Source of the DNA: an uncultured Oscillibacter sp. | GTDB lineage: Bacteria; Bacillota; Clostridia; Oscillospirales; Oscillospiraceae | DNA: 64,000 bases | NCBI GenBank assembly: GCA_964455915.1 | Contig: CAYWAS010000001.1 | Coordinates: forward strand, 43,882 to 107,881 | Direction of reading: 5' to 3' | Shown here: positions 1-64,000 of the stretch, in pieces | Layout: the number at the start of each line of letters is the position of its first letter | Numbering within the stretch: the first letter of the stretch is position 1 | Notes under the pieces: generated by a model | Seen by the model: only the letters and a program-made list of their open reading frames with translations | Told to the model about the DNA's origin: nothing | Database searches by the model: none | Made by a program: the position numbers and the translations under genes

Positions 1-3000
1 TAAGTGCCCATGGCATCTAAAACAGTTTTAACATTAGGATACAGATTGGCTACAGCAGGCGTCCATTCACTATTCACATTGCTGCCTGCAAAAGACTCAT
101 TGAACGGAGCGCCCTCTTTGCCGTTTTCGATCAGAATATAGTTCAAAAGCGCGGTTTTATCCGTTTTGACGGTGACCGAAGAGGAGGAACTCAGGTTGGT
201 CGTGATGATCGGGCGCGCCGTCCCCTGTGTCTCGAAGCGGAAGCAATAGACCTCGGAGGCGGAATCCACGGATTCGCCCTGCAGGACCAGATAGACGATG
301 TACTGGGTCTTCGGCTGCAGATCCGAGAGCGCAATGGTGGAGGTCACGCCTGTGTACTGTCCGCTGCCGGAGAAGACACCGGGCGCAGTAAATCCCTTTT
401 TGATCTGCTGGCTGCTCGGCATCGTAGTGGTAACAGCTCCGGTCAGATTCGCCGGCAGAGTCTCCCACTGTTCTATCGTCTGGATTGGATTTCCCTTATA
501 TTCCGTATATACCTTGCCGAGGGGTGCCACAACATAGAAGTAGCGTGAATTGGGGCGATCCAGCGTCAGGTCAACAGTTGCACCGGCATCTCCCGCGTCG
601 ATCTTGAGATAGGTGAATTTCGGCGGAGTGTTGTCCATAAAGGTATAGCGAACCGAGAAAGCCATCTCTCCCGCGGGCAGGGTGATGTCCATGACATTAT
701 CTCGCACGACGCTCCCGTAAAGACCGGAATTCTTCAGGGTACGGGTCACCTCTGTCAGCTTTCCCGCGGTACCCGAAACCGCCGTGACATAAACAGTGAT
801 CGGCTGATTCCAGTTAGCACTGTTTCCCTCGCCGTTGATGGAGGTTATTTTGATCCCGTATTCCCGCGCCTTCAGGTCCTTCAACTGGCTCATCTCACCG
901 ATCAGATCCTCATTGACATCGCTGTTCGCGGCAATATAGCTCATGGTGACGCCGAGGCGCTTTCCGTCATTGTTGTTGCCGATCTCGCCTTTGTTGCCGA
1001 CCTTTGTCCACTCGTCAGCACCGTTCTTCTCTCTGTAATACAGCTCAAATTCGATCGAGTCATCACACCAGAAGATCAGATCGGTGTAGATGTCCGCCGT
1101 CATGCTGTCGTTCGAGATCGGTGTGGCATCAAAGTTCATGTGGAACTGGACCGTGCCTCCACCGCTCGCCAGCGTGCCGCCGGTCTTCGTCCCCTCCGCC
1201 AGGAACACCTGCGCGGAGACGACCGTGAATTCAGGGAGCTGGACGCCCTTTGCGCTGCCCGTCATCATGTTGGTGTTGTTGGAAGTGTCGCCGACATCGC
1301 GCACGACAAAGTAATAGGTCGCGCCGCCGGAAAGATTCGTAGCGCTCTTCCCTTTGTTTGCGGCAACGCTCTCGTCGTAATACGGGAAGGTGACGGTCAT
1401 CTTGCCCGAGCCCTCGGGATCGAGCGTGACCACCGCGTTACGATAGTCGATGTCCCAGTCCGTATCCGAATCATTGGTTCGCACGGTCGCGAGCTTCGCG
1501 CTCCCGCCCTCCGACGGGTAGATATACAGCTCGATGTGGCGCGCCAGCATCTCCGCAAAGGCTTTTTTATCCGTCTCGTTGTTCAATTTCTGATAGAGCT
1601 CAAGGAAGGGATACAGCGTCCGGTTTGCGCCGGAGAAGGTAACGCCCTGCACCGATTCGGAGAACACAAGGTCGATGTTCGTATCGGGATACGGGATTGG
1701 CTTGGCGTCCGTGCCGTCGTTCTTGGTGAACTCCTGCGTCACCGTCGGTCCCACATTGTCTTCGGTGTTGATCTGAAGGGGCGGGACGAGCGGCTCGCTG
1801 TAAACATTATAATTGCCGGACTTGTCCTTTGCGACATAATAGAGATCGTATGCGGTCTGCGGCTCCAGACCGCTGATCTTAAAGGTATTCTCCGTCGATG
1901 CCTTGCTGGCTGCCTTATTGCCCTTTTTCAGCGCGCCGATGCCGGTCTCGATCTGCATTTTGGCAGCCTCGGTGTTCTTGCCGTCCAGCGTGTCTTGGAT
2001 ATCCGCGCTGTAGAACTGCGTGCCCTTTTTCACCACAGCCCAGTAAATCGTGCCCGGTTCATCGAGCGCGAAGGTCAGCTCCACGCTCTTTGCATCGACA
2101 CCCGTCACGGTCAGGCGCTGGATTTTCGGCGCGGTATAGTCCGGCGTCTCGACCGTCAGCTTTTTGACGGCGGAGCTCTTGCTTCCGTCGATATCGGTCA
2201 GCCACAGATAAAGCTCGTACTTCGTCTGCTCCTTGAGGTGCAGTGTATTCACCGGAGAGATCAGGAAGGGCGAATTCTTCCTCAGATCTGCCGAGCCGTA
2301 GCCGAGGTTTCCGCTCACGGCCGCAGCCTTGAAGTCCGCCGCCTTCGGCGCGGTCGCGCCCACGGGCAGCAGCGCGTAGTAGACTCTGCAATCCTTATTT
2401 GCCATCACCCGCGACTGCAGCACGATCTTCCCGTCGGTATCCTTCGTCAGGATCGCCGTGGGGTATCCGGTCGCAAACGCCGGCGTCGTATCGTCAGGAG
2501 TTGAGAAGGCAATCACCTTTACAGGGCTGCGCATTCCGCGGCTATCCTCGAGCAGCGCGGAAACATAGTAGGAGCCGCCGGAGGTCAGGCCGGAGAGCTT
2601 GGCGAGGACCTCGGTATTCGAGGATTCGACCGCAATGCTCCCGCTCTTGATGATCTTGGCGGAGCCAAGCGGCTTAACAAGCTGATCTTCCCGCACCGAG
2701 CCGTCTGCCAGCGCGGTGACCGCCCAGTAGAGCGTACCCTTTTTATTGGTGCTGAAGGTGAGCTGCGCGCTCTTGGCGGCGATCTCCCCCGCCTTCGGGT
2801 AGCCGGAGAGGATACGCGGGTCGGTGGAGGACTCCGCCGCGGCAGCGGCGTCCATCTCCTCTTCATGGATATTTGCCGTTATGCCGGGCCGCACGGTGAT
2901 CGTATCCGGCAGCATGGTCACGGTCGAGCCTGCGGTGCCGACATTCAGATGGTCGATATCGCCGGTTCCGGAAACGCTCGTTCCGGTGTCCAGATTCAGG

Positions 3001-4175
3001 TTCTTGACGCTTGCGCCGGTACTCACGGTCACGCTGCTGCCGACCGCCTTCTCGTCCACCGTCACGATATTGGCGATGCCCTGCGCGATGTCGAGCTTCG
3101 ACGAGGGCGTGCGGTTCACGAGCTCCTTGATGTTGCCCGCGACCTGCAGCGTCGCGCCCGAGGTGCTGTTGAACTCGATCCGCTTCAGACCGAGCCCGTC
3201 CTTGGTCACATCTTCGATATAGGAAGAGGTGCGTACATCGCTTTTCCCGATGTTCGTCAGACCCTCCGCGCGGATAGACAGCGTCTGGTTCGTCATGCTG
3301 TCGATCACAAGCTCCTCCGCCGTCACATTGCGCAGGATCACGCTGTTTTCGCCCGCCTGGGCAACGCCGCCGCCGGCAACGACGATGCGCCCCTGAACGG
3401 TCACATTTTCCAGCACGACATCTTCCAGACCGACGCCGCCGGCAAGATAGAGATTGCCTGTGACGACCGTATTTTTCAGCGTGACGCCGGGGGCCGTGAT
3501 CGTCAGGTGTGTGTAGGCGCCGATGTTGCTGTACTCACCGGGTTCCTGGATACGGGTACCGAGGGCGCGGACGAGGAAGGTCGCCATCTGTCCCTGCGTT
3601 ACAGGATCCAGCGGACCGAAGTTTCCGTCGCCGTATCCCTTGATGATGCCGAGCCTTGCCGCCTGCTGCACAAGGCCGCGGCTCCAGTTCGCCATCTTAC
3701 GGCTGTCGGCAAAGTCCACGACCTCGCCGCTGGTCCCCTCCAGGCGCAGGTTGCGCGCAAGCAGCACCGCCGCCTGCTCGCGGGTCACCGGAGCGTTCGG
3801 CGAAGCCGTGGTGTCCGATGTCCCCTTAAAATATCCCGCCTGACGGGCGATCCTGATGTCCTCCGCGTACCACGCAGACTCCGGCACATCTGTATACGGA
3901 TTCGGCCCGACCTCCGTGTAGCCGAAGGCGCGGTTGACCATCGCGACAAAATCCGCGCGGGTGAGCTGCTTGTTCCCGTCGACATTCCCCGAGGCGTCGG
4001 GACGGATCACGCCCCACTCCACCGCGGTGTCCAGATACGGGTCCATCCAGGTCGCCGCCTCTGTTCTGACCGTCGCAGCGGAAAGCAGCGCGCACAGCAG
4101 CGCGAGGAAGCACGCTCCTGCCATCGCGATCCGTGCCGTTGAAAAAATATCCCGTCGTTTGTTTTTGATCATCAT
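1..4175 (-). CDS. Large S-layer homology (SLH) domain surface protein with FN3/Ig-like repeats; 3' end truncated by the window edge (>=1391 aa)
   Basis: Manual translation from ATG 4175: signal peptide (MMIKNKRRDIF...ALLCALLSAA), then SLH-type motifs (LTRADFVAMV, VTREQAAVLL, GIIKGYGDGNFGPLDPVTQGQMATFL). Spot-checked in frame at about 2400, 1600, 1200 and 3-60. Absent from the ORF track, consistent with no stop inside the window. Confidence 0.9.
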   Translation of the reverse strand, partial: MMIKNKRRDIFSTARIAMAGACFLALLCALLSAATVRTEAATWMDPYLDTAVEWGVIRPDASGNVDGNKQLTRADFVAMVNRAFGYTEVGPNPYTDVPESAWYAEDIRIARQAGYFKGTSDTTASPNAPVTREQAAVLLARNLRLEGTSGEVVDFADSRKMANWSRGLVQQAARLGIIKGYGDGNFGPLDPVTQGQMATFLVRALGTRIQEPGEYSNIGAYTHLTITAPGVTLKNTVVTGNLYLAGGVGLEDVVLENVTVQGRIVVAGGGVAQAGENSVILRNVTAEELVIDSMTNQTLSIRAEGLTNIGKSDVRTSSYIEDVTKDGLGLKRIEFNSTSGATLQVAGNIKELVNRTPSSKLDIAQGIANIVTVDEKAVGSSVTVSTGASVKNLNLDTGTSVSGTGDIDHLNVGTAGSTVTMLPDTITVRPGITANIHEEEMDAAAAAESSTDPRILSGYPKAGEIAAKSAQLTFSTNKKGTLYWAVTALADGSVREDQLVKPLGSAKIIKSGSIAVESSNTEVLAKLSGLTSGGSYYVSALLEDSRGMRSPVKVIAFSTPDDTTPAFATGYPTAILTKDTDGKIVLQSRVMANKDCRVYYALLPVGATAPKAADFKAAAVSGNLGYGSADLRKNSPFLISPVNTLHLKEQTKYELYLWLTDIDGSKSSAVKKLTVETPDYTAPKIQRLTVTGVDAKSVELTFALDEPGTIYWAVVKKGTQFYSADIQDTLDGKNTEAAKMQIETGIGALKKGNKAASKASTENTFKISGLEPQTAYDLYYVAKDKSGNYNVYSEPLVPPLQINTEDNVGPTVTQEFTKNDGTDAKPIPYPDTNIDLVFSESVQGVTFSGANRTLYPFLELYQKLNNETDKKAFAEMLARHIELYIYPSEGGSAKLATVRTNDSDTDWDIDYRNAVVTLDPEGSGKMTVTFPYYDESVAANKGKSATNLSGGATYYFVVRDVGDTSNNTNMMTGSAKGVQLPEFTVVSAQVFLAEGTKTGGTLASGGGTVQFHMNFDATPISNDSMTADIYTDLIFWCDDSIEFELYYREKNGADEWTKVGNKGEIGNNNDGKRLGVTMSYIAANSDVNEDLIGEMSQLKDLKAREYGIKITSINGEGNSANWNQPITVYVTAVSGTAGKLTEVTRTLKNSGLYGSVVRDNVMDITLPAGEMAFSVRYTFMDNTPPKFTYLKIDAGDAGATVDLTLDRPNSRYFYVVAPLGKVYTEYKGNPIQTIEQWETLPANLTGAVTTTMPSSQQIKKGFTAPGVFSGSGQYTGVTSTIALSDLQPKTQYIVYLVLQGESVDSASEVYCFRFETQGTARPIITTNLSSSSSVTVKTDKTALLNYILIENGKEGAPFNESFAGSNVNSEWTPAVANLYPNVKTVLDAMGT

Positions 4176-4223
4176 AAGCTCGTTACTCCTGCTCTTTCTG
4201 TTTCGTGTTTTTCCGCGCCTTCC

Positions 4224-4814
4224 TCAAAGGGCGGTCCGATCGGCCCGGATCTGCACGCCGAATACGGCGCGGCGGATCATCTTCTCTTCATCGTGGCAAA
4301 GCTCTACAAACTTTGCCGCATACAGCGATCTGCCGTTTTTCAGGTCGTTTCTCTTCAGGATACGACCGCGCACGATCAGCGGCTGCTCGGTGATCGGGAT
4401 CACGATCTCCATGACCTCGCCGACCTCGTGCCCCTGCGGGGCATAAAAGGCGATGCCGCCGCAGCTCAGGTCCACGGACTCGATGGCCTCGCGTCCGCGG
4501 CCCTTCTCGTACAGAGGATACAGGAAGCTCTCAAAGCTCACCGGAATGCGCAGATTGCTGCGCACGCCCGCGTCGAGCACCTCGAGCCTTTCCAGCACGA
4601 GTTCTTCTCCTCTGCGCTCCACAACGCTGCACTTGAGCATACAGTCGTCCTCGATCCCGAGAAGCTGCACGATCTCAAGCTCTGCGACCTCTCCGGCCCG
4701 CCGGTCCGGGACCCGCACGCGCAGGCGCTCCGCCTGCTCCGGTCCGATCAGAAATGCCTTTGCGACCGGACTGCTCCGGCAGTCCAGCAATAGGCACATA
4801 CGCTCTTCACTCAT
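4224..4814 (-). CDS. PilZ-domain protein (YcgR/flagellar-brake-like c-di-GMP effector)
   Basis: PilZ motifs RxxxR (RSNLR) and D/NxSxxG (DLSCGG). Confidence 0.85.
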   Translation of the reverse strand: MSEERMCLLLDCRSSPVAKAFLIGPEQAERLRVRVPDRRAGEVAELEIVQLLGIEDDCMLKCSVVERRGEELVLERLEVLDAGVRSNLRIPVSFESFLYPLYEKGRGREAIESVDLSCGGIAFYAPQGHEVGEVMEIVIPITEQPLIVRGRILKRNDLKNGRSLYAAKFVELCHDEEKMIRRAVFGVQIRADRTAL

Positions 4815-5140
4815 GCCTGCTCCGTCTCCTTTCGCTCCCCGTCCTCCGCGGCCTGCGTCCGGTCTTCTCCGGACGGGTCAAAGTGCAGAAAATACACATA
4901 GATCTCAACGATCGCCTGATAAAGACTCTCGGGGATCTCCTGTCCCAGCTTTAGCTGCGTCAGCATGGTCGCCAGCGAGGTGTCCTCATAGATCGGCACC
5001 TCGCAGTCTGCCGCGACCTCTACGATCCGCTCCGCCATATAGCCCATGCCGGAGGCGACGACGACGGGCGCCGCATCGTTCTCTCCGTAGCGGAGCGCAA
5101 CAGCCTTTTTGCTTTGTCCTTCCCGATCATACCTTGACAT
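4811..5140 (-). CDS. FlhB C-terminal-domain-like protein (YlqH/FlhX-type export switch homolog)
   Basis: KAVALRY...APVVVASGMGYMAERIVEVA...VPIYED...GQEIPESLYQAIVEI parallels the C-terminal part of the FlhB in this window; no NPTH motif. Confidence 0.85.
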   Translation of the reverse strand: MSRYDREGQSKKAVALRYGENDAAPVVVASGMGYMAERIVEVAADCEVPIYEDTSLATMLTQLKLGQEIPESLYQAIVEIYVYFLHFDPSGEDRTQAAEDGERKETEQA

Positions 5141-6560
5141 TGATGCTGTTCATCCCTTCAAAAATCTTCGGGAACACCTCTGTCAGTGTACCAGGGCGCC
5201 CCATCCGCCGGACCGTTACCGTGCCGGTCTGCAATCCGTTGCGGGTCAGGATTTCCCTGATCCCGCTCTCGATGACCTTCGTATGTCCGCTCACTGTCTC
5301 GGGATAGGAAACATTCACATCTACGATATCCTCCCTGCTTTGCAGGACGATATCGAAAAGCCCGAGCTGCTGCACATCCATCTTGATCAGGACCCGCGTC
5401 GTCTGTTCGCGCGCGCCGCCCTTCTTCCCCTGCTCCTGCTCGGCATCGGGATCGACCCACATCTCGGAGAAGAGCATACGATCCTCCCACCGGAGCGGGA
5501 GCAGATAATGGTTGAGCGGCATATAAACGCTCTCGTTGAGCAGCATGGCGCGGACAAGGTCCTGATAGATCGGCTGGAGCTCCGCCCCCTCGCCGCCGCG
5601 CATTCCGCGGGCAGCCAGCGCCGTGAGCTGGTCGGCAAAGCGGACCGCGCGGGAGTCGGGGTCGAGCTGATTGCGCTTGAGGATCTCCAGCAGCCCGTTG
5701 TCGTCGATCCTGCCCAGCATATCCTTCAGCGTTCCGTAGCTGGTCAGGCGGTGGAACGCGGAGAGCATATTTTCAAGCGACCCGCTCTCATACCGCGCGA
5801 CATTCAGTGCAAGCATGGTCGTGAGCTCACGGGGCAGTCCCATGTCGTGCGTCTGCTCGATATATTTTGAAATGTACGGAAGGATCTCCTTTTGGAGAAT
5901 CTGGAGGTTTCCTGCCCTGTCCCCCGCCAGAATGCCGTTGTTGAGCCGCGCGAGCATATCCCTGAGCTTCTCCGCCCAGCCGGACGGTATGGCGTCCGTC
6001 ATCATGTTCAGGTTGCGCAGAAGATTTTCCTCGATATGCTGCGTGGAGGAGTGATCCAGATAGTGCTTGATGAATTGCAGGATATCCTCCCGCACCGCGT
6101 CGGACGCCGCGCTTGCGTAGGCGTTGCGCAGCAGGGCAAACAGCGCTCCGTTCAATCGGCTCCCGGACTTCATCTGCTCGGCGAGAAATTCAAGGAGCTG
6201 CTGCCTGTCCATTTGCAGCATGGACAGGATCTGCGACATTTCCTCCGAAACGCCGCCCCTGATGCCGGAGCTGACAACGCCCCCCTCCTTCATCGCAAGA
6301 AGGCGCGAGAGGCTCTCTGTCAGGCTCGGCGCTTTCTGCATACGCTCGACAAAGGTCTGGAAATTCGAATCGTAACGGATCTTGCCGTCTCCCTGCAGGT
6401 TGCTGTCCTGCCGCTCCGTCCTGCCGTCTCCGCGGCTGACCTTTGTCAGATCCGGACTGTTCTGGATCTGCACCTTTTCCGGCGAGACCGGCACACTGCG
6501 GTTGACATTTGATTTATCATAGCCCGGAACAGGGTTGGTCGCTCCTAAAATATCCGGCAC
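5127..6560 (-). CDS. Hypothetical protein with a possible FliK-like C-terminal domain (YlqG-like position)
   Basis: 477-aa ORF, GTG start with GGAGGG RBS. C-terminal beta-rich segment (RVLIKMDVQQLGLFDIVLQ...VDVNVSY) resembles FliK-C; directly upstream of the FlhB-C-like gene. Confidence 0.55.
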   Translation of the reverse strand: MPDILGATNPVPGYDKSNVNRSVPVSPEKVQIQNSPDLTKVSRGDGRTERQDSNLQGDGKIRYDSNFQTFVERMQKAPSLTESLSRLLAMKEGGVVSSGIRGGVSEEMSQILSMLQMDRQQLLEFLAEQMKSGSRLNGALFALLRNAYASAASDAVREDILQFIKHYLDHSSTQHIEENLLRNLNMMTDAIPSGWAEKLRDMLARLNNGILAGDRAGNLQILQKEILPYISKYIEQTHDMGLPRELTTMLALNVARYESGSLENMLSAFHRLTSYGTLKDMLGRIDDNGLLEILKRNQLDPDSRAVRFADQLTALAARGMRGGEGAELQPIYQDLVRAMLLNESVYMPLNHYLLPLRWEDRMLFSEMWVDPDAEQEQGKKGGAREQTTRVLIKMDVQQLGLFDIVLQSREDIVDVNVSYPETVSGHTKVIESGIREILTRNGLQTGTVTVRRMGRPGTLTEVFPKIFEGMNSINVKV

Positions 6561-6593
6561 GGTAAAGTCCCTCCATAAAAATTTTCAAAAACG

Positions 6594-6622
6594 CTTATTT
6601 TTTCACGACACACTGTCGATAA
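6594..6622 (+). promoter_or_regulatory. Putative sigma28 (FliA/SigD) promoter of the cheA operon
   Basis: -10 GTCGATAA at 6615-6622 with CTTATTTTT starting 21 bp upstream; same architecture as upstream of fliD and fliC. Confidence 0.6.
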
Positions 6623-6653
6623 AAATAATAAAAAGAAAAAAGGGTGGTGCTTT

Positions 6654-8750
6654 ATGAGCAGCAATAATGATATGTTAGATGTTTATATCTACGAGGCAAA
6701 TGCGTTGCTGGAGCAGCTTGAAACGATCAATCTGGAATCCGAGCGCTCCAATACCTTCTCGCAGGATCAGGTCAATGAGATCTTCCGCATCATGCATACG
6801 ATCAAGGGTTCCTCTGCCATGATGGAGTTCGACTCCCTCGCCACGGTCTCCCATCGCATCGAGGATCTGTTCTTCCTGATCCGCGAGGGGACGATGGACG
6901 CGGTCCCCGCCGCCGACCGTCCCGCGCTGTTTGAGATGATGTTCCAGAGTGTGGACTTTTTCCGCACCGAGCTGGACCGGATCACAAACCAGCAGCCTCT
7001 TTCTAATGATATCGACAGTTTTCTGGAAAAAATTAATAGCCTGATCCAAAAAATTAAGGGCGACACAGCGGCGGAGGGCGACGCGTCCGCTGCCGCTCCC
7101 GCGGCCGCCGAGGCATCGTCCGACGAGGCCGGAAACGCAGATTTCCCCTATGAGCTGCGCGTCTTTTTCGACGAGGGCTGCGGCATGGAGAATCTGCGCG
7201 CATTTATGCTCGTCACCTCCATTCGGGACTTCTGCAGCGAGGCGGACTTCCTCTTTGAGCCGACCGCCGTTGAAAATGATGCCTCCACCGCCGAGCAGAT
7301 CATCAAGCAGGGTTTCCTCCTGCGCTTCCGCAACAAGGCGGACCGCGAGCAGGCGATCCCCGCCGTGCGCTCGTCCGGCTCGGTGAATTCCTATCAGCCC
7401 CACGACTATGCCCCGCCGGCGCGTCCTGCGGAGCCCGCTGCACAGGAATCTTCCTCCGCTGCACCTTCTGCGGCGGCTGCGGAGAAGGCTCCCGCCGCTC
7501 CCGCGGTTTCCGCTGCGCCCGCTCCGTCCGGCAGCGATGCTCCCTCTCCCGCAGCCACGCAGCATCAGAAGGAGAGTCTGATCAGCGTCAACCTGAGCAA
7601 GCTCGACCAACTCTCCGCGCTCGTCGGCGAGATCGTCATTACCGAGGCGATGGTCACCGCGTCGCCCGATCTCAAGGGTCTGGGCAATCTGGATTCGTTC
7701 GCCAAGTCCGCCCGCCAGCTCCGCAAGCTGACCGACGAGCTGCAAGATGTTTCCATGTCCCTGCGCATGATCCCCATTTCCAACACCTTCCAGAAAATGA
7801 ACCGCATCGTCCGCGACATGAGCAAGAAGCTCAACAAGAAGGCGACGCTGACGCTGATCGGCGCGGACACCGAGGTCGACAAGACCATCGTGGACAGCAT
7901 CGGCGATCCCATCATGCACATGATCCGCAACTCCATGGACCACGGCATTGAGGAGACCGAGGAGGAGCGCATCGCCGCGGGCAAGGATCCCGTCGGTGAG
8001 ATCACGCTCTCCGCGCAGGACACCGGAAGCGAGGTCATCATCACGATCCAGGACGACGGGCGCGGCGTGAACGACGAGGCGGTTTTGAAAAAGGCGATCA
8101 AGAACGGGCTCGCGAACCCCGATCTGGAATACTCGCACAAGGAGATCCTCAACTTCCTCCTCATGCCCGGGTTTTCCACCAACACGCAGGTCACCGAATA
8201 CTCCGGCCGCGGCGTCGGCATGGACGTGGTCAAGCGCAGCGTCGAAGATCTCGGCGGCTCGGTCAGCATTTCCAGCGAAGAGGGGCGCGGCATGACCACC
8301 GTGATGCGCATTCCCCTGACCATGGCCATTATGGACGGTATGGAGGTCTCTGTCGGCGACTCGCTCTTCACGATCCCCATCAACAATATCCTCCAGAGCC
8401 TGAAGGTCTCCGCCTCGGATATCCTGCACGATTCCGTCAACGGCGAGATGATCAAGATCAGAGAGCGCTACTATCCCATCATTCGCGCCAAGAATCACTA
8501 CTGCCTGCCCGACGGTGTCGATAACATCGAGGACGGCATTCTGATGTGGCTCGAGGCCGGTAATTGCAGCTACGCGCTTCTGGTGGATAAGCTTCTGGGC
8601 GAGCAGCAGATCGTGGTCAAGCCCCTGCCGAATTACATCAAAAATTACGACATTAAAAACTACGGCATTTCCGGCTGCAGCATCTTGGGCGACGGCAATA
8701 TCAGCATTATTCTTGATGTTGGCAACCTTTATGCCTCTGTCAATCATTGA
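6654..8750 (+). CDS. cheA: Chemotaxis histidine kinase CheA
   Basis: Hpt IFRIMHTIKGSS, N-box HMIRNSMDHGIE, DDGRG, GRGVGMDVV, C-terminal CheW-like P5 domain. Confidence 0.98.
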   Translation: MSSNNDMLDVYIYEANALLEQLETINLESERSNTFSQDQVNEIFRIMHTIKGSSAMMEFDSLATVSHRIEDLFFLIREGTMDAVPAADRPALFEMMFQSVDFFRTELDRITNQQPLSNDIDSFLEKINSLIQKIKGDTAAEGDASAAAPAAAEASSDEAGNADFPYELRVFFDEGCGMENLRAFMLVTSIRDFCSEADFLFEPTAVENDASTAEQIIKQGFLLRFRNKADREQAIPAVRSSGSVNSYQPHDYAPPARPAEPAAQESSSAAPSAAAAEKAPAAPAVSAAPAPSGSDAPSPAATQHQKESLISVNLSKLDQLSALVGEIVITEAMVTASPDLKGLGNLDSFAKSARQLRKLTDELQDVSMSLRMIPISNTFQKMNRIVRDMSKKLNKKATLTLIGADTEVDKTIVDSIGDPIMHMIRNSMDHGIEETEEERIAAGKDPVGEITLSAQDTGSEVIITIQDDGRGVNDEAVLKKAIKNGLANPDLEYSHKEILNFLLMPGFSTNTQVTEYSGRGVGMDVVKRSVEDLGGSVSISSEEGRGMTTVMRIPLTMAIMDGMEVSVGDSLFTIPINNILQSLKVSASDILHDSVNGEMIKIRERYYPIIRAKNHYCLPDGVDNIEDGILMWLEAGNCSYALLVDKLLGEQQIVVKPLPNYIKNYDIKNYGISGCSILGDGNISIILDVGNLYASVNH

Positions 8751-8770
8751 AAACTGGAGGAGCAGAATTC

Positions 8771-9256
8771 ATGAGTGTAGATAACATTGCCGTCACGGAG
8801 CTCGATGCCGAGGCGCAGCAGGAGGTTTCCCGCGCGGTCGACGCCGGCCACAACTATCTCATTTTCCTCATCGACGATCTCAAGCTCGGCGTCGACGCGG
8901 ACTATGTTGTGGAGATCCTGACCAATCAGATCATCACCTATCTTCCGATGGTCCCCAATTATGTGTGCGGCATCTTTAATATGCGCGGTCAGATCATTCC
9001 GGTGATGGATCTTCGCACGCGAATGGGCAAGCCCCCCCTTGAGGGCGACAGCCCCCTTGTCGTTTTGAGCTATGAAAACTCTCAGCTCGGTATTTTTGTC
9101 GATGCCGTTGACCAGATGATCGAGATCCCCACCGATGTACTCCACCCCGTGCCCGCACAGAAGGCGCAGATCCTCGTCTCGGAGATGTGTACGATCCCCG
9201 ATGGTTCCGGCACGATGCTGATTTTGGATTGCGAGCAGCTGTTCAGTCATGAGTAA
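8771..9256 (+). CDS. cheW: Chemotaxis adaptor CheW
   Basis: YLPMVPNYVCGIFNMRGQIIPVMDL motif; start placed at ATG 8771 behind the GGAGGAG RBS. Confidence 0.95.
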   Translation: MSVDNIAVTELDAEAQQEVSRAVDAGHNYLIFLIDDLKLGVDADYVVEILTNQIITYLPMVPNYVCGIFNMRGQIIPVMDLRTRMGKPPLEGDSPLVVLSYENSQLGIFVDAVDQMIEIPTDVLHPVPAQKAQILVSEMCTIPDGSGTMLILDCEQLFSHE

Positions 9257-10088
9257 CGAAGCACAGGGCCGCGCAACCTTTGCGCCTATGACGATCTCAC
9301 ACACGGATTTCCAGCGTCTGGTCGGATTCATGCAGAATAACTACGGGATCGACCTTTCCAAAAAGCAGCAGCTCATCACCGGCCGCCTCTCCCCTGTTCT
9401 GCGTCAGCGCGGATATACGAATTTTTCCGCCTTCATCGACCATCTCCTTCGCTATAAGAATGATGACGATGTCACGCTGGTCCTCAACAAGCTGACGACG
9501 AACTATACCTTCTTCATGCGCGAGAAGGATCATCTGGACTATTTCCATAATACGATCATTCCCGCGATCGTTCAGAAGCACCAGAAGGATAAGACGCTCG
9601 CGATCTGGAGCGCCGGCTGCTCCAGCGGCGAGGAGCCGTACAATCTTTCCATGTATCTCTTCGACTATCTGGGTGCCAAGGCAAGCGAGTGGGACACGAG
9701 GATCTTAGCCACGGATATTTCCGCGCAGGCGCTCGCCACCGCGCAGAAGGGCATTTACGACCTCTCGGGCTCCGCCATGCCCGCCGAGTGGAAAAAGCGC
9801 TATTTCACAGTAAATGCGGACGGCTCCTATACCGTGAAGCCGCAGATCCGCAACAATGTCATCTTCCAGACTTTCAATCTGATGGACCCCATCAAGTTCC
9901 GCCGCAAGTTTGATGTCATCTTCTGTCGAAATGTTATGATCTATTTCGATCAGCCGACAAAAGACGCGCTGGTCAAGCGCTTTTATGACGCGACGGTCCC
10001 CGGCGGCTATCTGCTGATCAGCTATTCCGAAAATCTCAGTCCCAACGCACCCTATCGGCGGATCGCACCGGCGACCTTCCAGAAATAA
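9249..10088 (+). CDS. cheR: Chemotaxis methyltransferase CheR
   Basis: LTTNYTFFMRE, WSAGCSSGEEPY, FDVIFCRNVMIYF. Confidence 0.97.
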   Translation: MSNEAQGRATFAPMTISHTDFQRLVGFMQNNYGIDLSKKQQLITGRLSPVLRQRGYTNFSAFIDHLLRYKNDDDVTLVLNKLTTNYTFFMREKDHLDYFHNTIIPAIVQKHQKDKTLAIWSAGCSSGEEPYNLSMYLFDYLGAKASEWDTRILATDISAQALATAQKGIYDLSGSAMPAEWKKRYFTVNADGSYTVKPQIRNNVIFQTFNLMDPIKFRRKFDVIFCRNVMIYFDQPTKDALVKRFYDATVPGGYLLISYSENLSPNAPYRRIAPATFQK

Positions 10089-10111
10089 TTACAAAGAGGC
10101 AGATTTCTATT

Positions 10112-11155
10112 ATGGCAGAGACACGCAAAATACGGGTACTTGTTGTTGATGATTCGATGGTTGCCCGTAAAATGATCATTGAAGGACTCTCCGTACACCC
10201 CCGCATCGAAGTGGCGGGGTACGCCATCAACACGCTGGACGCCAAGAATAAAATTGCCGCCCTCTCCCCCGATGTTATTACAATGGACGTGGAAATGCCG
10301 GGTCAAAGCGGTATTGAGTTCCTCAAGAGCTATATCCCGACACACCCCATTCCGGTCATACTCGTCTCGTCCCTGAACCTCAAGGTCTTTGACGCGCTGC
10401 AGGCGGGCGCGGTGGACTTTGTCCGCAAGCCCGATTCGCCCGAGAGCCGCGCCGCCTTCATCACGGCGCTGACACAGAAGGTGCTGACGGCCTCGACCGC
10501 CAAGGTCAGGACCGCGCCGACAGCGACCGCCGCCACGGGAAATCTGAAGGTCACCGAGCTCGGCGCCTCTACGGTTCTTGACCGCATGGTGATCGGTCTC
10601 GGTGCCTCCACCGGCGGCACAGAGGCAACGCTGGAGGTCATGAAACGCCTTCCGGCGGATATCCCCGCCATGGTGATCGTGCAGCACATGCCCCGCGGCT
10701 TCACCGCCATGTACGCCGAGCGTCTGAACCGGCTTTGCCGCATGGAGGTCCGCGAGGCGAAAAACGGAGATGAGCTCCATCGCGGTCTCGCGCTGGTGGC
10801 TCCCGCCGACTTACAGGCCAGAGTGGTTCGGATCGGCAACAAGTATACGATCTCCTGCGCTCCCGGCGAGAAGGTCTCCGGTCACCGTCCCTCGGTAGAC
10901 GCGCTGTTCCAGTCGATGTCCGAGGTGGTGCGGGATAAGATGGTCGGCATCATTCTCACGGGAATGGGGCAGGACGGCGCTGCCGGTCTGCTTGCCATGC
11001 GCAACAAGGGCGCGTACACCATCGGACAGGATAAGGAGTCCAGCGTGGTCTACGGTATGCCGATGGTCGCCAAGGAGATCGGCGCTGTCTGCGTCCAGGC
11101 CTCCTGCGACAATGTCGCCAATGTACTTCTTCGTCATTTGAAGTCGCTCGGATAA
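10112..11155 (+). CDS. cheB: Chemotaxis methylesterase CheB
   Basis: REC domain (VVDDS, TMDVEMP) plus catalytic GASTGG, QHM and GMGQDG motifs. Confidence 0.97.
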   Translation: MAETRKIRVLVVDDSMVARKMIIEGLSVHPRIEVAGYAINTLDAKNKIAALSPDVITMDVEMPGQSGIEFLKSYIPTHPIPVILVSSLNLKVFDALQAGAVDFVRKPDSPESRAAFITALTQKVLTASTAKVRTAPTATAATGNLKVTELGASTVLDRMVIGLGASTGGTEATLEVMKRLPADIPAMVIVQHMPRGFTAMYAERLNRLCRMEVREAKNGDELHRGLALVAPADLQARVVRIGNKYTISCAPGEKVSGHRPSVDALFQSMSEVVRDKMVGIILTGMGQDGAAGLLAMRNKGAYTIGQDKESSVVYGMPMVAKEIGAVCVQASCDNVANVLLRHLKSLG

Positions 11156-11229
11156 ACCCCGACGCTCTTTCGGTCTCTGCCCTTCGGTCGATGCCGAATG
11201 AGATAAATCTGAAACAGGAAGTGACCTTT

Positions 11230-11505
11230 ATGAACAAGCAGGAGCTGATCCGCAGGATCGCAGACGATTCCGAGGTCTCCCGCCGTGATGCCGCCGTCAT
11301 GCTCGACAGCACGCTGGAGGCGATCATGAGCACCGTCGCCGATGGGGACTCCGTTCAGCTTCTCGGCTTCGGCACCTTTGAAGCGAGAACGCGCAAGGCG
11401 CGCACGGCGCGCAATCCGCAGACAGGCGAAGAGGTCCAGGTCCCCGAGACAACGGTTCCCGTCTTCCGTCCCGGCGTTATCTTCAAGGAAAGAGTCGATT
11501 CGTAA
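11230..11505 (+). CDS. hup: HU family DNA-binding protein
   Basis: MNKQELI...VQLLGFGTFE...ARNPQTGEEVQVP...PVFRPG; 91 aa from ATG 11230. Confidence 0.93.
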   Translation: MNKQELIRRIADDSEVSRRDAAVMLDSTLEAIMSTVADGDSVQLLGFGTFEARTRKARTARNPQTGEEVQVPETTVPVFRPGVIFKERVDS

Positions 11506-11564
11506 GCGACGCGGCTCGTATGGCTTTGTCGGCCCACTAAATTATGCAAAGGATGTGAACTCTT

Positions 11565-11864
11565 GTGCTGACATCTTCCAACTCTATTTCTTCTATCACG
11601 GCACCAAAGGTGCTCCCGGCTCATACCGTTCGAAGCGCCGCGACGAATCAAATCGCGCAGCGGTATGACAGCGTGAGCATTTCCGGCTGCAGCGGCAGTA
11701 AGGACCCCTCTTTCATGGGAATGGTGAGTCGTATCGCACAGGAAGTGCGTACATCGACCACAACTGCCGACATTCGTCAGCTTCGTCAGGCGGTCCAGTC
11801 CGGCAGCTATGCGCCGGATCCCTGTGAGATCGCGCGCAAGATGCTGTTCTTAGGGGAGGCATAA
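11565..11864 (+). CDS. flgM: Anti-sigma28 factor FlgM
   Basis: DSVSIS and IRQLRQAVQSGSYAPDPCEIARKML motifs; upstream of flgN-flgK-flgL. Confidence 0.85.
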   Translation: MLTSSNSISSITAPKVLPAHTVRSAATNQIAQRYDSVSISGCSGSKDPSFMGMVSRIAQEVRTSTTTADIRQLRQAVQSGSYAPDPCEIARKMLFLGEA

Positions 11865-11867
11865 GGC

Positions 11868-12341
11868 ATGTCCGATCGATATTCCGCGTATCTGGAGCTG
11901 CTCGATCGCATCACAGCGGAGCTGCGCTCCCTCTCCGAGCTGGGCGGCGAAAAGGCCGCCGCCGTACACAGCAACGATCTTATGGCGCTCGATAAGGTGA
12001 TGCGGCAGGAGCAGGCGCTTTCCCTCTCCTTCCGCGGTCTGGAGCAGAAAAAGGACACCTTGCTCCATGAGCTGGGGCTGGAGACCGTCCCCCTCTCCGC
12101 GCTCCCCGACCATTTTCCGCCGGATCTGCGTATGCAGGCCGGAAAATGCGTTGAGGCGTTGCAGGAGCAGTATAAGGTCTACAAAGCCACGGCGGAGGTC
12201 GCGCGCAACACGCTTGAGTGCAACCTTCACGAGATCGAAAAGCTGCTTGATGCACAGGACGCGCTTTCCGCTGCCGGTCCCGGCTATGCGCCGCCCGCCG
12301 CGGAGGTCCCCCCCGCTATGAAATCCGACTTCATGGCCTAA
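11868..12341 (+). CDS. flgN: Flagellar export chaperone FlgN
   Basis: Helical protein between flgM and flgK; KAAAVHSNDLMALDKVMRQEQ pattern. Confidence 0.75.
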   Translation: MSDRYSAYLELLDRITAELRSLSELGGEKAAAVHSNDLMALDKVMRQEQALSLSFRGLEQKKDTLLHELGLETVPLSALPDHFPPDLRMQAGKCVEALQEQYKVYKATAEVARNTLECNLHEIEKLLDAQDALSAAGPGYAPPAAEVPPAMKSDFMA

Positions 12342-12361
12342 GCGATTTTAAGGAGTAAATT

Positions 12362-14416
12362 ATGGGAACGATTGGTACTTTCGGTTCGTTTACGCAGGCG
12401 CGTCTTGCGATCTATGCCTCGCAGATGGGTCTGAGCGTGACGGGAAACAACATCGCCAACATCAACACCACGGGCTATACCCGCCAGAAGCTCGATCAGG
12501 AAAGCTTCCGTACCGGCGGCGCGGACCGTTATCACTCTGTCTACAGCATTCGTGTAGGCAACGGCGTGCTGACCACCGGTGTGTCTCAGCTTCGCGATCC
12601 GTATCTGGATATCCGCTACCGCAGCGAGAATTCCAGCGTCGGCGCGATGGACGCCAAGCTCGGCGGTCTGGAAAGCATTCAGGCTGTCCTTGACGAAGTG
12701 GGTGACGGAGACGAGGCCTTCGGCATCATTGAGGCGCAGCTCAGCGACCTCTACAACGCCCTGCAGCAGCTCAACAATCAGACCGGTCAGTCCGAGTATG
12801 ACATTCAGGTCCGCTCCTCTGCCGAGGCTCTTGCCAAGCAGCTCAACTCCTATGCGTCCAAGCTGGAGGAGGTCTACAACAACGCGGTCACCGCTTACCG
12901 GCAGGATCTTGAAGAGGTCAATGGTATTCTCACCAGCATTCGCGATCTGAACGCCGCCATTCGCAAGAATGAGATCCACGGCGACAGCGCGCTGGAGATG
13001 AAGGACGAGCGCAATTTGCTGATCGACAAGCTCTCCGAGTACATGAAGATCGATGTCACCTACGAAAAGGAGAACATCGGCGCGGGCATTCAGGTCGATA
13101 AGCTCATCATCAAGCTGGGCAACGCCAATCCCGACAGCAAGATCACCACGGATTCCTCCACGCTGATCGATGGCATCTATGCCACGCAGTTTGAAGTACC
13201 GGAGTTCCTGCCGGTCAAAAATGACCAATATGATGAAACCTATACCATTGACCCCGCTGACCCTGATAACCTCAAAGGTTTCAAATATCTCAAAAAAGAC
13301 CCTGTGACCGGAGCCACCAGCGGCACCAATGATCCTTTTGAGGCAATGTGGGACAACACCGCTGTTAAGGATAACTCCAACAGCAATTTCACACTGACCC
13401 TCTCCAAGCTGACCTCAGCCAAGGGTCTTGTGAAGGAAGGCTCCGAGAAGACTCTGCTCCACGACAACGACCTGTACGGCGCGCTGCAGTCCGAGCGCGA
13501 GCTGCTGACCGAACGCGGTGAGTTCGCCTCTCAGGACACGCTCAAAGATGTGGACCCGCAGGCTGCCACCAAGCGCGGCATTCCCTACTATCAGTGTGCG
13601 CTCGATCTACTTGCCAATAAGCTCGCCAACTCTTTCAACAACGCCAATCAGGGCTATATCTACAACGAAAATGGCGAGTATCTGAATTTGACAGACAATG
13701 GCGATGGTACCTATACGGTGAATGGCATCATTGATGTCACTTACAATGACGGTGCCAACACAAAAACCGTCCCCCTCACTAAGGACATGACTTGGGATAC
13801 TCTCGACCCCGAGGTAAAGGCTGCCATGCAGGCTGATGCTCCCGCCGGTGTAACCTACACCTCTATCGAGGAATATGTGCAGAATAAAGGCGGCATCAAG
13901 CTGGGCACTCCCCTGTTCAGCAACGGTGACGGAGACAAGACGGAGCAGATCAGCGCGAAGAACATCTCTATCTCCGCCTCCTGGTCCAGCGGCCCGCAGA
14001 TCGTCCGCTCGTTCAAGCTGCCCACCGGTCAGGACCACATTCCTTCGACCGACGGCGACAACATCGTGTCCAACATCATCACTCTGTTCACGGACAAGAA
14101 GGACTATCTCCCCACTGAGCTTGATGACGATGCGCAGGATAAGGTGATGTTCACCGGCACCTTCCAGGAGATGTGGGTCAACATCGGCAGCGTTCTGGGC
14201 AACGATATGAAAACCACCAACACACTGCTGAACACCTATCAGTCCTATTCCGTCAATCTGGATACGAGCCGCATGGGTGTCTCGAGTGTGGATCTGAATG
14301 ATGAGGCGATGAACCTCATGCAGTATTCTCAGTCTTATAATGCTGCCTGCCGCCTGATGACCACCATCGATTCCGTGCTTGACAAGCTCATCAACGGCAC
14401 CGGTACAACGCTTTGA
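12362..14416 (+). CDS. flgK: Hook-associated protein FlgK
   Basis: GNNIANINTTGYTRQ N-terminus; SVDLNDEAMNLMQYSQSYNAACRL C-terminus. Confidence 0.96.
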   Translation: MGTIGTFGSFTQARLAIYASQMGLSVTGNNIANINTTGYTRQKLDQESFRTGGADRYHSVYSIRVGNGVLTTGVSQLRDPYLDIRYRSENSSVGAMDAKLGGLESIQAVLDEVGDGDEAFGIIEAQLSDLYNALQQLNNQTGQSEYDIQVRSSAEALAKQLNSYASKLEEVYNNAVTAYRQDLEEVNGILTSIRDLNAAIRKNEIHGDSALEMKDERNLLIDKLSEYMKIDVTYEKENIGAGIQVDKLIIKLGNANPDSKITTDSSTLIDGIYATQFEVPEFLPVKNDQYDETYTIDPADPDNLKGFKYLKKDPVTGATSGTNDPFEAMWDNTAVKDNSNSNFTLTLSKLTSAKGLVKEGSEKTLLHDNDLYGALQSERELLTERGEFASQDTLKDVDPQAATKRGIPYYQCALDLLANKLANSFNNANQGYIYNENGEYLNLTDNGDGTYTVNGIIDVTYNDGANTKTVPLTKDMTWDTLDPEVKAAMQADAPAGVTYTSIEEYVQNKGGIKLGTPLFSNGDGDKTEQISAKNISISASWSSGPQIVRSFKLPTGQDHIPSTDGDNIVSNIITLFTDKKDYLPTELDDDAQDKVMFTGTFQEMWVNIGSVLGNDMKTTNTLLNTYQSYSVNLDTSRMGVSSVDLNDEAMNLMQYSQSYNAACRLMTTIDSVLDKLINGTGTTL

Positions 14417-14434
14417 TAAGGAGGGAGTGCAACT

Positions 14435-15493
14435 ATGATCCGGTCTACCACCAACGGTACGCTCAATACCTATCGCTACAATTTACAGCGCTCTTTCTTT
14501 ACGCTGAATCAATCAATTAACACGGTGCAGACTCAGCGTAAATTCAATTCCTTTGCCGAGGATCCGGCAGCGGCCGCGCGTGCTTTCCAGCTTCGCCGCT
14601 CCTACCTTCGCACGGAGAGTCAAGTGACTGTGGGCGAGTCCGTCGTCAAGAAATATGACATGGCCTGGAGCACGCTGGACTCCGTCCTCAACAGCCTCAA
14701 CCAGACGCTGGAGGGCAGCGCATACGGTGCCATCGTCAAGGCGGAAAGCGACACCAGCGGCGCGGGCCGCAACGCGCTGGGGCAGTCCCTGGGGCAGATG
14801 GCGGAAAACATCGTTCAGGCGATGAACGGACGCTACGGCGATAACTATGTTTTCTCCGGTGCGGACGGTCTGAATATCCCCTTCACCTGGGAAACACAGG
14901 CCGACGGCACCAAGGCGCTCTGCTATCGCGGCATTTCGGTTGACAGCACCGATCCCGATGATGTCGCCGCGCTCGATTATATGGCAAATTCCGAGACCAA
15001 GTATGAGGATCTCGGGCTTGGTCTGGAGGTGGACGCGCAGGGCAGCGTCATGGACTCCAGCGCGATCAATACCGCCTTGCAGGGCATCAGCTTCCTCGGC
15101 TATGGCGTAGATGCGGACGGCGACCCGAAGAACATTGCCTCCATCATGAGCCGTATGTCGCAGATCCTTGAAAACTGTGATGCGGATTCCGGTGCGTTTG
15201 CCGCCGGAGAGGAAGATGAATTCTATCGTCTGGCGGGGAAATTTGAGACGGCAGCGTCCACGCTGTCCGATAAGCATGTGGAGCTTGATGCCACAACAGG
15301 ATTCATCAAGAGCAACCAGACGCAGTTGGAGAGTCTTTCCTACACGCTCAATGAGCAGATCGTCTCGCTGGAAAATGTTGATATGGCCGATGCGATCACC
15401 TCCCTCTCCTGGGCGCAGTATTGCTACAACGCCGCACTGCAGTCCGGCAACAGCATTCTCTCGCAAAGCCTTATGGATTATCTGCATAGCTGA
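14435..15493 (+). CDS. flgL: Hook-associated protein FlgL
   Basis: Flagellin-like termini (EDPAAAARAFQL; LENVDMADAI...YNAALQ); follows flgK. Confidence 0.93.
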   Translation: MIRSTTNGTLNTYRYNLQRSFFTLNQSINTVQTQRKFNSFAEDPAAAARAFQLRRSYLRTESQVTVGESVVKKYDMAWSTLDSVLNSLNQTLEGSAYGAIVKAESDTSGAGRNALGQSLGQMAENIVQAMNGRYGDNYVFSGADGLNIPFTWETQADGTKALCYRGISVDSTDPDDVAALDYMANSETKYEDLGLGLEVDAQGSVMDSSAINTALQGISFLGYGVDADGDPKNIASIMSRMSQILENCDADSGAFAAGEEDEFYRLAGKFETAASTLSDKHVELDATTGFIKSNQTQLESLSYTLNEQIVSLENVDMADAITSLSWAQYCYNAALQSGNSILSQSLMDYLHS

Positions 15494-15525
15494 TCGATCA
15501 ATGACGAAAGGAGAATCTTTTTGCT

Positions 15526-16134
15526 ATGGCTTCTTTAATTGAGATCACGAGCGTTCCCATTGAGATCGAAATGAAGGTCTCGCACGCGAAGCTGGAATAC
15601 ACGCGCGCGACCGCTGACCTGGAGATCTCGCGTCAAAACGGCGGTCTGAGCATCAAAAGCAGACCCATTCACCTGAACATCGATACCTTCGAATCGCGCA
15701 ATTCCGTACACCCGTCTGTCAGCAGCACCGTCTTACAGAGCGCAGAGAGCGGAAAGCAGGCCGCCTATGCCGCTACTGCCGCCTACGCCCAGCAGGGACA
15801 ACTCCTTTTGCAGGCAAAGGTCGATCCGCAGGTCGCGGCACAGTTTTCCTACAACCCCGACCCCAATCGGGTGCCGACAAATATCGGGATCGATTTTATC
15901 CCCTCTGTCGGTCCTGACATCGAATGGGACCCCGCTGTGATGAACATTCGCTTTGAAATGGATAAACTCAATTTCGACTGGCGCATGAATCAGGGGCAGT
16001 TCGAATTTATCCCCGGCGACATCGAGATCTCCGTCAAGCAGCGGCCGGAGGTCATCATCAAGTACATCGGCGGCCCGCTCTATGTTCCGCCGTCCTCCGA
16101 TCCGGACTATGAGCCGATCGATGTGAAGGCGTAA
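15526..16134 (+). CDS. DUF6470/YviE-like flagellar-locus protein
   Basis: 202-aa ORF between flgL and fliW with the YIGGPLYVPPS C-terminal motif recalled for this family. Confidence 0.65.
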   Translation: MASLIEITSVPIEIEMKVSHAKLEYTRATADLEISRQNGGLSIKSRPIHLNIDTFESRNSVHPSVSSTVLQSAESGKQAAYAATAAYAQQGQLLLQAKVDPQVAAQFSYNPDPNRVPTNIGIDFIPSVGPDIEWDPAVMNIRFEMDKLNFDWRMNQGQFEFIPGDIEISVKQRPEVIIKYIGGPLYVPPSSDPDYEPIDVKA

Positions 16135-16148
16135 CGGGAGGTTCTGTC

Positions 16149-16604
16149 TTGATCTACAAAACTCAGTATTTCGGCGAGATCGACTGTGACGAGTCCGAGC
16201 TCTTCCGCTTCCCTGCCGGACTGCCCGGATTTGAGAGCGAAACCGCCTTCCTCCTGATCCCCTTTGCCGAGAGTGGTGGAACCATGTTCAGCCTGCAAAG
16301 TGCTGTCACCTCCTCCCTTTCGTTCCTCGTGATGGATCCCTTCGATCTGCTGCCGGACTATGCGCCGGAGCTGACTGCCGCCGACCTGCAAAGCCTCGGC
16401 ACGAAGGAGCAGGGCGAGCTCTCCTTCTGCGTGCTCTGCGCCTGCAAGGATCCGATCGCGGAAAGCACAGTGAATCTGAGATGTCCGATCGCGCTTCACC
16501 TCGACGCGAAGCTCGGAAAGCAGATCATCATGGATACGGAGCGCTACGGTATGCATCATCGACTCGCTGAGTTCAGCCATCGGGAGGAGCACGATCCATG
16601 CTGA
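16149..16604 (+). CDS. fliW: Flagellar assembly factor / CsrA antagonist FliW
   Basis: FPAGLPGFE, LQS...LSFLVMDPF, TVNLRCPI motifs; overlaps csrA. Confidence 0.95.
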   Translation: MIYKTQYFGEIDCDESELFRFPAGLPGFESETAFLLIPFAESGGTMFSLQSAVTSSLSFLVMDPFDLLPDYAPELTAADLQSLGTKEQGELSFCVLCACKDPIAESTVNLRCPIALHLDAKLGKQIIMDTERYGMHHRLAEFSHREEHDPC

Positions 16605-16870
16605 TCCTACAACGCAAGGCCGGTCAGGCCGTTCATATCGGCGATGATGTCGTCGTCTCCGTCGTTTCGATCGACAGCAGCCGTGTGCGCCTGTCGATCG
16701 AAGCACCGAACCATATTTCCATTCTGCGCAGCGAGCTGGTCGAGGCAAAGCAAACCAACCGCGAATCCATTGCCGAGCCTGCCGCAGCATCGGCGCTGCT
16801 GTCGCTTCTGGAGCCAAAACAGGAGCCTTCCCCCGCCGACTCGTCCGATAAACCACCCCCCAAGCAATGA
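16598..16870 (+). CDS. csrA: Carbon storage regulator CsrA
   Basis: MLILQRKAGQAVHIGDDV...VRLSIEAP...ILRSEL. Confidence 0.95.
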   Translation: MLILQRKAGQAVHIGDDVVVSVVSIDSSRVRLSIEAPNHISILRSELVEAKQTNRESIAEPAAASALLSLLEPKQEPSPADSSDKPPPKQ

Positions 16871-16886
16871 AAAGGAGGTCCTTCCT

Positions 16887-17072
16887 ATGGATATGATGAA
16901 TTCCATCGCGGCTACCGCCATGGACATGAGCGCCGCCCGCTTCGCCGTGGACTACTCCATGTCCGTCACCAAGAAAGTAATGGATACCCAGGAGCTGGCC
17001 GGTCAGGAGCTGCTGAATATGCTCTCCGCTGCCGCTCCCGCCAAGGGGCAGTATATCGACACTTACGCCTGA
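16887..17072 (+). CDS. YjfB-family putative motility protein
   Basis: 61 aa from ATG 16887 behind AAGGAGG; SIAATAMDMS...VTKKVMDTQ...KGQYIDTYA pattern. Confidence 0.7.
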   Translation: MDMMNSIAATAMDMSAARFAVDYSMSVTKKVMDTQELAGQELLNMLSAAAPAKGQYIDTYA

Positions 17073-17107
17073 TCCCCTAAAAATTGATTGAAAAAGGAGC
17101 AGAACTC

Positions 17108-17389
17108 ATGGCCGGAATTTGCCCCCACTGCGGCGCTTCGAATCCCGATGATCTTCCCTTCTGCAATAGCTGCGGAGAGCCGATCCAAGCGGATCTGCGG
17201 CTCATCATGGATATGAAGAACGCCGCCAACCGTCAGCCGCAAAAGACCACCGCCGCCCGTCGCGGGGACGATGACGATTTTCAGATAGACAACGGCGAGG
17301 AAGCCGATGAGAAAAGCTTCCCCGTCCTTCCGGTTGTCTTGACGCTGGCGGCTGCTGCGGCATTGCTGTGGTTCATCTTTTTCCGCTAA
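17108..17389 (+). CDS. Zinc-ribbon protein with C-terminal membrane anchor
   Basis: CPHCG-x-CNSCG double CxxC, acidic linker, hydrophobic tail (VLPVVLTLAAAAALLWFIFFR). Confidence 0.8.
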   Translation: MAGICPHCGASNPDDLPFCNSCGEPIQADLRLIMDMKNAANRQPQKTTAARRGDDDDFQIDNGEEADEKSFPVLPVVLTLAAAAALLWFIFFR

Positions 17390-17405
17390 CGCTATGTCCA
17401 AAATC

Positions 17406-17428
17406 AGCCGGACCCGTCGGGTCCGGCT
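17406..17428. terminator. GC-rich hairpin, probable end of the che-flgM-csrA transcript
   Basis: AGCCGGACCC-GTC-GGGTCCGGCT; weak U-tract. Confidence 0.55.
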
Positions 17429-17529
17429 TCCATCGTTTGCATCTTTCCTGTTATCCTGTTTGCGCAGCACCTTTTCACGGTGAGCACAAAAATAAAAGAG
17501 ATTAGATTCGATTCGGGAGGAGTGATACC

Positions 17530-18867
17530 ATGGTCAATCAGGTATCTTTAACAAAGCTCTGCGGTAAGATCATCGGCGGCGTCATTTTCGCCTTCGCGCT
17601 GCTGTATATCCCCGGCCGCAAGTTCGGCTTCATGGCGCTTCTGATGGCGCTGGGCATCGCGCTGATCCTGCTGAGCCAGGTGGTGGTGCGGGCACACAAT
17701 GTCAAGATGGTGGCGCGCTGTCTGTTCGCCGGAGCCAGCGTCACCATTTTGGTGACGCAGTGCGTCTCCGGACACTATGAGCCGGCGGTGCCGCTTTACA
17801 TCTGCCTCGGCACCCTGTCGGCGCTGTACTTTGACCCCGGGCTGGTGAAATTCAGCTTCTTCTCCGGAGCGTTCTTCTTCGTGATCGAATGCGGCTATCT
17901 GTGCTGGCAGGCCGGAGGGCTCATCGCGGACAGCATGGTCCTTATCGAGCTGGTGGCCGCCGTATTTCTGGCCTATTTCATGGTCGTCTCGACCGTGCGG
18001 ACCGGCTGCCGCTATTTCGACGAGTCCAGCGCCAAGCAGAGCCAGACCGAGGCGCTGCTGACCGAGCTGGACGGCAAAAATCTTCAGACGGCGGCGGTGC
18101 TGGACAAGCAGCAGCAGCTTCTGTCCGACATCGAACAGGTCGCCGACCGCGTGTCTGCCGAGGCGCAGAGCCTGTCCAACCAGTCCGGCTCTCTGGCCTC
18201 CGGTGCCACGGAGCAGGCCGGTTCCATGGAGCAGTTGACCACCTCTGTCAACGAGATCTGTCGCCAGATCCGCGACACTGCCGACTACGCGCAGCAGGTT
18301 CGCGCCGATTCGGACACCATGTATCTCAATGTGAACACCGGCGCGGAGCACATGGACAATCTTCTGGAAGCGATCCACGAGATCGAGACGCGAATGCAGG
18401 CCATCGAGACCATCATCAAGTCCATTGACGACATCGCCTTCCAGACCAATATCCTCGCGCTGAACGCCGCCGTGGAGTCCGCCCGCGCTGGCGCGGCGGG
18501 CAAGGGCTTCGCTGTGGTGGCGGACGAGGTTCGCCGTCTGGCGGGCAACAGCGCGCAGGCTGCCAACGACACCATTCAGGTCCTCAACGACTGCCGCGAC
18601 GCGGTGAAGCGCGGCGTGACTACCGCCGACGAGACCTCCGAGGCGTTGGGGCGCATCAAGGAAAGCGTCACCGCCGTGCGGGAGCAGGCGTTCCGCATCT
18701 CCGATATGTCTGCCGCGCAGTTGGCTCAATTCAACGATGTCAATCAGGAGCTGAGCCGCGTGTCCGATGTGGTGCAATCCACGGCCGCCGCCGCGCAGGA
18801 GAGCTCCGCCACGGTGCACGAGCTGACGGAGCAGGTCACCTACCTGCGCAGTCTCAGCGAAAACTAA
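17530..18867 (+). CDS. Methyl-accepting chemotaxis protein with a multi-TM N-terminal sensor region
   Basis: Several hydrophobic segments in the first ~160 aa; signalling tip [34 protein letters not shown]. Confidence 0.93.
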   Translation: MVNQVSLTKLCGKIIGGVIFAFALLYIPGRKFGFMALLMALGIALILLSQVVVRAHNVKMVARCLFAGASVTILVTQCVSGHYEPAVPLYICLGTLSALYFDPGLVKFSFFSGAFFFVIECGYLCWQAGGLIADSMVLIELVAAVFLAYFMVVSTVRTGCRYFDESSAKQSQTEALLTELDGKNLQTAAVLDKQQQLLSDIEQVADRVSAEAQSLSNQSGSLASGATEQAGSMEQLTTSVNEICRQIRDTADYAQQVRADSDTMYLNVNTGAEHMDNLLEAIHEIETRMQAIETIIKSIDDIAFQTNILALNAAVESARAGAAGKGFAVVADEVRRLAGNSAQAANDTIQVLNDCRDAVKRGVTTADETSEALGRIKESVTAVREQAFRISDMSAAQLAQFNDVNQELSRVSDVVQSTAAAAQESSATVHELTEQVTYLRSLSEN

Positions 18868-18870
18868 AGC

Positions 18871-18900
18871 AAAGCCCTCTCCTTTCGGAGAGGGCTTTTT
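18871..18900 (+). terminator. Rho-independent terminator of the MCP gene
   Basis: AAAGCCCTCTCC-TTTC-GGAGAGGGCTTT followed by Ts. Confidence 0.85.
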
Positions 18901-18915
18901 CCGCGCTTATGCGTG

Positions 18916-18946
18916 AAAAAAGAACGGGCTTTCGCCCGTTCTTTTT
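18916..18946 (-). terminator. Rho-independent terminator of flagellin
   Basis: On the minus strand: AAAAAGAACGGGC-GAAA-GCCCGTTCTTTTTT. Confidence 0.88.
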
Positions 18947-18973
18947 CCTTTTCCGATAGAGAGGTCTGCGTCC

Positions 18974-20638
18974 TTACTGGAGGAGCTGCAGCACGCCCTG
19001 AGGAACAGCATTCGCCTGCGCGAGCATCGCCTGCGCGGACTGAATGAGAATGTTGTTCTTCGTGTAGGCCATCATCTCGTCGGCAACATCGGTGTCGCGG
19101 ATGGTGGACTCGGCGTCCTGAATGTTCTCGGTCATGACGCTCAGGTTATTCTGGGTGTGCTCGAGGCGGTTCTGGATCGCGCCGAGGTCACCTCTGGTGG
19201 AGGAGACGGAGTTGATGGCAGCCTTGATCTTATCGACCGCAGTGGCAGCGCCGTCCTGCGTGGAGATGTCCACGCCGCCAATGCCCAGAGAAGTAACATG
19301 CATATCGCCGATCTTCACAGCCATCTGGTTGAACTCGTCCGCGGTGTCGCCGATCTGCAGGGTCAGACCCTTGTCGCCCTTGGCAAAGGTCATATCGCCC
19401 TTGTAGACAATGCTGTCTGCATCGATGCCGGCAGCGGTGTTGGCGGCAGTAGCAACCTCAAACTTTTCACCGGTAACGCGGCTCACCTCTGCCGCCACCT
19501 TTGCGGCATCATTAGCAGCCACATAACCGGCATCGGCAGCCATCTTAATCAAGTGAACATCGTCAGATACAGACTCGAGCGTCTTCGCGTCCACATTGCT
19601 GTCCACCAGCATGAACTTGTGACCGTTGATCTCAAAGGTCGCCTTAGCCATGTTCTCCTCAGTGGCAGGCTTGTTGTCGGTAGTCTTGTCCAGCGCAACT
19701 ACCTTGCTCAAATCCAGGATCTGCATGGAGTCCATACCCTTGACCGGATTGGCAGCAATCGCACCAGCCGTCGAGCTGGCAGAGAAAGCAGAGTTGCCGG
19801 AATCACTGATACCCAGAGCGGTAATCTTAGCACCGTCAGCGCCAGCCACCTTGCTGGTAAACTGAATGGCATCGCTGACATTGGTAATCTCAAACGCGGA
19901 GGACAGAGCGCTGTCCTTCTTCAGCTCAGCAATAACAGCATTTGCAAGCTCCTTAGCCGTAGGCTTTTTGTTGGTGATATCGGCAATCGTATACTCTGTA
20001 CCATCGTCCGAAGCAAACACCGTGTCAGAGCTCGCCTTGAAATTGACAGTTTTGGACTTTTCCACACCATTTTCTTCCCAAGCTACAGTGTAAGAAAATG
20101 TCTGGCTTGCTGCCATAGCATTGCTAGCAGCAGTAAATGCACCGCTCTTCGTGGAAGCTGTGACCACCTTGCTGGCGTTGAAGGAGATATTGCCGTCGAT
20201 GTTCCCCTTGCCCGCGAGGGAGCCGTCCATCAGCTTGATGCCGTTGAAGTTGGCGCTGTCCGCGATACGGTCGATTTCGGTGCAGAGCGCGGTGACTTCC
20301 TTCTGCAGGTTCGCGCGGTCGACCTCGTTATCATAGGTGCCGTTGGCAGACTGAGTCGCCAGATAGCTCATACGGTTGAGCATATCCTGGACTTCCTGCA
20401 TCGCACCCTCAGCGGTCTTGACGAGGCTGATGCCGTCCTTCACGTTCTTGCTCGCGGCGCTCAGGCCGGAGATCTGGGCACGCATCTTCTCGGAGATGGC
20501 GAGACCGGCAGCGTCGTCACCGGCGCGGTTGATCTTGTAGCCGGAGGAGAGCTTCTCGAGGTTCTTGCTCAGAGCAGAGGTGTTGTTGTTGTAGTTACGG
20601 TAGGCATTCATTGCCATAATATTGTGCTGAATTCTCAT
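18974..20638 (-). CDS. fliC: Flagellin
   Basis: MRIQHNIMAMNAYR...LEKLSSGYKINRAGDDAAGLAISEKMRAQI; C-terminus GAIQNRLEHT...AQAMLAQAN...VLQLLQ. Confidence 0.99.
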   Translation of the reverse strand: MRIQHNIMAMNAYRNYNNNTSALSKNLEKLSSGYKINRAGDDAAGLAISEKMRAQISGLSAASKNVKDGISLVKTAEGAMQEVQDMLNRMSYLATQSANGTYDNEVDRANLQKEVTALCTEIDRIADSANFNGIKLMDGSLAGKGNIDGNISFNASKVVTASTKSGAFTAASNAMAASQTFSYTVAWEENGVEKSKTVNFKASSDTVFASDDGTEYTIADITNKKPTAKELANAVIAELKKDSALSSAFEITNVSDAIQFTSKVAGADGAKITALGISDSGNSAFSASSTAGAIAANPVKGMDSMQILDLSKVVALDKTTDNKPATEENMAKATFEINGHKFMLVDSNVDAKTLESVSDDVHLIKMAADAGYVAANDAAKVAAEVSRVTGEKFEVATAANTAAGIDADSIVYKGDMTFAKGDKGLTLQIGDTADEFNQMAVKIGDMHVTSLGIGGVDISTQDGAATAVDKIKAAINSVSSTRGDLGAIQNRLEHTQNNLSVMTENIQDAESTIRDTDVADEMMAYTKNNILIQSAQAMLAQANAVPQGVLQLLQ

Positions 20639-20872
20639 TACTATTGCATCCTTTCAATAATAAAATAGTGCGGGGGTAAATGGTTTACGCGCCGCAACAT
20701 CCTGCCTTGGCGCGTTTGTTCACGCTCGGAGCCGGACGCCGTGGCCTTTGGCGACCTTCCCTTCCCGTGAACGGGTGTATTCCCGCCGGTCCTCGTGGGG
20801 CCAGAAGAAACCGATCTTGCTTGCCGGAGCGGCAAAGCCGCGCCGACGGTGACCTCAAAAAAGCTTTTTCTA
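20639..20872 (-). promoter_or_regulatory. Long structured flagellin 5' leader with two AGGAUG CsrA-type sites
   Basis: AGGATG at 20698-20703 inside the ACGCGCC...GGCGCGT stem (20687-20715) and at 20647-20652 overlapping the SD; fliW-csrA are in the window. Transcription start inferred from the promoter. Confidence 0.7.
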
Positions 20873-20878
20873 TGGTTT

Positions 20879-20906
20879 ATATCGGTCGTAATTTGGAAAA
20901 AATAAG
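20879..20906 (-). promoter_or_regulatory. Putative sigma28 promoter of fliC
   Basis: -10 ACCGATAT (20886-20879) with CTTATTTTTT starting 20 bp upstream. Confidence 0.7.
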
Positions 20907-20960
20907 GGGCAACGGAAAATTTTATGCAAAAATTTTGTGGTTGCGCGTAAGGAGGCGTGT

Positions 20961-22391
20961 ATGGAGCTGAGCTTTTCGCGGCTGTGTCGGGACGAGGCGA
21001 TGCGCGGGCGCTTGCGTGCGCAGATCGACCGCTGCGCGCTGCGCGGGCAGAGCTGGGAGCTGGCGGCGTGTGCGCTGCCGGAGGGCTGTCGCCCCGCGCG
21101 GGTGACGCTGGGGTTTTACCGGCGCGCGGACGGGGCGTATGTGATGTACTGGCGGCCGACGGTGGTCTATCGCGGGGATGGTCGGGGGCTGGGGCTGCTG
21201 TTTGCGCAGTGCCTGTGGTCGTTCGAGCGCTACGAGCTGCTGTCGGCGCGGCTGGGGTCGCTGCGCGCGGAGCTCGGCGCGGAGGAGGAATCGCCTCTCC
21301 CCTGCCCTGCTGCGTCGATCGGGAGCGGGTCGCTGCGCGCGCGGCTCGGCGCGCGGGTGTTCGGTCAGGCGGCGGCGGTGGAGGCCGCGGCGTATTATCT
21401 GGATGGGCATCTTGCCAAGTGCGCACCCGCGCGCCCGCTCTCGCTGATCCTGCACGGGCCGACGGGGGTCGGCAAGTCGGAGCTGGGGCGCGCGGCGGCG
21501 GAGCTGCTGACGCAGTCGGACGGCGAAGCGTGGCAATCGGTGTGGACGGAGCTGAACACCTTCACGCACGCGCACTCGGTCTATCGTCTGACAGGCGCAC
21601 CGCCGGGGTATGTCGGCTACGAGGACGAGCCGGTTTTCGCGGCGGTGCAGCGCAATCCGCGCACGGTGTTTCTCTTCGACGAGCTGGACAAGGCGCACCC
21701 GGAGCTGTGGAAGGTGTTCATGTCCGTGCTGGACGAGGGGCGCTGTTCGCTCCATCGCGTTGCGCGGGACGGGCCGCGCGAGCTGGATCTGCGGCGGTGT
21801 GTGTTTCTGTTCACGACGAATCTTGATCTCAGCGCTGCCGCGATGCGCACGGTGGGCTTCGCGGCGGAGGCAGACGGCAGCAAAGCAGCCGCCGCACCGG
21901 TCGAGCTGGCGCAGCGGCTGTATGATGAAAATGAGGTCGGGCGTCGGGCGCTGATCCGCCATGGCGTCCTGCAAGAAGTCGCGGGACGCTTCACGGGGAT
22001 CATTGGCTTCCGTCCGCTGGACGATGCAGCGCAGCGGCAGATCGCCGCGCGAAAGGCCGTCTCACTCGGCGAGGAGTACGGACTGCACATCGCACGCGTC
22101 ACGCCGGAGGCCGCCGCAGCGCTCCTGCCCGCAGAGGCGGGCGTGTCGATCCGCTCCGCGCTGTGTCTGATCGAGGCAAAGCTCGCTCCGCTGTATCAGC
22201 GGGCGGCAGCCGGTGCCGCGTCCGCGGCGCTTCAGCTCACATCGATAGACGGCATAGTGATGCTCTCGGACTTCTCCTCCGCGGGCTTTTCCTCCTTCGC
22301 GGGCTTCGACGCCGTGGGCTTTGACACAGCGGGCGTCGCCGCGCGCATGGAAAGCTCATGCACCGAATTCTCGTCAGACAAAAAACGGTAG
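20961..22391 (+). CDS. Stand-alone AAA+ ATPase of the ClpA/ClpB second-NBD (D2) type with an unrecognised N-terminal domain
   Basis: RVFGQAAAV, Walker A GPTGVGKS, pore loop LTGAPPGYVGY, Walker B LFDELDKAH, sensor-1 FTTN, Arg finger EVAGRF; AAGGAGG RBS before ATG 20961. Confidence 0.85.
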   Translation: MELSFSRLCRDEAMRGRLRAQIDRCALRGQSWELAACALPEGCRPARVTLGFYRRADGAYVMYWRPTVVYRGDGRGLGLLFAQCLWSFERYELLSARLGSLRAELGAEEESPLPCPAASIGSGSLRARLGARVFGQAAAVEAAAYYLDGHLAKCAPARPLSLILHGPTGVGKSELGRAAAELLTQSDGEAWQSVWTELNTFTHAHSVYRLTGAPPGYVGYEDEPVFAAVQRNPRTVFLFDELDKAHPELWKVFMSVLDEGRCSLHRVARDGPRELDLRRCVFLFTTNLDLSAAAMRTVGFAAEADGSKAAAAPVELAQRLYDENEVGRRALIRHGVLQEVAGRFTGIIGFRPLDDAAQRQIAARKAVSLGEEYGLHIARVTPEAAAALLPAEAGVSIRSALCLIEAKLAPLYQRAAAGAASAALQLTSIDGIVMLSDFSSAGFSSFAGFDAVGFDTAGVAARMESSCTEFSSDKKR

Positions 22392-23101
22392 AGATGCAGT
22401 CCGTCGGACGAGAGGAAATAGTTCCCCGCGATGATGTTGGTGCCGTGCTTTTCGTCCACACGGTAGATGTCGATGCGCATACAGCTCTGCCCGTTGATCA
22501 TGACCAGACCGTCGCGGGAGTAGACGCGATACATCTCCATGCTATCGCCGTCCAGCTCCAAAACCGAGGGCGAGATCGCTTTGATCCGATCCACTGCGGA
22601 GGAAAAGGTGATCGCCTGCATATTGCCTGCCTGCGCAGCGCTTTTCGGCGGGTAGGTCATTGCGGCAGGGACCTGTTCCAGCGTGACGGTGCAAACGCCC
22701 GTCTCCCAGCGAATGCCCATGGCGATCGCCTGCCTCTCTCCGTCCCCCTCGGGCTTGGGAAGGCGATGGACCAGATAGGCGCTCCCGCTCTCCGTAGAAA
22801 GGTCGGGCGCTTCCTCGGTCTCCTGCAAGGACTCCTCGGCGTAGAGAAAGCCCATATCCTCCGTTGTGAGGAGCGCCGCGTAAGCGGCGACCACGGAGGC
22901 CGCGTTCGTCATACCCTCATAGCGGTATGCGATGAGCGTGACTGCTTCCTCCTCGTCCGCGCTGTCCGTTTCCTCCGGCTCCTCCGGCTCTTCCGCGTCT
23001 TCCGCGGAGAACAGGCGGTCCTTTAATAAGAACACCGCAGCCAAAACGATCACAGCGGCCAACGCGATGATCACTTTTTTATTGCCTAATAATCGTTTCA
23101 C
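22232..23101 (-). CDS. Membrane-anchored hypothetical protein
   Basis: 289 aa; N-terminal basic plus hydrophobic anchor (KKVIIALAAVIVLAAVFLL), acidic linker; last gene of the DUF342 operon. Confidence 0.75.
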   Translation of the reverse strand: MKRLLGNKKVIIALAAVIVLAAVFLLKDRLFSAEDAEEPEEPEETDSADEEEAVTLIAYRYEGMTNAASVVAAYAALLTTEDMGFLYAEESLQETEEAPDLSTESGSAYLVHRLPKPEGDGERQAIAMGIRWETGVCTVTLEQVPAAMTYPPKSAAQAGNMQAITFSSAVDRIKAISPSVLELDGDSMEMYRVYSRDGLVMINGQSCMRIDIYRVDEKHGTNIIAGNYFLSSDGLHLYRFLSDENSVHELSMRAATPAVSKPTASKPAKEEKPAEEKSESITMPSIDVS

Positions 23102-23138
23102 TCGTTTTCTTCTCCTTCAGCCGCTATTCGGCTGCTCT

Positions 23139-25067
23139 TCACATACAGCGGATCGTCACACTGTCCCGATCCTGCACGACCTGAAGAAAGCCCGCTTCGC
23201 TCCCGTTGACCGCGAGATAAACCGGCTGCTCCAGCGTCTCAAAATCCAGACCGGAGTGCTCCAGAAGATCCATCAGATAGTAGGGCTGGCCGTCCTCCTT
23301 CGCTTGCAGGGTCAGCGGCTTTTCGTTGAGCAGAATGTGAACGGAGTGAGCGCTCACACGCGGCTCGGCAGGCGTCTCGATCTGCACGGTCGGCTCTTCG
23401 ATGTGCGCCTCCACCACCTCTTCCGGCTGCTTCGGTTCCGATTCCGGCTCCTGCTCCTGCGCAGGCTCCTCTTCCCGTTCTGCCGTGGGCTGCTTCTCCA
23501 GCGTCAGAATCACATCGCCCTGCTTGAGCGGCGTGTCCATCGGACAGTCGAGATTGTTGAGCAAAACGCGGCCGCAGAAGTCTTCCCCGAGGAACTGCCC
23601 CAGCGTTTTTTTCGCGTCGGTCCCCTTCTGCGCCGGAACGAAGCGGATCCTGTCTCCGGCATGGACCGGCATATTGATCGCAGCCTCTTCCTCGTTGAGC
23701 TGTAGCACCGCCGGTATAGACGGCTCGCCGCGCAGCACGACCAACTGCCCGTCGTAGGTGACGCTCATGCTCTTTCCGGTCCCGCCAAGCATATCGGCGT
23801 AGGTGTAGCCATTCATCAGCAGCACATCGCGAAGGCTCAGCGTCCCGCTTCGGAACAGCTTCGCCGGTGCGCCGTTGAGCATGACGACATAGCTGTCGTT
23901 CAACAGACCGAGACCAGCGGAGACCGCGATCCCCAGCGGGGTCGTATACTCCGGATTGTCCAGCCTGATCTGCTCCGAAAAGGCACTCTTGGCAAAATTA
24001 TTGCCGGCGATGGCCACTCGTCTCTGATCCATGCCGAGGCTCTCCGCGACCTTTTCGCGCAGACCGCTCAGCTTGCTTCCGCCGCCCGCCAGAAATACCG
24101 CAGACGGCGCAGCGCCGTTCACCGAGACGATCTGCTCGGCGATCGCTTCGGCGAGTTTGGACAAGGGCGCGTCGATCGCAGCGCAAATGTCCTCATAGCT
24201 GTAGGTTTGCTCCAGCCCGAGGATATCGATGAAGCTGCTCTCCTCGCCGACCTTCAAGCCGCGCTTGATCTGCTCCGCCGTTTGGAAATCCACAAGGTAC
24301 GCCTGCATGAGCGCCTCTGTGATCTCATCACCGGCGACCGTCGCCATGGTATAGCCGACAACGCTCCCGTCCTTGCAGATCGCGATATCCGTGGTGCCCG
24401 CGCCGATGTCCACGAGTGCCAGATTCAGCATTCGAAGCTCCGACGGGATCGCCGCGTTCATGGCGGCGATCGGCTCGAGCGTCATGCTCGCGACCTGAAG
24501 TCCGGCCGAGCGCATCGCGGCGTAAAGGCTCTCCACGACCTCCCCGGGCAGGAAGGTCGCCACGATATCCACCTCCGCCACAGCTCCGCTATGGTCGAGC
24601 AGCGCCGTGAGCGGGTAACCGTCCAGCCGATACTGCGAGACGGTGTAGCCGACGAGGAAAAACTGCTGTTTTGTCTCCTCCTGCGCCTGCAGCGCCTGCT
24701 CCGCTTCGGAAACCGCGCCGGCCTCCAATCGGCTGATCTGCTCGGCATCGATGCTCTTCCCGCCGGTCAGGGCGAGAGAAAAGCTGCCGCGCTCCGTGCG
24801 CAGCGCGCGACCGGCGGCGGCAACGCAGACGCGCTCCAGCCGCACGCCCAGCCGCTCCTCCAATCGGTGTGTGACCGTCTGCGCCAGTCCGGCCACCTGC
24901 TGGATATTGTCGATCTGACCGTCGATCATGGCTCGCTTGCTGTGCTCGGCAAGCTCCACATCGAGGACCTTGAGACGGTCCCCCTCCGCGACACCTACGA
25001 GCCCCACAACGCAGCGGGTCCCGATATCCAGCGCATAGATCAGATCATTTCCGGCTGCTGCATTCAT
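23139..25067 (-). CDS. FtsA-like actin-fold ATPase with C-terminal beta-grasp (ThiS/MoaD-like) repeats
   Basis: Actin-fold motifs ALDIGT, LEPIAA, LVDIGAGTTDI, VFLAGGGSKL, TTPLGIA; C-terminal repeats such as LAVNGSEAGFLQVVQDRDSVTI and VLLNN...PLKQGDVI. Confidence 0.85.
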   Translation of the reverse strand: MNAAAGNDLIYALDIGTRCVVGLVGVAEGDRLKVLDVELAEHSKRAMIDGQIDNIQQVAGLAQTVTHRLEERLGVRLERVCVAAAGRALRTERGSFSLALTGGKSIDAEQISRLEAGAVSEAEQALQAQEETKQQFFLVGYTVSQYRLDGYPLTALLDHSGAVAEVDIVATFLPGEVVESLYAAMRSAGLQVASMTLEPIAAMNAAIPSELRMLNLALVDIGAGTTDIAICKDGSVVGYTMATVAGDEITEALMQAYLVDFQTAEQIKRGLKVGEESSFIDILGLEQTYSYEDICAAIDAPLSKLAEAIAEQIVSVNGAAPSAVFLAGGGSKLSGLREKVAESLGMDQRRVAIAGNNFAKSAFSEQIRLDNPEYTTPLGIAVSAGLGLLNDSYVVMLNGAPAKLFRSGTLSLRDVLLMNGYTYADMLGGTGKSMSVTYDGQLVVLRGEPSIPAVLQLNEEEAAINMPVHAGDRIRFVPAQKGTDAKKTLGQFLGEDFCGRVLLNNLDCPMDTPLKQGDVILTLEKQPTAEREEEPAQEQEPESEPKQPEEVVEAHIEEPTVQIETPAEPRVSAHSVHILLNEKPLTLQAKEDGQPYYLMDLLEHSGLDFETLEQPVYLAVNGSEAGFLQVVQDRDSVTIRCM

Positions 25068-25088
25068 TCAGCCCACGCTCCTTCTTCG

Positions 25089-25469
25089 TTATCCCTTGCC
25101 GATCGCCTTCATCGCGCCCTGCAAGCCCTCCAGAAGAGATTCCTTCGTAAAGGGCTTGAAGAGAAAGCCCTTCGCGCCCAGCGCAGCGGCCTTATCGATA
25201 ATGTCGCCATACGCCATAGACGAGACCATAAACACCTGCGCGTCCGGCCACTTTTTCCGCAGCGCATCGCAGGTCTCCAGCCCGTCCATACCAGGCATCA
25301 CAATATCCATCGTCACAAGATCGGGCATCACCTGTTCATACTGCTCCAGCGCTTCCTCGCCGGTCCTGCAATAAGCTGCGATCTCAAATTCGCTGCCCTC
25401 CAGCATTTTTTTCATTTCCGAGTGGATCACGCGTGAATCGTCAACCACCATGAGTTTATAGTGTGCCAT
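25089..25469 (-). CDS. Second CheY-like single-domain response regulator
   Basis: VVDDS, TMDIVMP (phospho-Asp), VSS and FKPF conserved; follows cheX. Confidence 0.88.
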   Translation of the reverse strand: MAHYKLMVVDDSRVIHSEMKKMLEGSEFEIAAYCRTGEEALEQYEQVMPDLVTMDIVMPGMDGLETCDALRKKWPDAQVFMVSSMAYGDIIDKAAALGAKGFLFKPFTKESLLEGLQGAMKAIGKG

Positions 25470-25484
25470 TGGTACTCCCCCTTC

Positions 25485-25979
25485 TTATTGTGCTCTTTGC
25501 GAAGTGAGCGTCCAGGAAAAGACCGCCCCTTCGTTGCTGTCGCTTATGAAATCCACCGAATATACTCTGTTTTCATTCTGCATCGCGGCGGCATCGTTAT
25601 GATGCCTGTAGATCGTCGGCAGAAAGCGGGCGGACTGCCCGGTCAGGTTGTAGAGCTCCGAAACGAATCGTCCGCAGACCATGTTGAAAAATTCCGTTGC
25701 GTACTCCTCTACCTCTTCCTGATCGCTCGCCGGTGCCCCGATCATGCCGGCCGCCAGCCGCTCAAAAAGACTCTGCTCGGCCTCGAGCCACATGAGCAGT
25801 GTGAATTCACCCCTCGTCTCGGCGTATACGACACCGAGCGGCTGCGTTGAAAAGCGTATCGGTCCGCCCTGTGCTCTTGAGATCTGTATTCCGCTGATCT
25901 GCTCTAATATCTCGCAGAGAAGCTGCTCAGCCAACTGGCTGACCCACTCCTGCTCGATCGCTTTTTGCAAGCAGATCAC
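25485..25979 (-). CDS. cheX: CheX-family CheY-P phosphatase
   Basis: VEEYATEFFNMVCGRF ExxN motif; size about 164 aa. Confidence 0.8.
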   Translation of the reverse strand: MICLQKAIEQEWVSQLAEQLLCEILEQISGIQISRAQGGPIRFSTQPLGVVYAETRGEFTLLMWLEAEQSLFERLAAGMIGAPASDQEEVEEYATEFFNMVCGRFVSELYNLTGQSARFLPTIYRHHNDAAAMQNENRVYSVDFISDSNEGAVFSWTLTSQRAQ

Positions 25980-25988
25980 CTCCCCTGC

Positions 25989-27716
25989 TTAGTAAATACT
26001 TTTGATTTCCTCTTCCTTGACATCGTAGACCATGCGGCAGCGATGACAGGGCTCCTTCGCCACCCAGGTGCGATTGTGGATCTTCAATGCGGTGACCGGA
26101 TAGACATCATCTGCCTCAAACCGGCACTTGGAAAGATCCGGAAGGATCAGCTTCAGGCTCTCGCGCGCGGCAAGCTGCTTCTTTTCCTTCATTCCCAGCA
26201 TGGACTTGCGCAGCCGCGCCCTTGCGAGCTCCGGCGTACTGCTCTCCTGTCCGCCGATCCGCTCCAGATAGCCAAGATCCTTCTCAAGCCGCTCCATTTC
26301 CGCGTGGATCTCCTCCAGCCGGTCCTCCACGGCCTGCATCTCCGTTTGAACATAGGGCAGCACGCCCAGCGTCAGCTCCGTTCTGCGGCCGGACTGCGCG
26401 CCGACCATCTTCGCGCGTATGGAGTAGGCCGCTGTCAAAGCACCGCCGATCACGCTGCCGCGGCCGCTCGTCACATTGATCCCCTCGTCGCTGAAGATCT
26501 GCGAGGTCATGATGCAGTCCGCATAAACGGTCTTCCCCGCATAAAGCACGCAGTTTTCAAGATATTTCGCGCGGACGCAGCCCTTGCTTCGCAGCAGCGC
26601 CCGATGATCTCCGACAACGCCGCGGCTGATGACAAGGTCTCCGCCTGCCTCCACGGTCGCAGCCTCTACAAGACCGTCGATCGTAACAGTGCCGCTTGCC
26701 CGCACCTCGAAGCCTTCCCGCACATCTTTATAGATGTGGACATCTCCGTTGAACTCGATGTTGCCCGTCGAATAGTCGACATCGCCGCGGATCTCCAGCA
26801 CCGGACGGACATGGAAGGAGCCGTTGGCAAATTCCAGATGCCCTTCGCGCGTTGCGACCAAATGCAGCCCATCGTCGCTGATCGCGGTGTTGCTGCCCTT
26901 CGGCACCTTCGCCGGTCGGACCGGCTTCGGGCGGACGATCTTTCCGTCCACCTGAACACCCGCCGTTCCCTCCTGCGGAAGTACGATGTCGCAGATGCAG
27001 GTGTCCTTCTCGATCTGACGGACATAGTTCATCGAGCGGTAGTCCGCCGTGCCGTCTTCGTTTATCATGACCTCCCGCGTGACCTCGCGGGGGAAGAGCT
27101 CCGTCACCTTGCCGTCGGACCCCTCCACCGGCTCCGTGCCCGCCGCAATGGGGATCAGTTCAAAATACGGGTGCTCCTGCAGCAGACGCACGACCTCGTT
27201 GGAGTCGATGCCGGTCATCACGCCGGCGTCCTGAAGCGCCTTGCCCAGCGCGCCCGCCTCGAACTGTCCCTCGGGACCAAAGGGCGGAAAGAAGAATACC
27301 CACGCCAGCATCTTGTCTCTGGACAGATAGACCTGACAACTGCTGCTCAGCGAGAAATTCTCCTGCTCTTTTCCCTTTTCGATCAGATGGAGACGGCTCT
27401 TCGCGTCCTGCTCCAGCTTGACGATCAGACGAACGCGCTCCTGCTCCAGAAGGTGTGCCGCCCGTTCCGGATCGCGTACATTTTTCGCCGGAGCGATCTC
27501 AAGCAGCGGCGGCACGGACGAGTTTGTCCACAGCTCCCACAGCTTCAGCGAAGCACCTTTGATCTCCGGCAGATAGATCTTATGCTCAATCGGACGATCG
27601 TCCTCGTCCGAGGTATGTTCAAGCTCTGAAGGTTGAGAAGGTACATCTTGTTCGATTTTCTCCGATTCGACCGCATTTTTGCGAAACGGGCTTCCAAAGT
27701 GCCATTTCCTGCTCAT
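25989..27716 (-). CDS. DUF342/FapA family protein
   Basis: LSRDKMLAWV...ALQDAGVMTGID N-terminal motif; GDVDYSTGNIEFNGDVHI...GGDLVISRGVVG beta-helix repeats. Confidence 0.88.
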   Translation of the reverse strand: MSRKWHFGSPFRKNAVESEKIEQDVPSQPSELEHTSDEDDRPIEHKIYLPEIKGASLKLWELWTNSSVPPLLEIAPAKNVRDPERAAHLLEQERVRLIVKLEQDAKSRLHLIEKGKEQENFSLSSSCQVYLSRDKMLAWVFFFPPFGPEGQFEAGALGKALQDAGVMTGIDSNEVVRLLQEHPYFELIPIAAGTEPVEGSDGKVTELFPREVTREVMINEDGTADYRSMNYVRQIEKDTCICDIVLPQEGTAGVQVDGKIVRPKPVRPAKVPKGSNTAISDDGLHLVATREGHLEFANGSFHVRPVLEIRGDVDYSTGNIEFNGDVHIYKDVREGFEVRASGTVTIDGLVEAATVEAGGDLVISRGVVGDHRALLRSKGCVRAKYLENCVLYAGKTVYADCIMTSQIFSDEGINVTSGRGSVIGGALTAAYSIRAKMVGAQSGRRTELTLGVLPYVQTEMQAVEDRLEEIHAEMERLEKDLGYLERIGGQESSTPELARARLRKSMLGMKEKKQLAARESLKLILPDLSKCRFEADDVYPVTALKIHNRTWVAKEPCHRCRMVYDVKEEEIKSIY

Positions 27717-27752
27717 ACGATGTCCTCCCTCCTGTTAAAATAATTTTCTGTG

Positions 27753-27792
27753 AAAAAGCCAGAAAGCGGTGCAAGCCCGCTTTCTGGCTTTT
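27753..27792 (-). terminator. Rho-independent terminator after the MCP gene
   Basis: AAAAGCCAGAAAGCGG...CCGCTTTCTGGCTTTT inverted repeat. Confidence 0.85.
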
Positions 27793-27874
27793 CAGACACA
27801 GCTCCAGAATTGCGGATGGTCCGGTTATTCGGATCGCATCAGTGGAATGTATCGCTCACGCCCCCCTCGGCGGA

Positions 27875-29689
27875 TCAATACTTGTCGAAGTTGCTGGCAG
27901 CGCCGGCGGTATAGCCGCTCGTATCCTCGGAGACTTCGGCAGCCGCGGGAAGCTCCGCCACCTCGGTGTAGCCCGACGCGCCGCTGCGCAGCTTGAACTT
28001 CAGCATGAGCTCCTTGATCAGTGTCGCCTGGCTGGACAGCTCCTCGCTGGCCGCGGCAGACTCCTCGCTGGTCGCGGAGTTCGTCTGCACGACAGAGGAG
28101 ATCTGGTCGATGCCCTCGGTGACCTGCGCGATGGCTTCCGCCTCTTCCTCGACGGCCTTGGCAATGCCGCTGATGGACTTCTTCAGCTCCTCCGTGGCGT
28201 CGACGGTCCTCTTGAGGGAATCCGAGACCTTCTTCACGATCTCGTTGCCGTCCTCCACCGCGTTGATCGAGCGGTTGATCAGCTCCTTGGTCGCCTTCGC
28301 AGCCTCGTCGGACTTGGCAGCAAGGTTGCGCACCTCACCGGCCACGACAGCGAAGCCCTTGCCGGCGCTGCCCGCGCGGGCAGCCTCCACGGCCGCGTTC
28401 AGCGCGAGGATATTGGTCTGGAACGCGATATTCTCGATGGTCGCGATGATCTTGCCGATCTCCTGCGAGGAGTTGGAGATATTGTCCATGGCGCTGACCA
28501 TCTCGTTCATGTTGTGGGCACTTTCGTCAAGCTGGGAGCTGGCATAGCTGGTCCGCTCCATGGCTTCCTCGCTGCCCTTGGCATTCTTCTGCGCGTTGTT
28601 GGAAATGTCGGTGATCGTGGCGGAGAGCTCCTCCACCGCGCTCGCCTGCTCGGTTGCGCCCTGCGCCAGCGCCTGCGCGCCGACAGAGACCTGCTCGGAA
28701 CCGGAGGAGACCTGCTCGGCGCTCATGGTGATCTGCGCGAGCGTATCGCTGAGCTGATAGTTGATCTCGCGGATCGCCTCACGCATGGGGATCAGGCCGC
28801 CGACATAAACGCTCTCGTCCTTAAAGCGCAGCGCAAAGTTGCCCTTTGCCATCTCGCCGAGCAGATAGGAGACTTCGCCCACCACGGTTTTCAGGCAGTC
28901 CTGACTGTCTCGCAATGCCTGTGCCATCTCGCCCAGCTCGTTCTTGCTGCTGAAGTCCACGGGGATATCGAACTTGCCCTGGCTGAAGCCGACCAGCGCA
29001 CCGTGGACCTGCGCGGTGGGAACCGTGATGCCCCTGATGATCGTCAGCACGAGTGCGATGACGAAGATCGTGGCGACCACCATGGCGGCGATCACGACAA
29101 AGATCGTCGTCAGAACATTCTTTTCGATCCTCGTGCGCTCAGCGTCCATGCCGGAGACAAGATATGCGTCCAGATTCTCCGCAGCCGTTGCCATTTCCGT
29201 CAGCATGGGAGTGTCCTGCTCATAAACGATCTTGTTCGCCTGCTCAAGATAGGTCGCGTCGCCGGTGCTCTGGTATCTCTCGTAGAGGGAGATGACATTC
29301 TCGGCGATGGCGCGCCACTCGGAATTGACCCTGTCATACTCCTCCAGCAGAGACTTGTCCGTCAACTGATGGGGCCAGGTCTTCGCCATGCTGTCGGTAT
29401 AAGCCTGCATCGTTTCCAGACTCTCCTTCGCCGCATCGATCAGAGCGGCGTTCGCGGCGCTGTCGGGGATCAGGAGCGCATCGCGGTAATCGCGTCCCGC
29501 CATGACCGCATTCAGTCTGGCAAAAAGGATCGATTCATTGGTCTCAACATCTTCATTCAGCAAGAGCTCGTATTCCTCTCGCTGGTTCATCATCATGAAC
29601 ATACAGGCAAGAATGATCGCTACCGCGATCACGATCGTGATCGCATACCCCAGAACGAGGCTTTTCTTGATTTTCATGTTTTTGAGCAT
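27875..29689 (-). CDS. Methyl-accepting chemotaxis protein (2 TM, helical extracellular sensor, HAMP)
   Basis: TM1 near the N-terminus, TM2 then HAMP (ITVPT...[12 protein letters not shown]); tip [20 protein letters not shown]. Confidence 0.95.
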
Positions 29690-29758
29690 GACTGCTCCTC
29701 CTTACTTTTGAAACTATCTTCTGCGTTTTTTATATAAAATCGGATCTGTGGTGCTGCC

Positions 29759-30493
29759 TTACACAACTTCTCCGTATTTTCCCTTCGGAACATCGCCGAA
29801 TATCCTGCCGTGGCTCATCGTGATCACACGCTTGCGCAGGATACTGACATACTTGTCCGCGTGGGTCGCCATAATGACCGTCGTTCCCTTGCGGTTGATC
29901 TCGGTGAGCAGGTGGAAGATATCCCAGATATTATCATCGTCCAGATTCGCCGTGATCTCGTCGAGGACCAGGATCGCCGGACTGTTGATCAGCGCGCGTG
30001 CCAGCTCGACGCGGCGGCACTGCCCGATGGACAGCTCGACCGGAAAGCATTTCTCAACGCCGCTCATGCCCACAAGCCCAAGCACCTTTTCCACGCGCCG
30101 GTCCAGCGACTCCTTCGACTCACCAAAGCGGCGACCGATGCGCGCGGTCATTTCCAGATTATCCTTCACCGTCATCTTGCGCACAAGCGTCTGCTGCTCC
30201 TGCCACACGCGGCCAAACATCAGCCGGACGGACTTCTGGTGGAAAGGACTCAGATTTGCAAGATCTAACTGATCGACCATCACGCTTCCCTGATCCGCCT
30301 TGATCTGTCCTGTGATCAGATTCAGCAGCGTCGTCTTGCCGCAGCCGCTCTCTCCGACGATAAACACAAATTCGCCCTGCCTGATGTTGAGGTTGATGTG
30401 CTCGACACCTAACACGGTCTCCCGCTTTCGCAGCAGTCGTTTGCGGCCTGTGGGATAGCTCTTCGCTACATTTGTCAGCTTCACTTCCGGCAT
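29759..30493 (-). CDS. FtsE-like ABC ATPase (no ftsX adjacent)
   Basis: Walker A GESGCGKT, LVLDE, TTVIMATH and FtsE-like tail RKRVITMSHGRIFGD...GKY; signature LSIGQ and D-loop ITANLD are atypical. Confidence 0.8.
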   Translation of the reverse strand: MPEVKLTNVAKSYPTGRKRLLRKRETVLGVEHINLNIRQGEFVFIVGESGCGKTTLLNLITGQIKADQGSVMVDQLDLANLSPFHQKSVRLMFGRVWQEQQTLVRKMTVKDNLEMTARIGRRFGESKESLDRRVEKVLGLVGMSGVEKCFPVELSIGQCRRVELARALINSPAILVLDEITANLDDDNIWDIFHLLTEINRKGTTVIMATHADKYVSILRKRVITMSHGRIFGDVPKGKYGEVV

Positions 30494-30531
30494 GATCTTG
30501 TTACTTTCTCCTCCTTTCCCGTCTTCGATGA

Positions 30532-30560
30532 TTGTCTTTTTTCCAAAGTACTGATATAAT
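30532..30560 (+). promoter_or_regulatory. SigA-type promoter of the C39-like peptidase
   Basis: TTGTCT-N17-TATAAT with an extended -10 TG. Confidence 0.7.
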
Positions 30561-30595
30561 CAATGCAATGATTTTGATGCAACCGGTGATCGTTC

Positions 30596-31459
30596 ATGAA
30601 AAAAACCTACGAACCAAATCATAAAAAACGGCGACTGCTTGCCACTTTCCTTCTGGCACTGCTCTGCATCGGCAGCGCGGAGCTGATCGCCTGCTCCATT
30701 TTTGCTCCCGAAACCTTTGCGCGCATCACCGCGCCGGTCCGCTCCGCCGCCGATGCCGTGGTCGATACGGGGCGCTCTGTCGCTTCCGACCTCGCGCTCT
30801 GGTACGCCGATTTGACGGCACCCGACGAGGAGCCCGCGCAGGAAGTCGACGAGCCGACGCTCAAAAACACCTCACCGATCCTGGACCCCGTCATCACTGA
30901 GCTCATCAGCGATGGGGATACGGACATTCTGACCGGCGGCACCGTCAATGTCGTCTACTACGCTCAGGGAGACGACGCGTGGGCGGAGCAGCCTTACGGC
31001 AGCGACCGCATCGGTCGCTACGGCTGCGGCCCCGTGGCGCTTGCCATGGCCATCAGCAGCATGACGGACGAAACGATCGATCCGGTCCAGGCCGCGCAGG
31101 AAGCGGTCGCCGCGGGATACTGGGCGAAGGGACATGGCTCGTACCTGTCCATCGTGACCGGCCTTGCGAAAAAGCACGGGCTTCACGCCGAAGCGGTCGA
31201 GAGCAAGACCGTGGATTCGGTGCAGGACGCGCTCCTTTCCGGCAAGCTCCTTGTGGCGCTCATGGGGCCGGGGCATTTTACCAACGGCGGGCATTTTATC
31301 CTCATTCGCGGCATCACGCTTCAGGGAACGCTGCTCGTAGCCGACCCCAACAGCATCGACCGGAGCTTGCAGGAATGGGACCCGCAGTTGATTTTGGACG
31401 AGCTGTCCCACAGCACCGCGCACGGCGCGCCGCTGTGGGCGCTGAGCAGCGAACCTTAA
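30596..31459 (+). CDS. Membrane-anchored C39-like (papain-fold) peptidase
   Basis: N-terminal anchor; YYAQGD..W, GCGPVALAMAIS (Cys), GHFILIRG (His), VADPNS (Asp). Confidence 0.85.
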   Translation: MKKTYEPNHKKRRLLATFLLALLCIGSAELIACSIFAPETFARITAPVRSAADAVVDTGRSVASDLALWYADLTAPDEEPAQEVDEPTLKNTSPILDPVITELISDGDTDILTGGTVNVVYYAQGDDAWAEQPYGSDRIGRYGCGPVALAMAISSMTDETIDPVQAAQEAVAAGYWAKGHGSYLSIVTGLAKKHGLHAEAVESKTVDSVQDALLSGKLLVALMGPGHFTNGGHFILIRGITLQGTLLVADPNSIDRSLQEWDPQLILDELSHSTAHGAPLWALSSEP

Positions 31460-31478
31460 ACCCGCCGCTTTCCCGATG

Positions 31479-31512
31479 AAGCATTGGCTCGGTAAACGAG
31501 CCAATGCTTTTT
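31479..31512. terminator. Bidirectional terminator between the C39 gene and the fliD operon
   Basis: AAGCATTGGCTCG-GTAAA-CGAGCCAATGCTT. Confidence 0.8.
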
Positions 31513-31900
31513 ATTTTCGATAGACCGACTGCTCTCTTGCGATCTTCAGGTTCAGGCTCTCGTCCAGCGTCAGCACCCGCTTGAGCAGCAGATCGTTGCT
31601 GCGAAGCTGCGCGGCGAGCGGCTTTTCGATCTCCGCGCCGGCCTCCGCCCCGTTCAAAAGCTCCGTCAGACGCTCCGCGTCCTGCGGGCTCATACCGTCT
31701 CTCAATGCACTGAGCGCCTGCCTTGCCTGCTCTGCCTTGTGGATCGGCTCGCCGCGCATGGCGATCAGCATTCGCGCAGTCACCTGATCGTTTCGGTCCA
31801 GCGCTTCGGCAAGCTGCCTGGAAAGGTCTTCCACCTCCGAGAGCAGCACATAGAGACGCTTTGCCATCATCTGCGCCTTGCGCAGCATCATTTCCTCCAT
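31511..31900 (-). CDS. FliT/FlgN-like helical chaperone
   Basis: 129 aa after fliD-fliS; LAEALDRNDQVTARMLIAMR pattern resembles FliT. Confidence 0.55.
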   Translation of the reverse strand: MEEMMLRKAQMMAKRLYVLLSEVEDLSRQLAEALDRNDQVTARMLIAMRGEPIHKAEQARQALSALRDGMSPQDAERLTELLNGAEAGAEIEKPLAAQLRSNDLLLKRVLTLDESLNLKIAREQSVYRK

Positions 31901-31903
31901 CTC

Positions 31904-32287
31904 TCAGCCCAGCTTTTCCGCCTCTGCGCTCTTGTCCGCCTGAGAGAAGGCATCGCGCAGCTCCATGGAGAGCTTCTTGATATGCGTGATCACTTCGGCG
32001 TTTCTTCCGATCTTTGCGCGGTTGAGCTCGTAGGTGAAATATTCATACATCTGCGCCAGCTCTCTGCTGATCGGATACTGCCGGTCCAGTATCCCGTCAA
32101 GATACCGGACAATGTCGATCCCGCGCTGAACAGACGCTTCAAAGACCGCGTAATTTTCTTTGTTCAGGGCCAGCTCCGCCTGCGTCAGTCGTTTTACCAG
32201 TTCATCATAAAGGAGCAGCAGAAGTTCCCCCTGCGTCATGGTGCTGATGCTTTGCTCCTTGTAGTGCTGGTAACCTCTTGTATCCAT
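31904..32287 (-). CDS. fliS: Flagellin chaperone FliS
   Basis: YQHYKEQSISTMTQGELLLLLYDE...LAQMYEYF. Confidence 0.95.
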   Translation of the reverse strand: MDTRGYQHYKEQSISTMTQGELLLLLYDELVKRLTQAELALNKENYAVFEASVQRGIDIVRYLDGILDRQYPISRELAQMYEYFTYELNRAKIGRNAEVITHIKKLSMELRDAFSQADKSAEAEKLG

Positions 32288-32317
32288 GATCTGAGGATCA
32301 CCCGCTTTCTGTTTTTA

Positions 32318-35089
32318 TCAGTAGCCTCCGGTCAGGCCGGCAAGCGCAGAACTCTGCGAGTTCATCTCGTTGATGAGCTGTTCGAGCTGCGTGAACTTGC
32401 TTGTATAGTAATCTACCTTGTCAGAGAGCTTGTCCTGCCAGGATTCGATCTGCTTGTCCAGCTCGTCAAGCTGCTTCTGGATCGTATTCTGATACACCGA
32501 TGTCGGCGCGAGAGACGAGCCCGCCTTCTCCACCAGGATACCCTTGGTCGCGCCGGTCGTCGCCGCGTACATATCCAGCGGAGACTTGAGCGCCGTCATC
32601 AGACCGTTGCTCGACGCACCGGTCTCCTTGCTTTTGGTGAAAACATCGCGCACCTTGTCCGGATCAGTCTCCAACGCGGAGCGGAGCTTGCTCTCATTGA
32701 GCGACAGCGTGGTCAGACCGTCGTCGTATGTCGTGCTGATGCCGATGGACGAAAGCTCCAGTCCCACGGACTGCACCGCATTGGTCAGGCGCGTGTAGAG
32801 GTTCGAGAGATCGCGGTCGGCAAACAGCAGACCCGTCTTCGCCTTCTCCTCATACGACTTGATGGCGGATTCGCTCATGCCCTCCTCGTCTGCCGAGGTG
32901 AGCGGCTCATAGTACGCGCCGTTGGACTTCTGAAGAGGCAGCGTGGAGTAAGCGTCCTTGACCTCCTTGACCATGGCGTTGTATTCCTCGACCATGGACT
33001 TGATCGCGTCCACGATGGTGTCCGCGTCGGCCTCGCTCTTGAAAGTGACCGCCTCGGTGCCCTTGAGGAACAGGTCTCCGTTGGCGGCAGGAGTAAACTC
33101 GTTGCCGTTCGCGTCCTGATAGACCGCCTTGCCCGTTGTCGGAACTCCTCCAAAATCGAATCCCATGTCCTTCAATTCCTTCAGGAGCTCTGTATATGTA
33201 ACACCATCTTCATTGACATACTCGCCTGCATCATTCACATACTTGTAATCAAGGTTATAGCGTTTGTTATTAAAGTAAGCCTCGCCCTCTACGACTGGCG
33301 TGTTATTACCCGCCGGCTCACCTACAGCCTTATATACACCGTTCGCCACCTCGACCTTGGTGGCATAGCCGAAAGTGTCCTTGACATTGATGCTCAGTCC
33401 GTCGATATCAAAGGTATTGGAGGAGCGCTCGAGCTCCATCTCCTCACCGTTGACCGAGACCCTGACCATGGCGTCCTTCCCCTGAACATAGCCGCTGCCA
33501 TAGACCTTCTCGCCGGCGTCGTTCGTTGTATAGGTATCACCGAACAGCGCGCCTGCCAGACCGCCGCTGATGTCAACTCTTCCCGCCGTTCCACTGTCTC
33601 TGGCGGTGAATTTGAACTGATTGGTGGTCTTGGAATAGGACAGCGTCACATTGGCATCGGCGTTGCCGTTGATGCCGGTCATCACCGTTTCAAACGCGGT
33701 GTTCTTCGAGAACGCGCCTACGGTCTCGCCGTTGATCTCCAGCTTGTGCAGCCAGTTGCCGTCCTCGTCTACACGGTAATACTTACCGTCCTCGTTCTTC
33801 GCCACGCGGTTGCCGTCGGCATCTTTGTAGTAGGCGGCGGTGTTCTTGGTAGCCGCTACCTCCTTGACCGATCCCTTGGCCTCGATCATAGTGCCTGTGC
33901 CCGTCCAGTCAAAGCCTTTCAGCAGGTCTCCCAGCTTCTGGCTGGTGTTGACATAAGAGGTCTCGCTGTTGCTTTCCAGACCCAGAGCCTTGCCGTTGTC
34001 GACCTTCAGCGTGGAGCCCTTAGCCACCTCAAAGGACAGTCCGCCCTCACCGTTGACCTTGGCCGTCACCTTGCCGGTGCCGAACGCATCGTTCAGCTCC
34101 GCCTGCAACGCCTTCTGTAAGCCGGCAGTATCGGTAAAGGTATGGTCCTTCAGGCTGATCTTCTTGGTCTTACCGTCCAGCGTGAAGGAGACCTCTTCCT
34201 CCTTCAGCTTGTCGGCGTAGGTCTTTGTGTCATCATACAGCGCCTTGTCTTCCACCTTGATTTCCTTCACGCCGTCGCTGACGCTCTTGGACTCGATGCC
34301 GAGTGTGGTTTTCAGATCGCCGCTGGCACTCAGCACGAACGCGCCGTTGCCGCCGCCGCCCACATCTGTGAACTTGATGGTTTTTGCGGCATCGTCCCAC
34401 TCGGCCTTGATCTTCTGATCGGCGGTATAAGCATTGCCGGAGAGGGTGATATTCTGCTCCTTCAGGGCGGCGTTGATCTCATCGGCCAGCTCCTGACCGG
34501 TTTTGATCACTTCCGTGCCGCCGTCCTTGATGCCGTCGATGCTGATGGTGATTTGAGTAGCGCCGCCGTAGCCCAGCGTCAGCGTACCGGCTACCTTGCT
34601 CGCATCATATTTCTTGTCCAGCTCGAGCTTACCGCCTTCAACGCCTGGCTTGTCGCCCGTTCCACCCGTCAGCGCACCGCCGCTGACGGTGTAGCCGGAG
34701 GCGGTCGCGAGCTGCTTCACGCCCAGCAGCTTCACATCGCTGGAGGTCTTGCCGGTGGCAGACGCCTTGTCCTTGTGTGCCCCCAGCGTGCTGACCTTGA
34801 CCGCGTTGTTGAAAAAGCTCGCGGACATCAGATTGGTCGAGGAGGTGTAGGAGGCAAACTTGTTCGAAAAGCCCGCCATCTTCGTGATGATGCTGCGGTA
34901 CGCCTCCTGCTGCCATTCCAGCTTTGTCCGCTTCTGCGTCAAACTGCTGATCTTCGTCTCATAGCCGGAAACAGCGTTCTGGATCAAAGTTTCGGTGTCC
35001 AGACCGCTTGCAAGGCCGGAGATCACATTTCTGGTCCCGTAAATACTGGAGGTGGACGAGCTGTTTGTCAAACTGGAAATCGATGCCAT
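32318..35089 (-). CDS. fliD: Filament cap protein FliD (923 aa)
   Basis: ISGLASGLDTETLI, KLEWQQEAYR, VKQLATA; C-terminus YYTSKFTQLEQLINEMNSQSS. Confidence 0.96.
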   Translation of the reverse strand: MASISSLTNSSSTSSIYGTRNVISGLASGLDTETLIQNAVSGYETKISSLTQKRTKLEWQQEAYRSIITKMAGFSNKFASYTSSTNLMSASFFNNAVKVSTLGAHKDKASATGKTSSDVKLLGVKQLATASGYTVSGGALTGGTGDKPGVEGGKLELDKKYDASKVAGTLTLGYGGATQITISIDGIKDGGTEVIKTGQELADEINAALKEQNITLSGNAYTADQKIKAEWDDAAKTIKFTDVGGGGNGAFVLSASGDLKTTLGIESKSVSDGVKEIKVEDKALYDDTKTYADKLKEEEVSFTLDGKTKKISLKDHTFTDTAGLQKALQAELNDAFGTGKVTAKVNGEGGLSFEVAKGSTLKVDNGKALGLESNSETSYVNTSQKLGDLLKGFDWTGTGTMIEAKGSVKEVAATKNTAAYYKDADGNRVAKNEDGKYYRVDEDGNWLHKLEINGETVGAFSKNTAFETVMTGINGNADANVTLSYSKTTNQFKFTARDSGTAGRVDISGGLAGALFGDTYTTNDAGEKVYGSGYVQGKDAMVRVSVNGEEMELERSSNTFDIDGLSINVKDTFGYATKVEVANGVYKAVGEPAGNNTPVVEGEAYFNNKRYNLDYKYVNDAGEYVNEDGVTYTELLKELKDMGFDFGGVPTTGKAVYQDANGNEFTPAANGDLFLKGTEAVTFKSEADADTIVDAIKSMVEEYNAMVKEVKDAYSTLPLQKSNGAYYEPLTSADEEGMSESAIKSYEEKAKTGLLFADRDLSNLYTRLTNAVQSVGLELSSIGISTTYDDGLTTLSLNESKLRSALETDPDKVRDVFTKSKETGASSNGLMTALKSPLDMYAATTGATKGILVEKAGSSLAPTSVYQNTIQKQLDELDKQIESWQDKLSDKVDYYTSKFTQLEQLINEMNSQSSALAGLTGGY

Positions 35090-35184
35090 ACGCGATACGC
35101 TCCTTTCAGGTTCTCAGTTGGTCGGATCCACTAACGGGAAAATTCCGCCAAAAACGGCAGATTTCGTAAATTTCTCTTTTCTTT

Positions 35185-35213
35185 TTATCGGCATCTGTTA
35201 TAATAAAAATAAG
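35185..35213 (-). promoter_or_regulatory. Putative sigma28 promoter of the fliD operon
   Basis: Consensus -10 GCCGATAA (35192-35185) with CTTATTTTT starting 21 bp upstream. Confidence 0.75.
35196..35204 (+). promoter_or_regulatory. Extended -10 SigA element for parA, overlapping the divergent fliD promoter
   Basis: TG-T-TATAAT, 48 bp before the TTG start. Confidence 0.55.
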
Positions 35214-35251
35214 CTTTTTCTCACAGTTTTTATCGATAGGAGGAAAAAACT

Positions 35252-36034
35252 TTGGCTAAGATCATTACTGTGACCAATCAGAAGGGCGGCGTCGGGAAAA
35301 CGACCATTACAGCAGCCCTTATTGCCGAGCTCCAGCGCAGGGGTGCGCGTGTTCTGGGCGTGGACATCGACCCGCAGGGCAACCTCGGCTTCTCGTTCGG
35401 GCTGAACATCGAGGACGGGCTTTCCGTTTACGATGTCCTGACCGGAAAATGCTCGACCGCCGAAGCGATCGCGCACACGGACTACGGTGACATTCTGCAC
35501 ACGGACATCATGCTCTCGGCCTTTGTCTCGGGAGACAGCGGCTTCCACACGAGCAAGGACACCATGCTCTCGTACCATCTCGATCAGGTCAAAAGCGATT
35601 ACGACTTCATTTTCATCGACACGCCGCCGTCCCTGAATATTCTGACGATCAACGCCTATGTCGCCTCGTCGGAGCTCATCATTCCGATGAACGCCGAGGT
35701 TTTGAGTCTGGTCGGCATTTCGCAGATCCAGGACACCGTTGAGGCGATCCGCAAAAGCTCCAATCCGAATCTGAAGGTCTGCGGCATCGTTATGAACAAA
35801 TACAACGCGCGCCTGATCTCTCACCGTGAGATCCTGGACATGGCGGAGCAGCTCGCCGAGCAGATGGACACGAGGGTCTTCCCTGCCAAGATCCGAAACG
35901 GCATCGATGTCGCGACCGCACCTGCCCACGGGCAGAGCGTTGTGACCTACCGCCCGAAGTCGAATCCGGCGATGGACCTTCGCAAGCTCGTCGACGCGGT
36001 CGCAGGCGACCGATTCTCCCGCACAAGAAAATAA
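35252..36034 (+). CDS. Orphan ParA/Soj-family ATPase
   Basis: Deviant Walker A NQKGGVGKTT, DIDPQGN, IDTPPSL; no parB in the window. Confidence 0.92.
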   Translation: MAKIITVTNQKGGVGKTTITAALIAELQRRGARVLGVDIDPQGNLGFSFGLNIEDGLSVYDVLTGKCSTAEAIAHTDYGDILHTDIMLSAFVSGDSGFHTSKDTMLSYHLDQVKSDYDFIFIDTPPSLNILTINAYVASSELIIPMNAEVLSLVGISQIQDTVEAIRKSSNPNLKVCGIVMNKYNARLISHREILDMAEQLAEQMDTRVFPAKIRNGIDVATAPAHGQSVVTYRPKSNPAMDLRKLVDAVAGDRFSRTRK

Positions 36035-36051
36035 CTCGATTTAAGGACAGT

Positions 36052-36077
36052 AAAGCCCCGGCCATGACCGGGGCTTT
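36052..36077. terminator. Bidirectional terminator between parA and the ComFB-domain gene
   Basis: AAAGCCCCGG-CCATGA-CCGGGGCTTT. Confidence 0.82.
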
Positions 36078-36082
36078 ATTCT

Positions 36083-36898
36083 TTACTGCTCTGCGCCTGC
36101 GTGCCGCGGCGACTCCGCGACCCGATTGCAGGCGTGCAGGATCTGCGCCGTAACAGCAGCGCTGTATCTGCGCTCGTATACCGAGATGCGGGGAATGCGT
36201 TCCCCCTCGCCCATGACAACATATTTCGGCTGCAAATTGTTCAGCGCGATCGCCCTCACATCTGCCTTGCAGCGAGAGCAGCGGCAAATGCCGAACATGG
36301 TCATATACTTCTCGGCGCTCTCCTCCACAAGTGCCTGCATGACATTGCAGATCTTCTCGCGCGGAGCGCTTTCCTCCGCAGGCTCTTCCACCTGCTTTGC
36401 GTCGCTCTCGCCGATAGGCGCAGCGGGTGCAGCAGGCACGGGAGCCGGCTCAGGTTCAGTCTCTGGCTCTGGAACGGATTCAGGCTCGGGAACAAGCTCA
36501 GGTTCAGACTCAGGATTCAGTTCAGAAACGGATTCAGGCTCGGGAACAGGAGCAGGGTCAGCTTCGAAAACAGGCTCCGCCTTGACCGGCACAGCCTCCT
36601 CCGGCTCCTCGACAGCCGGACGCTCCGGCTGCTGCGGGGCGGACAGCTCTTCGCCCGTCACCTCCCGCTCCAACGCGTCCTTGATCTCCTGCGAGACGGC
36701 GGCCTCCTCATTGAGTGAGGCAATGATCGGGTGCTGCACAGGCACAGTCCTCTGCGCCGCAGCGACTGGTCGCTCCGCTTCACCGGCGGCCTCCGTCTGC
36801 TGCTGAACGGCGTTTTCCGTAGCCGTGGTGTTCCCGTTCTTACGCAGCAGATTCATGACATGAGCGGTTTTTGTGGTGTCCTTGTTTTTTGCTGACAT
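36083..36898 (-). CDS. ComFB-domain protein with a long Pro/Glu-rich N-terminal linker
   Basis: C-terminal NVMQALVEE...CRCSRCKADVRAIALNNLQPKYVV...ACNRVAESPRH is the ComFB-family signature as recalled. Confidence 0.8.
   Translation of the reverse strand: MSAKNKDTTKTAHVMNLLRKNGNTTATENAVQQQTEAAGEAERPVAAAQRTVPVQHPIIASLNEEAAVSQEIKDALEREVTGEELSAPQQPERPAVEEPEEAVPVKAEPVFEADPAPVPEPESVSELNPESEPELVPEPESVPEPETEPEPAPVPAAPAAPIGESDAKQVEEPAEESAPREKICNVMQALVEESAEKYMTMFGICRCSRCKADVRAIALNNLQPKYVVMGEGERIPRISVYERRYSAAVTAQILHACNRVAESPRHAGAEQ
36440..36580. repeat. Low-complexity (PE)n coding repeats
   Basis: Repeated TCAGG/CTCAGG units with GGATTCAGGCTCGGGAAC twice; encodes PEPESVSELNPESEPELVPEPESVPEPETEPEP. Confidence 0.75.
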
Positions 36899-36950
36899 AG
36901 ATTGCCTCCTGTTGTCGTTCCGGCGATCCCGCGCTCCGCTCCGGCAGAGA

Positions 36951-38213
36951 TCAATCCATCTTCTGGTTCGGGTAGACCTTCGTCAACTGCTCCCAGAGAA
37001 TGTTGACATTGTCGATGCAAAGGAAATAGATGCTGGTGAGCACATTGCTCGGAATCCCCAGCCCCTCGGCATACTGATTGATCTTATCCCAGTCGGCAGA
37101 CTCGTAGCTCAACACCAGCTCATAGAGCTCACCGCAGCGTCCCTCACGCGTTGTAAGCGCGACCTTTATCTCCTCGGCAATGGGGATCTCATTGAGGATA
37201 TCCTCCAGCGGCGCGTCGATCAGGTGGTGCAGCGTAGAGAACATACCCATCAGATAAGCCTCCGCCTTCGAGATGGGCATATCCTGCGCATAGTTCATCA
37301 GCTCGCTGCAAAAATGCGCGCGCATGAAGGAGATGCGCAGAAACTCCTCCGCGCCCGGGTCGATCCCATGCTCCGCGTTGCTGGCGCTGAGCAGATAGAT
37401 CCACTGCTTGAGCTGACCGAGACCAAGCGTCACAAGCGCCTGATGAATGGTCGTTGCGCGCTGGCGCAGTGCAAAATAGGCGGAGTTCGCCATTTTCAGC
37501 ACGCCGTAGGACAATCCCGCGTCCATCGCGATGATCTGCTCGATCTCCTGCAGGTCGGGCTCGTCCTTCGTCACAGCGACCATCAGACGGAAGAAGGTGC
37601 TTTGCAGATAGCCGCCGCTGTGCGCCGCCGTCGTGAGCTTCTCCGCCACATACGGTCCCTCGAGCCCATTTGCCCCGAGGGAGACGGCCAGATCGTACTG
37701 CTCCTTCGTTTTGATGTTGTTGATGATGCAGGTCTTGTTCATGCTGTGCGCGATCTCGACCGTGTTGCGGATCGCGGCGGGTGCCGTGGTCTCCATATTG
37801 ATCTTGATATAGTCGATGCTGTCCAGCAGCGACAGATAGCGGGGCAGGAACTGGAATTCATTGACCGCGATCTTATAGCCCTCTTTGGCAAACATATTGA
37901 CAAAGTGCATCGACAGCGGATGAATGATGACGCTGTCATCGATCTGAATGACCAGCTCCGATTTGTCGAACAGCCGCGGCGCCTTCTTCATCAAAAGCAT
38001 GGTGGTGAAGGTCATAAAGTTCAAGCCGCCCTTGAGCGCCTTGGAGCTGTTTTGCGTGAGGAAGTTGTAGATAGTATCCGCAGCCGCGAATTCGTGGACC
38101 GGTCCGGCCTCCATACTGAACGCCTGATTCTCGCCATGATACAGGATCTCATGGCCGATAATCGCCCCGTCAACGGTCTTGATCGGCTGTCTTACGATGT
38201 ATTTACCGCCCAT
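36951..38213 (-). CDS. EAL-HDOD protein (YuxH/PdeH architecture) with a degenerate EAL domain
   Basis: YIVRQPI...GHEILYH N-terminus; HDOD LSYGVLKMANSA...IHQALVTLG...EAYLMGMFSTL. Confidence 0.85.
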   Translation of the reverse strand: MGGKYIVRQPIKTVDGAIIGHEILYHGENQAFSMEAGPVHEFAAADTIYNFLTQNSSKALKGGLNFMTFTTMLLMKKAPRLFDKSELVIQIDDSVIIHPLSMHFVNMFAKEGYKIAVNEFQFLPRYLSLLDSIDYIKINMETTAPAAIRNTVEIAHSMNKTCIINNIKTKEQYDLAVSLGANGLEGPYVAEKLTTAAHSGGYLQSTFFRLMVAVTKDEPDLQEIEQIIAMDAGLSYGVLKMANSAYFALRQRATTIHQALVTLGLGQLKQWIYLLSASNAEHGIDPGAEEFLRISFMRAHFCSELMNYAQDMPISKAEAYLMGMFSTLHHLIDAPLEDILNEIPIAEEIKVALTTREGRCGELYELVLSYESADWDKINQYAEGLGIPSNVLTSIYFLCIDNVNILWEQLTKVYPNQKMD

Positions 38214-38225
38214 AGCGTGCCTCCG

Positions 38226-39149
38226 TTATCCGTTCTCCCGAGCCAGCAAATGGTCGATCACCTGAACGAGATGACCGATCTCAGGCTTGCTCATTTGCTC
38301 GTCCGCGCCGAGCTCCTTCCCTTTCTTTCTCATTTCCTCGGTAATGAGCGACGAGAAGATGACCAGCGGGATCTTCTTGAGCTTTCTGTCATCTTTTACG
38401 AGCTTTGTCAGACGGTGTCCGTCCATCTGCGGCATCTCAATATCGGTGATGATCAAAGAGACGAACTGCCCCAGATCGTCCTGCTCGCGAATGGCACTCA
38501 GCGCGTCCCACAGCTCCTGTCCGTTGGGATACATCGTGGTCCTGACATAGCCCGCCTTGTGGAGCGCTTCCTCGATCATCTTGCTCAGAAGAACAGAGTC
38601 CTCCGCCACAAGGATACGGGCATCGCTGCGGTCACGATGACCCATGCGCTCGATCTCGGACATCTGAATGCTCGTCTCGGGCGCGATCTCGGCAACGATC
38701 TTTTCAAAGTCAAGGATCGTGACCAGATCGTCCCCGCACTGCGCAATGCCGGTGGCGACGCCCTCGTCGCCTCCGGACGCGGTCTTGTCCGGCTTCTGGA
38801 TATCCCTCCAGGAGATGCGGTTGATGCCCACAACGGTATGCACGCGGAAGGCAATGTTCATCTTATTGAAGTTCGTGACGATGAACAGATCCTTTTCCTT
38901 CTTCTCCCCTTCCCTTCCGCTCAGGTATTTGGGGAGATCCACAACGGTGATCACGATATCGCGGGGCTTAAAGATTCCCTCAACTGCAGAATGCACATGC
39001 GGCATGGGCTTGACAGGCTCGGAGACCAGGATCTCCTTCACCTTCGCAACATTGATGCCATAGAGATTATTGTCGATGGTAAACTCCATGACCTCGATCT
39101 CGTTCGTTCCGGACTCTAACAGGATCCCTTTCTTTCCTTCGTCGAGCAT
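38226..39149 (-). CDS. cheV: Chemotaxis protein CheV (CheW-REC)
   Basis: LLESGTNEIEVMEF, YGINVAKVKEI; REC ILVAEDS, ITDIEMPQMDG. ATG 39149 preferred over GTG 39155 on RBS spacing. Confidence 0.95.
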   Translation of the reverse strand: MLDEGKKGILLESGTNEIEVMEFTIDNNLYGINVAKVKEILVSEPVKPMPHVHSAVEGIFKPRDIVITVVDLPKYLSGREGEKKEKDLFIVTNFNKMNIAFRVHTVVGINRISWRDIQKPDKTASGGDEGVATGIAQCGDDLVTILDFEKIVAEIAPETSIQMSEIERMGHRDRSDARILVAEDSVLLSKMIEEALHKAGYVRTTMYPNGQELWDALSAIREQDDLGQFVSLIITDIEMPQMDGHRLTKLVKDDRKLKKIPLVIFSSLITEEMRKKGKELGADEQMSKPEIGHLVQVIDHLLARENG

Positions 39150-39172
39150 ACTCACAACCCCTTTTTATTTTA

Positions 39173-39652
39173 TTAGATGATTTTTTCGTCTCTTCCGTAG
39201 CAGCGCACACAGCCCATGCCGTTCGACACATCGAAGAGCAGCGTGCGGGCAAAGGCATCGCCCACATCTTCCTTGAGCAAACGGATCCCTTCTTTTTTCA
39301 GGTTCATGTGAACGCTTTCGATATTTCTCTGTCCAATGTTTCCCAGAGAGCCGCCGGTGACCTCGAACATTCGCGCGCCGCCGGCGATCTTCGCGGTGAT
39401 CCTGCTGCGGGAGGCTCCCTTCGCCTCCATCTGCCGCAGCGTTTCCCGCAGTCCGGTATCCGCATACTTGAAGGTGTTCTTGCGTCCGGCCTCCATATTG
39501 ATCGGCAGCATGATATGGACCATGGCGCCTAATTTGACCAGCGGATCATACAGGCAGATCCCTATGCACGAACCGAGCGCATAGGTGATGAGCATTCCCG
39601 TCCCCTTGGCCATTTTCATGTCGGCAATGCCGACGGTGATCTTATTCTCCAC
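39173..39652 (-). CDS. cheD: Chemoreceptor deamidase CheD
   Basis: TYALGSCIG (Cys), VHIMLP (His), KYAD, AKIAGGA. Confidence 0.96.
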   Translation of the reverse strand: MENKITVGIADMKMAKGTGMLITYALGSCIGICLYDPLVKLGAMVHIMLPINMEAGRKNTFKYADTGLRETLRQMEAKGASRSRITAKIAGGARMFEVTGGSLGNIGQRNIESVHMNLKKEGIRLLKEDVGDAFARTLLFDVSNGMGCVRCYGRDEKII

Positions 39653-40271
39653 TTTGTACGCCCAACTTCCTCAACAGAACATTCAGGGAGCGAATATCCG
39701 GCGAGAGCAGCAGCCGACAGGGGATCTCCTTTCCGTCGCACACAAAGTGTCCGCCGATCGTCATCAGGTAATCCGACTGTCCGCCGTAAACCGCCATCGG
39801 CACCGCCATGATCGCTCCCTGCATATCCACAGTAAAGGCGGGTACCGTCAGCTCGATCTGGACACCTGCCAGAGAACTGATCGCGTTGATAAAGGTAGAG
39901 ATCAGAATGTTGCCGACCTCGATCAGCGCGGAGGTCTCCATCTCATGCAGTCCGAAATAGTCCTCCACGCCCTTGCCGAGCATACTCTCCAAAATCAGAT
40001 TGACAAACTCGATCTGCTGCACGGAGAGCATGATCCCGTTGATCTGTCCGCTCATTTTCACCAATACACCGGCGGTGATCTCCTCCGGACCGCCGATCCA
40101 TTCGATCGTTTCGTTATAGCCCATGATCCGGACCTCGGGGTCCTTGATCCGGATCTGCTTGCCGATCAGAGACGAGAGCGCGGTCGCCGCATTGCCGGCA
40201 CCGATGCTGCCGATCTCCTTGAGGGTATCAAGCTCCAGCGAGCTAAGCTCGTTATAATCGTTGATAGTCAT
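39642..40271 (-). CDS. cheC: CheY-P phosphatase CheC
   Basis: LKEIGSIGAGNAATALS and LIEVGNIL CheC motifs; adjacent to cheD. Confidence 0.93.
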   Translation of the reverse strand: MTINDYNELSSLELDTLKEIGSIGAGNAATALSSLIGKQIRIKDPEVRIMGYNETIEWIGGPEEITAGVLVKMSGQINGIMLSVQQIEFVNLILESMLGKGVEDYFGLHEMETSALIEVGNILISTFINAISSLAGVQIELTVPAFTVDMQGAIMAVPMAVYGGQSDYLMTIGGHFVCDGKEIPCRLLLSPDIRSLNVLLRKLGVQSGE

Positions 40272-40286
40272 TCCTCTTTACTCCGT

Positions 40287-41033
40287 TCAATTCCTCAGAT
40301 TGTTGATCGTTGTCTCGATCTCGTCAGATGTCTGCACCATCTTCAGCGCCATGCTGTATGCCCTCTGCGACTCGATCACCTTCGTCAGCTCCTCGGCAAG
40401 ATCGACATTGGACATCTCCAGCATTCCGCGCACGACGCTGCCGGAGCCCGTCCGGATCCCGCCGTTTTTATCCACCGCGAGAAAGCGCGTGTCGCCCGCG
40501 TGCTCCATGCCGTTGTAGTTGATGTACTCATATACACCGACCGGCTGCTCGGCGTGCGGGTCTTCAATTTCGATCATATCTCCGCTCGTGCTCAGCACAA
40601 AGCGACCCTCTCCGTCGGAAAGGTAATAGACCTTCTCCATGACCTGCTGCCCGTACTCGTCGACCTCATCGGTCCCCCGCTGGAGCGAGGCGATCACGAA
40701 CGCGCCGTTGCGCGTCAGGGAGATCTCGCCGCTGTTCAGGTCAGCCAGCGCGAAAAAGCCGCTCCCCTCGATCATATAGTCCTGCTCTCGTCCGGTCGAG
40801 GCTGCCGCGCCCTGCGTAAAATCCGTATCGCCGGTCCACAGCGCCGCGCCGGTCCCGACGGGCAGCATCGCCTCCTCCGCGCCCTTCAGGTCGCTGTACA
40901 TCAAGGCGGCAAAGCGGCCCTTCTCAGCCTTGAAGCCGTAGCTGTTCACATTGGCAATGTTGTTGCCGTGCAGCGTCAGCCGCTCCTGCTGCTGATGGGC
41001 GCCGATCGCGCCGATATAAAAGGATTGATTCAT
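40287..41033 (-). CDS. flgG: Flagellar rod protein (FlgG/FlhP type)
   Basis: NNIANVNSYGFK; LEMSNVDLAEELTKVIESQRAY. Confidence 0.8.
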   Translation of the reverse strand: MNQSFYIGAIGAHQQQERLTLHGNNIANVNSYGFKAEKGRFAALMYSDLKGAEEAMLPVGTGAALWTGDTDFTQGAAASTGREQDYMIEGSGFFALADLNSGEISLTRNGAFVIASLQRGTDEVDEYGQQVMEKVYYLSDGEGRFVLSTSGDMIEIEDPHAEQPVGVYEYINYNGMEHAGDTRFLAVDKNGGIRTGSGSVVRGMLEMSNVDLAEELTKVIESQRAYSMALKMVQTSDEIETTINNLRN

Positions 41034-41048
41034 CGTCTATCGCTCCTC

Positions 41049-41795
41049 TCACATACGACCAATTTCCGTGGTGGCCTTGGTCATAAGCTGATCGTACATT
41101 TTGGATACCTGCGCCGCGCTTTGCAGCGCGCGCTGGAAGGTGATCATATCCGTCATCTGCTTGACCAGATCGGTGTTCGAGCGCTCCAGACATTCGCCGA
41201 CGATCTCATAGTTCTGCGCCGGCTGAGCGCCCTCGCCGGTAAAGAGGCCGTTCTCCTGCCGCTCCAGCGCGGCGTTATCCTCAAAGACAAATACGCCAAG
41301 CTGAGCCAGAGCGCCGCCCTCGTCGTAGTACAGCACGCCGCGGCTGTCCGTATGGATCTTATCCGTGATCAGCTCGATCTCGTTCCCGTCCGGGTTCAGC
41401 ACCCGCCCGAAACCGGGCAGGCAGAGGTAGCCTTCCTCGTCAAGAGAAAAGTTGCCCATGCGGGTATAAGCGGTTCCGCCGTCCTGTGCGACGGCAAAAA
41501 AGCCGTCTCCGCTGATGGCAAAATCCAGCGGCAGACCGGTGGGCTCCAGCACGCCCTGCGTAAAGTCCGTTTCAATGTCGCTCGCGGCGCGTATGTAGCT
41601 CTGCTGCCCGATCTCGCTGCCGACGCCGTCCTTATTTCCGACGCGGCTGTACATCACCTCGTCAAATGTCGTGGCGGTATACCTCTCCTGCTTGTATCCG
41701 GCGGTCGATATGTTCACCATATTGTTCGCGATCACATTCAGGTTGTGCTGATGCGTCAGCATTCCCGAGGTCAGGTTATAAAATCCCTTATACAT
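41049..41795 (-). CDS. flgF: Flagellar rod protein (FlgF/FlhO type)
   Basis: NVIANNMVNISTAGYK; TGLPLDFAISGDGFF; LERSNTDLVKQM. Confidence 0.75.
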   Translation of the reverse strand: MYKGFYNLTSGMLTHQHNLNVIANNMVNISTAGYKQERYTATTFDEVMYSRVGNKDGVGSEIGQQSYIRAASDIETDFTQGVLEPTGLPLDFAISGDGFFAVAQDGGTAYTRMGNFSLDEEGYLCLPGFGRVLNPDGNEIELITDKIHTDSRGVLYYDEGGALAQLGVFVFEDNAALERQENGLFTGEGAQPAQNYEIVGECLERSNTDLVKQMTDMITFQRALQSAAQVSKMYDQLMTKATTEIGRM

Positions 41796-41808
41796 TTCTT
41801 ACACTCCC

Positions 41809-42657
41809 TCACCGGTTCATCGGTTCCGCGCGGGAACCGCTCAGATACGGCTCCATATATCTGTGCAGCTTTTCAATGGCTTTTGCATGGATCTGTGAGA
41901 TCCGCGGGGGCGTCAGGTCCATGACCTGCGCGATCTCGTTGAGCTGCAAGTCCCGCTCATAATGCAGGGACAAAACGAGCTGCTCGTTTTTCCGCAGGGA
42001 CGCGATGCCCTCCTCCAATACACTCTGCAGCTCACGCCGCTGCAATATCGCCTCCGGATAGCTGTCCGGATCTGCGGGCAGAATGTCGTACAAAAAGACC
42101 TTCCCGTCTGTCTCCATGCGGGATAAGTGTATCCCCTCGTCCAGCGGCAGGACCTTTTTCAGTGCCGCGTCCTTCAGCCCCTTCCGGTAGCGCTCCTCCG
42201 AAATGTTCATGAAGTCCACCATTTCCGCCGTGGTGGGCGTGCGCCCGATCTCACCGGTGAGCGTCTCCCGCGCAGTATCGATCTCCTTCATGCGCCGCCG
42301 CGCCGAGCGCGAGACCCAGTCCTGCTTTCTCACCAGATCGATGATCATTCCGCGCAGGCGCTTCGATGCAAAGGTCTCGAACTTTACACCCTTGTCCGGA
42401 TCGAACTTGTCGATCACCGCAAGGAGCGTCAGGATCCCCTCGCTGATCACATCTTCGATCTGCGCGAAATCGCTGTAAAACGCTCTTGTTTGCAGCGCGA
42501 TCGACTTGATCAGATGCTCATAGCGCAGGACGAGCGGCCAGCGCAGCGCCTCGTTTCCCGTTTCCTTGTATGCACGCATGAGCGTGTCCGTGTCCATTCC
42601 CTCGATCTCTGCTTCTGTGTAGCCGGTGTTGGTGTCAAGCGCTATCTGCTCACCCAT
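41809..42657 (-). CDS. fliA: RNA polymerase sigma28 factor FliA/SigD
   Basis: KFDPDKGVKFETFASKRLRGMIID..RKQDW; region 4 EQLVLSLHY...EIAQVM...RISQIH. Start placed at ATG 42657. Confidence 0.93.
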   Translation of the reverse strand: MGEQIALDTNTGYTEAEIEGMDTDTLMRAYKETGNEALRWPLVLRYEHLIKSIALQTRAFYSDFAQIEDVISEGILTLLAVIDKFDPDKGVKFETFASKRLRGMIIDLVRKQDWVSRSARRRMKEIDTARETLTGEIGRTPTTAEMVDFMNISEERYRKGLKDAALKKVLPLDEGIHLSRMETDGKVFLYDILPADPDSYPEAILQRRELQSVLEEGIASLRKNEQLVLSLHYERDLQLNEIAQVMDLTPPRISQIHAKAIEKLHRYMEPYLSGSRAEPMNR

Positions 42658-44749
42658 TTGACACCGCCTTTCGTTCATGGTGCGAGGCGCTCTCCAAGGA
42701 GATCGTGCCAAGCGCCTGTATCTGAACATTATTTGTGATCTCCGCAAAGGATAGGACATAGACATTCGGGAAGAACTGCGAGAGCATACGGCTGAAATAG
42801 CCGCGGATCACCTGACTGACCAGCACGACCGGCGTTTGCGAAAGGCGGCTGAAGCTCTGGAGCAGCTCCGTCATCTGCGTGATGATCTGCTGCATCAGCT
42901 CCGGCCCGATCGCCAGATATATGCCCTGTTCGTTCTTCGTCAGCGAGGCGATGATCCTCTTTTCCACCTCGGAATCCAGCGTGACGACGCGGAGCTGTCC
43001 ACTCTCGCAGAACCGTCTTGTGATCGTGCGGGCCAGCGCGATACGCACCTGCTCGACGGCTGTATCCACATCGCGCTTCTGGTTCAGCGCGTCCATCAGC
43101 GTTTCGAGAATGATGCCGAGGTCCTTGATGGGCACGCCTTCCTTCAGCAGCGCCCGCAGCACCTTTTCCAGCGTGGCATAGCTCACGATGTTCGGGATCG
43201 CCTCCGCGACCAGCTCCGGCTCTGTCTTTTTCAGGTTTTCGACAAGCTGCATCGTCTCCGCGCGGGTCAGCAGCTCGTAGGCGTGTTTTTTGACTGTTTC
43301 GGACAAATGCGTCAGCATGACCGAGAGCGGGTCGATGACATTGTATCCGTAGATCTCCGCCATTTCCTTGTTCTCCGGCAGAATCCAGCGCGAGGGAATG
43401 CCGTAGGCAGGCTCGATCGTCTCGATCCCGTCGATCTCCCCGAGGGGGTCCGCCGGTTCGAGGGCAAGGTAATAATCCACCAGGATCTCGCCCCGCGCCA
43501 CTTCCTCGCCGCGAATGCGGATCACATACTGATTCGTCGCAAGGAAGGCGGCGTCGTGCAGGCGGATCGATGGGAACACGAAGCCCATATCCTGCGCGTA
43601 CTGCCGACGGAAGATCACGATACGGCTGATCAGCTTGCCGCCGTTGCTCTCATCGACCAGCGGGATCAGGCTGTAGCCGAATTCCATCTCGATCGGCTCG
43701 ACCGTCAGCAGAGAATATACATTGTTGATGTCCTTGTAGTAATCGGTCTCGCTCGGAGTCGGTGCCGCCGCATGGTCGACCGCCTCCTCCTCCCGCGCTG
43801 CCACCCTCTGCCGCTCCATTTGCCGGCTGACGGTATAGCCGCCGCCGAGAAGCAGCACGCTGCTGATCAGCAGCGCAAGATGGGGCGTCCCCGGGATTGC
43901 CGAGAGGAACAGCAATATCACGCCTGTCGCCATGATCGCGCGGGGCTGCGCCTTGAACTGCGCGATCACATCCATATTCAGGCTGCCCTCGGAGACCGAG
44001 CGCGTCACGATCATGCCCGTGGCCGTGGAGATCATCAGCGCCGGAAGCTGCGAGACCAAGCCGTCGCCGATCGTCAGAATGGAATACTTCTGCAGCACGC
44101 TCGAAAAGTCGCCGCCGTTGAAGACCATGCCTATGATCACACCGCCGACAAAGTTGATCAGCGTGATGATGATGGACATGACGGCGTCGCCCTTGACGAT
44201 CTTCGTTGCACCGTCCATTGCGCCGTAGAAGTCGGCTTCCTTCTGGATCTTGTGGCGGCGTGCGCGTGCCTCCTCCTCGTTGATGAGACCGGAGCTCAGG
44301 TCGGCGTCGATCGCCATCTGCTTTCCGGGCATCGCGTCCAGCGTGAAGCGGGCCGCGACCTCAGCCACACGCTCGGCGCCCTTGGTGATCACGATAAACT
44401 GCACGAGCACAATGATCAGGAAGATCACAACACCGATCACGATGTTGCCGCCGGTGATCATATTGCCGAAGTTTTGAATGACTGAGCCGGCGTCTCCGTC
44501 CCGCAGGATCAGACGCGTGCTGGACACATTCAATCCCAGTCGGAACAGCGTCGTGACCAGCAAAAGGGACGGAAAGATCGAAAACTCAAGTGTTTCGGAA
44601 ATATTCATGGTGATCATGAGCACCATGATGGATAAGCCAATATTGATGATCAGCAGAATGTCGAGCAAAAAGGGCGGCAGCGGAATGATCAGGAACAGGA
44701 CCACGACGACGACGCACAGAGATATTACATTATCAAAGATCCGCTTCAT
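42650..44749 (-). CDS. flhA: Flagellar export gate FlhA
   Basis: RVAEVAARFTLDAMPGKQMAIDADL, FYGAMDGATKIVKGDA. Confidence 0.98.
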   Translation of the reverse strand: MKRIFDNVISLCVVVVVLFLIIPLPPFLLDILLIINIGLSIMVLMITMNISETLEFSIFPSLLLVTTLFRLGLNVSSTRLILRDGDAGSVIQNFGNMITGGNIVIGVVIFLIIVLVQFIVITKGAERVAEVAARFTLDAMPGKQMAIDADLSSGLINEEEARARRHKIQKEADFYGAMDGATKIVKGDAVMSIIITLINFVGGVIIGMVFNGGDFSSVLQKYSILTIGDGLVSQLPALMISTATGMIVTRSVSEGSLNMDVIAQFKAQPRAIMATGVILLFLSAIPGTPHLALLISSVLLLGGGYTVSRQMERQRVAAREEEAVDHAAAPTPSETDYYKDINNVYSLLTVEPIEMEFGYSLIPLVDESNGGKLISRIVIFRRQYAQDMGFVFPSIRLHDAAFLATNQYVIRIRGEEVARGEILVDYYLALEPADPLGEIDGIETIEPAYGIPSRWILPENKEMAEIYGYNVIDPLSVMLTHLSETVKKHAYELLTRAETMQLVENLKKTEPELVAEAIPNIVSYATLEKVLRALLKEGVPIKDLGIILETLMDALNQKRDVDTAVEQVRIALARTITRRFCESGQLRVVTLDSEVEKRIIASLTKNEQGIYLAIGPELMQQIITQMTELLQSFSRLSQTPVVLVSQVIRGYFSRMLSQFFPNVYVLSFAEITNNVQIQALGTISLESASHHERKAVSNG

Positions 44750-44797
44750 ATCTCCTGCCTCCTTTGCGCCGGGGTCTGTGCTGCTACCACCCCTCCA

Positions 44798-45862
44798 TTA
44801 CTTTACGATCCGCTGATTTTCATCCAACTTGAAGATAAAGACCAACACCTCTGCCACCGCGTTATAAAGCTCCGGCGGGATCTCCCGATTGAGCTCGGAC
44901 TGGGCGTACAGCGCCCGTGCCAGCGGTACATTTTCCACCACCGCGATCCGGTGGTCCTCAGCTTCCTTGATGATACGCAGAGCCAGGGAATCCTGTCCCA
45001 TCGCCAAAACGACGGGGGCATTGTCCTGCTCCGGCTTGTAACGAAGCGCCACAGCGTAATGCGTCGGGTTTTTGATGACCACATCTGCCTGCGGCACCTG
45101 CTGCATCATGCGTGTCTGCGCACGCCGGCGCTGCAGCTCCTTGATCTTCCCCTTGATCTGGGGATCGCCTTCTGTTTGCTTGTACTCCTCTTTGATCTCC
45201 TGCTTGCTCATGCGCATCTGGCGCTCAAAGTCCCACCACTGGTACAGATAGTCGGCGGCAGCCAGAATAATGAAGGCAATGATGATCTGAAACATCATCG
45301 TCCCGCAGGCGTCCAGCATGTGTCCCGTGGCCGCGGTGATATCCGTAAAGGGATATCTGGCGCTGTCCAGCATCAGCTTTTTCAGGTTGCTGTATATGAT
45401 CGCAAGGAGCAGTATGATCTTCAGGATCCCCTTGAGCGCCTCGATCACGCTTTTCAGGGAAAAAAGCCTTTTGAACCCCTCCAGGGGATTGATCTTGCTG
45501 AATTTCGGGCGGATCAGCTCTCCGCTGACCAGAAAACGCGTTTGCAGCAGAGTCGCTGCGACCGCCAGAGCCGCCGTCGCAAACAGCGGAGGGCCGACGG
45601 TCTTTGCCAGAGCGCCTAAACCGATGCGCTCAAGCTCCACGAAATCCTCCATCGCGTGTACCGAGCCGGTGCGCTGAAAGCACTCGATCATGAACGCGGC
45701 CATCTCCTCAACGATCGTGCTGCCCAGCATCCACAGAATGCTCCATGCGCCGATCAGCGTCACCGCGGAGACCGCGTCCTGGCTCATGAGTACATGGCCT
45801 TTCTTTCTCTCGTCTCGCCGTCGTTTGGGTGTTGCTTTTTCGGTTTTCGATCCGTCTGCCAC
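44798..45862 (-). CDS. flhB: Flagellar export switch FlhB
   Basis: KTEKATPKRR, MSKQEIKEEYKQTEGDP, NPTH autocleavage motif. Confidence 0.98.
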   Translation of the reverse strand: MADGSKTEKATPKRRRDERKKGHVLMSQDAVSAVTLIGAWSILWMLGSTIVEEMAAFMIECFQRTGSVHAMEDFVELERIGLGALAKTVGPPLFATAALAVAATLLQTRFLVSGELIRPKFSKINPLEGFKRLFSLKSVIEALKGILKIILLLAIIYSNLKKLMLDSARYPFTDITAATGHMLDACGTMMFQIIIAFIILAAADYLYQWWDFERQMRMSKQEIKEEYKQTEGDPQIKGKIKELQRRRAQTRMMQQVPQADVVIKNPTHYAVALRYKPEQDNAPVVLAMGQDSLALRIIKEAEDHRIAVVENVPLARALYAQSELNREIPPELYNAVAEVLVFIFKLDENQRIVK

Positions 45863-45895
45863 CAGCGCTCCCCCCTTTTCGGCAATCCGGTGTCC

Positions 45896-46678
45896 CTATC
45901 CGATCAGGGACAGCATTTCATGCAGTGAGCTGAGCATTTCGCCCTCCGCCTGCAGCAGAAACTCGCTGAAAGGCGACAGCAGCATCAGCAGCATCACCAG
46001 ACCGATCAAAACCTTGAGCTCAATGTTGATCGCAAAGACATTGATCTGCGGGATCATCTTCATGAGCACGCCCATACCGAGCTGCCCGATCAGCTCCGCC
46101 GCCAGGATCGGCAGGCAGAGCTTCATGGCCAGGACCGTACACTCAATAAAGACCTCCAGACCGGCCATATAGACGCTGTCGCCAAACGATGCCGCGCCAA
46201 AGCGCACGACATCGCCCGATGTCAGCATGATCCGCAGCAGCGTATGATGCCCGTTCGCGGCAAAAAAGAGCAGCGTCATCATGGCATTGAGCAAAACGCT
46301 CGTGGTCGAAAGGTTGGCCTGTGCGCCGGCATCGTAGACCTGATTCATGGTCATCGCCATCTGCGTATCGACCACCAGACCCGCAAGCTGCGGGATATAA
46401 AAGAAAAACTCCATCACAAGGCCCAGAAACAGCCCGACCATCAGCTCGAGCAGAAGCCTCACCGAAAACTCGATCAGACTCCCCGGCATGGCGACCGCCT
46501 GCTCGGTAACGGAAAACACAAAGACCGACAGGACCAGCACAAGGCCGCTTCGAAAAATAGACGGGATCGTCCGTCTGCCTAAAATGGGATTACAGAGAAT
46601 GCAGCCGCTCATACGCGCGGCAATGTAAAGAAACAGCGTCAGCTCTTCCCAGTCCAGCATATCCGCAGCCTCCGTCAC
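45896..46678 (-). CDS. fliR: Export apparatus protein FliR
   Basis: Hydrophobic; KMIPQINVFAI motif; gene order fliP-Q-R-flhB. Confidence 0.94.
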   Translation of the reverse strand: MTEAADMLDWEELTLFLYIAARMSGCILCNPILGRRTIPSIFRSGLVLVLSVFVFSVTEQAVAMPGSLIEFSVRLLLELMVGLFLGLVMEFFFYIPQLAGLVVDTQMAMTMNQVYDAGAQANLSTTSVLLNAMMTLLFFAANGHHTLLRIMLTSGDVVRFGAASFGDSVYMAGLEVFIECTVLAMKLCLPILAAELIGQLGMGVLMKMIPQINVFAINIELKVLIGLVMLLMLLSPFSEFLLQAEGEMLSSLHEMLSLIG

Positions 46679-46935
46679 GCGGCGATCAGCGCAAAGATCT
46701 CCGTCGTGAAGTCCTTGAGTGCCTCAAGCATCCAGCCTCCGCCGACCAGCAGCACCGCCACAACGACGATCAGCTTCAGTATGAAGGACAGGGTCTGCTC
46801 ATGGATCTGGGTAACTGCCTGAAAAATAGCCACAATCACGCCCACCAGCATACTGAGGATCAGCATGGGTCCTCCCAGCTTGAGCGTAACGATCAGTGCG
46901 CTGCGCAGGATATCTCCAACCGCCGCAGTATCCAT
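46675..46935 (-). CDS. fliQ: Export apparatus protein FliQ
   Basis: FQAVTQIHEQTLSFILK. Confidence 0.96.
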   Translation of the reverse strand: MDTAAVGDILRSALIVTLKLGGPMLILSMLVGVIVAIFQAVTQIHEQTLSFILKLIVVVAVLLVGGGWMLEALKDFTTEIFALIAA

Positions 46936-46952
46936 CCATGTCCTCCTTCACG

Positions 46953-47624
46953 CTAATTGAACCCTCGCACCAGACTGGAAAACAGCAGCTCCCAGCCGTT
47001 CATCGCCACAAACAGCAGCAGCTTGAAGGGCATGGAGATCATCGAGGGCGGCAGCATGATCATTCCCATGGACATCAGCGTGGAAGAGACCACGATATCG
47101 ATGAGCATAAACGGCAGATACAGCAGAAATCCGATCTCAAAGGCGCGCTGCAGCTCGCAGGTCATAAATGCCGGCACGATGATCTTCATTGAGAGCTTCG
47201 ATGTGGTCGCCAGATCGTAGGTCTCCGGCGTCGGCTCCTTCGCCAGCTCGCAATACATTTTCAGCGTCGAGCTCTTCGTGTTGAGCAGCATGAATTCCTT
47301 CAGCGGCTGCTGCGCGCGGTCGATAAACTCCTCCTGCGTGATCTCCTCCGCTATGTACGGATCGTATGCCTCCGTCTTGATCGCGTCCAGCGTCGGCCCC
47401 ATGGTAAAGAGCGTCAAAAACAGGGCCAGTCCGATCAGCACGACATTCGGCGGCGTTTGCTGCGTTCCGAGCGCGGAGCGCATGAAGGAAAACGAGATCA
47501 CATATCTGCTGAACGGTGTCATCATCACCAGCAGCGACGGCAGGAGCGTGATCATCGTCGTCAGAAAGAGGACCTCCAGCGTCTGCACGCTCTCTCCGTT
47601 CAGGCTGATAATGCTTTCAGTCAA
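46953..47624 (-). CDS. fliP: Export apparatus protein FliP
   Basis: ALGTQQTPPN, LGM-like MGMIMLPPSMISMPFKLLLFV. Confidence 0.96.
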   Translation of the reverse strand: MTESIISLNGESVQTLEVLFLTTMITLLPSLLVMMTPFSRYVISFSFMRSALGTQQTPPNVVLIGLALFLTLFTMGPTLDAIKTEAYDPYIAEEITQEEFIDRAQQPLKEFMLLNTKSSTLKMYCELAKEPTPETYDLATTSKLSMKIIVPAFMTCELQRAFEIGFLLYLPFMLIDIVVSSTLMSMGMIMLPPSMISMPFKLLLFVAMNGWELLFSSLVRGFN

Positions 47625-47630
47625 AGCTGT

Positions 47631-48005
47631 TCACCTCTGCTTCCTTTCCTTCAGCACCTGAGAAAACGCCTCGAAGAAACCGGTCGGCTCCTGCGTGGCG
47701 TGCTCCTGCGCGTCCGCCGTGACGCGAGCCATCTCTTCCTCGGAAAACTCCGAGAGCATGGTGATCGCGTTGGGCGTGACACCGAGGAGAAAATAACGAT
47801 CGCCTGCGCGCGCAAGGACCAGACGCTGGTCCTTGCCGATGAGCTCCTGCGAGAGCACCTTGATCTGTCCGCCTCCGCGACTCCCCGCTCCGCGCAGTAA
47901 CCCCTTCCCCGCGACAAAGCGGGTGACCCAGTAGGACATTCCTACTACGACAACGATACAGACGATCGCCCAGACGAGCAGAAACCAGTCGTGTCCGCTC
48001 GGCAT
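47631..48005 (-). CDS. fliO: Flagellar biosynthesis protein FliO
   Basis: TM followed by IKVLSQELIGKDQRLVL...YFLLGVT. Confidence 0.85.
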   Translation of the reverse strand: MPSGHDWFLLVWAIVCIVVVVGMSYWVTRFVAGKGLLRGAGSRGGGQIKVLSQELIGKDQRLVLARAGDRYFLLGVTPNAITMLSEFSEEEMARVTADAQEHATQEPTGFFEAFSQVLKERKQR

Positions 48006-48008
48006 GGA

Positions 48009-48377
48009 TCAGGGATTGCCGAGAATGCTGGTAACGGTCTTGAGCACACGGTCCGCCTTAAAGGGCTTGACGATGAAGTCCTTTGCACCGGAGCGGACTG
48101 CGTCCATGACCATGCTCTCCTGACCCATGGCGGAGCACATGACCACATTGGCGCCGCCGTCCTTCGCGCGGATCGCCTTGAGCGCCTCCAGACCGTCCAT
48201 ATTGGGCATGGTGATGTCCATGATCACCAGGTCGGGATTGATCTCGCTGAACTTTTCAACGGCGTCCGCACCGTCCACCGCTTCGAACAGCTCCGTATAG
48301 CCACTCTTGCTCAGAACATCTTTGATCAGCTTTCGCATGAAGGCCGCGTCGTCAACCAAAAGAATTTTCTTACCCAT
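48009..48377 (-). CDS. cheY: Chemotaxis response regulator CheY
   Basis: KKILLVDDAAFMR, MDITMPNMDG, MCSAMGQESMV, FIVKPF (Bacillus-type CheY). Confidence 0.96.
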   Translation of the reverse strand: MGKKILLVDDAAFMRKLIKDVLSKSGYTELFEAVDGADAVEKFSEINPDLVIMDITMPNMDGLEALKAIRAKDGGANVVMCSAMGQESMVMDAVRSGAKDFIVKPFKADRVLKTVTSILGNP

Positions 48378-48454
48378 TGTAAAACCCATCCTTTACTTCT
48401 TTTCTATAAAAATCTATAAATTATTTTTTTAACCTGTCTTGCGAAGGTATTCTC

Positions 48455-49897
48455 TTATTGCTTTGCTCCCGGTATGACGATACCCGGCTTCTGCACGATC
48501 TCCGTGATGCGAACACCGAAATTGTCATCGACCACAACGACATCGCCCCGCGCGATGCACTTGCCGTTCACGAACAGATCCACCTGATCGCCGGCGAGCT
48601 TGTCCAGCACCACCAGAGAGCCCTTGGAGAACTCCAGGATATCCTGCACCTTCTGGCGGGTCCGACCGATCTCGACGGTGACCTGCAGCGGCACCTCCAT
48701 GATCAGCTCCAGATTTTCCGCCTGCTCTTTGCCGAGGGATACGGTCTTCTCCATTTCCGGCATCACAACAGGCTGCGTGTTGATCACCTTCGGCTCAGGC
48801 TGCTTGCTCTCCGGTGCCTGAGGCGGGTACTGCCAGTACATCTGCGGCGGATAGCCGGGATATCCGCCGAAATAGGGCGGCATTCCCATCGCCTGCATCT
48901 GCTCCGGCGTCGGCATCGTATAGCCCTGTGCGGGCGGCACCGTCGGCTGCGGCGCGGCAGACTGCGGCGGTACGGGTGTCTGCGGTGCGGCGGGCTGCGG
49001 CGCATTCTCCCGCAGCATTTTTTCGATCTCCTCCTGACTGAGACTCCGGCCTCCGTCAGACTTCTGCTCAGGCGGCTCCGGCTCTGCGCCCGCACCGCTG
49101 ATCAGTCGTTCGATCTCCTCCTGGCTGAGCGCCTTTCCCGAATCGGCCGGCTCGGGCTTGGGCGGCTCCGCCGCCGCGCCGCCGGACATCAGCCGCTCGA
49201 TCTCCTCCTGTGTGAGCTGTCTGGAGCCGCTGCTCTCCTCCGCCTTCGGCGGTTCGGGCTGCGCGGGCGCGGCCTGAAGGTCCGCCCCGCTCTCGTCCTC
49301 ATCGCCGAGGCCCAGTCCCTTGAGCAGCTCCTTCGCCAGACCGACGCTCATGACATTCATGAACTCGCTCTCCAGCGCGTTCTCGATCTTCAGCGAGAAC
49401 TTGACCGCAACGATCGTCTCCGCTCCCCGCGGAAGGTGGTTCGCCTTGAAGGACTCCAGATCCTCCAATTCAAACGGCTCCGGCGTTGAGATGTTGACGG
49501 GGAAGCCTAAAAACTCCGACATCGCGGTCGCCGCCGCGCCCATCATCTGGTTCATCACTTCGCAAACGGCACTGATCGTCAGCTCATTGAGCTCAAACTC
49601 CTCCTCCGGAGTCTCCGAGCCCATCAGAATGTCAACGATCACCTTCACATCGCCGCGGCGCAGAAGCATGATATTGCTCCCGTCAAGCCCCTCGACATAG
49701 CGGATCTCGACACCCATGGCAGGCTCCAGCTTGCCGAGGGCAAAATCCTTCACATCAACGACCTGCACCTGAGGAGTGGTAATATCAACCCGGTGATCGA
49801 GCATATTGGACACTGCCGTCGCGGACGAGCCCAGGCTGATGTTCATCATCTCGCCAAGCGCATCGATCTCCATCGGGCTGAACAATCTATTCTCCAT
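48455..49897 (-). CDS. fliY: Switch phosphatase FliY (CheC domain, long linker, FliN domain)
   Basis: GEMMNIS and CEVMNQ ExxN sites; C-terminal VPLQVTVEIGRT...IARGDVVVVDDNFGVRI. Confidence 0.95.
   Translation of the reverse strand: MENRLFSPMEIDALGEMMNISLGSSATAVSNMLDHRVDITTPQVQVVDVKDFALGKLEPAMGVEIRYVEGLDGSNIMLLRRGDVKVIVDILMGSETPEEEFELNELTISAVCEVMNQMMGAAATAMSEFLGFPVNISTPEPFELEDLESFKANHLPRGAETIVAVKFSLKIENALESEFMNVMSVGLAKELLKGLGLGDEDESGADLQAAPAQPEPPKAEESSGSRQLTQEEIERLMSGGAAAEPPKPEPADSGKALSQEEIERLISGAGAEPEPPEQKSDGGRSLSQEEIEKMLRENAPQPAAPQTPVPPQSAAPQPTVPPAQGYTMPTPEQMQAMGMPPYFGGYPGYPPQMYWQYPPQAPESKQPEPKVINTQPVVMPEMEKTVSLGKEQAENLELIMEVPLQVTVEIGRTRQKVQDILEFSKGSLVVLDKLAGDQVDLFVNGKCIARGDVVVVDDNFGVRITEIVQKPGIVIPGAKQ
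49013..49225 (-). repeat. Three tandem 87-bp (29-aa) units inside fliY, each with L(S/T)QEEIE
   Basis: TCGATCTCCTCCTG core recurs at 49023, 49110 and 49197 (87-bp period). Confidence 0.9.
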
Positions 49898-49914
49898 ACT
49901 CTCAACTCGCTCCT

Positions 49915-50910
49915 TCACTCGGCCTGATAGCACACATCATCTATCTTGACCGCGATATTTTTCTTATGCGTTCCGATCTTGCCCGTAAACCAGTGGTATC
50001 CGCCGATCTCCAGATAAACGGGAGATGTGTGGGCCTGACCCAGATCGATCACATCGCCGACATGAAGATGGTAGACATCGCTCAGGGAAAGCTGCGTGCT
50101 CCCCAGCTCCGCGACGATCTCCAGCTCGGAATCACGCAGGCTCTCAAATATTTCTGTCGACTTATTTTCCGACGCGCTTCTTCGCATCGGATTTTCCCGA
50201 CTGATCTCCGCAAATATGTTGATCAGCATTTCGCCGGGAAGACATATACTCATGCGTCCGTCCCCGTTCGGGAACTGGATCTTCAGGTCAACGATCACAA
50301 TGATCTCGTCCAGACCGATCACCTGATTGAGCGTCGGGTTCACCTCGGTGCGGCCGAAGGTGAATTTGATGGGCAGATAACTCTCCCAGCTATTCCCCAT
50401 GACCGAAACAAGGTCTATCACCGTGTCCTCATACAGCCGCAGCTCCACATCGGTGTAGCTGTAGTCGGAGGGCACATCTACCTGTGCCGACCCGTCGCCG
50501 CCGAGCAGATAGTCCATGATCGTCAGACCGGTCGAGGTGGACAGGTAGAACATGACGGGGATCTCCTCCACCCTGCTCTTGGTCTCCACATCGATCAGGG
50601 CCAGCACATCACCCTCGGTCAGCGCGTTGGAAAATTCGTAGTAGTGCTGCTCCTCTATGCTCTCCACCGTGATCTCACAGTTGGTTCGCAGCCGCGCGTT
50701 GAGGCGGGAATTGATGATCCGCGCGTAGGTATCAAAAATGCCGTTGAGCATTTTGATGCGGTCTTTTGTAAATTTCTTCGGACTCGCAAAGTCATATTTG
50801 CGATATTTCTTCTCCGGCTGCTCTTCCTTTGCAGGCTCCGCGACTCCGTCGCCGCTCCGCATCGAGTTGAGCAACGCGTCGATCTCACTTTGAGATAATA
50901 CATCTGGCAT
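49915..50910 (-). CDS. fliM: Motor switch protein FliM
   Basis: N-terminal VLSQSEIDALL; YDFASPKKFTKD; C-terminal SpoA domain. Confidence 0.97.
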   Translation of the reverse strand: MPDVLSQSEIDALLNSMRSGDGVAEPAKEEQPEKKYRKYDFASPKKFTKDRIKMLNGIFDTYARIINSRLNARLRTNCEITVESIEEQHYYEFSNALTEGDVLALIDVETKSRVEEIPVMFYLSTSTGLTIMDYLLGGDGSAQVDVPSDYSYTDVELRLYEDTVIDLVSVMGNSWESYLPIKFTFGRTEVNPTLNQVIGLDEIIVIVDLKIQFPNGDGRMSICLPGEMLINIFAEISRENPMRRSASENKSTEIFESLRDSELEIVAELGSTQLSLSDVYHLHVGDVIDLGQAHTSPVYLEIGGYHWFTGKIGTHKKNIAVKIDDVCYQAE

Positions 50911-50985
50911 AGTCTAAATCACTCAGCCCGTGCAGTTTCAGGCGCTCCTTTCTCTGATGGTCGGAAATCGTTTTTGCGAGCCGGC

Positions 50986-51768
50986 TCAGCCGGCCGTATA
51001 GTAGCTGTCGATATCGCCGGACATCTCTTTGGCGATATCGCGTCCGCTGATGATCATTTCAACGCGGCGGTTTTTGGCGCGCCCCTCCGATGTATCGTTG
51101 CTCGCCACCGGACGCCACTGTCCCACGCCCACGCTCACGAGCCGCGCCGGATCCACCGTGCTGTTCTCCTGCACATAGATCACGACATTCGTCGCGCGCT
51201 GGCTGGAGAGCGACCTGTCCACGCTGACTCTGTTCGGACTGTTCGGGTCGCCCTGCGCCGTGTGACCGAGCACCTGTATCTCTTCGATCGAATCCGCCGC
51301 GCTGCTGAGCGTAACACAGACCTTATCCAGTATATCCTTTGCCTCCGGCAGCAGCACCGCGCTGTCGCCGGCAAAGAACACGGTATCGCTGAAGGAAATG
51401 AACACGCGCCCGCCCTCTTTTGTCACAGAGATCGTCCCGCTCATTTCCGTGCTTGCGATCAGCTCGCTCAGCGCCTCGTAGATCCCGCTCATATCCTGAT
51501 CGATGATCGCCTGCAGCTCCTCCGCAGACGGCGCAACGCCTGCCTGATCTCCGTCCGCGCTGGGGCCGTCTCCTCCCGGTGTGGCGGTAGAATCCGCCAC
51601 CGCGTAGGGGTTGAAGCTCATGACCAGGTTTTTCCACGCTTCCTCGCTGATGGTGGACATGGAGTACAGCAGCACGAAGAAGCACAGCAGAAGCGTCACC
51701 ATGTCGCCGTAGGTGTCCATCCAGTTCGCACCGCCGCCACCGCTATTCTTTTTGCGTTTGAGCGCCAT
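50986..51768 (-). CDS. motB: Stator B subunit (MotB/PomB family)
   Basis: WMDTYGDMVTLLLCFFVLLYSMS TM with the conserved Asp; OmpA-like GHT...LSSQRA...KNRRVE. Confidence 0.95.
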   Translation of the reverse strand: MALKRKKNSGGGGANWMDTYGDMVTLLLCFFVLLYSMSTISEEAWKNLVMSFNPYAVADSTATPGGDGPSADGDQAGVAPSAEELQAIIDQDMSGIYEALSELIASTEMSGTISVTKEGGRVFISFSDTVFFAGDSAVLLPEAKDILDKVCVTLSSAADSIEEIQVLGHTAQGDPNSPNRVSVDRSLSSQRATNVVIYVQENSTVDPARLVSVGVGQWRPVASNDTSEGRAKNRRVEMIISGRDIAKEMSGDIDSYYTAG

Positions 51769-51817
51769 GCCGCTTCCTCCCTTTCCTCTGTTGTGCTGTC
51801 GGTGAGGTCAGAGCCGA

Positions 51818-52726
51818 TCATTCCTGAGCCTCTTCCTCGTCCTTCTTACCCTTTTTCTTCTTGCCCTTCTTGCCGCTGCCGTCGCGATCCCGCTGCGCCA
51901 TGTAGGTCATCAGCCGCTCGCGCAGGAACTTCGGGTTCTCGCCCGCCTGAATGGACATCACGCCCTCCACAATGATCATCTTGCAGAGGACCTCCTCCTC
52001 GTCTCTCTGGCGCAGAATGGTGGCGATGGGGCCAAAGATCATGTGCGCCAGAATGCAGCCGTACAGCGTTGTGATCAGCGCCGTACCCATGTCGGAGCCG
52101 ATGTTGCCGGAGCCCTCCTCCAGATTCATGCCCTTGAGCATATTGATGAGGCCCACCAGCGTACCCACCATACCGAAGGCGGGAGCGACAGAGCTCGCCT
52201 TGTCGTACATCGCCGCCACGGACTCGTGACGGGCGGACATATTCTCAATATCCGTCTCCAGGATCCCGCGCACCTTGTCCTGATCGTAGGCGTCCACGAT
52301 CAGCATGATCGCCTGCTTGAAGAAGGGATCGCTCTGGTCGTTCGCCCTCTCCTCCAGAGAGAGCAGACCGTTCTTTCGCGCAAGCTGCGCCAGCTCCACG
52401 AGCTGATTGATGTAGTACATCGGGTCGAACTGGTCGTTGTTCAGCAGCATCTTGAAATGCTGCGGCAGGCTCTTGAGCATGGAGGGCGGAAAGCTCGCGA
52501 CCACGACGAAAACAGTACACCCGATGGTGATGAGGATACTGGCCGGATCGAAGAAGTTCCACAAGTTCTCCGGCGTGAAGGTGACACCTTCGATGCCGCC
52601 GCCCGCCTTCATCTTGATCGTGGCAACGCAGCCGAACAGGAACACCACGATCGCGCCCGCCAGACCGATCAGATAGGTGATATTCAGGCTGCCCTTTTTT
52701 CCACCCTTCTTTTTTTCTTTTGCCAT
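51818..52726 (-). CDS. motA: Stator A subunit (MotA/PomA family)
   Basis: LARKNGLLSLEE, APAFGMVGTLVGLI, ALITTLYG. Confidence 0.95.
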   Translation of the reverse strand: MAKEKKKGGKKGSLNITYLIGLAGAIVVFLFGCVATIKMKAGGGIEGVTFTPENLWNFFDPASILITIGCTVFVVVASFPPSMLKSLPQHFKMLLNNDQFDPMYYINQLVELAQLARKNGLLSLEERANDQSDPFFKQAIMLIVDAYDQDKVRGILETDIENMSARHESVAAMYDKASSVAPAFGMVGTLVGLINMLKGMNLEEGSGNIGSDMGTALITTLYGCILAHMIFGPIATILRQRDEEEVLCKMIIVEGVMSIQAGENPKFLRERLMTYMAQRDRDGSGKKGKKKKGKKDEEEAQE

Positions 52727-52780
52727 CTTTCTATCCTCCTTTCGCGGAGGCGCAGCCTCCCGCAAAGTCGTTTTATTTCA

Positions 52781-52996
52781 TCAACGCCGGTCGGTCACCG
52801 TGATCTCACGGTGGATATCCTGCACCTTCGCGTTGTATTCTGCGATTTTATCAATAATCTCCTCGATGCTCTCGCACACGAGGTAATAATCGTGGTTCAT
52901 CATGGTGATCTTGGATTCCGGAATGGATTCGATACACTCGATCTGCAGGTGATTGATCAGGAACCTCTCCTGATTTCGCTTGGTCAGTACGATCAT
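52781..52996 (-). CDS. flbD: FlbD/SwrD family protein
   Basis: MIVLTKRNQERFLINHLQIECIESIPESKITM; between flgE and motA. Confidence 0.9.
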   Translation of the reverse strand: MIVLTKRNQERFLINHLQIECIESIPESKITMMNHDYYLVCESIEEIIDKIAEYNAKVQDIHREITVTDRR

Positions 52997-53016
52997 GCTT
53001 TTCCCCTTCCTTCCCG

Positions 53017-53048
53017 ACCGTCGGGCGGCGGTCACGCCGCCCGACGGT
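53017..53048. other. Perfect 14-bp-stem intergenic hairpin downstream of flgE
   Basis: ACCGTCGGGCGGCG-GTCA-CGCCGCCCGACGGT; no U-tract. Confidence 0.75.
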
Positions 53049-53069
53049 GTATTATGCTCAAAGGGAAGC

Positions 53070-54287
53070 TCAACGCTTCATGTTCACTAATTCTTCCAGC
53101 ATCGTGTCCGTGACGGTGATGATGCGGGTGTTGGCCTGATAGCCGCGCTGGGTCGTGATCATGTCGGAGATCTCCGTGGCGAGGTCCACATTGGAGCCCT
53201 CCAGACCGCCGGTGAGGATCTGTCCGCCCGCGGAGCCGACACGCGCCTTCTCGCTCGGTGTCACCGCAGCAGCGGCATCGACCAGACCGCCGTTGACATA
53301 GCTCAGCGTGCCGCCGCCGACCGTCGTGATGTCGCTCGCAAGGCCCGCCATCAGGGAGACCGACAGGTCACCCGCGCCGTCACCGGCCTGATAGTAGAAG
53401 CCGCCGGTGTGGGTCACGCCGTTGGGATTGGTCACGCTGCCGACCGCCAGATAGCCGATGACAACAGGCGTATCGCTGCCTTCCACGATACCGGTGATCT
53501 GACCCTTTTCGGAGATGGAGATGCTGTTCATCTGGGCAAAGGCAAGGTTGATCTGATCAGCGGGATCCGCCTGTCCAGAATTATAAAAAGTATCGTAGTC
53601 CGTCAGCTTGACCTGATCAGTTGCTGCAAGAAGTCCGGCGCTATCTGACACAATGGCATCAGGCGTACCTGCCACCACAGGATAGCGAACTTCTGTCTTT
53701 GTGCTAACAACAGCAGCAGGGTCATCGGTCGGGTTGCCGGTAGCGTCAAGATTTATCGTCTGCTGCTTGGGCAGACGGATCGGCACGAGCTGGTCGCTGA
53801 CGATGGGATCACCTTTGTCATCATAGCCCACGGTCAGAAAACCGTAGACGCAGCTACCGTTGCCGTCGACCAGATAGCCGTCCGAATCAAAGCCGAAGTC
53901 GCCCACGCGGGTCAGGTTCAGACCCTTGAAGCTGCTGGGATTGGTTGCTGTGATATTGTCCGCTGTGGTCTTATTGCCCACGAGGAAAAAGCCGTCGCCA
54001 TCGATCATGCAGTCCATGGAAGTGCCGGGGGAATAACTGCCGCTGGTCATGTTCAGGTCGATGGTGCTGAGCTGGGAACCATAGCCGATCTGGGCGGGGT
54101 TCCGTCCGCCGGTGGTGCTGGTACCGTCCGCGCCGCTGCGGTACATGGTATACATCGCGTCCTTGAATACCGTGCGCTGGGACTTATAGCCCGCGGTGTT
54201 GACATTGGCAATATTGTTGCCGATGACATTCATTTTGCTCATGTGGGTCTTCAGACCCGCAATCGCGGCATACATTGCTCCAGTCAT
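53070..54287 (-). CDS. flgE: Flagellar hook protein FlgE
   Basis: VIGNNIANVNTAGYKSQR; LEGSNVDLATEISDMITTQRGYQANTR. Confidence 0.96.
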   Translation of the reverse strand: MTGAMYAAIAGLKTHMSKMNVIGNNIANVNTAGYKSQRTVFKDAMYTMYRSGADGTSTTGGRNPAQIGYGSQLSTIDLNMTSGSYSPGTSMDCMIDGDGFFLVGNKTTADNITATNPSSFKGLNLTRVGDFGFDSDGYLVDGNGSCVYGFLTVGYDDKGDPIVSDQLVPIRLPKQQTINLDATGNPTDDPAAVVSTKTEVRYPVVAGTPDAIVSDSAGLLAATDQVKLTDYDTFYNSGQADPADQINLAFAQMNSISISEKGQITGIVEGSDTPVVIGYLAVGSVTNPNGVTHTGGFYYQAGDGAGDLSVSLMAGLASDITTVGGGTLSYVNGGLVDAAAAVTPSEKARVGSAGGQILTGGLEGSNVDLATEISDMITTQRGYQANTRIITVTDTMLEELVNMKR

Positions 54288-54385
54288 TTTTTCTGTATGA
54301 CTCCTTTCGATCCTTGCGCCGCCCGCTCCCCGTCATTCGGGCGAGGAGCGATAGCCTCCGAGATCGGTCCTGCTATCTGTAGCTG

Positions 54386-54766
54386 TTACAGGAATACGGC
54401 GCCGTCAATATTGGTGAAGATGTTTTCCTTCATTTCCTCCTGCGTGATCGCGGTGATCACCTTCGCGTTGGGCACATTGATGATGAACGCCTTTTCCGTG
54501 TCCATCGCCAGAATGTTCTTCGCGCCCTTCGCCTGCGCCCGAAGCATACTGCCCTTGAGCTGGTCGATCAGGCTCGGTGTGATCTCAATGCCGCGCTCCT
54601 CCGCACGGGAGATGGCGTGCTTGGAAAATGCCACGCCCTGCTCCTCCGGTCTTGCGTTGGCAAGCTCCTGGCGGAATACCGCTCCGAAGCTCTGTCCCGC
54701 GGTTTGCTGCTGCGGGGCCGCGCCGGACGATCGCAGTTGGTGTTGGTTCGATAGCTTATCAATCAT
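54386..54766 (-). CDS. Flagellar operon protein (TIGR02530 type)
   Basis: FSKHAISRAEERGI...AFIINVPNAKVITA...NIFTNIDGAV; between flgD and flgE. Confidence 0.85.
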   Translation of the reverse strand: MIDKLSNQHQLRSSGAAPQQQTAGQSFGAVFRQELANARPEEQGVAFSKHAISRAEERGIEITPSLIDQLKGSMLRAQAKGAKNILAMDTEKAFIINVPNAKVITAITQEEMKENIFTNIDGAVFL

Positions 54767-54800
54767 TTTTGTCACCTCAAACAATCCCTGTTTTCCGGTG

Positions 54801-55262
54801 TTACTCGGTCTTGCTTCCGGATTCCGTTCCGTCCTTCTGGGGCAGTCTGCCGACCGCCATGATCTCATTCATGTAATAGTATTCATCGCCGACAAACACG
54901 ACCTGCTCGCCGCCCATGCTGCCCGTACCGGTGACCTCGCCGACGATCTCCTGTAGGTTTCCGTCCGAGTCGAACTTTCCCACGGTCACCTGCTTGCCGA
55001 CCAGAGACGCCGCATAGGTCATGATCGACGCGTCGGTCAGATTGGTGATCGCCGTGATCATCTGCATCTGCACCATCTGGTTGAGCATATCGCTGGTGTC
55101 GGCAGTGGAGTCGATGCTCTGATTGGTCATCTGCGTCACCATCAGCGTCAGAAAATCGGTCATGTCAAGGCTGCTGTTGTCCTTAGCGGCAGACATCTTT
55201 GCCGCCGTGCCGACAGCGCCTGTGGTGAAATAGCCGCTGATGTCACCCATGAAATCGCTCAT
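54801..55262 (-). CDS. flgD: Hook capping protein FlgD
   Basis: LDMTDFLTLMVTQMTNQ...AASLVGKQV. Confidence 0.92.
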   Translation of the reverse strand: MSDFMGDISGYFTTGAVGTAAKMSAAKDNSSLDMTDFLTLMVTQMTNQSIDSTADTSDMLNQMVQMQMITAITNLTDASIMTYAASLVGKQVTVGKFDSDGNLQEIVGEVTGTGSMGGEQVVFVGDEYYYMNEIMAVGRLPQKDGTESGSKTE

Positions 55263-55288
55263 ACTGTGTTCCTCCTTTTCTCAGGCTG

Positions 55289-56362
55289 TCAGGACGCCTC
55301 CGCGTCCAGCGGGATCAGACCCAGGCGTAAGCGGTGCAGGAAATCGGTTTCGTTTTTCTGCTCGCGCTGCTCCTGATGCTGCTCCTGCTGCCGGTGCTGC
55401 CCGCCGTCCTCGAAGCTCTGCTGACGATCGTCGTGCTGACGCGGGACCTCGATCTGCACCTCCTGCTGCGTGCCGCGGGACAGGATCTGCTGCAAGCCGC
55501 CCAGATCTTTCTCCAGAAGCTGCTGCGTCTGGCGGTTTTCCGCATGGAGCGCCACCAGCAGTCTGCCGTCGTCCGTAACGGTCATGCGCACCTCGATCGT
55601 GCCGAGGCTCTCGGGCGTCAACTGCACGCTCACCTGGGCTTTGCCCTGATCGATCGCGCGGAGGATCTGCTCGCCGACCTGCTCCTTCACCGGAACGCTC
55701 TGCTCTGCGGAAGCCGCTTCGCCGACCTTCACCAGAACGCTTTTCGTATCTTTGAATACCGCGCTCTCCGTTCCGCTCTCGCGGACCTCTTCGGTCTTGT
55801 CAAGATCCTGCTCCGGTCGATCCGTCTGCGCGGCAGCCTCGGTGCGTTCCCTGTGCGCGACAGTCGTTCTCTCCGTCGTCTGAGGAGCCTCCTCAGCCAC
55901 CGGACGCTGCTCCACCGCCGTGTTCGCCTCCTGCTTCGCCGTGGCTTCGGCATCGGCATTCTGCTCCACGGGTGCGACCTCTGCGGTCTCCTGCGCGGTC
56001 TGCGCGGTCTGTACCGCCTGCACCGTCTGCGGTGCGAGCTGCGTCAGCGGGGCATCGGGCGCGGTATCCTCGGCAGCAACGACCACCGGATTCTGCATCG
56101 TCGCCAGTGCCGCCGACAGGAGCTGCTCCTGCGAAACGACATCTTCGCCCTCCGTGGGCTGCTCAGCGGTCACAGCGTCTGCCGGTCTGCCCTCTGCGGA
56201 CACGCTGTCCTCAGTCTGCGATGCCTTCTCCGCGCCCTGATTCTTTTTCATCAGCTCGCGAAAGCCGGCACCGTCTCCCGTGGACTCGTCCGCCGCTGTC
56301 GTGCTCCGACGCTCGGCGGCTGCCTGCATCGTCTGCATCAGACCCATATAAATTGCTTCCAT
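55289..56362 (-). CDS. fliK: Hook-length control protein FliK
   Basis: Low-complexity N-terminal part; VQLTPESLGTIEVRM...LHAEN..TQQLL FliK-C motif. Confidence 0.9.
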   Translation of the reverse strand: MEAIYMGLMQTMQAAAERRSTTAADESTGDGAGFRELMKKNQGAEKASQTEDSVSAEGRPADAVTAEQPTEGEDVVSQEQLLSAALATMQNPVVVAAEDTAPDAPLTQLAPQTVQAVQTAQTAQETAEVAPVEQNADAEATAKQEANTAVEQRPVAEEAPQTTERTTVAHRERTEAAAQTDRPEQDLDKTEEVRESGTESAVFKDTKSVLVKVGEAASAEQSVPVKEQVGEQILRAIDQGKAQVSVQLTPESLGTIEVRMTVTDDGRLLVALHAENRQTQQLLEKDLGGLQQILSRGTQQEVQIEVPRQHDDRQQSFEDGGQHRQQEQHQEQREQKNETDFLHRLRLGLIPLDAEAS

Positions 56363-56436
56363 CTCTCATTTCACCTCCCTTCCCTGTGCTTGCTTCTATT
56401 CCAAACGAGAGGATATCCTCTCCGATCGGACGCTCG

Positions 56437-56889
56437 TTATTTTCCCGTGCTGCCGGCAAGGCGCGTCATGCTGACAAAGTCCTCTATGAAACGCTCCTCG
56501 CTCTTGGCCTCTTCCTTGTGGTAGGCCTCCAGCTTTTTCTCCCGCAGCTTTTCAATGGAAACGGATTCCTTCTTCGCCTCCACGACCTCGGCGCGCTTCG
56601 CCTCTTCCTTTCTGCGCAGCTCCTCCAGCGCCAGAGTCTCCCGCCGGATCTCGCGCTCCATGGCGCGAAAGCGGCTCTGATACATTCTCGCGTCGGTGAC
56701 CGCCAGACCGGTCTCCATCTTCTGCCGATACTCCTCGCTGCACCGACGGTATTCGCTCCGGCGCATTTCCAGTTCCTCCTCCTTCGCGCGCACACGAGCC
56801 AGGATCTCCCCGTGCTCGGCGAGCAACGCGTCAAGGACCTGCTGCTTATAGGAAAGAATGCTCTCCAGCGAGAATTTGAACCTTTTCAT
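56437..56889 (-). CDS. fliJ: Flagellar export protein FliJ
   Basis: MKRFKFSLESIL...EKLREKK...EERFIEDF. Confidence 0.92.
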   Translation of the reverse strand: MKRFKFSLESILSYKQQVLDALLAEHGEILARVRAKEEELEMRRSEYRRCSEEYRQKMETGLAVTDARMYQSRFRAMEREIRRETLALEELRRKEEAKRAEVVEAKKESVSIEKLREKKLEAYHKEEAKSEERFIEDFVSMTRLAGSTGK

Positions 56890-56904
56890 GCCCTCTACCC
56901 TTCG

Positions 56905-58221
56905 TTACCTCGAATGCTCCGGCTTCACGATCTCCCGCAGGAGCTCCACCGTCTCCTCGTAGGAAAAGGATTCGTTGATGCCCTGCTGCAAAAAGCCGTT
57001 CACTGCGTCGATCTTCGCGAGCGCATAGTCCAGCTTTTTATTGCTTCCCGGCTTGTAAGCGCCGATCGAGACCAGGTCGATGTTTTTTTCATAGATGCTC
57101 AGAATGTCGCGAAGCTGCGCGCTGAGCTGCCGATGCTCCGGCGGCACGATCTCGACCATCAAACGGGAGATGCTGCCGCTGACATCGATCGCGGGATAGT
57201 GGTTCGCGTTCGCCAACTGGCGCGAGAGGATAATATGCCCGTCGAGAATACCGCGCACGGTATCGGCGATGGGCTCGTTGGTGTCGTCTCCCTCAACCAG
57301 AACGGTGTAGACGCCGGTGATGGAGCCGTGCTCGAAGTTTCCGCTGCGCTCGAGCAGCTTGGGAAGCTCGGCATAGATGGACGGCGTGTAGCCGCGAGCC
57401 ACCGGCGGCTCGCCGATCGCCAGTCCGATCTCGCGCTGCGCCATGGCAAAACGGGTCAGCGAGTCCATCATCAGCAGGACATCATAGCCCTGATCGCGGA
57501 AGAATTCCGCGATGCCCGTTGCCACGCTGGGACACTTCATGCGCAGCATGGCGGGCTGATCCGAGGTCGCCACCACAAGGATCGAGCGGCGCATTCCCTC
57601 CTCGCCAAGATCCTTTTCCACAAACTCAAGCACCTCTCGGCCTCGTTCGCCCACGAGGGCGATGACATTGATGTCGGCCTTCACATTTTTTGCGATCATG
57701 CCCATCAATGTACTTTTTCCGACGCCGGAGCCGGCGAAGATGCCGATACGCTGTCCCTTTCCAATGGTGATCATGCCGTCGATCGCCTTCACGCCGAACT
57801 CCATGCGTTCACGGATCGGCGGGCGGCTGAGCGGATTGATATAGCCGCCGCCGATGCAGTAAGAGCTGCCCCCTTCAAAGGGACCCTTCCCGTCGATCGG
57901 CTGACCCAGCGCGTTGATGATCCTGCCGCGCAGGAATTCACCGACCTGCAATGTGAGCTGCCCGCCGGTGTTGCGGACGAAATTGCCCGCGGAGATGCCG
58001 TGCATCTCGGAATAAGGCATCAGCAGGATATGGTCGTTTTTGAATCCGACAACCTCCGCCGTCACCTGTGTACCTGTTTCGCTGTTGTAGATCCTGCAAA
58101 TGTCTCCCACGGCCGCATGACCGCCGGACGCTTCGATGGACATTCCGACAATGTTTTCGATTTTTCCGGTCAGGCTGTATGTTTCCGCGTTGCGTACCTG
58201 ACGAGTCAACTGCTCAAACAC
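56905..58221 (-). CDS. fliI: Flagellar export ATPase FliI
   Basis: GIFAGSGVGKST, ALVGERGREV, LMMDSLTRF; GTG start at 58221. Confidence 0.97.
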   Translation of the reverse strand: MFEQLTRQVRNAETYSLTGKIENIVGMSIEASGGHAAVGDICRIYNSETGTQVTAEVVGFKNDHILLMPYSEMHGISAGNFVRNTGGQLTLQVGEFLRGRIINALGQPIDGKGPFEGGSSYCIGGGYINPLSRPPIRERMEFGVKAIDGMITIGKGQRIGIFAGSGVGKSTLMGMIAKNVKADINVIALVGERGREVLEFVEKDLGEEGMRRSILVVATSDQPAMLRMKCPSVATGIAEFFRDQGYDVLLMMDSLTRFAMAQREIGLAIGEPPVARGYTPSIYAELPKLLERSGNFEHGSITGVYTVLVEGDDTNEPIADTVRGILDGHIILSRQLANANHYPAIDVSGSISRLMVEIVPPEHRQLSAQLRDILSIYEKNIDLVSIGAYKPGSNKKLDYALAKIDAVNGFLQQGINESFSYEETVELLREIVKPEHSR

Positions 58222-59074
58222 TGTCCAGACTCCTTCGGTTCTCTTTTCGTTCCACACCGGGCAGCGGGGTCTTGCTCACCATTGCCCGAATGTTCTTGAT
58301 CTGCGTGGACGCGCTCGCGTCGATGATCTCGTCCGGCATTTCGACGATGCAGGTCCCCGCCTCTTCGTCCGCGATCGGAATGATGCGGACGCGGTCGGAG
58401 AGCATATCGAGCGCCGCGGTCAGCGACGCGGGGATCGGCGTGAGGCGCTTGACATCGCACTCGGCAATGTAGATCTGCACCCACTCGCGGCGCTTGCGCT
58501 TGTCGATCGCCGACTGTATCATGCGCCCGATCACGCTGTCGCTGCTCTTCAGGCTGACGCACACGACCTTTTCCGCGACGGTGATCGCCAGATCGCGCAG
58601 CTCCTCCACATGCTCGTCGAGCAGCGTGTCGACGCGGCGCGAGGCAGCCTCCAGAAAGTCCTTCACCTCGTCCTCGAGCGCAAGGAGCTTCTCCTCCTGA
58701 TGGCTGAGACACTCCTGCATGGCGCGTTCCATGCCCTGTGCAGTCCCCTCGGCAAGCCCCTGGTCAAAGCCCTCCTGACGGGCCTTCTGCCGGATCTCCT
58801 CCGCCTGCCGCTCCGCCTCCTCGCGCGCGCTGCTCAGGATCGTCTCCGCCTCCTGTCTGGCGTCGCGCAGAATGCTCTCCGCCTGATATTGCGCAAAGCT
58901 GACCGGATTGGTAGGCACCTCTCTTACAGGCTCCTCCTCTGCCGGCATCGGGGCGTTTTCTCCATCGGCTTCGGAGGAGATCTTCTCCTCCTCGGGCGGT
59001 CGAAGCTCTTCCGCTTCGGGGAACTGATATAAGCTCGCAGCCGGCGAAGCGAAATATTTCAAAATGTTAGGCAA
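58214..59074 (-). CDS. fliH: Flagellar assembly protein FliH
   Basis: AxxxGxxxG repeats (ARQEGFDQGLAEG); LAITVAEKVV; GTCIVE..IDAS. Confidence 0.9.
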   Translation of the reverse strand: MPNILKYFASPAASLYQFPEAEELRPPEEEKISSEADGENAPMPAEEEPVREVPTNPVSFAQYQAESILRDARQEAETILSSAREEAERQAEEIRQKARQEGFDQGLAEGTAQGMERAMQECLSHQEEKLLALEDEVKDFLEAASRRVDTLLDEHVEELRDLAITVAEKVVCVSLKSSDSVIGRMIQSAIDKRKRREWVQIYIAECDVKRLTPIPASLTAALDMLSDRVRIIPIADEEAGTCIVEMPDEIIDASASTQIKNIRAMVSKTPLPGVERKENRRSLDSV

Positions 59075-60128
59075 TGATATCGTCCTTTCCGCCCTTGAGG
59101 ATCACGATCTCGCCCTTTTCCTCCAGATCGCGAATGATACCGACGATGCGCTGCTGCGCCTCCTCAACATCGCGCATACGCACATTGGTGGTGACTTCGA
59201 GATCGTCCTTGATGTTCTGCGCCATACGGGTCGACATATTGCTGAAGAGCTTGTTGGCGACCTCCTCGTTGGCGGCCTTGAGCGCGAGCACAAGATCGCG
59301 CACATCGCAGTCGCGCACGAAGCGCTGAACGGAGCGGTCGTCCATGGTGACGATGTCCTCGAATACGAACATTCTCTTGCGGATCTCATCGGACAGATCC
59401 TGATTGCGCTCACTGAGACCATCGAAGATGTTCTTCTCGCTGGTTCTGTCCAGATTGTTCATGATGTTCGCAACATAGTCGATGCCGCCGACCTTCACAT
59501 TGGCGCTGGTGACGATATTCGAGAACTTTTTGTTCATCTCCGCCTCGACGATCTTGATGGCGGCCGGAGACACGCTCTCGATCTTCGCGATGCTCTCCAC
59601 CACCTGGATCTGCTGGCTCACATCGAGCTGCGCGATCACGCCGGCGGCCTTGTCCGCGTCGATGTACGAGAGGACGAGCGCGATGGTCTGCGGGCGCTCC
59701 CCCTGCAGGGCGGAGTAGAGCGATTTGATGTCCGCCTTGTTCATGAACGCGAATTCGCGGTTTTTCAGGGATTTTGTGACCTTATTGAGCAGATCGTTCG
59801 CCGCCTGCTCGCCATAAGCCTTTTCCAGAACGGCGCGCGCGTATTCCAGCCCGCCCTCCGTGACCGCCTTATTGGTCATGCAGACCTGATGGAACTCGTT
59901 GAGGATCTCCTCTGTCTGCTCGGAGTCGATGTAGCCGAGCTTCGCCACCTCCACGGTCAGATGCTCGACATCTTCCGGCTCCATGTACTTATAGAGCTGC
60001 GAGGCTTTGTCGGCGCCCAGCGCCACGATGACCGCCGCAGCCTTCTGCGCGCTGTCCATCGGCACTCTCTTTTTCTTAGGAGCAGCCGCGGGCGCGGCAG
60101 CGGGAGCGGCTCCCGTTGTCTCAGCCAT
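59067..60128 (-). CDS. fliG: Motor switch protein FliG
   Basis: KAAAVIVALG, EGGLEYAR, MFVFEDI, VEEAQQRIV. Confidence 0.97.
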   Translation of the reverse strand: MAETTGAAPAAAPAAAPKKKRVPMDSAQKAAAVIVALGADKASQLYKYMEPEDVEHLTVEVAKLGYIDSEQTEEILNEFHQVCMTNKAVTEGGLEYARAVLEKAYGEQAANDLLNKVTKSLKNREFAFMNKADIKSLYSALQGERPQTIALVLSYIDADKAAGVIAQLDVSQQIQVVESIAKIESVSPAAIKIVEAEMNKKFSNIVTSANVKVGGIDYVANIMNNLDRTSEKNIFDGLSERNQDLSDEIRKRMFVFEDIVTMDDRSVQRFVRDCDVRDLVLALKAANEEVANKLFSNMSTRMAQNIKDDLEVTTNVRMRDVEEAQQRIVGIIRDLEEKGEIVILKGGKDDIIA

Positions 60129-61761
60129 TGTCCTCGCCTCCCCTCAGCCAGCCGCGGATCATCTGCGCCGCGATCTCGGGGTTATCGTCCGAGAACTGCC
60201 GGATATCCTTCCTGAGCTCCATGCTGCGTTCTGTCTGCAAACTCATAACATCTGCGCCGCTGGTAGCCGCTGCCGCTTCCCTCGCGACTCCGGCGGCTGC
60301 CAGGATCTCCTCCACCTCTCGCTGGCGGAGCAGATCATTCTTTGCCTTCTTGCGCTTTTTGCTGCGCGAGCGCAGGAGAAGGATCAGCACCACGAATACG
60401 AGCAGTCCTGCCGCAGCCGCGTAAATGACCCATTCCTCCACCGGCCACTGCGACGGCGTCGGAATGACCGTAGGCTCACGATAAAAGGGCTTCGCCACGA
60501 CCGAGATGCGGTCCGCCAGATACTCGATGCCCGAATCCTCGTCGATCACACCCTGAATGCCCGCGGCGCGGGCGACATGCTCGCGCACTTCCTGCGTGTT
60601 CACCGTGCCGGCGTCCGCATTGATGCTCACGGAAATGGAGCAGTCGGTCAGGTAGCCGGCGGTGTAGATCGCCACGGTCTCCTCATAGGGGTTATCGTAT
60701 TTGACGCTGCCCGAGCCGCCGAGCTCCTGCTCGGTGCCGTTGGGGTCCGACACATCCTCTACATACTCCGGAAGATCGGCGTTCGTCTCCGAGCCGACCA
60801 GTCCGCCGACCACATCGTCTTCCCCGCGAGTGACCCAGTAGTCATAGATCTTCTCGCCCTTGATGCCCTCGCCGTTGGTACTGCCGTCGGTGGCAAAGTC
60901 GGGCAGGAAGACATCGCGGGAGCTCACCGTGCGCTGGCTGACATCTACCGTGCAGCTCACAGCAACGCGGACATTATCGTCTCCGTAGAAAGGACGAAGC
61001 GCCTGCAGCACTTCGCTGCGAATGATGTTCGCCTGCTCCTCCTCGAGCTGGAACTTCAGCGCGGAGGCATCGGCGTCCGCCAGAGAATCACTCGCCCCGT
61101 AGCGGTTGCCCGCTGTGTCGGTGATGTCGACCTTGTCGATCGACAGACCCTGCACAGCATTGGCGATGTAGCGACGGATCGCCAGCGCCTGGTCGGACGA
61201 CAGGCGCGCGGTGCCCTGCATCTCAACGATGACCGCCGCCGAAGCGTCGATCGTGGAGCTCTTGTCCAGAACATAGCCGTTATCCTGTCCGAGACTGATG
61301 GTCACGGTGGCGTTTTTCACATTGTCGAAGCAGCGCACCACCGCGCTCATCTGATCCTGCAGATCGTGCAGGAAGGTCGTCTTCCGCTCCGATTCCGTGG
61401 ACAGCGAGCCGATATTGTTATAATAGGTGTCGTAAGAATAGGAAAAACCCGTCTGAGGATAGCCCTCCATCAGCAGGCGCGCTTTCAGCGAAGCCTCCTG
61501 ATTCTTGCGAACCAGGATCGTATCGTTGTTTTCGATCTTGTAATCCGCGACCCCCTGCCCCTCCAGATACGAGACAATCGATGTGAGCTCCGGAGAGCTC
61601 AGTCCCGTAAAGAGCACAGAGTAGGGACGGTTTGCCAGCGCGACAACAATGACCACGAGCGCGACCACGACCAGCGTTGCAACCGTTATGTAAACCTTTT
61701 TGGAAACCTTCTGCAACGCAGCCTTTACCTTCGTCAGCGCCGCTTTCATTTTTTCAGTCAA
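60121..61761 (-). CDS. fliF: MS-ring protein FliF
   Basis: Two TMs; YSVLFTGLS; C-terminal DNPEIAAQMIRGWL. Confidence 0.93.
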   Translation of the reverse strand: MTEKMKAALTKVKAALQKVSKKVYITVATLVVVALVVIVVALANRPYSVLFTGLSSPELTSIVSYLEGQGVADYKIENNDTILVRKNQEASLKARLLMEGYPQTGFSYSYDTYYNNIGSLSTESERKTTFLHDLQDQMSAVVRCFDNVKNATVTISLGQDNGYVLDKSSTIDASAAVIVEMQGTARLSSDQALAIRRYIANAVQGLSIDKVDITDTAGNRYGASDSLADADASALKFQLEEEQANIIRSEVLQALRPFYGDDNVRVAVSCTVDVSQRTVSSRDVFLPDFATDGSTNGEGIKGEKIYDYWVTRGEDDVVGGLVGSETNADLPEYVEDVSDPNGTEQELGGSGSVKYDNPYEETVAIYTAGYLTDCSISVSINADAGTVNTQEVREHVARAAGIQGVIDEDSGIEYLADRISVVAKPFYREPTVIPTPSQWPVEEWVIYAAAAGLLVFVVLILLLRSRSKKRKKAKNDLLRQREVEEILAAAGVAREAAAATSGADVMSLQTERSMELRKDIRQFSDDNPEIAAQMIRGWLRGGEDNG

Positions 61762-61816
61762 CTGTCCTCACCGCTTTTCCCTTGTGGATCGGGCCGCTTA
61801 TCAGGAAAAGACCCCC

Positions 61817-61864
61817 GTGCCCTCCGCTGTAGCGGAGGGCACAAAAGGGTCGACCCTTTTGTGC
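61817..61864. repeat. Two overlapping perfect inverted repeats in the fliE-fliF spacer
   Basis: GTGCCCTCCGCT-GT-AGCGGAGGGCAC (61817-61842) and the 26-bp palindrome GCACAAAAGGGTCGACCCTTTTGTGC (61839-61864). Confidence 0.9.
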
Positions 61865-61882
61865 GCCCGTTTTGCCCGTCTG

Positions 61883-62185
61883 TTACAGGCTGATGCGCGA
61901 GATCTCCTGATAGGCCTCCAGCGCACGATTCCTCAACTGCACCAAAAGCTCCACCGCGATCTGATTTTTTGTCGATGCGATCGTAAGGATCGCCGGATTA
62001 TCCAACTGGCCGGTCGCCAGCAGGTATTCCGCCTCCGTCTTTTCCGCGTCCGTCTGCCGCACGCTCTCGATCGCGGAGGCGAAAATGTCGCCGAAGATGC
62101 CCTGCTCCGTTTCCTGACCGGAGACTCTCTCGCTCAGATTTCCGCCGGCAGCGGAATACAGCTTTTCGATCGCCGTCGTTGTCAT
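61883..62185 (-). CDS. fliE: Basal-body protein FliE
   Basis: VELLVQLRNRALEAYQEISRISL C-terminus. Confidence 0.93.
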   Translation of the reverse strand: MTTTAIEKLYSAAGGNLSERVSGQETEQGIFGDIFASAIESVRQTDAEKTEAEYLLATGQLDNPAILTIASTKNQIAVELLVQLRNRALEAYQEISRISL

Positions 62186-62204
62186 ACGAGATCCCTCCTA
62201 TCCG

Positions 62205-62669
62205 TTATCTGCCGATCTCAAGTCCCTTTGCCACAACGGACTTGAGTGTGTTGAATGCCGTGACATTTGCGGAAAACGCCTGCGTTGCGGCCATGGCATC
62301 GGTCATCTCCTTGACCGTGTCCACATTGGGCATCTCCACATACCCTTCCTCGTCGGCGTCCGGGTGCGTGGGGTCGTACACCATTTTCATGGGCGACGGG
62401 TCGTCCACGATCTGCGTCACCTTCACGCCGCCGGCATTGGGATCGTCCCCGTTCGGAGCCAGACCGTTTGCCGCGCGCGCCATCGCCTGACGGAAATCGT
62501 TCCGTCCGGTCTCCGCCTGAAAGACGACCATCTTCCGGCGATACGCGCCATCGCCGCCCTCGGTGCGGGTGGTCGTGGCGTTCGTGATATTCTCGGCGAC
62601 CACATCGAGCCGAAGCTGCTGGGCGGTCAGACCCGACGCGACGATATTCATAGAACTAAAAAAAGCCAT
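62205..62669 (-). CDS. flgC: Rod protein FlgC
   Basis: ASGLTAQQLRLDVVAENITNA; YDPTHPDADEEGYVEMPNV. Confidence 0.97.
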   Translation of the reverse strand: MAFFSSMNIVASGLTAQQLRLDVVAENITNATTTRTEGGDGAYRRKMVVFQAETGRNDFRQAMARAANGLAPNGDDPNAGGVKVTQIVDDPSPMKMVYDPTHPDADEEGYVEMPNVDTVKEMTDAMAATQAFSANVTAFNTLKSVVAKGLEIGR

Positions 62670-62706
62670 GCTGTTTCCCCTCCATCAGTGCTCATTCCGC
62701 TGCCGC

Positions 62707-63093
62707 TCACTGTCCTCTGACAGCGGTCCGCAGGGTCGAAAGGTCCGAGTTGATCGCATTCATCACATACTGAAGCTGATAGGCGTTGCGTATCATTTCC
62801 ACACTCTGCTCCGTGACATTCACGCCGTTGTCGTCCATGCGGGTCGACTCGATGTGCTCCGTCACGGCGAATTCGGAGGTCTCCAGAACCTCCCGCACAG
62901 ACTGCTTCGGATTCGCCGATGCGCGCGCCTTCTCCAACCGGTCCTTCAGTCGTTCCTCAAAGGTCACGACCTTCGCTTTGTAATTCGGGGTCTCAGCATT
63001 GGCTATATTATCTAAAATAGCCGCCTGCTTTGTCCATAAAAAGCCCATGGCTTTTTCCAGCATAAACGAGGAATTATTCGTCAAAAAGTCCAT
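62707..63093 (-). CDS. flgB: Rod protein FlgB
   Basis: DNIANAETPNYKAK; RMDDNGVNV. Confidence 0.95.
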   Translation of the reverse strand: MDFLTNNSSFMLEKAMGFLWTKQAAILDNIANAETPNYKAKVVTFEERLKDRLEKARASANPKQSVREVLETSEFAVTEHIESTRMDDNGVNVTEQSVEMIRNAYQLQYVMNAINSDLSTLRTAVRGQ

Positions 63094-63224
63094 AATCCAC
63101 CTGTAAAAAACGCAAAATCTTCATCATTTACCCATCTTTCGCATCCATGCAGGCGACCATGTCTCAGACATTCCAAACGCCTATTTTTCAGACACAGCGC
63201 GGCGGCAGTTTTACCACGAAATAC

Positions 63225-63252
63225 ATTATACTGATTTTCGCTGAAAAAACAA
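63225..63252 (-). promoter_or_regulatory. Putative SigA promoter of the flgB (fla/che) operon
   Basis: TTGTTT-N16-TATAAT on the minus strand, about 130 bp upstream of flgB. Confidence 0.6.
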
Positions 63253-63535
63253 GAGCATCTTTCAATTTTTTGTCGAATTTGGAAATATCCCGTCGATTTT
63301 TGTTGACGGCGCACATTCAAATCGAAATTTCTCCGTGCGCATTCGTGCAGAACGGCAGTTTGCTCTTTTCCCGCCTGCGGCGTGAGCGGGGCGTGACGAG
63401 GCATCATTTTCCGCGCGATTTTCGGCGCGCGGACGCTTCGACCGAGCGCAAAAAGCGCGCCCTTTTCGCGCCCCTTCGTCCGGCATAGGTCAAGCCCGCG
63501 ATGAATAGAATATGCAGACCGCGGAGGTGAGCGCC

Positions 63536-63724
63536 ATGATCGTCCGACCCTTCACTTACACGAGCGAAGCGCACACCGTTGCCGGCAGACGATGCGGCAT
63601 CAGGATCGAAAACCTCTCCCCTGTCCTCTCCGATGAGGAGCGCGCGGAGCAGCGCAGGTGCATCGAGGCGGGGCTTTTTGAGGTCTTTGCCCGCTATGCA
63701 GACCGGCAGGAGGAGCAGCGCTGA
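63536..63724 (+). CDS. Small hypothetical protein upstream of the recombinase
   Basis: GGAGGT RBS before ATG 63536; 62 aa (…ENLSPVLSDEERAEQRRCIEAGLFEVFARY…). Confidence 0.6.
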   Translation: MIVRPFTYTSEAHTVAGRRCGIRIENLSPVLSDEERAEQRRCIEAGLFEVFARYADRQEEQR

Positions 63725-63790
63725 TCGCTGTCTGCCGCGACGCGCTACGCCTGTGGCAACTTTTTAGTTTTATAGGAAAGGAGGCGCGCT

Positions 63791-64000
63791 GTGAACGCGA
63801 TCTACGCAAGGCAGTCCGTTGACAGACCCGACAGCATTTCCATCGAAAGCCAGATCTCGTTCTGCGAATACGAGCTGCGGGGCGAAGCGTACAGGGTTTA
63901 CACCGATCGGGGTTACAGCGGGAAAAATACGGATCGCCCCGCCTTTGCGGAAATGATGAACGATATCGAAAACGGAATCATCAGCAAGGTGGTCGTCTAC
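63791..64000 (+). CDS. Serine recombinase (resolvase-type catalytic domain), truncated by the window end
   Basis: Manual translation from GTG 63791: MNAIYARQSVDRPDSISIESQ...YTDRGYSGKNTDRPAF, with the YxRxS nucleophile and D.G.SG...RP motif; AAAGGAGG RBS. Confidence 0.9.
   Translation, partial: MNAIYARQSVDRPDSISIESQISFCEYELRGEAYRVYTDRGYSGKNTDRPAFAEMMNDIENGIISKVVVY

Follow-up and report, generated by a model that had tools for sequence, protein, structure and literature searches.

An actin-fold protein family with ubiquitin-like domains linked to flagella in Clostridia, and its occasional neighbours FapA, CheX and CheY

Introduction

In the spirochaetes, as in the chemotaxis of Borrelia burgdorferi, a CheX-CheY3 pair is found in which a dedicated CheX phosphatase is encoded beside its CheY, and this CheX-linked CheY3 is the CheY that switches the motor. 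The fapA gene of Borrelia is part of a flhF-flhG-flgV-fapA operon. In Helicobacter pylori, FapA binds PilM, a cytoplasmic protein of the flagellar cage, and acts downstream of PilMNO (2026 preprint, bioRxiv 10.64898/2026.10.23.761471). The pilMNO operon of this organism lies outside the flagellar loci (same preprint; PMC10823254), PilMNO and FapA control aggregation and biofilm and not swimming speed, and the cage was reported to be restricted to the Campylobacterota (same preprint). The PilM of the PilMNO cage together with FapA is the closest precedent for the gene cluster described here.

Organization of the locus

The window, i.e. the whole stretch of 64,000 nucleotides of an uncultured Oscillibacter sp. 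that was analysed, holds a flagellar and chemotaxis region that includes cheAWRB, flgKL, fliC, fliDS, cheVDC and sigD, as well as flhAB, fliPQR, cheY1, fliMY, motAB and fliFGI. Within this region five closely packed genes on the minus strand (22232-27716) encode, in order, a FapA/DUF342 protein, CheX, CheY, an FtsA-like protein and a membrane protein. Both the packing and the domain assignments agree with a preliminary description of this DNA, the latter after comparison with Pfam and NCBIfam. The features are as follows.

27753..27792, minus strand: 17-bp hairpin with U-run, between an MCP gene and the FapA gene (sequence, fold)
25989..27716, minus strand: FapA/DUF342, 575 aa (PF20250, 2.5e-33; PF03961, 3e-56)
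27492..27578, minus strand: motif LP..L..LW..W..PP in the N-terminal extension of FapA, residues 47-75 (alignment)
25485..25979, minus strand: CheX-type CheY-P phosphatase, 164 aa (PF13690, 35.8 bits)
25089..25469, minus strand: CheY2, single-domain receiver, 126 aa (PF00072, 5e-26)
23139..25067, minus strand: FtsA-like protein, 642 aa (matches to PF14450, PF11104 and PF06723)
22232..23101, minus strand: single-pass membrane protein, 289 aa (no Pfam or NCBIfam match)

The intergenic gaps, from the FapA gene to the membrane-protein gene, measure 9, 15, 21 and 37 nt, a GGAGG-type ribosome-binding site precedes each of the genes, and the cluster is predicted to form, probably, one transcription unit. 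The hairpin ends some 35 nt upstream of the FapA start and could terminate the MCP gene or act as a leader attenuator; the 158-nt spacer between these two genes folds with -60.5 kcal/mol (z = -4.1).

The FapA-CheX-CheY trio

FapA, the single copy in the source genome, contains the FapA_N domain (PF20250, 115.4 bits) and the beta-solenoid (PF03961, 191.5 bits), both above cut-off. The motif in its N-terminal extension is common to FapAs that are encoded beside CheX-CheY (10 FapAs aligned, all taken from trio loci), and the extension is lacking in the FapAs that follow CheC-CheD. The motif is a predicted docking helix for CheY2. Partners of FapA described elsewhere, namely HubP, EIIA-Glc and PilM, were not identifiable in the source genome.

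CheX scores above the PF13690 cut-off of 27 bits, and its active-site motif, E96-x2-N99 followed by P121, is near the CheC/CheX consensus, with the N-to-P spacing one residue below it. CheY2 has kept the receiver residues D10, D11, D55, S83, F102 and K105, so that acidic pocket, phospho-acceptor Asp, Thr/Ser, aromatic switch residue and Lys are all in place, and its best NCBIfam match is CheY. It shares 37% identity with CheY1 (48009-48389), which is the canonical CheY in the fliY-cheY-fliO position, CheY2 being an extra copy.

The FtsA-like protein and the downstream membrane protein

The FtsA-like protein combines an actin-fold ATPase part with a tail of three beta-grasp domains:

23913..25067, minus strand: actin-fold ATPase part with FtsA/PilM-type 1C subdomain, residues 1-385 (TIGR01174, Foldseek)
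23493..23885, minus strand: beta-grasp domains 1 and 2, residues ~395-525 (AlphaFold fragment, Foldseek)
23352..23492, minus strand: acidic Pro/Glu-rich disordered linker, residues 526-572 (alignment, pLDDT <50)
23142..23345, minus strand: beta-grasp domain 3, ThiS-like, without C-terminal Gly-Gly, residues 575-642 (PF02597, AlphaFold)

The ftsA model TIGR01174 covers residues 10-380 with 100.6 bits (cut-off 175.85), and the PilM models PF11104 and TIGR01175 score 54.3 bits (cut-off 27) and 70.4 bits (cut-off 133), respectively. Foldseek matched the actin-fold part to FtsA (7q6f, E 2e-19) and PilM (2ych, 1.6e-15), and in a profile search of the PDB PilM and FtsA each reached about 1e-13. The ATP motifs DxGT (D14-T17), DIGAGTTD (220-227) and GGGS (328-331), which had been described before as intact, are invariant across 32 homologues.

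The AlphaFold model of residues 388-642 (pLDDT 87.5) contains three beta-grasp units, and its Foldseek matches comprise linear poly-ubiquitin/ISG15, ThiS and TGS. More specifically, domains 1 and 2 (pLDDT >93 in the folded parts) resemble tandem ubiquitin/ISG15, and domain 3 (beta-beta-alpha-beta-beta, pLDDT 94-98) resembles ThiS (3cwi, TM 0.68); the isolated fragment of the latter matches PF02597 with 4e-5. Similar matches recur within the family, to Ub-Mut7C in 37, to ThiS in 36 and to TGS in 19 out of 43 members, and the length of the linker varies among the homologues. As noted in the preliminary description, the ubiquitin-like repeats end without a Gly-Gly: the C-terminus reads ...VTIRCM, and in an alignment of homologues the family C-termini vary in sequence and lack a Gly-Gly, which argues for putative interaction modules and against ubiquitin-like carriers of the ThiS/MoaD/Urm1 type. 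A modifier of that type was considered for the tail and rejected, there being no free C-terminal Gly-Gly, which adenylation or conjugation would need. The ubiquitin-like domains stand where FtsA has its membrane-targeting helix. Neither a membrane anchor in the FtsA-like protein nor a PilN/PilO-like partner was found.

The membrane protein consists of an N-terminal TM helix, an acidic linker and conserved domains without a recognised fold, and is mostly extracytoplasmic. About 50 out of 80 loci have an orthologue of it downstream of the FtsA-like gene, and it is a conserved downstream partner of that gene in the Oscillospiraceae only. The N-terminal anchors of the orthologues are variable, two of them carrying lipoprotein-type signals, and neither similarity to PilN (Pfam) nor a conserved cytoplasmic peptide (ortholog alignment) was found. 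Some orthologues look like lipoproteins without a cytoplasmic part.

Co-occurrence with flagella

To what extent the FtsA-like family follows flagella can be read from a class-wide sample of 399 Clostridia genomes, where FlhA, taken as the flagella marker, is present in 136 and absent from 263. Orthologues of the FtsA-like protein occur in 81 genomes, all 81 of which have FlhA, and in 0 of the 263 FlhA-negative ones (Fisher p = 4e-48, a test that ignores kinship); stated otherwise, about 60% of the sampled Clostridia with flagella have the family, and none of those without. In a sample of the order, FlhA is present in 20 of 21 carriers versus 66 of 301 genomes overall. Moreover, within the genera g74, g99, g54 and g79 the congeners without FlhA also lack the FtsA-like gene. 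The family, which comprises some 570 clusters at 50% identity, is missing from 55 of the 136 flagellated genomes of the class sample and is therefore not a core flagellar part. Its co-distribution fits a tie to flagella and, equally, one to chemotaxis or to some further property of motile cells. The place in flagellar biology that had been proposed for the FtsA-like protein is thus supported by its position in the source genome and by its co-distribution with FlhA.

The protein is not the FtsA of the divisome, since it scores below the ftsA cut-off and occurs together with true FtsA in some other members of the class: Ruminiclostridium and three further genomes encode a canonical FtsA (186-332 bits) together with the FtsA-like protein (90-108 bits). 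The absence of a dcw/ftsZ context, pointed out earlier, was confirmed, as ftsZ of the source genome lies on another contig (C9), directly after an ftsQ-like gene. The FtsA-like protein is the sole FtsA-family match in this genome (96% complete). That it is the only FtsA, a point which the preliminary description would have held against its reading, is literally so but uninformative, because canonical FtsA is absent from all 30 Oscillospirales genomes tested.

Two separable modules

The FapA-CheX-CheY trio and the FtsA-like/membrane-protein pair are two modules that can be separated, and it is only a minority sub-lineage that has them side by side (the window, G250, P0003, P0009, L036, L055 and L056). 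Two genomes, G099 and G273, have the trio and lack the FtsA-like gene, and in three others (G166, G134 and G213) the two are found on different contigs. In most Oscillospiraceae the order is MCP - FtsA-like - membrane protein, without the trio; outside this family the FtsA-like gene lies among housekeeping, GGDEF or EAL-HDOD genes, and no flagellar neighbours were found there. FapA and the FtsA-like gene occur independently of each other: FapA is present in 18 of 21 carriers versus 31 of 46 flagellated non-carriers in the order sample, and G190, of the same genus, has the FtsA-like gene and no FapA. The single five-gene pathway of the preliminary description, which a lack of synteny in relatives was to refute, is therefore not supported: the set of five is largely not syntenic, as trio and pair are separate in most genomes and the five-gene order is confined to the sub-lineage above.

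Discussion

We tentatively favour, at somewhat less than an even chance, a reading with two flagellar accessory modules. The first would be FapA-CheX-CheY2, in which a FapA-family protein is joined by a receiver of its own and the phosphatase of that receiver. CheA would phosphorylate CheY2 and CheX would reset it, and CheY2-P would most likely act on FapA via the N-terminal helix that is confined to FapAs linked to CheX-CheY. The second would consist of the FtsA-like protein and the downstream membrane protein. The FtsA-like protein is most likely a cytoplasmic, flagellum-associated scaffold or an adaptor, comparable to the cage PilM, and would be situated at the basal body or close to it; its actin-fold part may form oligomers or attach to a membrane machine, and its flexible ubiquitin-like tail may recruit partners. 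FapA is a plausible partner in the lineage of the window because FapA binds PilM in H. pylori, and through such a partnership chemotaxis phospho-signalling could bias motility behaviour other than motor switching. The data show the gene content, the folds, the phyletic pattern and that the modules are separable; location at the motor, docking of FapA, the target of CheY2 and any polymerisation are what we infer here.

The FtsA-like protein could also act away from the motor, in the decision between motile and sessile life and c-di-GMP signalling, e.g. as an adaptor of diguanylate cyclases or phosphodiesterases or in changes of cell-chain or surface behaviour. This is unlikely. In its favour, c-di-GMP genes recur beside the FtsA-like gene: immediately downstream of it there is a membrane GAF-GGDEF gene in 6 loci, spread over 5 families, and an EAL-HDOD gene in several Oscillospirales, and a PAS-GGDEF gene is near it in L027. 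The H. pylori proteins, too, act on aggregation and biofilm. However, such neighbours are not universal, the FtsA-like protein has no c-di-GMP-binding domain, and the proposal overlaps with the two-module reading rather than excluding it.

A single pathway of all five genes, with CheY2-P in direct control of how the FtsA-like protein polymerises or acts as a scaffold and thereby of flagellar placement or assembly, we consider improbable. The tight gaps on one strand, the same order in a handful of related genomes and the FapA-PilM interaction of H. pylori speak for it, whereas the independence of trio and FtsA-like gene in most genomes, including the two that have the trio alone, and the lack of any sign that the FtsA-like protein has a binding site for CheY speak against it. 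There is little likelihood, too, that the protein serves the chemoreceptor array, or some other structure of chemotaxis, as a scaffold and not the flagellum. Flagella and chemotaxis co-occur, so that the phyletic pattern fits both, and most Oscillospiraceae loci have an MCP gene immediately upstream; but outside this family only occasional MCP- or CheY-like matches occur nearby, none of the che genes is conserved as an immediate neighbour, and nothing in the data favours an array scaffold over a flagellar one. Finally, a divergent cell-division FtsA, as could be argued from the lack of another FtsA-family match and from FtsA being the nearest solved structure, is very improbable given the score of the protein, its lack of a membrane-targeting helix, the distance from ftsZ, the Clostridia that encode both proteins, the absence from all FlhA-negative genomes and the relatives without flagella that have neither protein and still divide.

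The FtsA-like family is a large, uncharacterised family of the Clostridia, in which an FtsA/PilM-class actin fold is combined with three ubiquitin-like domains. Throughout, its members carry the annotation 'cell division protein FtsA' or 'PilM', and the flagellum-linked reading would correct this widespread mis-annotation and provide the Gram-positive flagellum with a candidate accessory component. The flagellar motors of Gram-positive anaerobes, including the abundant Oscillospiraceae and Lachnospiraceae of the gut, are poorly described. The same reading would offer a concrete test for an analogue of the H. pylori FapA-PilM axis outside the Campylobacterota, and the separate trio suggests that chemotaxis has a second output by way of FapA.

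Comparison with known systems

As in the spirochaete CheX-CheY3 pair, CheX adjoins its CheY in the trio, but the spirochaete CheY of that pair is the motor-switching one, and CheY2 is an additional copy beside canonical CheY1. The window FapA has both Pfam domains that define the FapA family (FapA of Vibrio vulnificus, BB0267 of B. burgdorferi, HP0884 of H. pylori) and, like Borrelia FapA, is encoded among flagellar genes; it differs from the family in the N-terminal extension with the LW..W motif and in the pairing with CheX-CheY.

With FtsA (TIGR01174; 7q6f, 7q6d, 4a2a), its best structural match (E 2e-19, TM ~0.6 on the target), the FtsA-like protein shares the actin fold, the 1C-type subdomain and the ATP motifs. 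The identity is 14-17%, the score lies below the family cut-off, the C-terminus is a beta-grasp domain instead of an amphipathic membrane-targeting helix, and the gene lies outside the dcw cluster and, in the class sample, only in flagellated genomes. PilM of type IV pili (PF11104, TIGR01175; 2ych, 5eou) belongs to the same fold class and likewise lacks a membrane anchor of its own, relying on a bitopic partner. In contrast, no pilN/O/P or pilin genes are near the FtsA-like gene, the downstream protein, with its unconserved N-termini, does not provide the conserved, PilM-binding N-terminal peptide of a pilN/pilO-type bitopic partner, and the family is absent from the non-flagellated genomes of the class sample.

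From the cage PilM of the Campylobacterota, which binds FapA and is found with PilN/PilO at the periphery of the motor, the Clostridial protein differs in scoring nearer to FtsA than to PilM, in its three ubiquitin-like domains, which PilM lacks, and in having no PilN/PilO-type neighbours; moreover, the Gram-positive hosts have no periplasmic cage. The cage PilM and the Clostridial protein are both cytoplasmic proteins with the FtsA/PilM-class actin fold that are linked to flagella and neither to pili nor to division. The gene of either may lie apart from the flagellar operons. FapA, the partner of PilM in H. pylori, is encoded next to the FtsA-like protein in the window and its minority lineage. 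It is quite unlikely that the family is the Gram-positive counterpart of the cage PilM, i.e. an ATP-dependent actin-like assembly on the cytoplasmic side of the motor that would recruit FapA, respond to chemotaxis phosphorylation where CheX-CheY2 is present, and so couple swimming signals to the switch between motile and surface-attached life. The restriction of the cage PilM to flagellated genomes is mirrored by the presence of FlhA in 81 of 81 carriers in the class and 20 of 21 in the order.

Organization of the five genes

Nearly the whole window, with a G+C content of about 58%, is a flagellar and chemotaxis region. It contains cheA-cheW-cheR-cheB, flgN-flgK-flgL-DUF6470-fliW, an MCP gene and fliC, fliD-fliS, cheV-cheD-cheC, two rod genes, sigD, flhA, flhB and fliR/P/O, as well as cheY1, fliY, fliM, motB/A, flgE, fliK, fliI, fliG and fliF. 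Five minus-strand open reading frames within it are flanked by an MCP gene and a convergent AAA_2 gene:

22232-23101, minus strand: membrane protein, 289 aa
23139-25067, minus strand: FtsA-like protein, 642 aa
25089-25469, minus strand: CheY2
25485-25979, minus strand: CheX
25989-27716, minus strand: FapA
27875-29689: MCP gene, bounding the five on one side

The five genes, on one strand with gaps of 9, 15, 21 and 37 nt, are arranged as the preliminary description had it, and each is preceded by a GGAGG-type ribosome-binding site. In the 158-nt spacer (fold z = -4.1), a strong hairpin of 17 bp (27753-27792, minus strand) carries a U-run and ends about 35 nt ahead of the FapA start; it would serve either as terminator of the MCP gene or as an attenuator in the leader of the five-gene unit. 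A scan of the operon for promoters and terminators revealed no sigma-70-like promoter before FapA. Given the position of the hairpin, the five-gene unit depends either on read-through from the MCP gene or on a start upstream of the hairpin.

The AAA_2 (ClpB D2-like) ATPase gene (484 aa, 20937-22391, plus strand) runs convergently towards the membrane-protein gene and shares a 3' overlap of 160 nt with it. Loci of the Oscillibacter type keep the ATPase gene at the same place, without conservation of the overlapping tails. Elsewhere, the gene for a PilZ-domain protein of 196 aa (4224-4814, minus strand), possibly a flagellar brake of the YcgR/MotI type, adjoins that of an SLH-domain surface protein of more than 1391 aa at the window edge (3-4175, minus strand).

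Two separable modules

The five genes had been read as one operon linking CheX-CheY and FapA to the FtsA paralog. Comparison with relatives did not sustain this unity, and the five genes fall into two modules. The FtsA-like block occurs without FapA, CheX or CheY in about 50 of 80 related loci, mostly from Oscillospiraceae, in the conserved order fliD-fliS-(129-aa gene)-[C39-like peptidase]-FtsE-like ATPase-MCP-FtsA-like-membrane protein-[AAA_2]. The complete five-gene order is found again only in a minority sub-lineage (G250, P0003, P0009, L036, L055 (Allofournierella) and L056), and genome G190, from the same genus as the window, has the FtsA-like and membrane genes and lacks FapA altogether. 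The FapA-CheX-CheY trio, in turn, lies on contigs apart from the FtsA-like gene in G166 and G134, as does FapA with CheY in G213. The trio also occurs in G099 and G273, both devoid of the FtsA-like gene, and in other genomes FapA follows flgG-cheC-cheD. A mutual dependence of FapA and the FtsA-like protein was discarded, the enrichment being weak (among flagellated Oscillospirales, FapA in 18/21 carriers of the FtsA-like gene versus 31/46 non-carriers).

Outside the Oscillospiraceae the FtsA-like gene has other neighbours (nth, glgA, a membrane GAF-GGDEF protein, VanW-like, DUF2225, or cotJ-like and nrdD) and the membrane partner gene is absent beside it. The flagellar clustering is thus a feature of the lineage, whereas the phyletic tie of the gene to flagella is general.

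Several loci deserve separate mention. The membrane GAF-GGDEF gene is the immediate downstream neighbour of the FtsA-like gene in the Ruminiclostridium type and four other families (L109, L110, L113, L120, L123, L128), and an EAL-HDOD gene takes that position in several Oscillospirales (L016-L019, L058, L065, L074, L085). In some Lachnospiraceae (L066 of Hungatella, L059/L062 of Lacrimispora) cotJB/cotJC-like spore-coat genes are followed by the FtsA-like gene and then by nrdD, encoding the anaerobic ribonucleotide reductase. The closest orthologue in the order sample (Oscillospirales; 69% identity, G250:C103, L008) has the identical five-gene order and belongs to another GTDB family (f18), whereas the same-genus genome (G190:C34, L009) reaches only 52% identity and has no trio. 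Lateral transfer of the block may explain this contrast, as may an error in binning or taxonomy. Oscillospiraceae also conserve, in the interval from fliS to the MCP gene, an orphan ABC ATPase (29759-30493, minus strand; best match FtsE at 170 bits, below the cut-off, with no adjoining FtsX) beside a secreted Peptidase_C39_2-like protein (30596-31459, plus strand), which could form a flagellum-dedicated pair for wall-hydrolase activation.

The FtsA-like protein

The earlier account of this protein proved accurate. Residues 1-385 adopt an FtsA/PilM-class actin fold, with nucleotide-binding motifs that are invariant among 32 homologues. TIGR01174 aligns end to end (100.6 bits, below the cut-off of 175.85), PF11104 (PilM) and PF14450 (FtsA) both match, and a PDB profile search returned PilM and FtsA at equal E-values. 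The AlphaFold model is structurally closest to FtsA (7q6f, E 2e-19), with PilM second. A separate model of residues 388-642, based on 43 diverse homologues (pLDDT 87.5), predicts three beta-grasp units, the last preceded by a disordered acidic linker. Foldseek matched them to linear poly-ubiquitin, ISG15, ThiS, TGS and Urm1, and Pfam beta-grasp families were matched in 36-37 of 43 family members. The protein has neither a Gly-Gly end nor an amphipathic membrane helix.

The family comprises about 570 clusters at 50% identity (E <= 1e-30), which carry only generic names in the databases (FtsA, 'FtsA domain-containing', PilM, DnaK). The literature searched gave no relevant account of a flagellar FtsA-like protein from Clostridia, nor of a fusion between beta-grasp domains and FtsA.

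That the FtsA-like protein pairs with the downstream membrane protein in the manner of PilM and PilN was rejected, since the latter lacks a conserved N-terminus, carries lipoprotein-type signals in two orthologues and is confined to Oscillospiraceae. Its match to FliL is weak (E 0.024) and spans only the basic tail and transmembrane stretch.

Association with the flagellum

With true orthologues defined by E < 1e-99, 21 of the 301 genomes in the order sample carry the FtsA-like gene. The flagellum marker FlhA is present in 20 of these carriers versus 66 of 301 genomes overall, the single exception being an 88%-complete assembly in 460 contigs. Among the 399 scored genomes of the class sample (Clostridia), 136 have FlhA, including all 81 carriers, which represent 19 GTDB families; the gene is missing from every one of the 263 FlhA-negative genomes (Fisher p = 4e-48, uncorrected for phylogeny). 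Within the genera g74, g99, g54 and g79 it is likewise missing from the congeners that have no FlhA, which speaks against an artefact of phylogeny alone. The association is very probably real.

A role as substitute for FlhF/FlhG was dropped, since the two distributions are not complementary: of 25 carriers tested, 23 have FlhF, as do most flagellated genomes without the FtsA-like gene. A conserved SigD promoter was likewise abandoned: the motif (TAAA-N13-17-CCGATA[AT]) precedes the gene in 1-2 of 119 loci and is uninformative. The window's own genome has no FlhF above the cut-off, and flhF/flhG are likewise missing from its flhA-sigD interval; the ParA/MinD-like ATPase divergent from fliD (260 aa; AAA_31, CbiA, MipZ; 35252-36034, plus strand), whose position is conserved in Oscillospiraceae, may therefore be its only flagellar MinD-type regulator.

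Functional interpretation

The FtsA-like protein may be a cytoplasmic, ATP-binding scaffold or adaptor that acts with the flagellum, its ubiquitin-like tail possibly serving as a docking module. A PilM-like role at the motor is a tentative proposal, somewhat short of an even chance. An alternative is a c-di-GMP-linked role in the motile-to-sessile transition, in favour of which GGDEF and EAL-HDOD genes recur beside the FtsA-like gene; another would place the protein at the chemoreceptor array.

A function in division is the least likely. Although this is the sole FtsA-family gene of its genome (96% complete, the next match being MreB), where ftsZ directly follows an ftsQ-like gene (G000, contig C9, 15900-19289), a division role no longer follows: canonical FtsA is absent from all 30 Oscillospirales genomes tested, carriers or not, and four genomes of other Clostridia families, including Ruminiclostridium herbifermentans, encode a true FtsA (186-332 bits; about 415-430 aa for intact copies) alongside the FtsA-like protein (90-108 bits, 709-787 aa). 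The ftsQ-like and ftsZ genes are adjacent, and Oscillospirales evidently divide without FtsA. While the observation behind the preliminary description was confirmed, its interpretation stands in part: the protein is tied to flagella and is not the division FtsA, and the single pathway gives way to the two modules.

As for the trio, CheY2 has all receiver residues. It shares 37% identity with CheY1, the copy in the canonical fliY-cheY-fliO position. CheX retains the E-x2-N motif and had no match in a PDB sequence search. FapAs linked to CheX-CheY share an N-terminal extension in which a helix comes after the conserved motif LP..L..LW..W..PP (residues 47-75 of the window's FapA), and those after cheC-cheD lack it; judged from sequence, this extension would be the site of CheY2 action. 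FapA, gated by phosphorylated CheY2 and CheX, may be one partner of the FtsA-like scaffold in this lineage, yet direct control of the latter by CheY2 is improbable.

Comparison with known systems

In Helicobacter pylori, FapA is found at the flagellar pole and binds PilM, a cytoplasmic protein of the flagellar cage. FapA is widespread, Bacillota included, whereas the cage was described as restricted to Campylobacterota (preprint of October 2026, bioRxiv 10.64898/2026.10.23.761471). The pilMNO operon of H. pylori lies outside the flagellar loci (PMC10823254); in the window, by comparison, the FapA gene is two genes upstream of a flagellum-restricted gene of the FtsA/PilM class. This juxtaposition is suggestive of a parallel, which is weakened because FapA and the FtsA-like protein are usually encoded apart and neither depends on the other. 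The novelty lies not in a five-gene operon but in the flagellum-restricted FtsA-like/ubiquitin-like family itself, a variant of the FtsA/PilM machine scaffold undescribed in the literature searched.

Follow-up and report, generated by a model that had tools for sequence, protein, structure and literature searches.

Does the late-gene end of a clostridial flagellar supercluster encode one cell-division-like machine devoted to the flagellum, or several accessory systems that are inherited with it? The window analysed here, 64,000 nucleotides in length, comes from an Oscillospiraceae MAG (1.9 Mb, 96% complete) and constitutes its flagellar/chemotaxis supercluster; between 17 and 45 kb it contains flagellar, chemotaxis and c-di-GMP genes only. 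A previous sequence-only reading had singled out five genes in a 15-kb stretch, encoding FtsA-like, FtsE-like and ParA-like ATPases, a candidate wall peptidase and a DUF342 protein, and had interpreted them as a repurposed 'mini-divisome'. All five are present where that reading placed them, and the stretch makes up the late-gene end of this fla/che supercluster; its last position, 36898, coincides with the boundary of a ComFB-domain gene and not with that of the parA-like gene. Our analysis supports this interpretation in part. We consider it probable that the genes represent several accessory modules that were inherited together with an flhF/flhG-less clostridial flagellum, yet are separable from each other. 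The features concerned are:

20937-22391, plus strand: AAA_2 (ClpB-D2-like) ATPase, 484 aa (Pfam AAA_2, E = 2.8e-23)
22232-23101, minus strand: uncharacterised extracytoplasmic protein (unk289), 289 aa, N-terminally anchored
23139-25067, minus strand: FtsA/PilM-fold actin-like ATPase, 642 aa (profile and fold matches)
25089-25469, minus strand: CheY-type receiver (Pfam Response_reg, E = 5e-26)
25485-25979, minus strand: CheX phosphatase (Pfam CheX, E = 8.6e-9)
25989-27716, minus strand: FapA/DUF342 beta-solenoid protein (Pfam FapA, E = 3e-56; FapA_N, E = 2.5e-33)
27875-29689, minus strand: MCP (Pfam MCPsignal, E = 2.3e-43; weak, sub-threshold HAMP match)
29759-30493, minus strand: soluble single-domain ABC ATPase, nearest to FtsE (FtsE/LolD/MacB class)
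30596-31459, plus strand: Peptidase_C39_2, a membrane-anchored extracytoplasmic papain-like cysteine peptidase (Pfam, E = 2.2e-16)
31478-31510, no strand: hairpin (14-bp stem) separating the C39 gene from the convergent fliD-fliS-unk129 operon
31511-31900, minus strand: unk129, a helical 129-aa protein in the FliT position downstream of fliS
31904-32287, minus strand: fliS, flagellin chaperone (Pfam FliS, E = 6e-24)
32318-35089, minus strand: fliD, filament cap (Pfam FliD_N and FliD_C)
35252-36034, plus strand: orphan ParA/Soj-type ATPase (Pfam AAA_31, E = 6e-46)
36083-36898, minus strand: ComFB-domain protein (Pfam ComFB, E = 1e-16; strand confirmed by tblastn)
36951-38213, minus strand: EAL-HDOD protein (Pfam HDOD, E = 1.8e-20; partial EAL, E = 2e-8)

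The flagellum encoded here is of a distinct clostridial type: fliA comes immediately after flhA, flhF and flhG are missing, and the type is found among Oscillospiraceae as well as many Lachnospiraceae. Among loci from many genera, the block unk289-FtsA-like-(MCP)-ABC / C39 / unk129-FliS-FliD / ParA-ComFB is kept in about 65 of about 100, and the order in Lachnospiraceae is flhA-fliA-flgG-flgG-cheC-cheD-(cheV)-EAL/HDOD-ComFB-ParA-fliD-fliS-unk129-C39(-ABC). The lineage had been described as lacking FlhF, FlhG and FlgJ, and this is borne out: FlhF, FlhG and the FlgJ rod-binding domain were not found in the genome, where FlhG queries from FlhF-positive relatives matched only a MinD-like protein (64 bits). 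The FlgJ domain was likewise not found in our B. subtilis control; its absence is, as far as we are aware, normal for Bacillota. Among the 201 family genomes that we profiled, many of which are incomplete MAGs, FlhA was present in 41, including 21 with at least 68% identity to the FlhA studied here. FlhF was found in none of these 21 genomes, compared to 6 of the 20 other flagellated ones; some absences, especially those of FlhF, may be misses, as the genome search began with a loose first pass and went on to score just its top candidates.

The genes of the stretch had also been proposed to be linked to the flagellum, and the profiles support this association. The ParA-like orthologue occurs in all 21 genomes with this FlhA type and the ABC orthologue in 19 of them; neither was seen in any other of the 201 genomes, the 160 non-flagellated relatives included. 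The FtsA-like gene is likewise present in 19 of the 21 and, over the whole sample, in 22 FlhA-positive and three incomplete genomes (Fisher p = 3e-15, a statistic that ignores phylogeny), and all 28 genomes in which it stands alone are flagellated. Phylogenetic profiling, the check that the earlier reading itself had suggested, turned out largely as predicted. C39_2 paralogues with 45-50% identity are present in non-flagellated relatives. It should be borne in mind that co-inheritance with the flagellar cluster would also be expected of passenger genes, because they are embedded in it.

Could the five genes nevertheless form a single machine that picks flagellar sites, opens the cell wall and replaces FlhF, FlhG and FlgJ? 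Their presence within one 15-kb stretch of the flagellar locus of a genome in which none of these three proteins was found, the confinement of the ParA-like, ABC and FtsA-like orthologues to the FlhF-less flagellar type, and the extracytoplasmic location of the C39 peptidase, whose best fold match is a wall isopeptidase, all speak for this idea. Control of wall hydrolases by FtsEX-type complexes is moreover an established precedent, and FtsEX adjoins an M23 peptidase in the same genome. We nonetheless think the idea very unlikely. The five genes occupy both strands and at least four transcription units, with a terminator and promoters dividing the region into separate units, and their distributions differ: in two genomes (G040 and G063) the FtsA-like gene and the MCP, and nothing else, are lost, unk289 being retained, the FtsA-like gene is unlinked in Lachnospiraceae, C39 is undetected at about a third of loci and FapA is rare. 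There is no FtsX-like transducer to couple the ABC ATPase with the peptidase, and both the C39_2 paralogues of non-flagellated relatives and the lack of the FlgJ domain in B. subtilis argue in the same direction. A simple replacement logic is contradicted by 14 flagellated relatives with neither FlhF nor the FtsA-like protein, of which the 10 tested also lack the ParA-like orthologue. The genes had further been regarded as paralogues of division genes, each lacking its usual partner. No ftsZ, ftsX, parB or minE was indeed found within 17-45 kb, but the ParA-like protein has a ComFB-domain partner, which is not a division partner, and the FtsA-like protein has no resident FtsA to be a paralogue of, as no canonical FtsA was found in the genome. 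Division genes that do reside outside the locus are those for FtsE (274 bits) and FtsX (240 bits), both above their cut-offs, an M23 peptidase, Soj, a MinD-like protein and MreB; true FtsE, FtsX and the M23 peptidase are located on contig C13.

The loss of the FtsA-like gene and MCP in G040 and G063, the patchiness of C39, the rarity of FapA and the terminator and promoters make the modules separable, and the five genes would thus fall into at least three separate gene modules rather than one demonstrated mini-divisome. The DUF342 protein FapA weakly resembles the C-terminal domain of MinC (NCBIfam, E = 1.7e-4), and of about 65 syntenic loci only about 7 have it at the same position. The CheY-CheX-FapA cassette, a possible fourth module, is an occasional insertion, and since it is present in a minority of related loci, FapA is not a fixed member of the gene set to which it had been assigned.

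A first module would consist of the ParA/Soj-type ATPase and a ComFB-domain adaptor, beside the EAL-HDOD protein, whose gene is a conserved neighbour of the pair in the synteny analysis. The ParA-like protein has the deviant Walker A motif KGGVGKT, its closest solved structures are Soj/ParA and not MinD, and its gene, divergent from fliD, is also kept in the flagellar clusters of Lachnospiraceae. ParA-like and ComFB genes are adjacent at 18 sampled orthologue loci (L116-L133) and at one paralogue locus (L140); the usual arrangement is a ParA-then-ComFB operon, whereas the ComFB gene is inverted in the window. The ComFB protein begins with the peptide KTAHVMNLL, which is invariant in an N-terminal comparison of 59 sequences, and continues with a long acidic proline-rich linker and the C-terminal ComFB domain. 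Adjacency and the invariant peptide support it as the dedicated, non-division partner of the ParA-like protein. By analogy with ParB-type partners, the invariant basic N-terminal peptide may dock on, or stimulate, the ParA dimer. ComFB proteins bind c-di-GMP, that of B. subtilis inhibits motility, and comFB genes have been noted near flagellar genes (PMC12448109, PMC12265714). The binding of c-di-GMP to ComFB could tune the ParA-ComFB pair and, through it, control where flagella or chemoreceptor arrays are placed or how many there are. FlhF was found in none of 18 ParA-like-positive genomes versus 6 of 19 ParA-like-negative flagellated ones. We regard this module as the leading candidate to substitute functionally for FlhG.

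The second module would be an operon that runs from the FtsE-like soluble ABC ATPase through the MCP and the FtsA/PilM-fold ATPase with its beta-grasp tail to the extracytoplasmic lipoprotein. The FtsA-like protein comprises an actin core (residues 1-385) whose phosphate and adenosine motifs are intact (DIGTR, DIGAGTTD and GGGS are invariant), a beta-rich region (395-522), a disordered acidic linker (525-572) and a C-terminal beta-grasp domain (573-642). Its AF2 model (mean pLDDT 72), in which we found no amphipathic membrane-targeting helix, best matches FtsA (E = 1e-25), followed by PilM (E = 3e-19). This fold match, the fact that it is the sole FtsA-family gene of the genome and the public annotation of its homologues as 'cell division protein FtsA' would all be explained if it were the housekeeping FtsA, located by chance within a flagellar locus. 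We give this explanation almost no credence: the gene was not found in 176 of the 201 family genomes, including 157 of the 160 without FlhA, the protein scores 100.6 bits on the FtsA profile TIGR01174 against a cut-off of 175.85 and has beta-grasp domains in place of the C-terminal membrane-targeting helix, and ftsZ never adjoins the gene in about 100 loci.

In Oscillospiraceae, the unk289 gene always lies directly downstream of the FtsA-like gene; N-terminal alignments show its homologues with a lipoprotein signal (L-x-x-C) in some cases and a transmembrane anchor in others, and unk289 has no match in Pfam, NCBIfam or the PDB and no recognisable fold family. The convergent AAA_2 gene overlaps it by 160 nt and is syntenic in about 30 loci, an Oscillibacter-type subset keeping it beside the block. 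The usual upstream neighbour is the MCP gene, raising the question of whether the FtsA-like protein serves mainly in chemotaxis, as an actin-like scaffold for organising or positioning chemoreceptor arrays, and not in flagellar assembly. The MCP is its commonest immediate neighbour in most Oscillospiraceae loci and also adjoins it in several otherwise unlinked Lachnospiraceae loci (e.g. L077, L078, L098, L100 and L110), the CheY and CheX genes lie between the two in the window, and a REC-CheX fusion adjoins the FtsA-like gene in L034. Adjacency to an MCP is weaker evidence than it appears, however, because MCP genes are numerous in these genomes; many FtsA-like loci have no chemotaxis neighbour at all, such as L115 of Sporobacter, and we know of no precedent for actin-like positioning of chemoreceptor arrays. 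We consider a mainly chemotactic scaffold unlikely. The FtsA-like gene lies away from the flagellar cluster in Lachnospiraceae, and is also unlinked in Sporobacter and three Oscillospiraceae genomes (G008, G009 and G055); because it stands alone there, its link to flagella is by co-occurrence only. For this second module, we infer a nucleotide-dependent membrane scaffold that would be tied to chemoreceptors or to basal bodies.

The ABC gene is the first of the ABC-MCP-...-FtsA-like-lipoprotein unit. Its product scores 170.5 bits on TIGR02673 (cut-off 264.85), and no permease gene or other membrane partner was identified near it. The C39_2 gene is divergent from it and has its own sigma-70-like promoter (site at 30532-30560), while the 31478-31510 hairpin is probably a bidirectional terminator. 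The separately transcribed, membrane-anchored peptidase would be a third module, with wall peptides or a secreted flagellar substrate as its possible targets for cleavage. Its catalytic triad (Cys144, His233 and Asp250) is intact and invariant, and its AF2 model (mean pLDDT 87.6) shows a transmembrane helix and long helix (9-74) and a catalytic domain (100-287); the best fold match is to the pseudomurein endoisopeptidase PeiR (E = 2e-5). On the other side of the hairpin, unk129 gave no family match in profile searches, and its position is kept in all syntenic loci; the minus strand carries a sigma-28-type -10 element, GCCGATAA, upstream of fliD. Bacteriocin export typically involves C39-type peptidases and ABC ATPases, and the ABC ATPase, the peptidase and the lipoprotein might accordingly be passengers without a role in motility, for example the remnant of a peptide-processing or export system. 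In favour of this, the C39_2 family is widespread outside flagellated genomes and C39 is dispensable at about a third of loci, but the position beside the FliT-like gene and fliS is the same in two families whose proteins share 40-60% identity, the ABC orthologue occurs only with this flagellar type, and neither a transporter membrane domain nor a gene for a precursor peptide is present. On balance, we find the passenger explanation quite unlikely and prefer that of separable accessory modules.

Each of these modules resembles known systems without coinciding with them. The FtsA-like residues 1-385 have the actin fold in common with FtsA (TIGR01174; PDB 7q6f, 4a2a) and with PilM of type IV pili (PDB 2ych, 5eou), but the protein is below the cut-offs of both families, its gene has no ftsZ or pilNOPQ neighbours, and the gene downstream encodes a lipoprotein or anchored protein rather than a PilN-type partner. 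Unlike FtsA, it has a tail of about 250 residues of beta-grasp domains and disordered linker with no C-terminal amphipathic helix, and its distribution tracks flagella and not cell division. The head-to-head arrangement of an FtsE-closest ABC ATPase and an extracytoplasmic peptidase with a long helical stalk recalls FtsEX and its hydrolases (EnvC-amidases, PcsB, CwlO, RipC), although the locus is without an FtsX-type membrane subunit, the ABC ATPase has a deviant signature motif (LSIGQ), the peptidase belongs with the papain-like C39_2 enzymes rather than with those of the M23, NlpC/P60 or CHAP type, and the genuine FtsEX-M23 system of the genome sits elsewhere. FapA has FapA and FapA_N domains well over the cut-offs, like FapA (DUF342) of Vibrio vulnificus, but here belongs to a variable CheY-CheX-FapA cassette.

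The remaining parallels concern the ParA-ComFB pair, of which we found no description in the literature. In the FlhF/FlhG switch of flagellar number and placement, FlhG is a MinD-type ATPase. The ParA-like protein is similarly a ParA/MinD-superfamily ATPase encoded within a flagellar cluster, found only where FlhF/FlhG are absent, but it is of Soj/ParA and not MinD/FlhG type, has no N-terminal DQAxxLR motif (compared with FlhG of relatives), is not encoded next to flhA or flhF, and is partnered by a ComFB-domain protein and no SRP-type GTPase. This partner shares an above-cut-off (Pfam) ComFB domain with the ComFB/CdgR c-di-NMP receptors (B. subtilis ComFB, Synechocystis Slr1970); unlike in these, the domain here ends a protein of 227-340 aa with an N-terminal docking-type peptide, the gene of which is paired with that of a ParA ATPase. 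An orphan ParA encoded in a motility/chemotaxis locus with a small partner, in which a long linker joins a conserved basic N-terminal peptide, is reminiscent of ParA-ParB, ParC-ParP (Vibrio), PpfA-TlpT (Rhodobacter) and McdA-McdB, with the difference that the cargo or sensor domain of the partner described here is ComFB, a cyclic-dinucleotide receptor, rather than CheW-like, HTH or coiled-coil.

The window (C1:43882-107881 of a 1.9-Mb assembly in 108 contigs, 96% complete) carries a Bacillota-style fla/che supercluster, recognised by Pfam and NCBIfam scans of its high-GC3 ORFs, and the close homologues of its products bear the names Oscillibacter, Oscillospiraceae, Lawsonibacter and Flavonifractor. 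Read downward from 63 kb, the minus strand encodes by Pfam fliF, fliH, fliI, fliJ, fliK, flgD, a 'putative flagellar' protein, flgE and flbD, followed by motA, motB, fliM, fliY, cheY and fliO, and then by flhA, fliA, two flgG genes, cheC, cheD, cheV, an EAL-HDOD gene and a ComFB-domain gene. Beyond the last of these come a ParA-like gene on the plus strand, fliD, fliS and a gene in the FliT position on the minus strand, a C39 peptidase gene on the plus strand, a minus-strand run of ABC ATPase, MCP, FapA, CheX, CheY, FtsA-like and lipoprotein genes, a plus-strand AAA_2 ATPase gene, and flagellin. The ORFs above fliF (62-63 kb), at 59067-60128 and in the gap between fliO and flhA (44.8-47.6 kb) are named by position, and we take these to be the expected sites of flgB/flgC/fliE, fliG and fliP/fliQ/fliR/flhB. 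The plus strand from 6 to 17 kb holds cheA, cheW, cheR, cheB, an HU-like gene, flgN, flgK, an ORF assigned to flgL by position, DUF6470, fliW and a yjfB-like gene. Coordinates of selected genes of the supercluster are as follows.

4224-6560, minus strand: trio upstream of cheA, made up of a PilZ gene (4224-4814), a stand-alone FlhB C-terminal-domain-like piece (4811-5140) and an unknown 477-aa protein (5127-6560); the last two adjoin cheA in Lachnospiraceae too (L146, L149)
11191-11505, plus strand: HU-type DNA-binding gene between cheB and flgN, at the expected site of flgM; the window gave no recognisable FlgM
16644-17389, plus strand: 142-aa protein with a YjfB_motility domain at its C-terminus (YjfB proteins usually have about 60 aa), followed by a zinc-ribbon protein (17084-17389)
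20937-22391, plus strand: AAA_2 gene for a 484-aa protein whose single AAA_2 domain is ClpB-D2-like and whose N-terminal region is unknown; it converges on the lipoprotein gene, the two sharing 160 nt
22232-23101, minus strand: lipoprotein
23139-25067, minus strand: FtsA-like ATPase, 642 aa
29759-30493, minus strand: FtsE-like ABC ATPase
30596-31459, plus strand: C39 peptidase
31511-31900, minus strand: 129-aa protein in the FliT position
35252-36034, plus strand: ParA-like ATPase
36083-36898, minus strand: ComFB-domain gene
36951-38213, minus strand: EAL-HDOD gene

In B. subtilis, flhF and flhG occupy the place after flhA. In the window, fliA follows flhA directly, with neither flhF nor flhG between them. 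No protein of the genome exceeds the TIGR03499 cut-off for FlhF; the strongest matches score 86 and 68 bits, too low for FlhF, and probably represent FtsY and Ffh, the SRP GTPases. Searched with the DQAxxLR-bearing FlhG proteins of FlhF-positive relatives, the genome returned only a MinD-like protein (64 bits), Soj, the flagellar ParA-like protein (30 bits) and one more weak ORF. It also lacks the FlgJ rod-binding domain, an absence that is ordinary for Bacillota because the B. subtilis control genome lacks this domain too. The absence of FlhF, FlhG and FlgJ asserted in the sequence-only reading is thereby borne out, as is the presence, by Pfam/NCBIfam scans and coordinates, of the five genes from which it had assembled a 'mini-divisome' for flagellar site selection and wall remodelling: FtsA-like, FtsE-like, ParA-like, a putative wall peptidase and FapA, the last a clear Pfam member (PF03961, 191.5 bits against a cut-off of 31; FapA_N, 115.4 against 27).

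The distribution of these genes ties most of them to one type of flagellum, which we call type A (flagellated genomes with an FlhA of at least 68% identity).

Occurrence among 201 evenly drawn genomes of the family, mostly MAGs, in a search that scored only the top candidates of a first look; no correction for phylogeny.
FlhA, any type: 41/201; 21 at 68% identity or more (type A)
ParA-like orthologue (E <= 1e-55): 21/201; exactly the 21 type-A genomes
ABC orthologue (at least 180 bits): 19/201; all type A; three weaker matches elsewhere are 230-aa, FtsE-sized ORFs
FtsA-like: 25/201; 19 type A, 3 other flagellated, 3 incomplete genomes (73-89%)
FlhF: 7/201; 0/21 type A, 6/20 other flagellated genomes

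The FtsA-like gene is associated with FlhA (Fisher p = 3e-15), and two of the three incomplete genomes that carry it hold the syntenic block described below. The joint presence in flagellated relatives that was expected for a dedicated set is seen for the ParA-like (21/21 type A), ABC (19/21) and FtsA-like (19/21) genes, but not for C39, which also occurs in non-flagellated relatives. The predicted anti-correlation with flhF likewise appeared for the ParA-like gene (0/18 vs 6/19, p = 0.02, uncorrected for phylogeny) but was weak for the FtsA-like gene (Fisher p = 0.08, likewise uncorrected). A strict complementarity of FtsA-like and FlhF, in which one would stand in for the other, is further weakened by 14 flagellated relatives that have neither, the ten of these that were checked being also without a ParA-like orthologue. 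A second type of FlhA (46-55% identity) occurs in twelve flagellated Oscillospiraceae genomes (G027, G028, G037, G062, G064, G071, G116, G141, G151, G156, G159 and G172); FlhF and FtsA-like were found in 0/12, and a ParA-like orthologue in 0/10 tested (all but G027 and G141).

About 65 of some 100 loci encoding relatives of the FtsA-like protein keep a common block, all of them of Oscillospiraceae type (Oscillibacter, Flavonifractor, Pseudoflavonifractor, Lawsonibacter and Allofournierella). Its order, with arrowheads giving the direction of each gene, is (AAA_2 >), lipoprotein <, FtsA-like <, (MCP <), ABC <, C39 >, 129-aa protein <, FliS <, FliD <, ParA-like >, ComFB >, EAL-HDOD <. C39 went undetected in about a third of the 65 loci, a CheY-CheX-FapA cassette lies between MCP and FtsA-like, as in the window, in about seven, and the AAA_2 gene is conserved beside the block in an Oscillibacter-type subset only. 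Two genomes (G040 and G063) have lost FtsA-like and MCP and kept lipoprotein-ABC-C39-129-aa protein-FliS-FliD-ParA-ComFB. Lachnospiraceae have ParA-ComFB and C39 in the cluster, usually with ABC (the Lacrimispora genome G203 has no ABC gene there), and FtsA-like elsewhere. In the window, a hairpin with a 14-bp stem (31478-31510) probably ends both the fliD-fliS-129-aa protein operon and the convergent C39 gene, which has its own extended-minus-10, sigma-70-like promoter; ABC opens a unit continuing through MCP, FapA, CheX, CheY, FtsA-like and lipoprotein with gaps of 9-158 bp; and ParA-like diverges from fliD. A search for sigma-D/sigma-28 promoters (TAAA-N14-16-CCGATA) gave no match, and one GCCGATAA -10 element was seen by eye upstream of fliD. 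The genes probably do not amount to one 'mini-divisome', because the ParA-like protein has its own ComFB partner, the modules part in evolution (G040, G063, Lachnospiraceae), the stretch splits into several transcription units, no FtsX-type subunit that could couple the ABC ATPase to the peptidase was recovered, and there is no simple FlhF replacement. The best-supported reading is that the stretch consists of several accessory, uncharacterised modules of one clostridial flagellar type.

One of these modules centres on the FtsA-like protein, which scores 100.6 bits on the FtsA model TIGR01174 (cut-off 175.85), in the window and in the whole-genome search, with the match lying over its first 380 residues, and 70.4 bits on the PilM model TIGR01175 (cut-off 133). 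In an AF2 model built with 27 homologues (mean pLDDT 72), residues 1-385 form the actin core and residues 395-522 a region rich in beta structure; an acidic linker (525-572) is disordered, and the C-terminus (573-642) folds with confidence as a beta-grasp domain, where this protein and its homologues have faint Pfam matches to ThiS, TGS and Ub-Mut7C. Foldseek ranks FtsA structures first (E = 1e-25 to 1e-22, about 400 aligned columns, target-length-normalised TM-scores 0.53-0.65) and PilM after them (E = 3e-19), which identifies an FtsA/PilM-type actin fold. Across the homologues, the motifs that bind the nucleotide (DIGTR, DIGAGTTD and GGGS) do not vary. A housekeeping FtsA is ruled out by the distribution, the gene being absent from 176/201 family genomes, and by the missing C-terminal amphipathic membrane-targeting helix, in place of which the model and the sequence have the beta-grasp domain, ending in a strand. 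A PilM-PilN-like pair with the downstream gene is also ruled out, the homologues of the downstream product being often lipoproteins with no cytoplasmic tail; neither its profile, compared with PDB sequences, nor a Pfam scan of each member of the family gave a match. The genome (96% complete) yielded no canonical FtsA gene, its best FtsA match being the 642-aa FtsA-like protein and the next MreB. FtsEX, a MinD-like protein, Soj and MreB are still present in this genome. Stand-alone relatives (45-52% identity) occur in Lachnospiraceae (Lacrimispora, Hungatella, Eisenbergiella and Dorea-type MAGs), in Sporobacter termitidis and in three Oscillospiraceae genomes, amid unrelated genes and at times beside an MCP or flagellin gene; all 28 of 28 such genomes have FlhA and only two have FlhF. 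A REC-CheX/CheC fusion (L034, 11522-12385, minus strand) adjoins the stand-alone gene of G055 (73% complete, no FlhA recovered). We found no paper on an FtsA-like protein in flagellar loci. This FtsA-fold protein, with its beta-grasp tail and lipoprotein neighbour, tracks flagella strictly, and, an MCP being so often encoded beside it, it may have a part in organising chemoreceptors.

The ABC ATPase (244 aa) has Walker A, Walker B and H-loop motifs and a slightly deviant signature, LSIGQ. FtsE is its closest model (TIGR02673, 170.5 bits against a cut-off of 264.85), followed by DarD, DevA and LolD. The true FtsE of the genome (274 bits, over the cut-off) lies on another contig, C13, together with FtsX (239.7 bits, cut-off 225) and a coiled-coil M23 peptidase; the window has no FtsX gene adjacent to the ABC ATPase or elsewhere, and a jackhmmer search of the genome for FtsX-like partners recovered only the true FtsX. 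The neighbouring C39 protein matches Peptidase_C39_2 (PF13529, 61.2 bits against 24), with C144, H233 and D250 invariant in 20 homologues, and its AF2 model (mean pLDDT 87.6) has a transmembrane segment and long helix (9-74) joined by a floppy linker to a papain-like domain, the arrangement of an extracytoplasmic, membrane-anchored enzyme. In structure it comes closest to PeiR, a pseudomurein endoisopeptidase (E = 2e-5, TM-score 0.45), and next to PCAT C39 domains, staphopain and phytochelatin-synthase-like enzymes, so that the label 'wall peptidase' may be called compatible with the data. About 14 type-A genomes have an orthologue (at least 200 bits) in the flagellar locus, and paralogues of the catalytic domain (45-50% identity) are found in genomes without FlhA (G070, G080, G103, G107, G115, G181, G183 and G197), which suggests a general extracytoplasmic role for the C39_2 family. 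The C39_2 paralogues of the non-flagellated G080, G103, G107, G115, G181, G183 and G197 are ORFs of 425-460 aa. Together, the ABC ATPase and C39 invite an analogy with FtsEX and its hydrolase, in which the coupling transducer would be missing.

The ParA-like protein (260 aa) has a deviant Walker A motif, KGGVGKTT (KGGxGK[ST] type), and matches Pfam AAA_31 (E = 6e-46); its closest solved structures are Soj/ParA (E = 1e-36 to 1e-29), MinD being much further off. It scores 106 bits on NF041546 (cut-off 180), and no ParB/parS partner accompanies it. A divergent FlhG is ruled out by its Soj-type sequence, the lack of an N-terminal DQAxxLR motif and its score of 30 bits to FlhG, and it has neither an flhF neighbour nor MinD-like sequence. 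A Soj-like ParA and a MinD-like protein (193 bits, cut-off 213) are encoded elsewhere, on contig C38. In 18 sampled orthologue loci (L116-L133) and a paralogue locus (L140), Lachnospiraceae included, the ParA-like gene is followed on the same strand by the ComFB gene, and in the sampled loci it mostly diverges from fliD beside the EAL-HDOD gene. The ComFB partner begins with a nearly invariant peptide, K-[ST]-x-K-T-[AS]-H-V-[ML]-N-L-L, after which come a long linker rich in acidic residues and prolines and the ComFB domain (PF10719, 61.3 bits against 25). In the window the ComFB gene is inverted, convergent with ParA-like and co-directional with EAL-HDOD, and its KTAHVMNLL peptide is intact; in all other loci examined it comes after ParA-like on the same strand. 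The sequence-only reading had called these proteins paralogs deprived of their division partners: the first term suits the FtsE-like and ParA-like proteins but not FtsA-like, and the second suits the FtsE-like protein, FtsA-like, which has no ftsZ neighbour in the roughly 100 loci, and ParA-like, which is however not partnerless, its adjacent partner being ComFB. ComFB proteins are receptors of c-di-GMP or c-di-AMP (PMC12448109, PMC12265714); no publication describing a ParA-ComFB pair, in flagellar loci or otherwise, came up in the literature searches. The pair and EAL-HDOD together make the strongest candidate for a c-di-GMP-governed control of position or number, and could functionally replace FlhG.

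A wider scheme, which we consider improbable, would have the number or position of flagella or chemoreceptor arrays in gut Clostridia lacking FlhF and FlhG set by a nucleoid- or membrane-riding ParA with a c-di-GMP-sensing ComFB adaptor and by a flagellum-specific FtsA-fold filament protein with ubiquitin-like tails, with the FtsE-like ATPase and C39 helping locally at the wall. Loci of this type are common among the abundant Oscillospiraceae and Lachnospiraceae of the gut, bacteria whose flagellins are relevant to host immunity, and they supply as candidates a ParA with a second-messenger-receptor partner, a flagella-tracking FtsA-fold protein and an FtsE-like ATPase beside an extracytoplasmic peptidase; were these mere passengers, the label 'cell division protein FtsA', widely given to the FtsA-like family, would still be corrected. 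The question of how peritrichous bacteria without FlhF and FlhG choose the number and sites of their flagella is treated in reviews for enterobacteria only (PMC12826062). If any of the candidates controls placement, number or passage through the wall, it would provide a new solution to this classic problem of cell biology, and the ComFB motility regulators, of which that of B. subtilis inhibits motility (PMC12448109, PMC12265714), would gain a partner.

Follow-up and report, generated by a model that had tools for sequence, protein, structure and literature searches.

Late flagellar promoters and FliA of the window

The window, meaning the whole stretch of 64,000 nucleotides analyzed here, carries late flagellar and chemotaxis genes behind three sites of the sigma-28 type, P_cheA, P_fliC, and P_fliD, and also the gene for the sigma-28 factor FliA. 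The gene run 3' of P_cheA, on the same plus strand, extends from 6654 to ∼17072 and was assigned by Pfam as cheA-cheW-cheR-cheB-hup-flgM-flgN-flgK-flgL-DUF6470-fliW-csrA-yjfB, with hup coding for HU. It includes flgM (11565 to 11864, plus strand; PF04316, E = 5.7e-7, above the cut-off), so the cognate anti-sigma factor of FliA is encoded within the run. Flagellin was identified by Pfam downstream of P_fliC, with its ATG at 20638. Pfam likewise placed fliD (35089 to 32318, minus strand) and then fliS (32287 to 31904, minus strand) behind P_fliD, which is predicted to drive both genes and the next ORF. Filament, cap, hook-associated, chemotaxis, and flgM genes are all found downstream by Pfam, and since the sites precede the cheA run, flagellin, and fliD-fliS, the three promoters together could cover the whole late gene set. 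Relaxed scans of the window's own genome gave no site beyond these three and one antisense match in cheA, and no separate promoter was seen in them ahead of flgM or an MCP gene.

Each promoter consists of the nine-base block CTTATTTTT, a short spacer, and a -10 octamer. P_cheA (CTTATTTTT-TCACGACACACT-GTCGATAA) lies at 6594 to 6622 on the plus strand, with the -35 box at 6594 to 6602, a 12-nt spacer at 6603 to 6614, the -10 element GTCGATAA at 6615 to 6622, and a predicted transcription start at ∼6630. P_fliC (CTTATTTTT-TCCAAATTACG-ACCGATAT), on the minus strand at 20906 to 20879, has its -35 box at 20906 to 20898, an 11-nt spacer at 20897 to 20887, ACCGATAT at 20886 to 20879, and a predicted start at ∼20871. 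The fliC leader would therefore span ∼230 nt (20639 to 20871) compared to ∼90 to 160 nt in relatives; fliW and csrA (16149 to 16870, plus strand; Pfam) are encoded near fliC, making it likely that flagellin translation is under CsrA control. P_fliD (CTTATTTTT-ATTATAACAGAT-GCCGATAA) occupies 35213 to 35185 on the minus strand, with the -35 box at 35213 to 35205, a 12-nt spacer at 35204 to 35193, GCCGATAA at 35192 to 35185, and a predicted start at ∼35177.

The octamers GCCGATAA, GTCGATAA, and ACCGATAT all conform to the sigma-28 -10 element (GCCGATAA/T, a CGATA core with an extended GC), and the spacers of 12, 11, and 12 nt agree with the 11 to 12 nt that should separate the octamer from a 9-nt -35 block. 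This is the same register as that of the canonical promoters in relatives whose FliA retains the serine discussed below. The -35 box itself is not canonical: where TAAA (TAAAGTTT) would stand 15 nt 5' of the octamer, the window has TATT or TTAT. The composite pattern CTTATTTTT-N11/12-(G/A)(C/T)CGATA(A/T) matches three times in the window, upstream of cheA, fliC, and fliD, against 0.00 matches in 100 dinucleotide-preserving shuffles. When the whole assembly was scanned (1.9 Mb, 108 contigs, 61% G+C), the matches again numbered exactly three, all of them P_cheA, P_fliC, and P_fliD, while the canonical form TAAA-N14-16-[GA]CCGATAW had no match anywhere in the 1.9-Mb genome. A preliminary description of this DNA had proposed that three late-gene sites share an upstream box ahead of a canonical -10 element, that none has TAAA at the canonical position, and that they are sigma-28-type promoters with a noncanonical -35; the scans confirmed the first two points and support the third. 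Judged by their sequence and gene context, the three sites are very probably functional sigma-28 promoters, and we infer that they depend on FliA.

The fliA gene (41809 to 42657, minus strand) encodes 282 residues starting at MGEQ. Pfam recognizes Sigma70_r2, Sigma70_r3, and Sigma70_r4 (PF04542, PF04539, and PF04545, i.e., sigma-70 regions 2, 3, and 4), the composition of a group 3 sigma factor without region 1.1, and the best solved relatives in the PDB are WhiG and FliA. The protein reads ...QVMDLTPPRISQIHAKAIEKL, also quoted as ...NEIAQVMDLTPPRISQIHAKAIEKL. Translation places D247-L-T-P-P-R-I-S-Q-I-H257, with which the region 4.2 recognition helix starts, at 41919 to 41887 on the minus strand, as the preliminary description had read it (DLTPPRISQIH at about 41885 to 41920), and the alignment agrees with the translation that both residues named there are substituted. 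Canonical helices read (E/T)S-R-(V/I)-S-Q-(I/L)-H, with a serine and a glutamine that contact bases, whereas this one reads PP-R-I-S-Q-I-H. HMMER sets "dltPPrisQih" under "gvsESrvsQlh" of chain 9wsm_F, and from the S/Q spacing alone we infer that PDB 9WSM and the Pseudomonas aeruginosa sigma-28 complex of PMC12784957 are the same work. Since the aligned stretch holds only one Ser-Gln pair four residues apart, P251 must take the place of S224 of the P. aeruginosa protein; the glutamine is retained (Q255, equivalent to Q228) in a helix otherwise like the xS-R-V-S-Q-L-H of that complex.

With its ATG at 42657, fliA begins within the final codons of flhA, whose stop is at 42650 to 42652, and flhF and flhG are absent between the two genes. 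The Bacillus-type gene order differs, with flhF/flhG between flhA and fliA.

The variant -35 box in related genomes

All of the best 120 FliA homologues listed, which are 56 to 99% identical to that of the window, read xPRISQIH at the helix start (EP in 81, AP in 31, and PP in 8); those named at source come from Oscillibacter or Oscillospiraceae and are called FliA/WhiG family or sigma-70 family. We collected 80 loci with 10-kb flanks from Oscillibacter, Flavonifractor, Pseudoflavonifractor, and unnamed Oscillospiraceae, every one with an xP FliA (EP 76, AP 2, PP 1, and KP 1). A syntenic fliD promoter was present in 67 of the 80, ∼6.7 to 7.5 kb downstream of fliA and ahead of fliD, built of a -35 block, a 12-nt spacer, and G(T/C)CGATAA. 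The block was CTTATTTTT in 33 cases, CTTAAGTTT in 22, and CTTAACTTT in 6, or else a close variant. Over these related loci, TTAW-N15/16-G[CT]CGATAW occurred 68 times and the TAAA form twice.

The promoter had at first been called locus-specific, which was wrong: the same CTTATTTTT fliD promoter stands in many Oscillibacter genomes with an EP-type FliA, and the 67 syntenic copies rule out a motif peculiar to one genome. The Oscillibacter version, CTCTTATTTTTATTATACTATATGTCGATAA, carries a nine-base box identical to that of the window even though its FliA reads EP, so the first proline of the window's PP is irrelevant to the box. The candidate determinant is the change of the second residue from Ser to Pro (or Ala); the first position tolerates E, A, P, G, K, and H. 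The PP dipeptide as a special feature was rejected, given that EP, AP, KP, and GP FliAs have the same promoters and that a genome with a PP FliA (G047) uses TTAAC boxes as well as TTATT.

Genome-wide counts give the same picture. Across 11 xP genomes, TTAWNTT-N12-15-YCGATAW gave 66 matches against 25 for the reversed control, most of them with the full GCCGATA(A/T), and the TAAANTT form gave 7 against 9. A few canonical-looking TAAAGTTT-N-GCCGATAA sites were nevertheless present in xP genomes. Base composition was ruled out as the source of the shift, TTAA and TAAA being equal in A+T and the reversed-pattern controls being low. Within the GTDB genus of the window, fliA-bearing genomes had 1 to 6 matches (3 to 6 in five of the seven) against none for the control, and the genomes of the same genus that lack fliA (G008 and G011) had no match. 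A large Oscillospirales FliA clade and two other lineages share the general form TTA(A/T)NTTT, which we consider likely, with good confidence from these comparisons, to be the functional -35 element of the clade.

In Pro-type genomes, several copies of flagellin lack a CGATA -10 element within 400 nt (L216 to L218 and L220; G284, G247, G262, and G134). One of these copies, in G134, is preceded by CTTATTTTT-N11-GCCGAAAC, in which a perfect variant -35 is followed by a degenerate -10.

Co-variation of region 4.2 and the -35 box

We typed the 66 FliA-bearing genomes among 301 sampled from the order by the dipeptide that precedes R-(I/V)-S-Q-(I/L)-H, and flagellin promoters were read by the CGATA anchor alone, with no assumption on the -35 box. 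Every readable fliC promoter in the 18 Ser-type genomes (16 ES and 2 QS) had (C/A)TAAAG, its T standing 21 nt, and once 22 nt, ahead of the C of CGATA. A genome of PS type (G292), whose fliC promoter was unreadable, had mostly TAAA by genome-wide pattern matches. In the same register, the Pro-type fliC boxes were GTTATTCTT, ATTATCTTC, CTTAATTTT (two genomes), ATTAAGTGA, and CTTAAGTTT, the xP readings being GTTATTC, ATTATCT, CTTAATT (two genomes), ATTAAGT, and CTTAAGT; the HA genomes and a GP genome of the window's genus had GTTAATTT (GTTAATT) at fliC. As CTTAAGTTT is one base apart from the canonical CTAAAGTTT, the most economical account of these boxes would be an A-to-T substitution at the second base of TAAA and not a shifted box. 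The register is ambiguous by one base, with TTA at -21/-22 or TA at -20/-21.

Dipeptide and -35 type were concordant in 41 of the 43 typed genomes. Two lineages depart from a simple code. One is the AS type (G128 and G323), which keeps the serine yet uses TTATTTT or TTAATTT (3 matches against none for the control); the other is a PA genome (G059) with CTAATG, a box of the TAATG type. The PA genome has two promoters with CTAATGTTT (L238 and G059:C10:95083), in which the third A of TAAA, not the first, has become T, possibly a second kind of -35 variant. FliA was not found in one further genome (G412), which is therefore untyped. Because the AS lineage uses TTA and the PA lineage TAATG, the link between residue and base is not one-to-one. 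The proposal of a co-evolved, lineage-specific sigma-28 specificity thus stands as far as the comparative co-variation of region 4.2 and the -35 box is concerned, which these sequences lead us to favor, and falls short where it implies one residue for one base.

A maximum-likelihood tree of FliA unites the Oscillospiraceae Pro, Ala, and Val forms, 25 rows in all, in a single clade (SH-aLRT 95). The sister of this clade (G306) is of ES type with a canonical promoter. Proline recurs in a distant part of the tree, where G315 (EP) is sister to G144 (ES) with a support of 99 to 100: all four genome pattern matches of G315 are TTA, three of them, near fliC, reading TTAAGTT, and those of G144 are mostly TAAA. 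A third Pro form comes from a phylum-wide search with a DNA pattern for P-R-(I/V)-S-Q-x-H, which returned mostly noise and only two new FliAs, G366 and G453, both of family f67, another family of the phylum. Their fliC boxes are CTTAATTAA and CTTAACTTC (CTTAATT and CTTAACT). With f67 added, the starred branches of the tree require at least three Ser-to-Pro origins, each with TTA promoters. An AU test rejected a single clade of all non-Ser FliAs at p = 4e-65, a value that is indicative only, the group having been defined post hoc. Before f67 was added there were three independent contrasts, two of them concordant, too few for significance in a sign test. The Ser/Pro column is the only column of the sigma-4 alignment that tracks the -35 type in all three lineages, and many other FliA columns separate the big xP clade from the rest.

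In the FliA tree (L001 to L012 and L076 to L215), the Pro-type clade cuts across the GTDB families f1, f14, f18, and f30, and f1 also holds an ES-type FliA (G144). The FliA of the window is nearer to Oscillibacter FliAs (58% identity) than to FliAs from the window's GTDB genus (53% and ∼42%). These mismatches suggest that flagellar loci have been transferred laterally or that the order has two flagellar lineages.

Proposed recognition of the variant box and alternative explanations

Our preferred reading is that the three sites are late promoters read by FliA and that their variant -35 box has been shifted by loss of the recognition-helix serine; we assign it a probability of roughly 0.65. RNA polymerase with FliA would read the sites as late (class III-type) flagellar promoters, with FlgM restraining FliA. 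The -10 part, (G/A)(C/T)CGATA(A/T), is the sigma-28 element in its usual form, which sigma region 2 reads. What varies is the -35 part, C-T-T-A-T-T-T-T-T here and C/G-T-T-A-(A/T)-N-T-T-T in the wider clade, with the first T 21 to 22 nt before the C of CGATA, in place of the usual C-T-A-A-A-G-T-T-T, and the constant difference is A to T at the second base of TAAA. The variant goes with replacement of Ser by Pro (Ala in one sub-clade) at the start of the helix xS-R-V/I-S-Q-I/L-H. Losing the serine hydroxyl would remove a hydrogen-bonding contact and gaining a small hydrophobic side chain would shift the preference at the changed base, which adjoins the C-T pair touched by serine, likely through a contact with the methyl group of a thymine there; the whole late regulon would then have followed the residue change. 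A helix accommodates proline in its first turn without structural difficulty. That the proline is itself causal for the shift we regard as an even bet. The broader statement, that one Ser-to-Pro change switched the -35 box from C-T-A-A-A to C-T-T-A-A/T at least three independent times in the phylum (Oscillospirales and one other family), is tentative and falls a little short of even odds.

Altered-specificity mutants of E. coli sigma-70 region 4.2 are known at R584, E585, and R588. Presumably R584 and E585 align with the E and S of FliA, so that acceptance of -35 bases hinges on the same two positions of the helix. Those mutants were made in the laboratory in a housekeeping sigma factor, whereas here a natural, repeated substitution affects a group 3 sigma factor whose entire regulon has adjusted. 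Among ECF sigma factors, sigma-4 domains and -35 boxes co-vary between groups. The likeness is one of natural co-variation, but theirs separates many paralogous regulons, unlike the present case, in which an orthologous and otherwise very conserved pair of sigma factor and promoter has shifted.

Structural work bears directly on the serine. The 2026 cryo-EM open complex of P. aeruginosa sigma-28 shows S224 and Q228 of region 4.2 in base-specific contact with the -35 element TCTAAAG, S224 touching -35C and the template-strand A at -34, and both S224A and Q228A reduce transcription and flagellation (PMC12784957). The fliC promoter of that species reads (-36)TCTAAAG(-30) and (-15)GCCGATAA(-8) (PMC12784957). 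More generally, TAAA-N15-CCGATAT is the bacterial sigma-28 consensus, and the same TAAA box is given for flagellin genes of Butyrivibrio, Roseburia, Eubacterium rectale, and E. siraeum (PMC3720852). Canonical FliA/SigD/WhiG promoters, TAAA(GTTT)-N15(N11)-GCCGATAA, which include flagellin promoters of Lachnospiraceae (PMC3720852), have the -10 octamer and the spacing in common with the window sites, as well as late flagellar and chemotaxis targets, the FliA-FlgM pair, and also the flanking C-T and the 3' TTT of the -35. The window sites differ in the T at the second base of TAAA and in the T at positions four and five of TAAAG (TTATT). With a noncanonical -35 box and no base-contacting serine, the promoters and their FliA are a variant of the known sigma-28 system. 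The literature searched gave no description of a TTA-type sigma-28 -35 or of the Ser-to-Pro substitution, an absence that is not proof of novelty.

TAAA-N15-GCCGATAA is treated as a near-universal signature of late flagellar genes and is widely used for regulon annotation. Searches with the canonical pattern miss the flagellin promoters of a large group of gut Oscillospiraceae (Oscillibacter, Flavonifractor, Pseudoflavonifractor, and many uncultured genera), commensals whose flagellins are immunologically relevant, so that knowing how they are switched is useful. Convergent Ser-to-Pro changes at a residue seen to read the -35 turn a structural observation into a natural experiment, a test of one residue against one base. 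If the broader statement of at least three independent switches is true, it would provide a simple rule linking residue to base in a group 3 sigma factor and natural sigma-28/promoter pairs, maybe partly orthogonal to the canonical one, as possible parts for synthetic circuits.

The strongest alternative is that recognition has been relaxed and not re-tuned: with the serine gone, bases at -35 would no longer be read, promoters would drift toward a T-rich, AT-rich upstream tract that helps through DNA shape or contact with alpha-CTD or the zinc-binding domain, and promoter identity would come from the strong extended -10 element. The E. coli sigma-28 complex, which makes weak backbone contacts at -35 and relies on the beta-prime zinc-binding domain instead (bioRxiv 10.1101/2020.01.02.893370), fits this account and implies that base reading by this helix may not be general. 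So do the variable box positions 4 (A/T) and 5 (T/G/C) and the AS lineage, which has TTA although its serine is kept. Drift of this sort is hard to reconcile with a T-T-A register fixed in dozens of genomes and at several unrelated promoters per genome, with the lack of TAAA enrichment in xP genomes (7 against 9, compared to 66 against 25 for the TTA form) at an A+T content equal to that of TTAA, and with the sisters G315 and G144, which differ by exactly one base of the box. We regard relaxed reading as unlikely.

Less probable still is a real, clade-specific variant set by other sigma-4 residues, by core RNA polymerase, or by an accessory factor, with the Ser-to-Pro change as a passenger. 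The two exceptions, AS with TTA and PA with TAATG, and the many other FliA columns that set the big xP clade apart speak for it. All three independent Ser-to-Pro origins go with TTA, though, no other sigma-4 column tracks all three lineages, and the residue is a documented base contact (PMC12784957). Finally, a role of CTTATTTTT as the target of another DNA-binding regulator, or as part of overlapping divergent promoters, and not as a -35 box, is very improbable: the conserved P_fliD spacer does overlap a divergent TGTTATAAT promoter, and P_fliC and the intragenic site in cheA do contain AATTTTTTCCA(G)AAA, but the box keeps a fixed 11 to 12 nt from a sigma-28 -10 in promoters of unrelated surroundings (cheA, fliC, fliD, and those of relatives) and occupies exactly the canonical -35 register. 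The stretch AATTTTTTCCA(G)AAA may resemble a CodY-type box.

The intragenic site, TTAATTTTTTCCAGAAAACTGTCGATAT (7009 to 7036, minus strand), lies antisense inside cheA and is the only other match in the genome to TTAWTTT-N12-15-CGATAW, a pattern whose reversed control also gave one match. It sits in a locally A+T-rich patch of the coding region and may, as a candidate fourth site, be an intragenic FliA promoter. Such promoters have been described in E. coli.

The divergent element TGTTATAAT (35196 to 35204, plus strand), read by eye inside the P_fliD spacer, is a perfect extended -10 of housekeeping type facing a parA-like gene (TTG at 35252, AGGAGG at ∼35239, and ParA-type Pfam matches). P_fliD gave no match with a sigma-70 promoter scanner. 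Of the 67 related fliD promoters, 66 have a TATA(A/G/T)T hexamer on the other strand of the spacer, which would account for the conservation of the spacer, and P_fliD and the divergent promoter, which overlap physically, may exclude each other.
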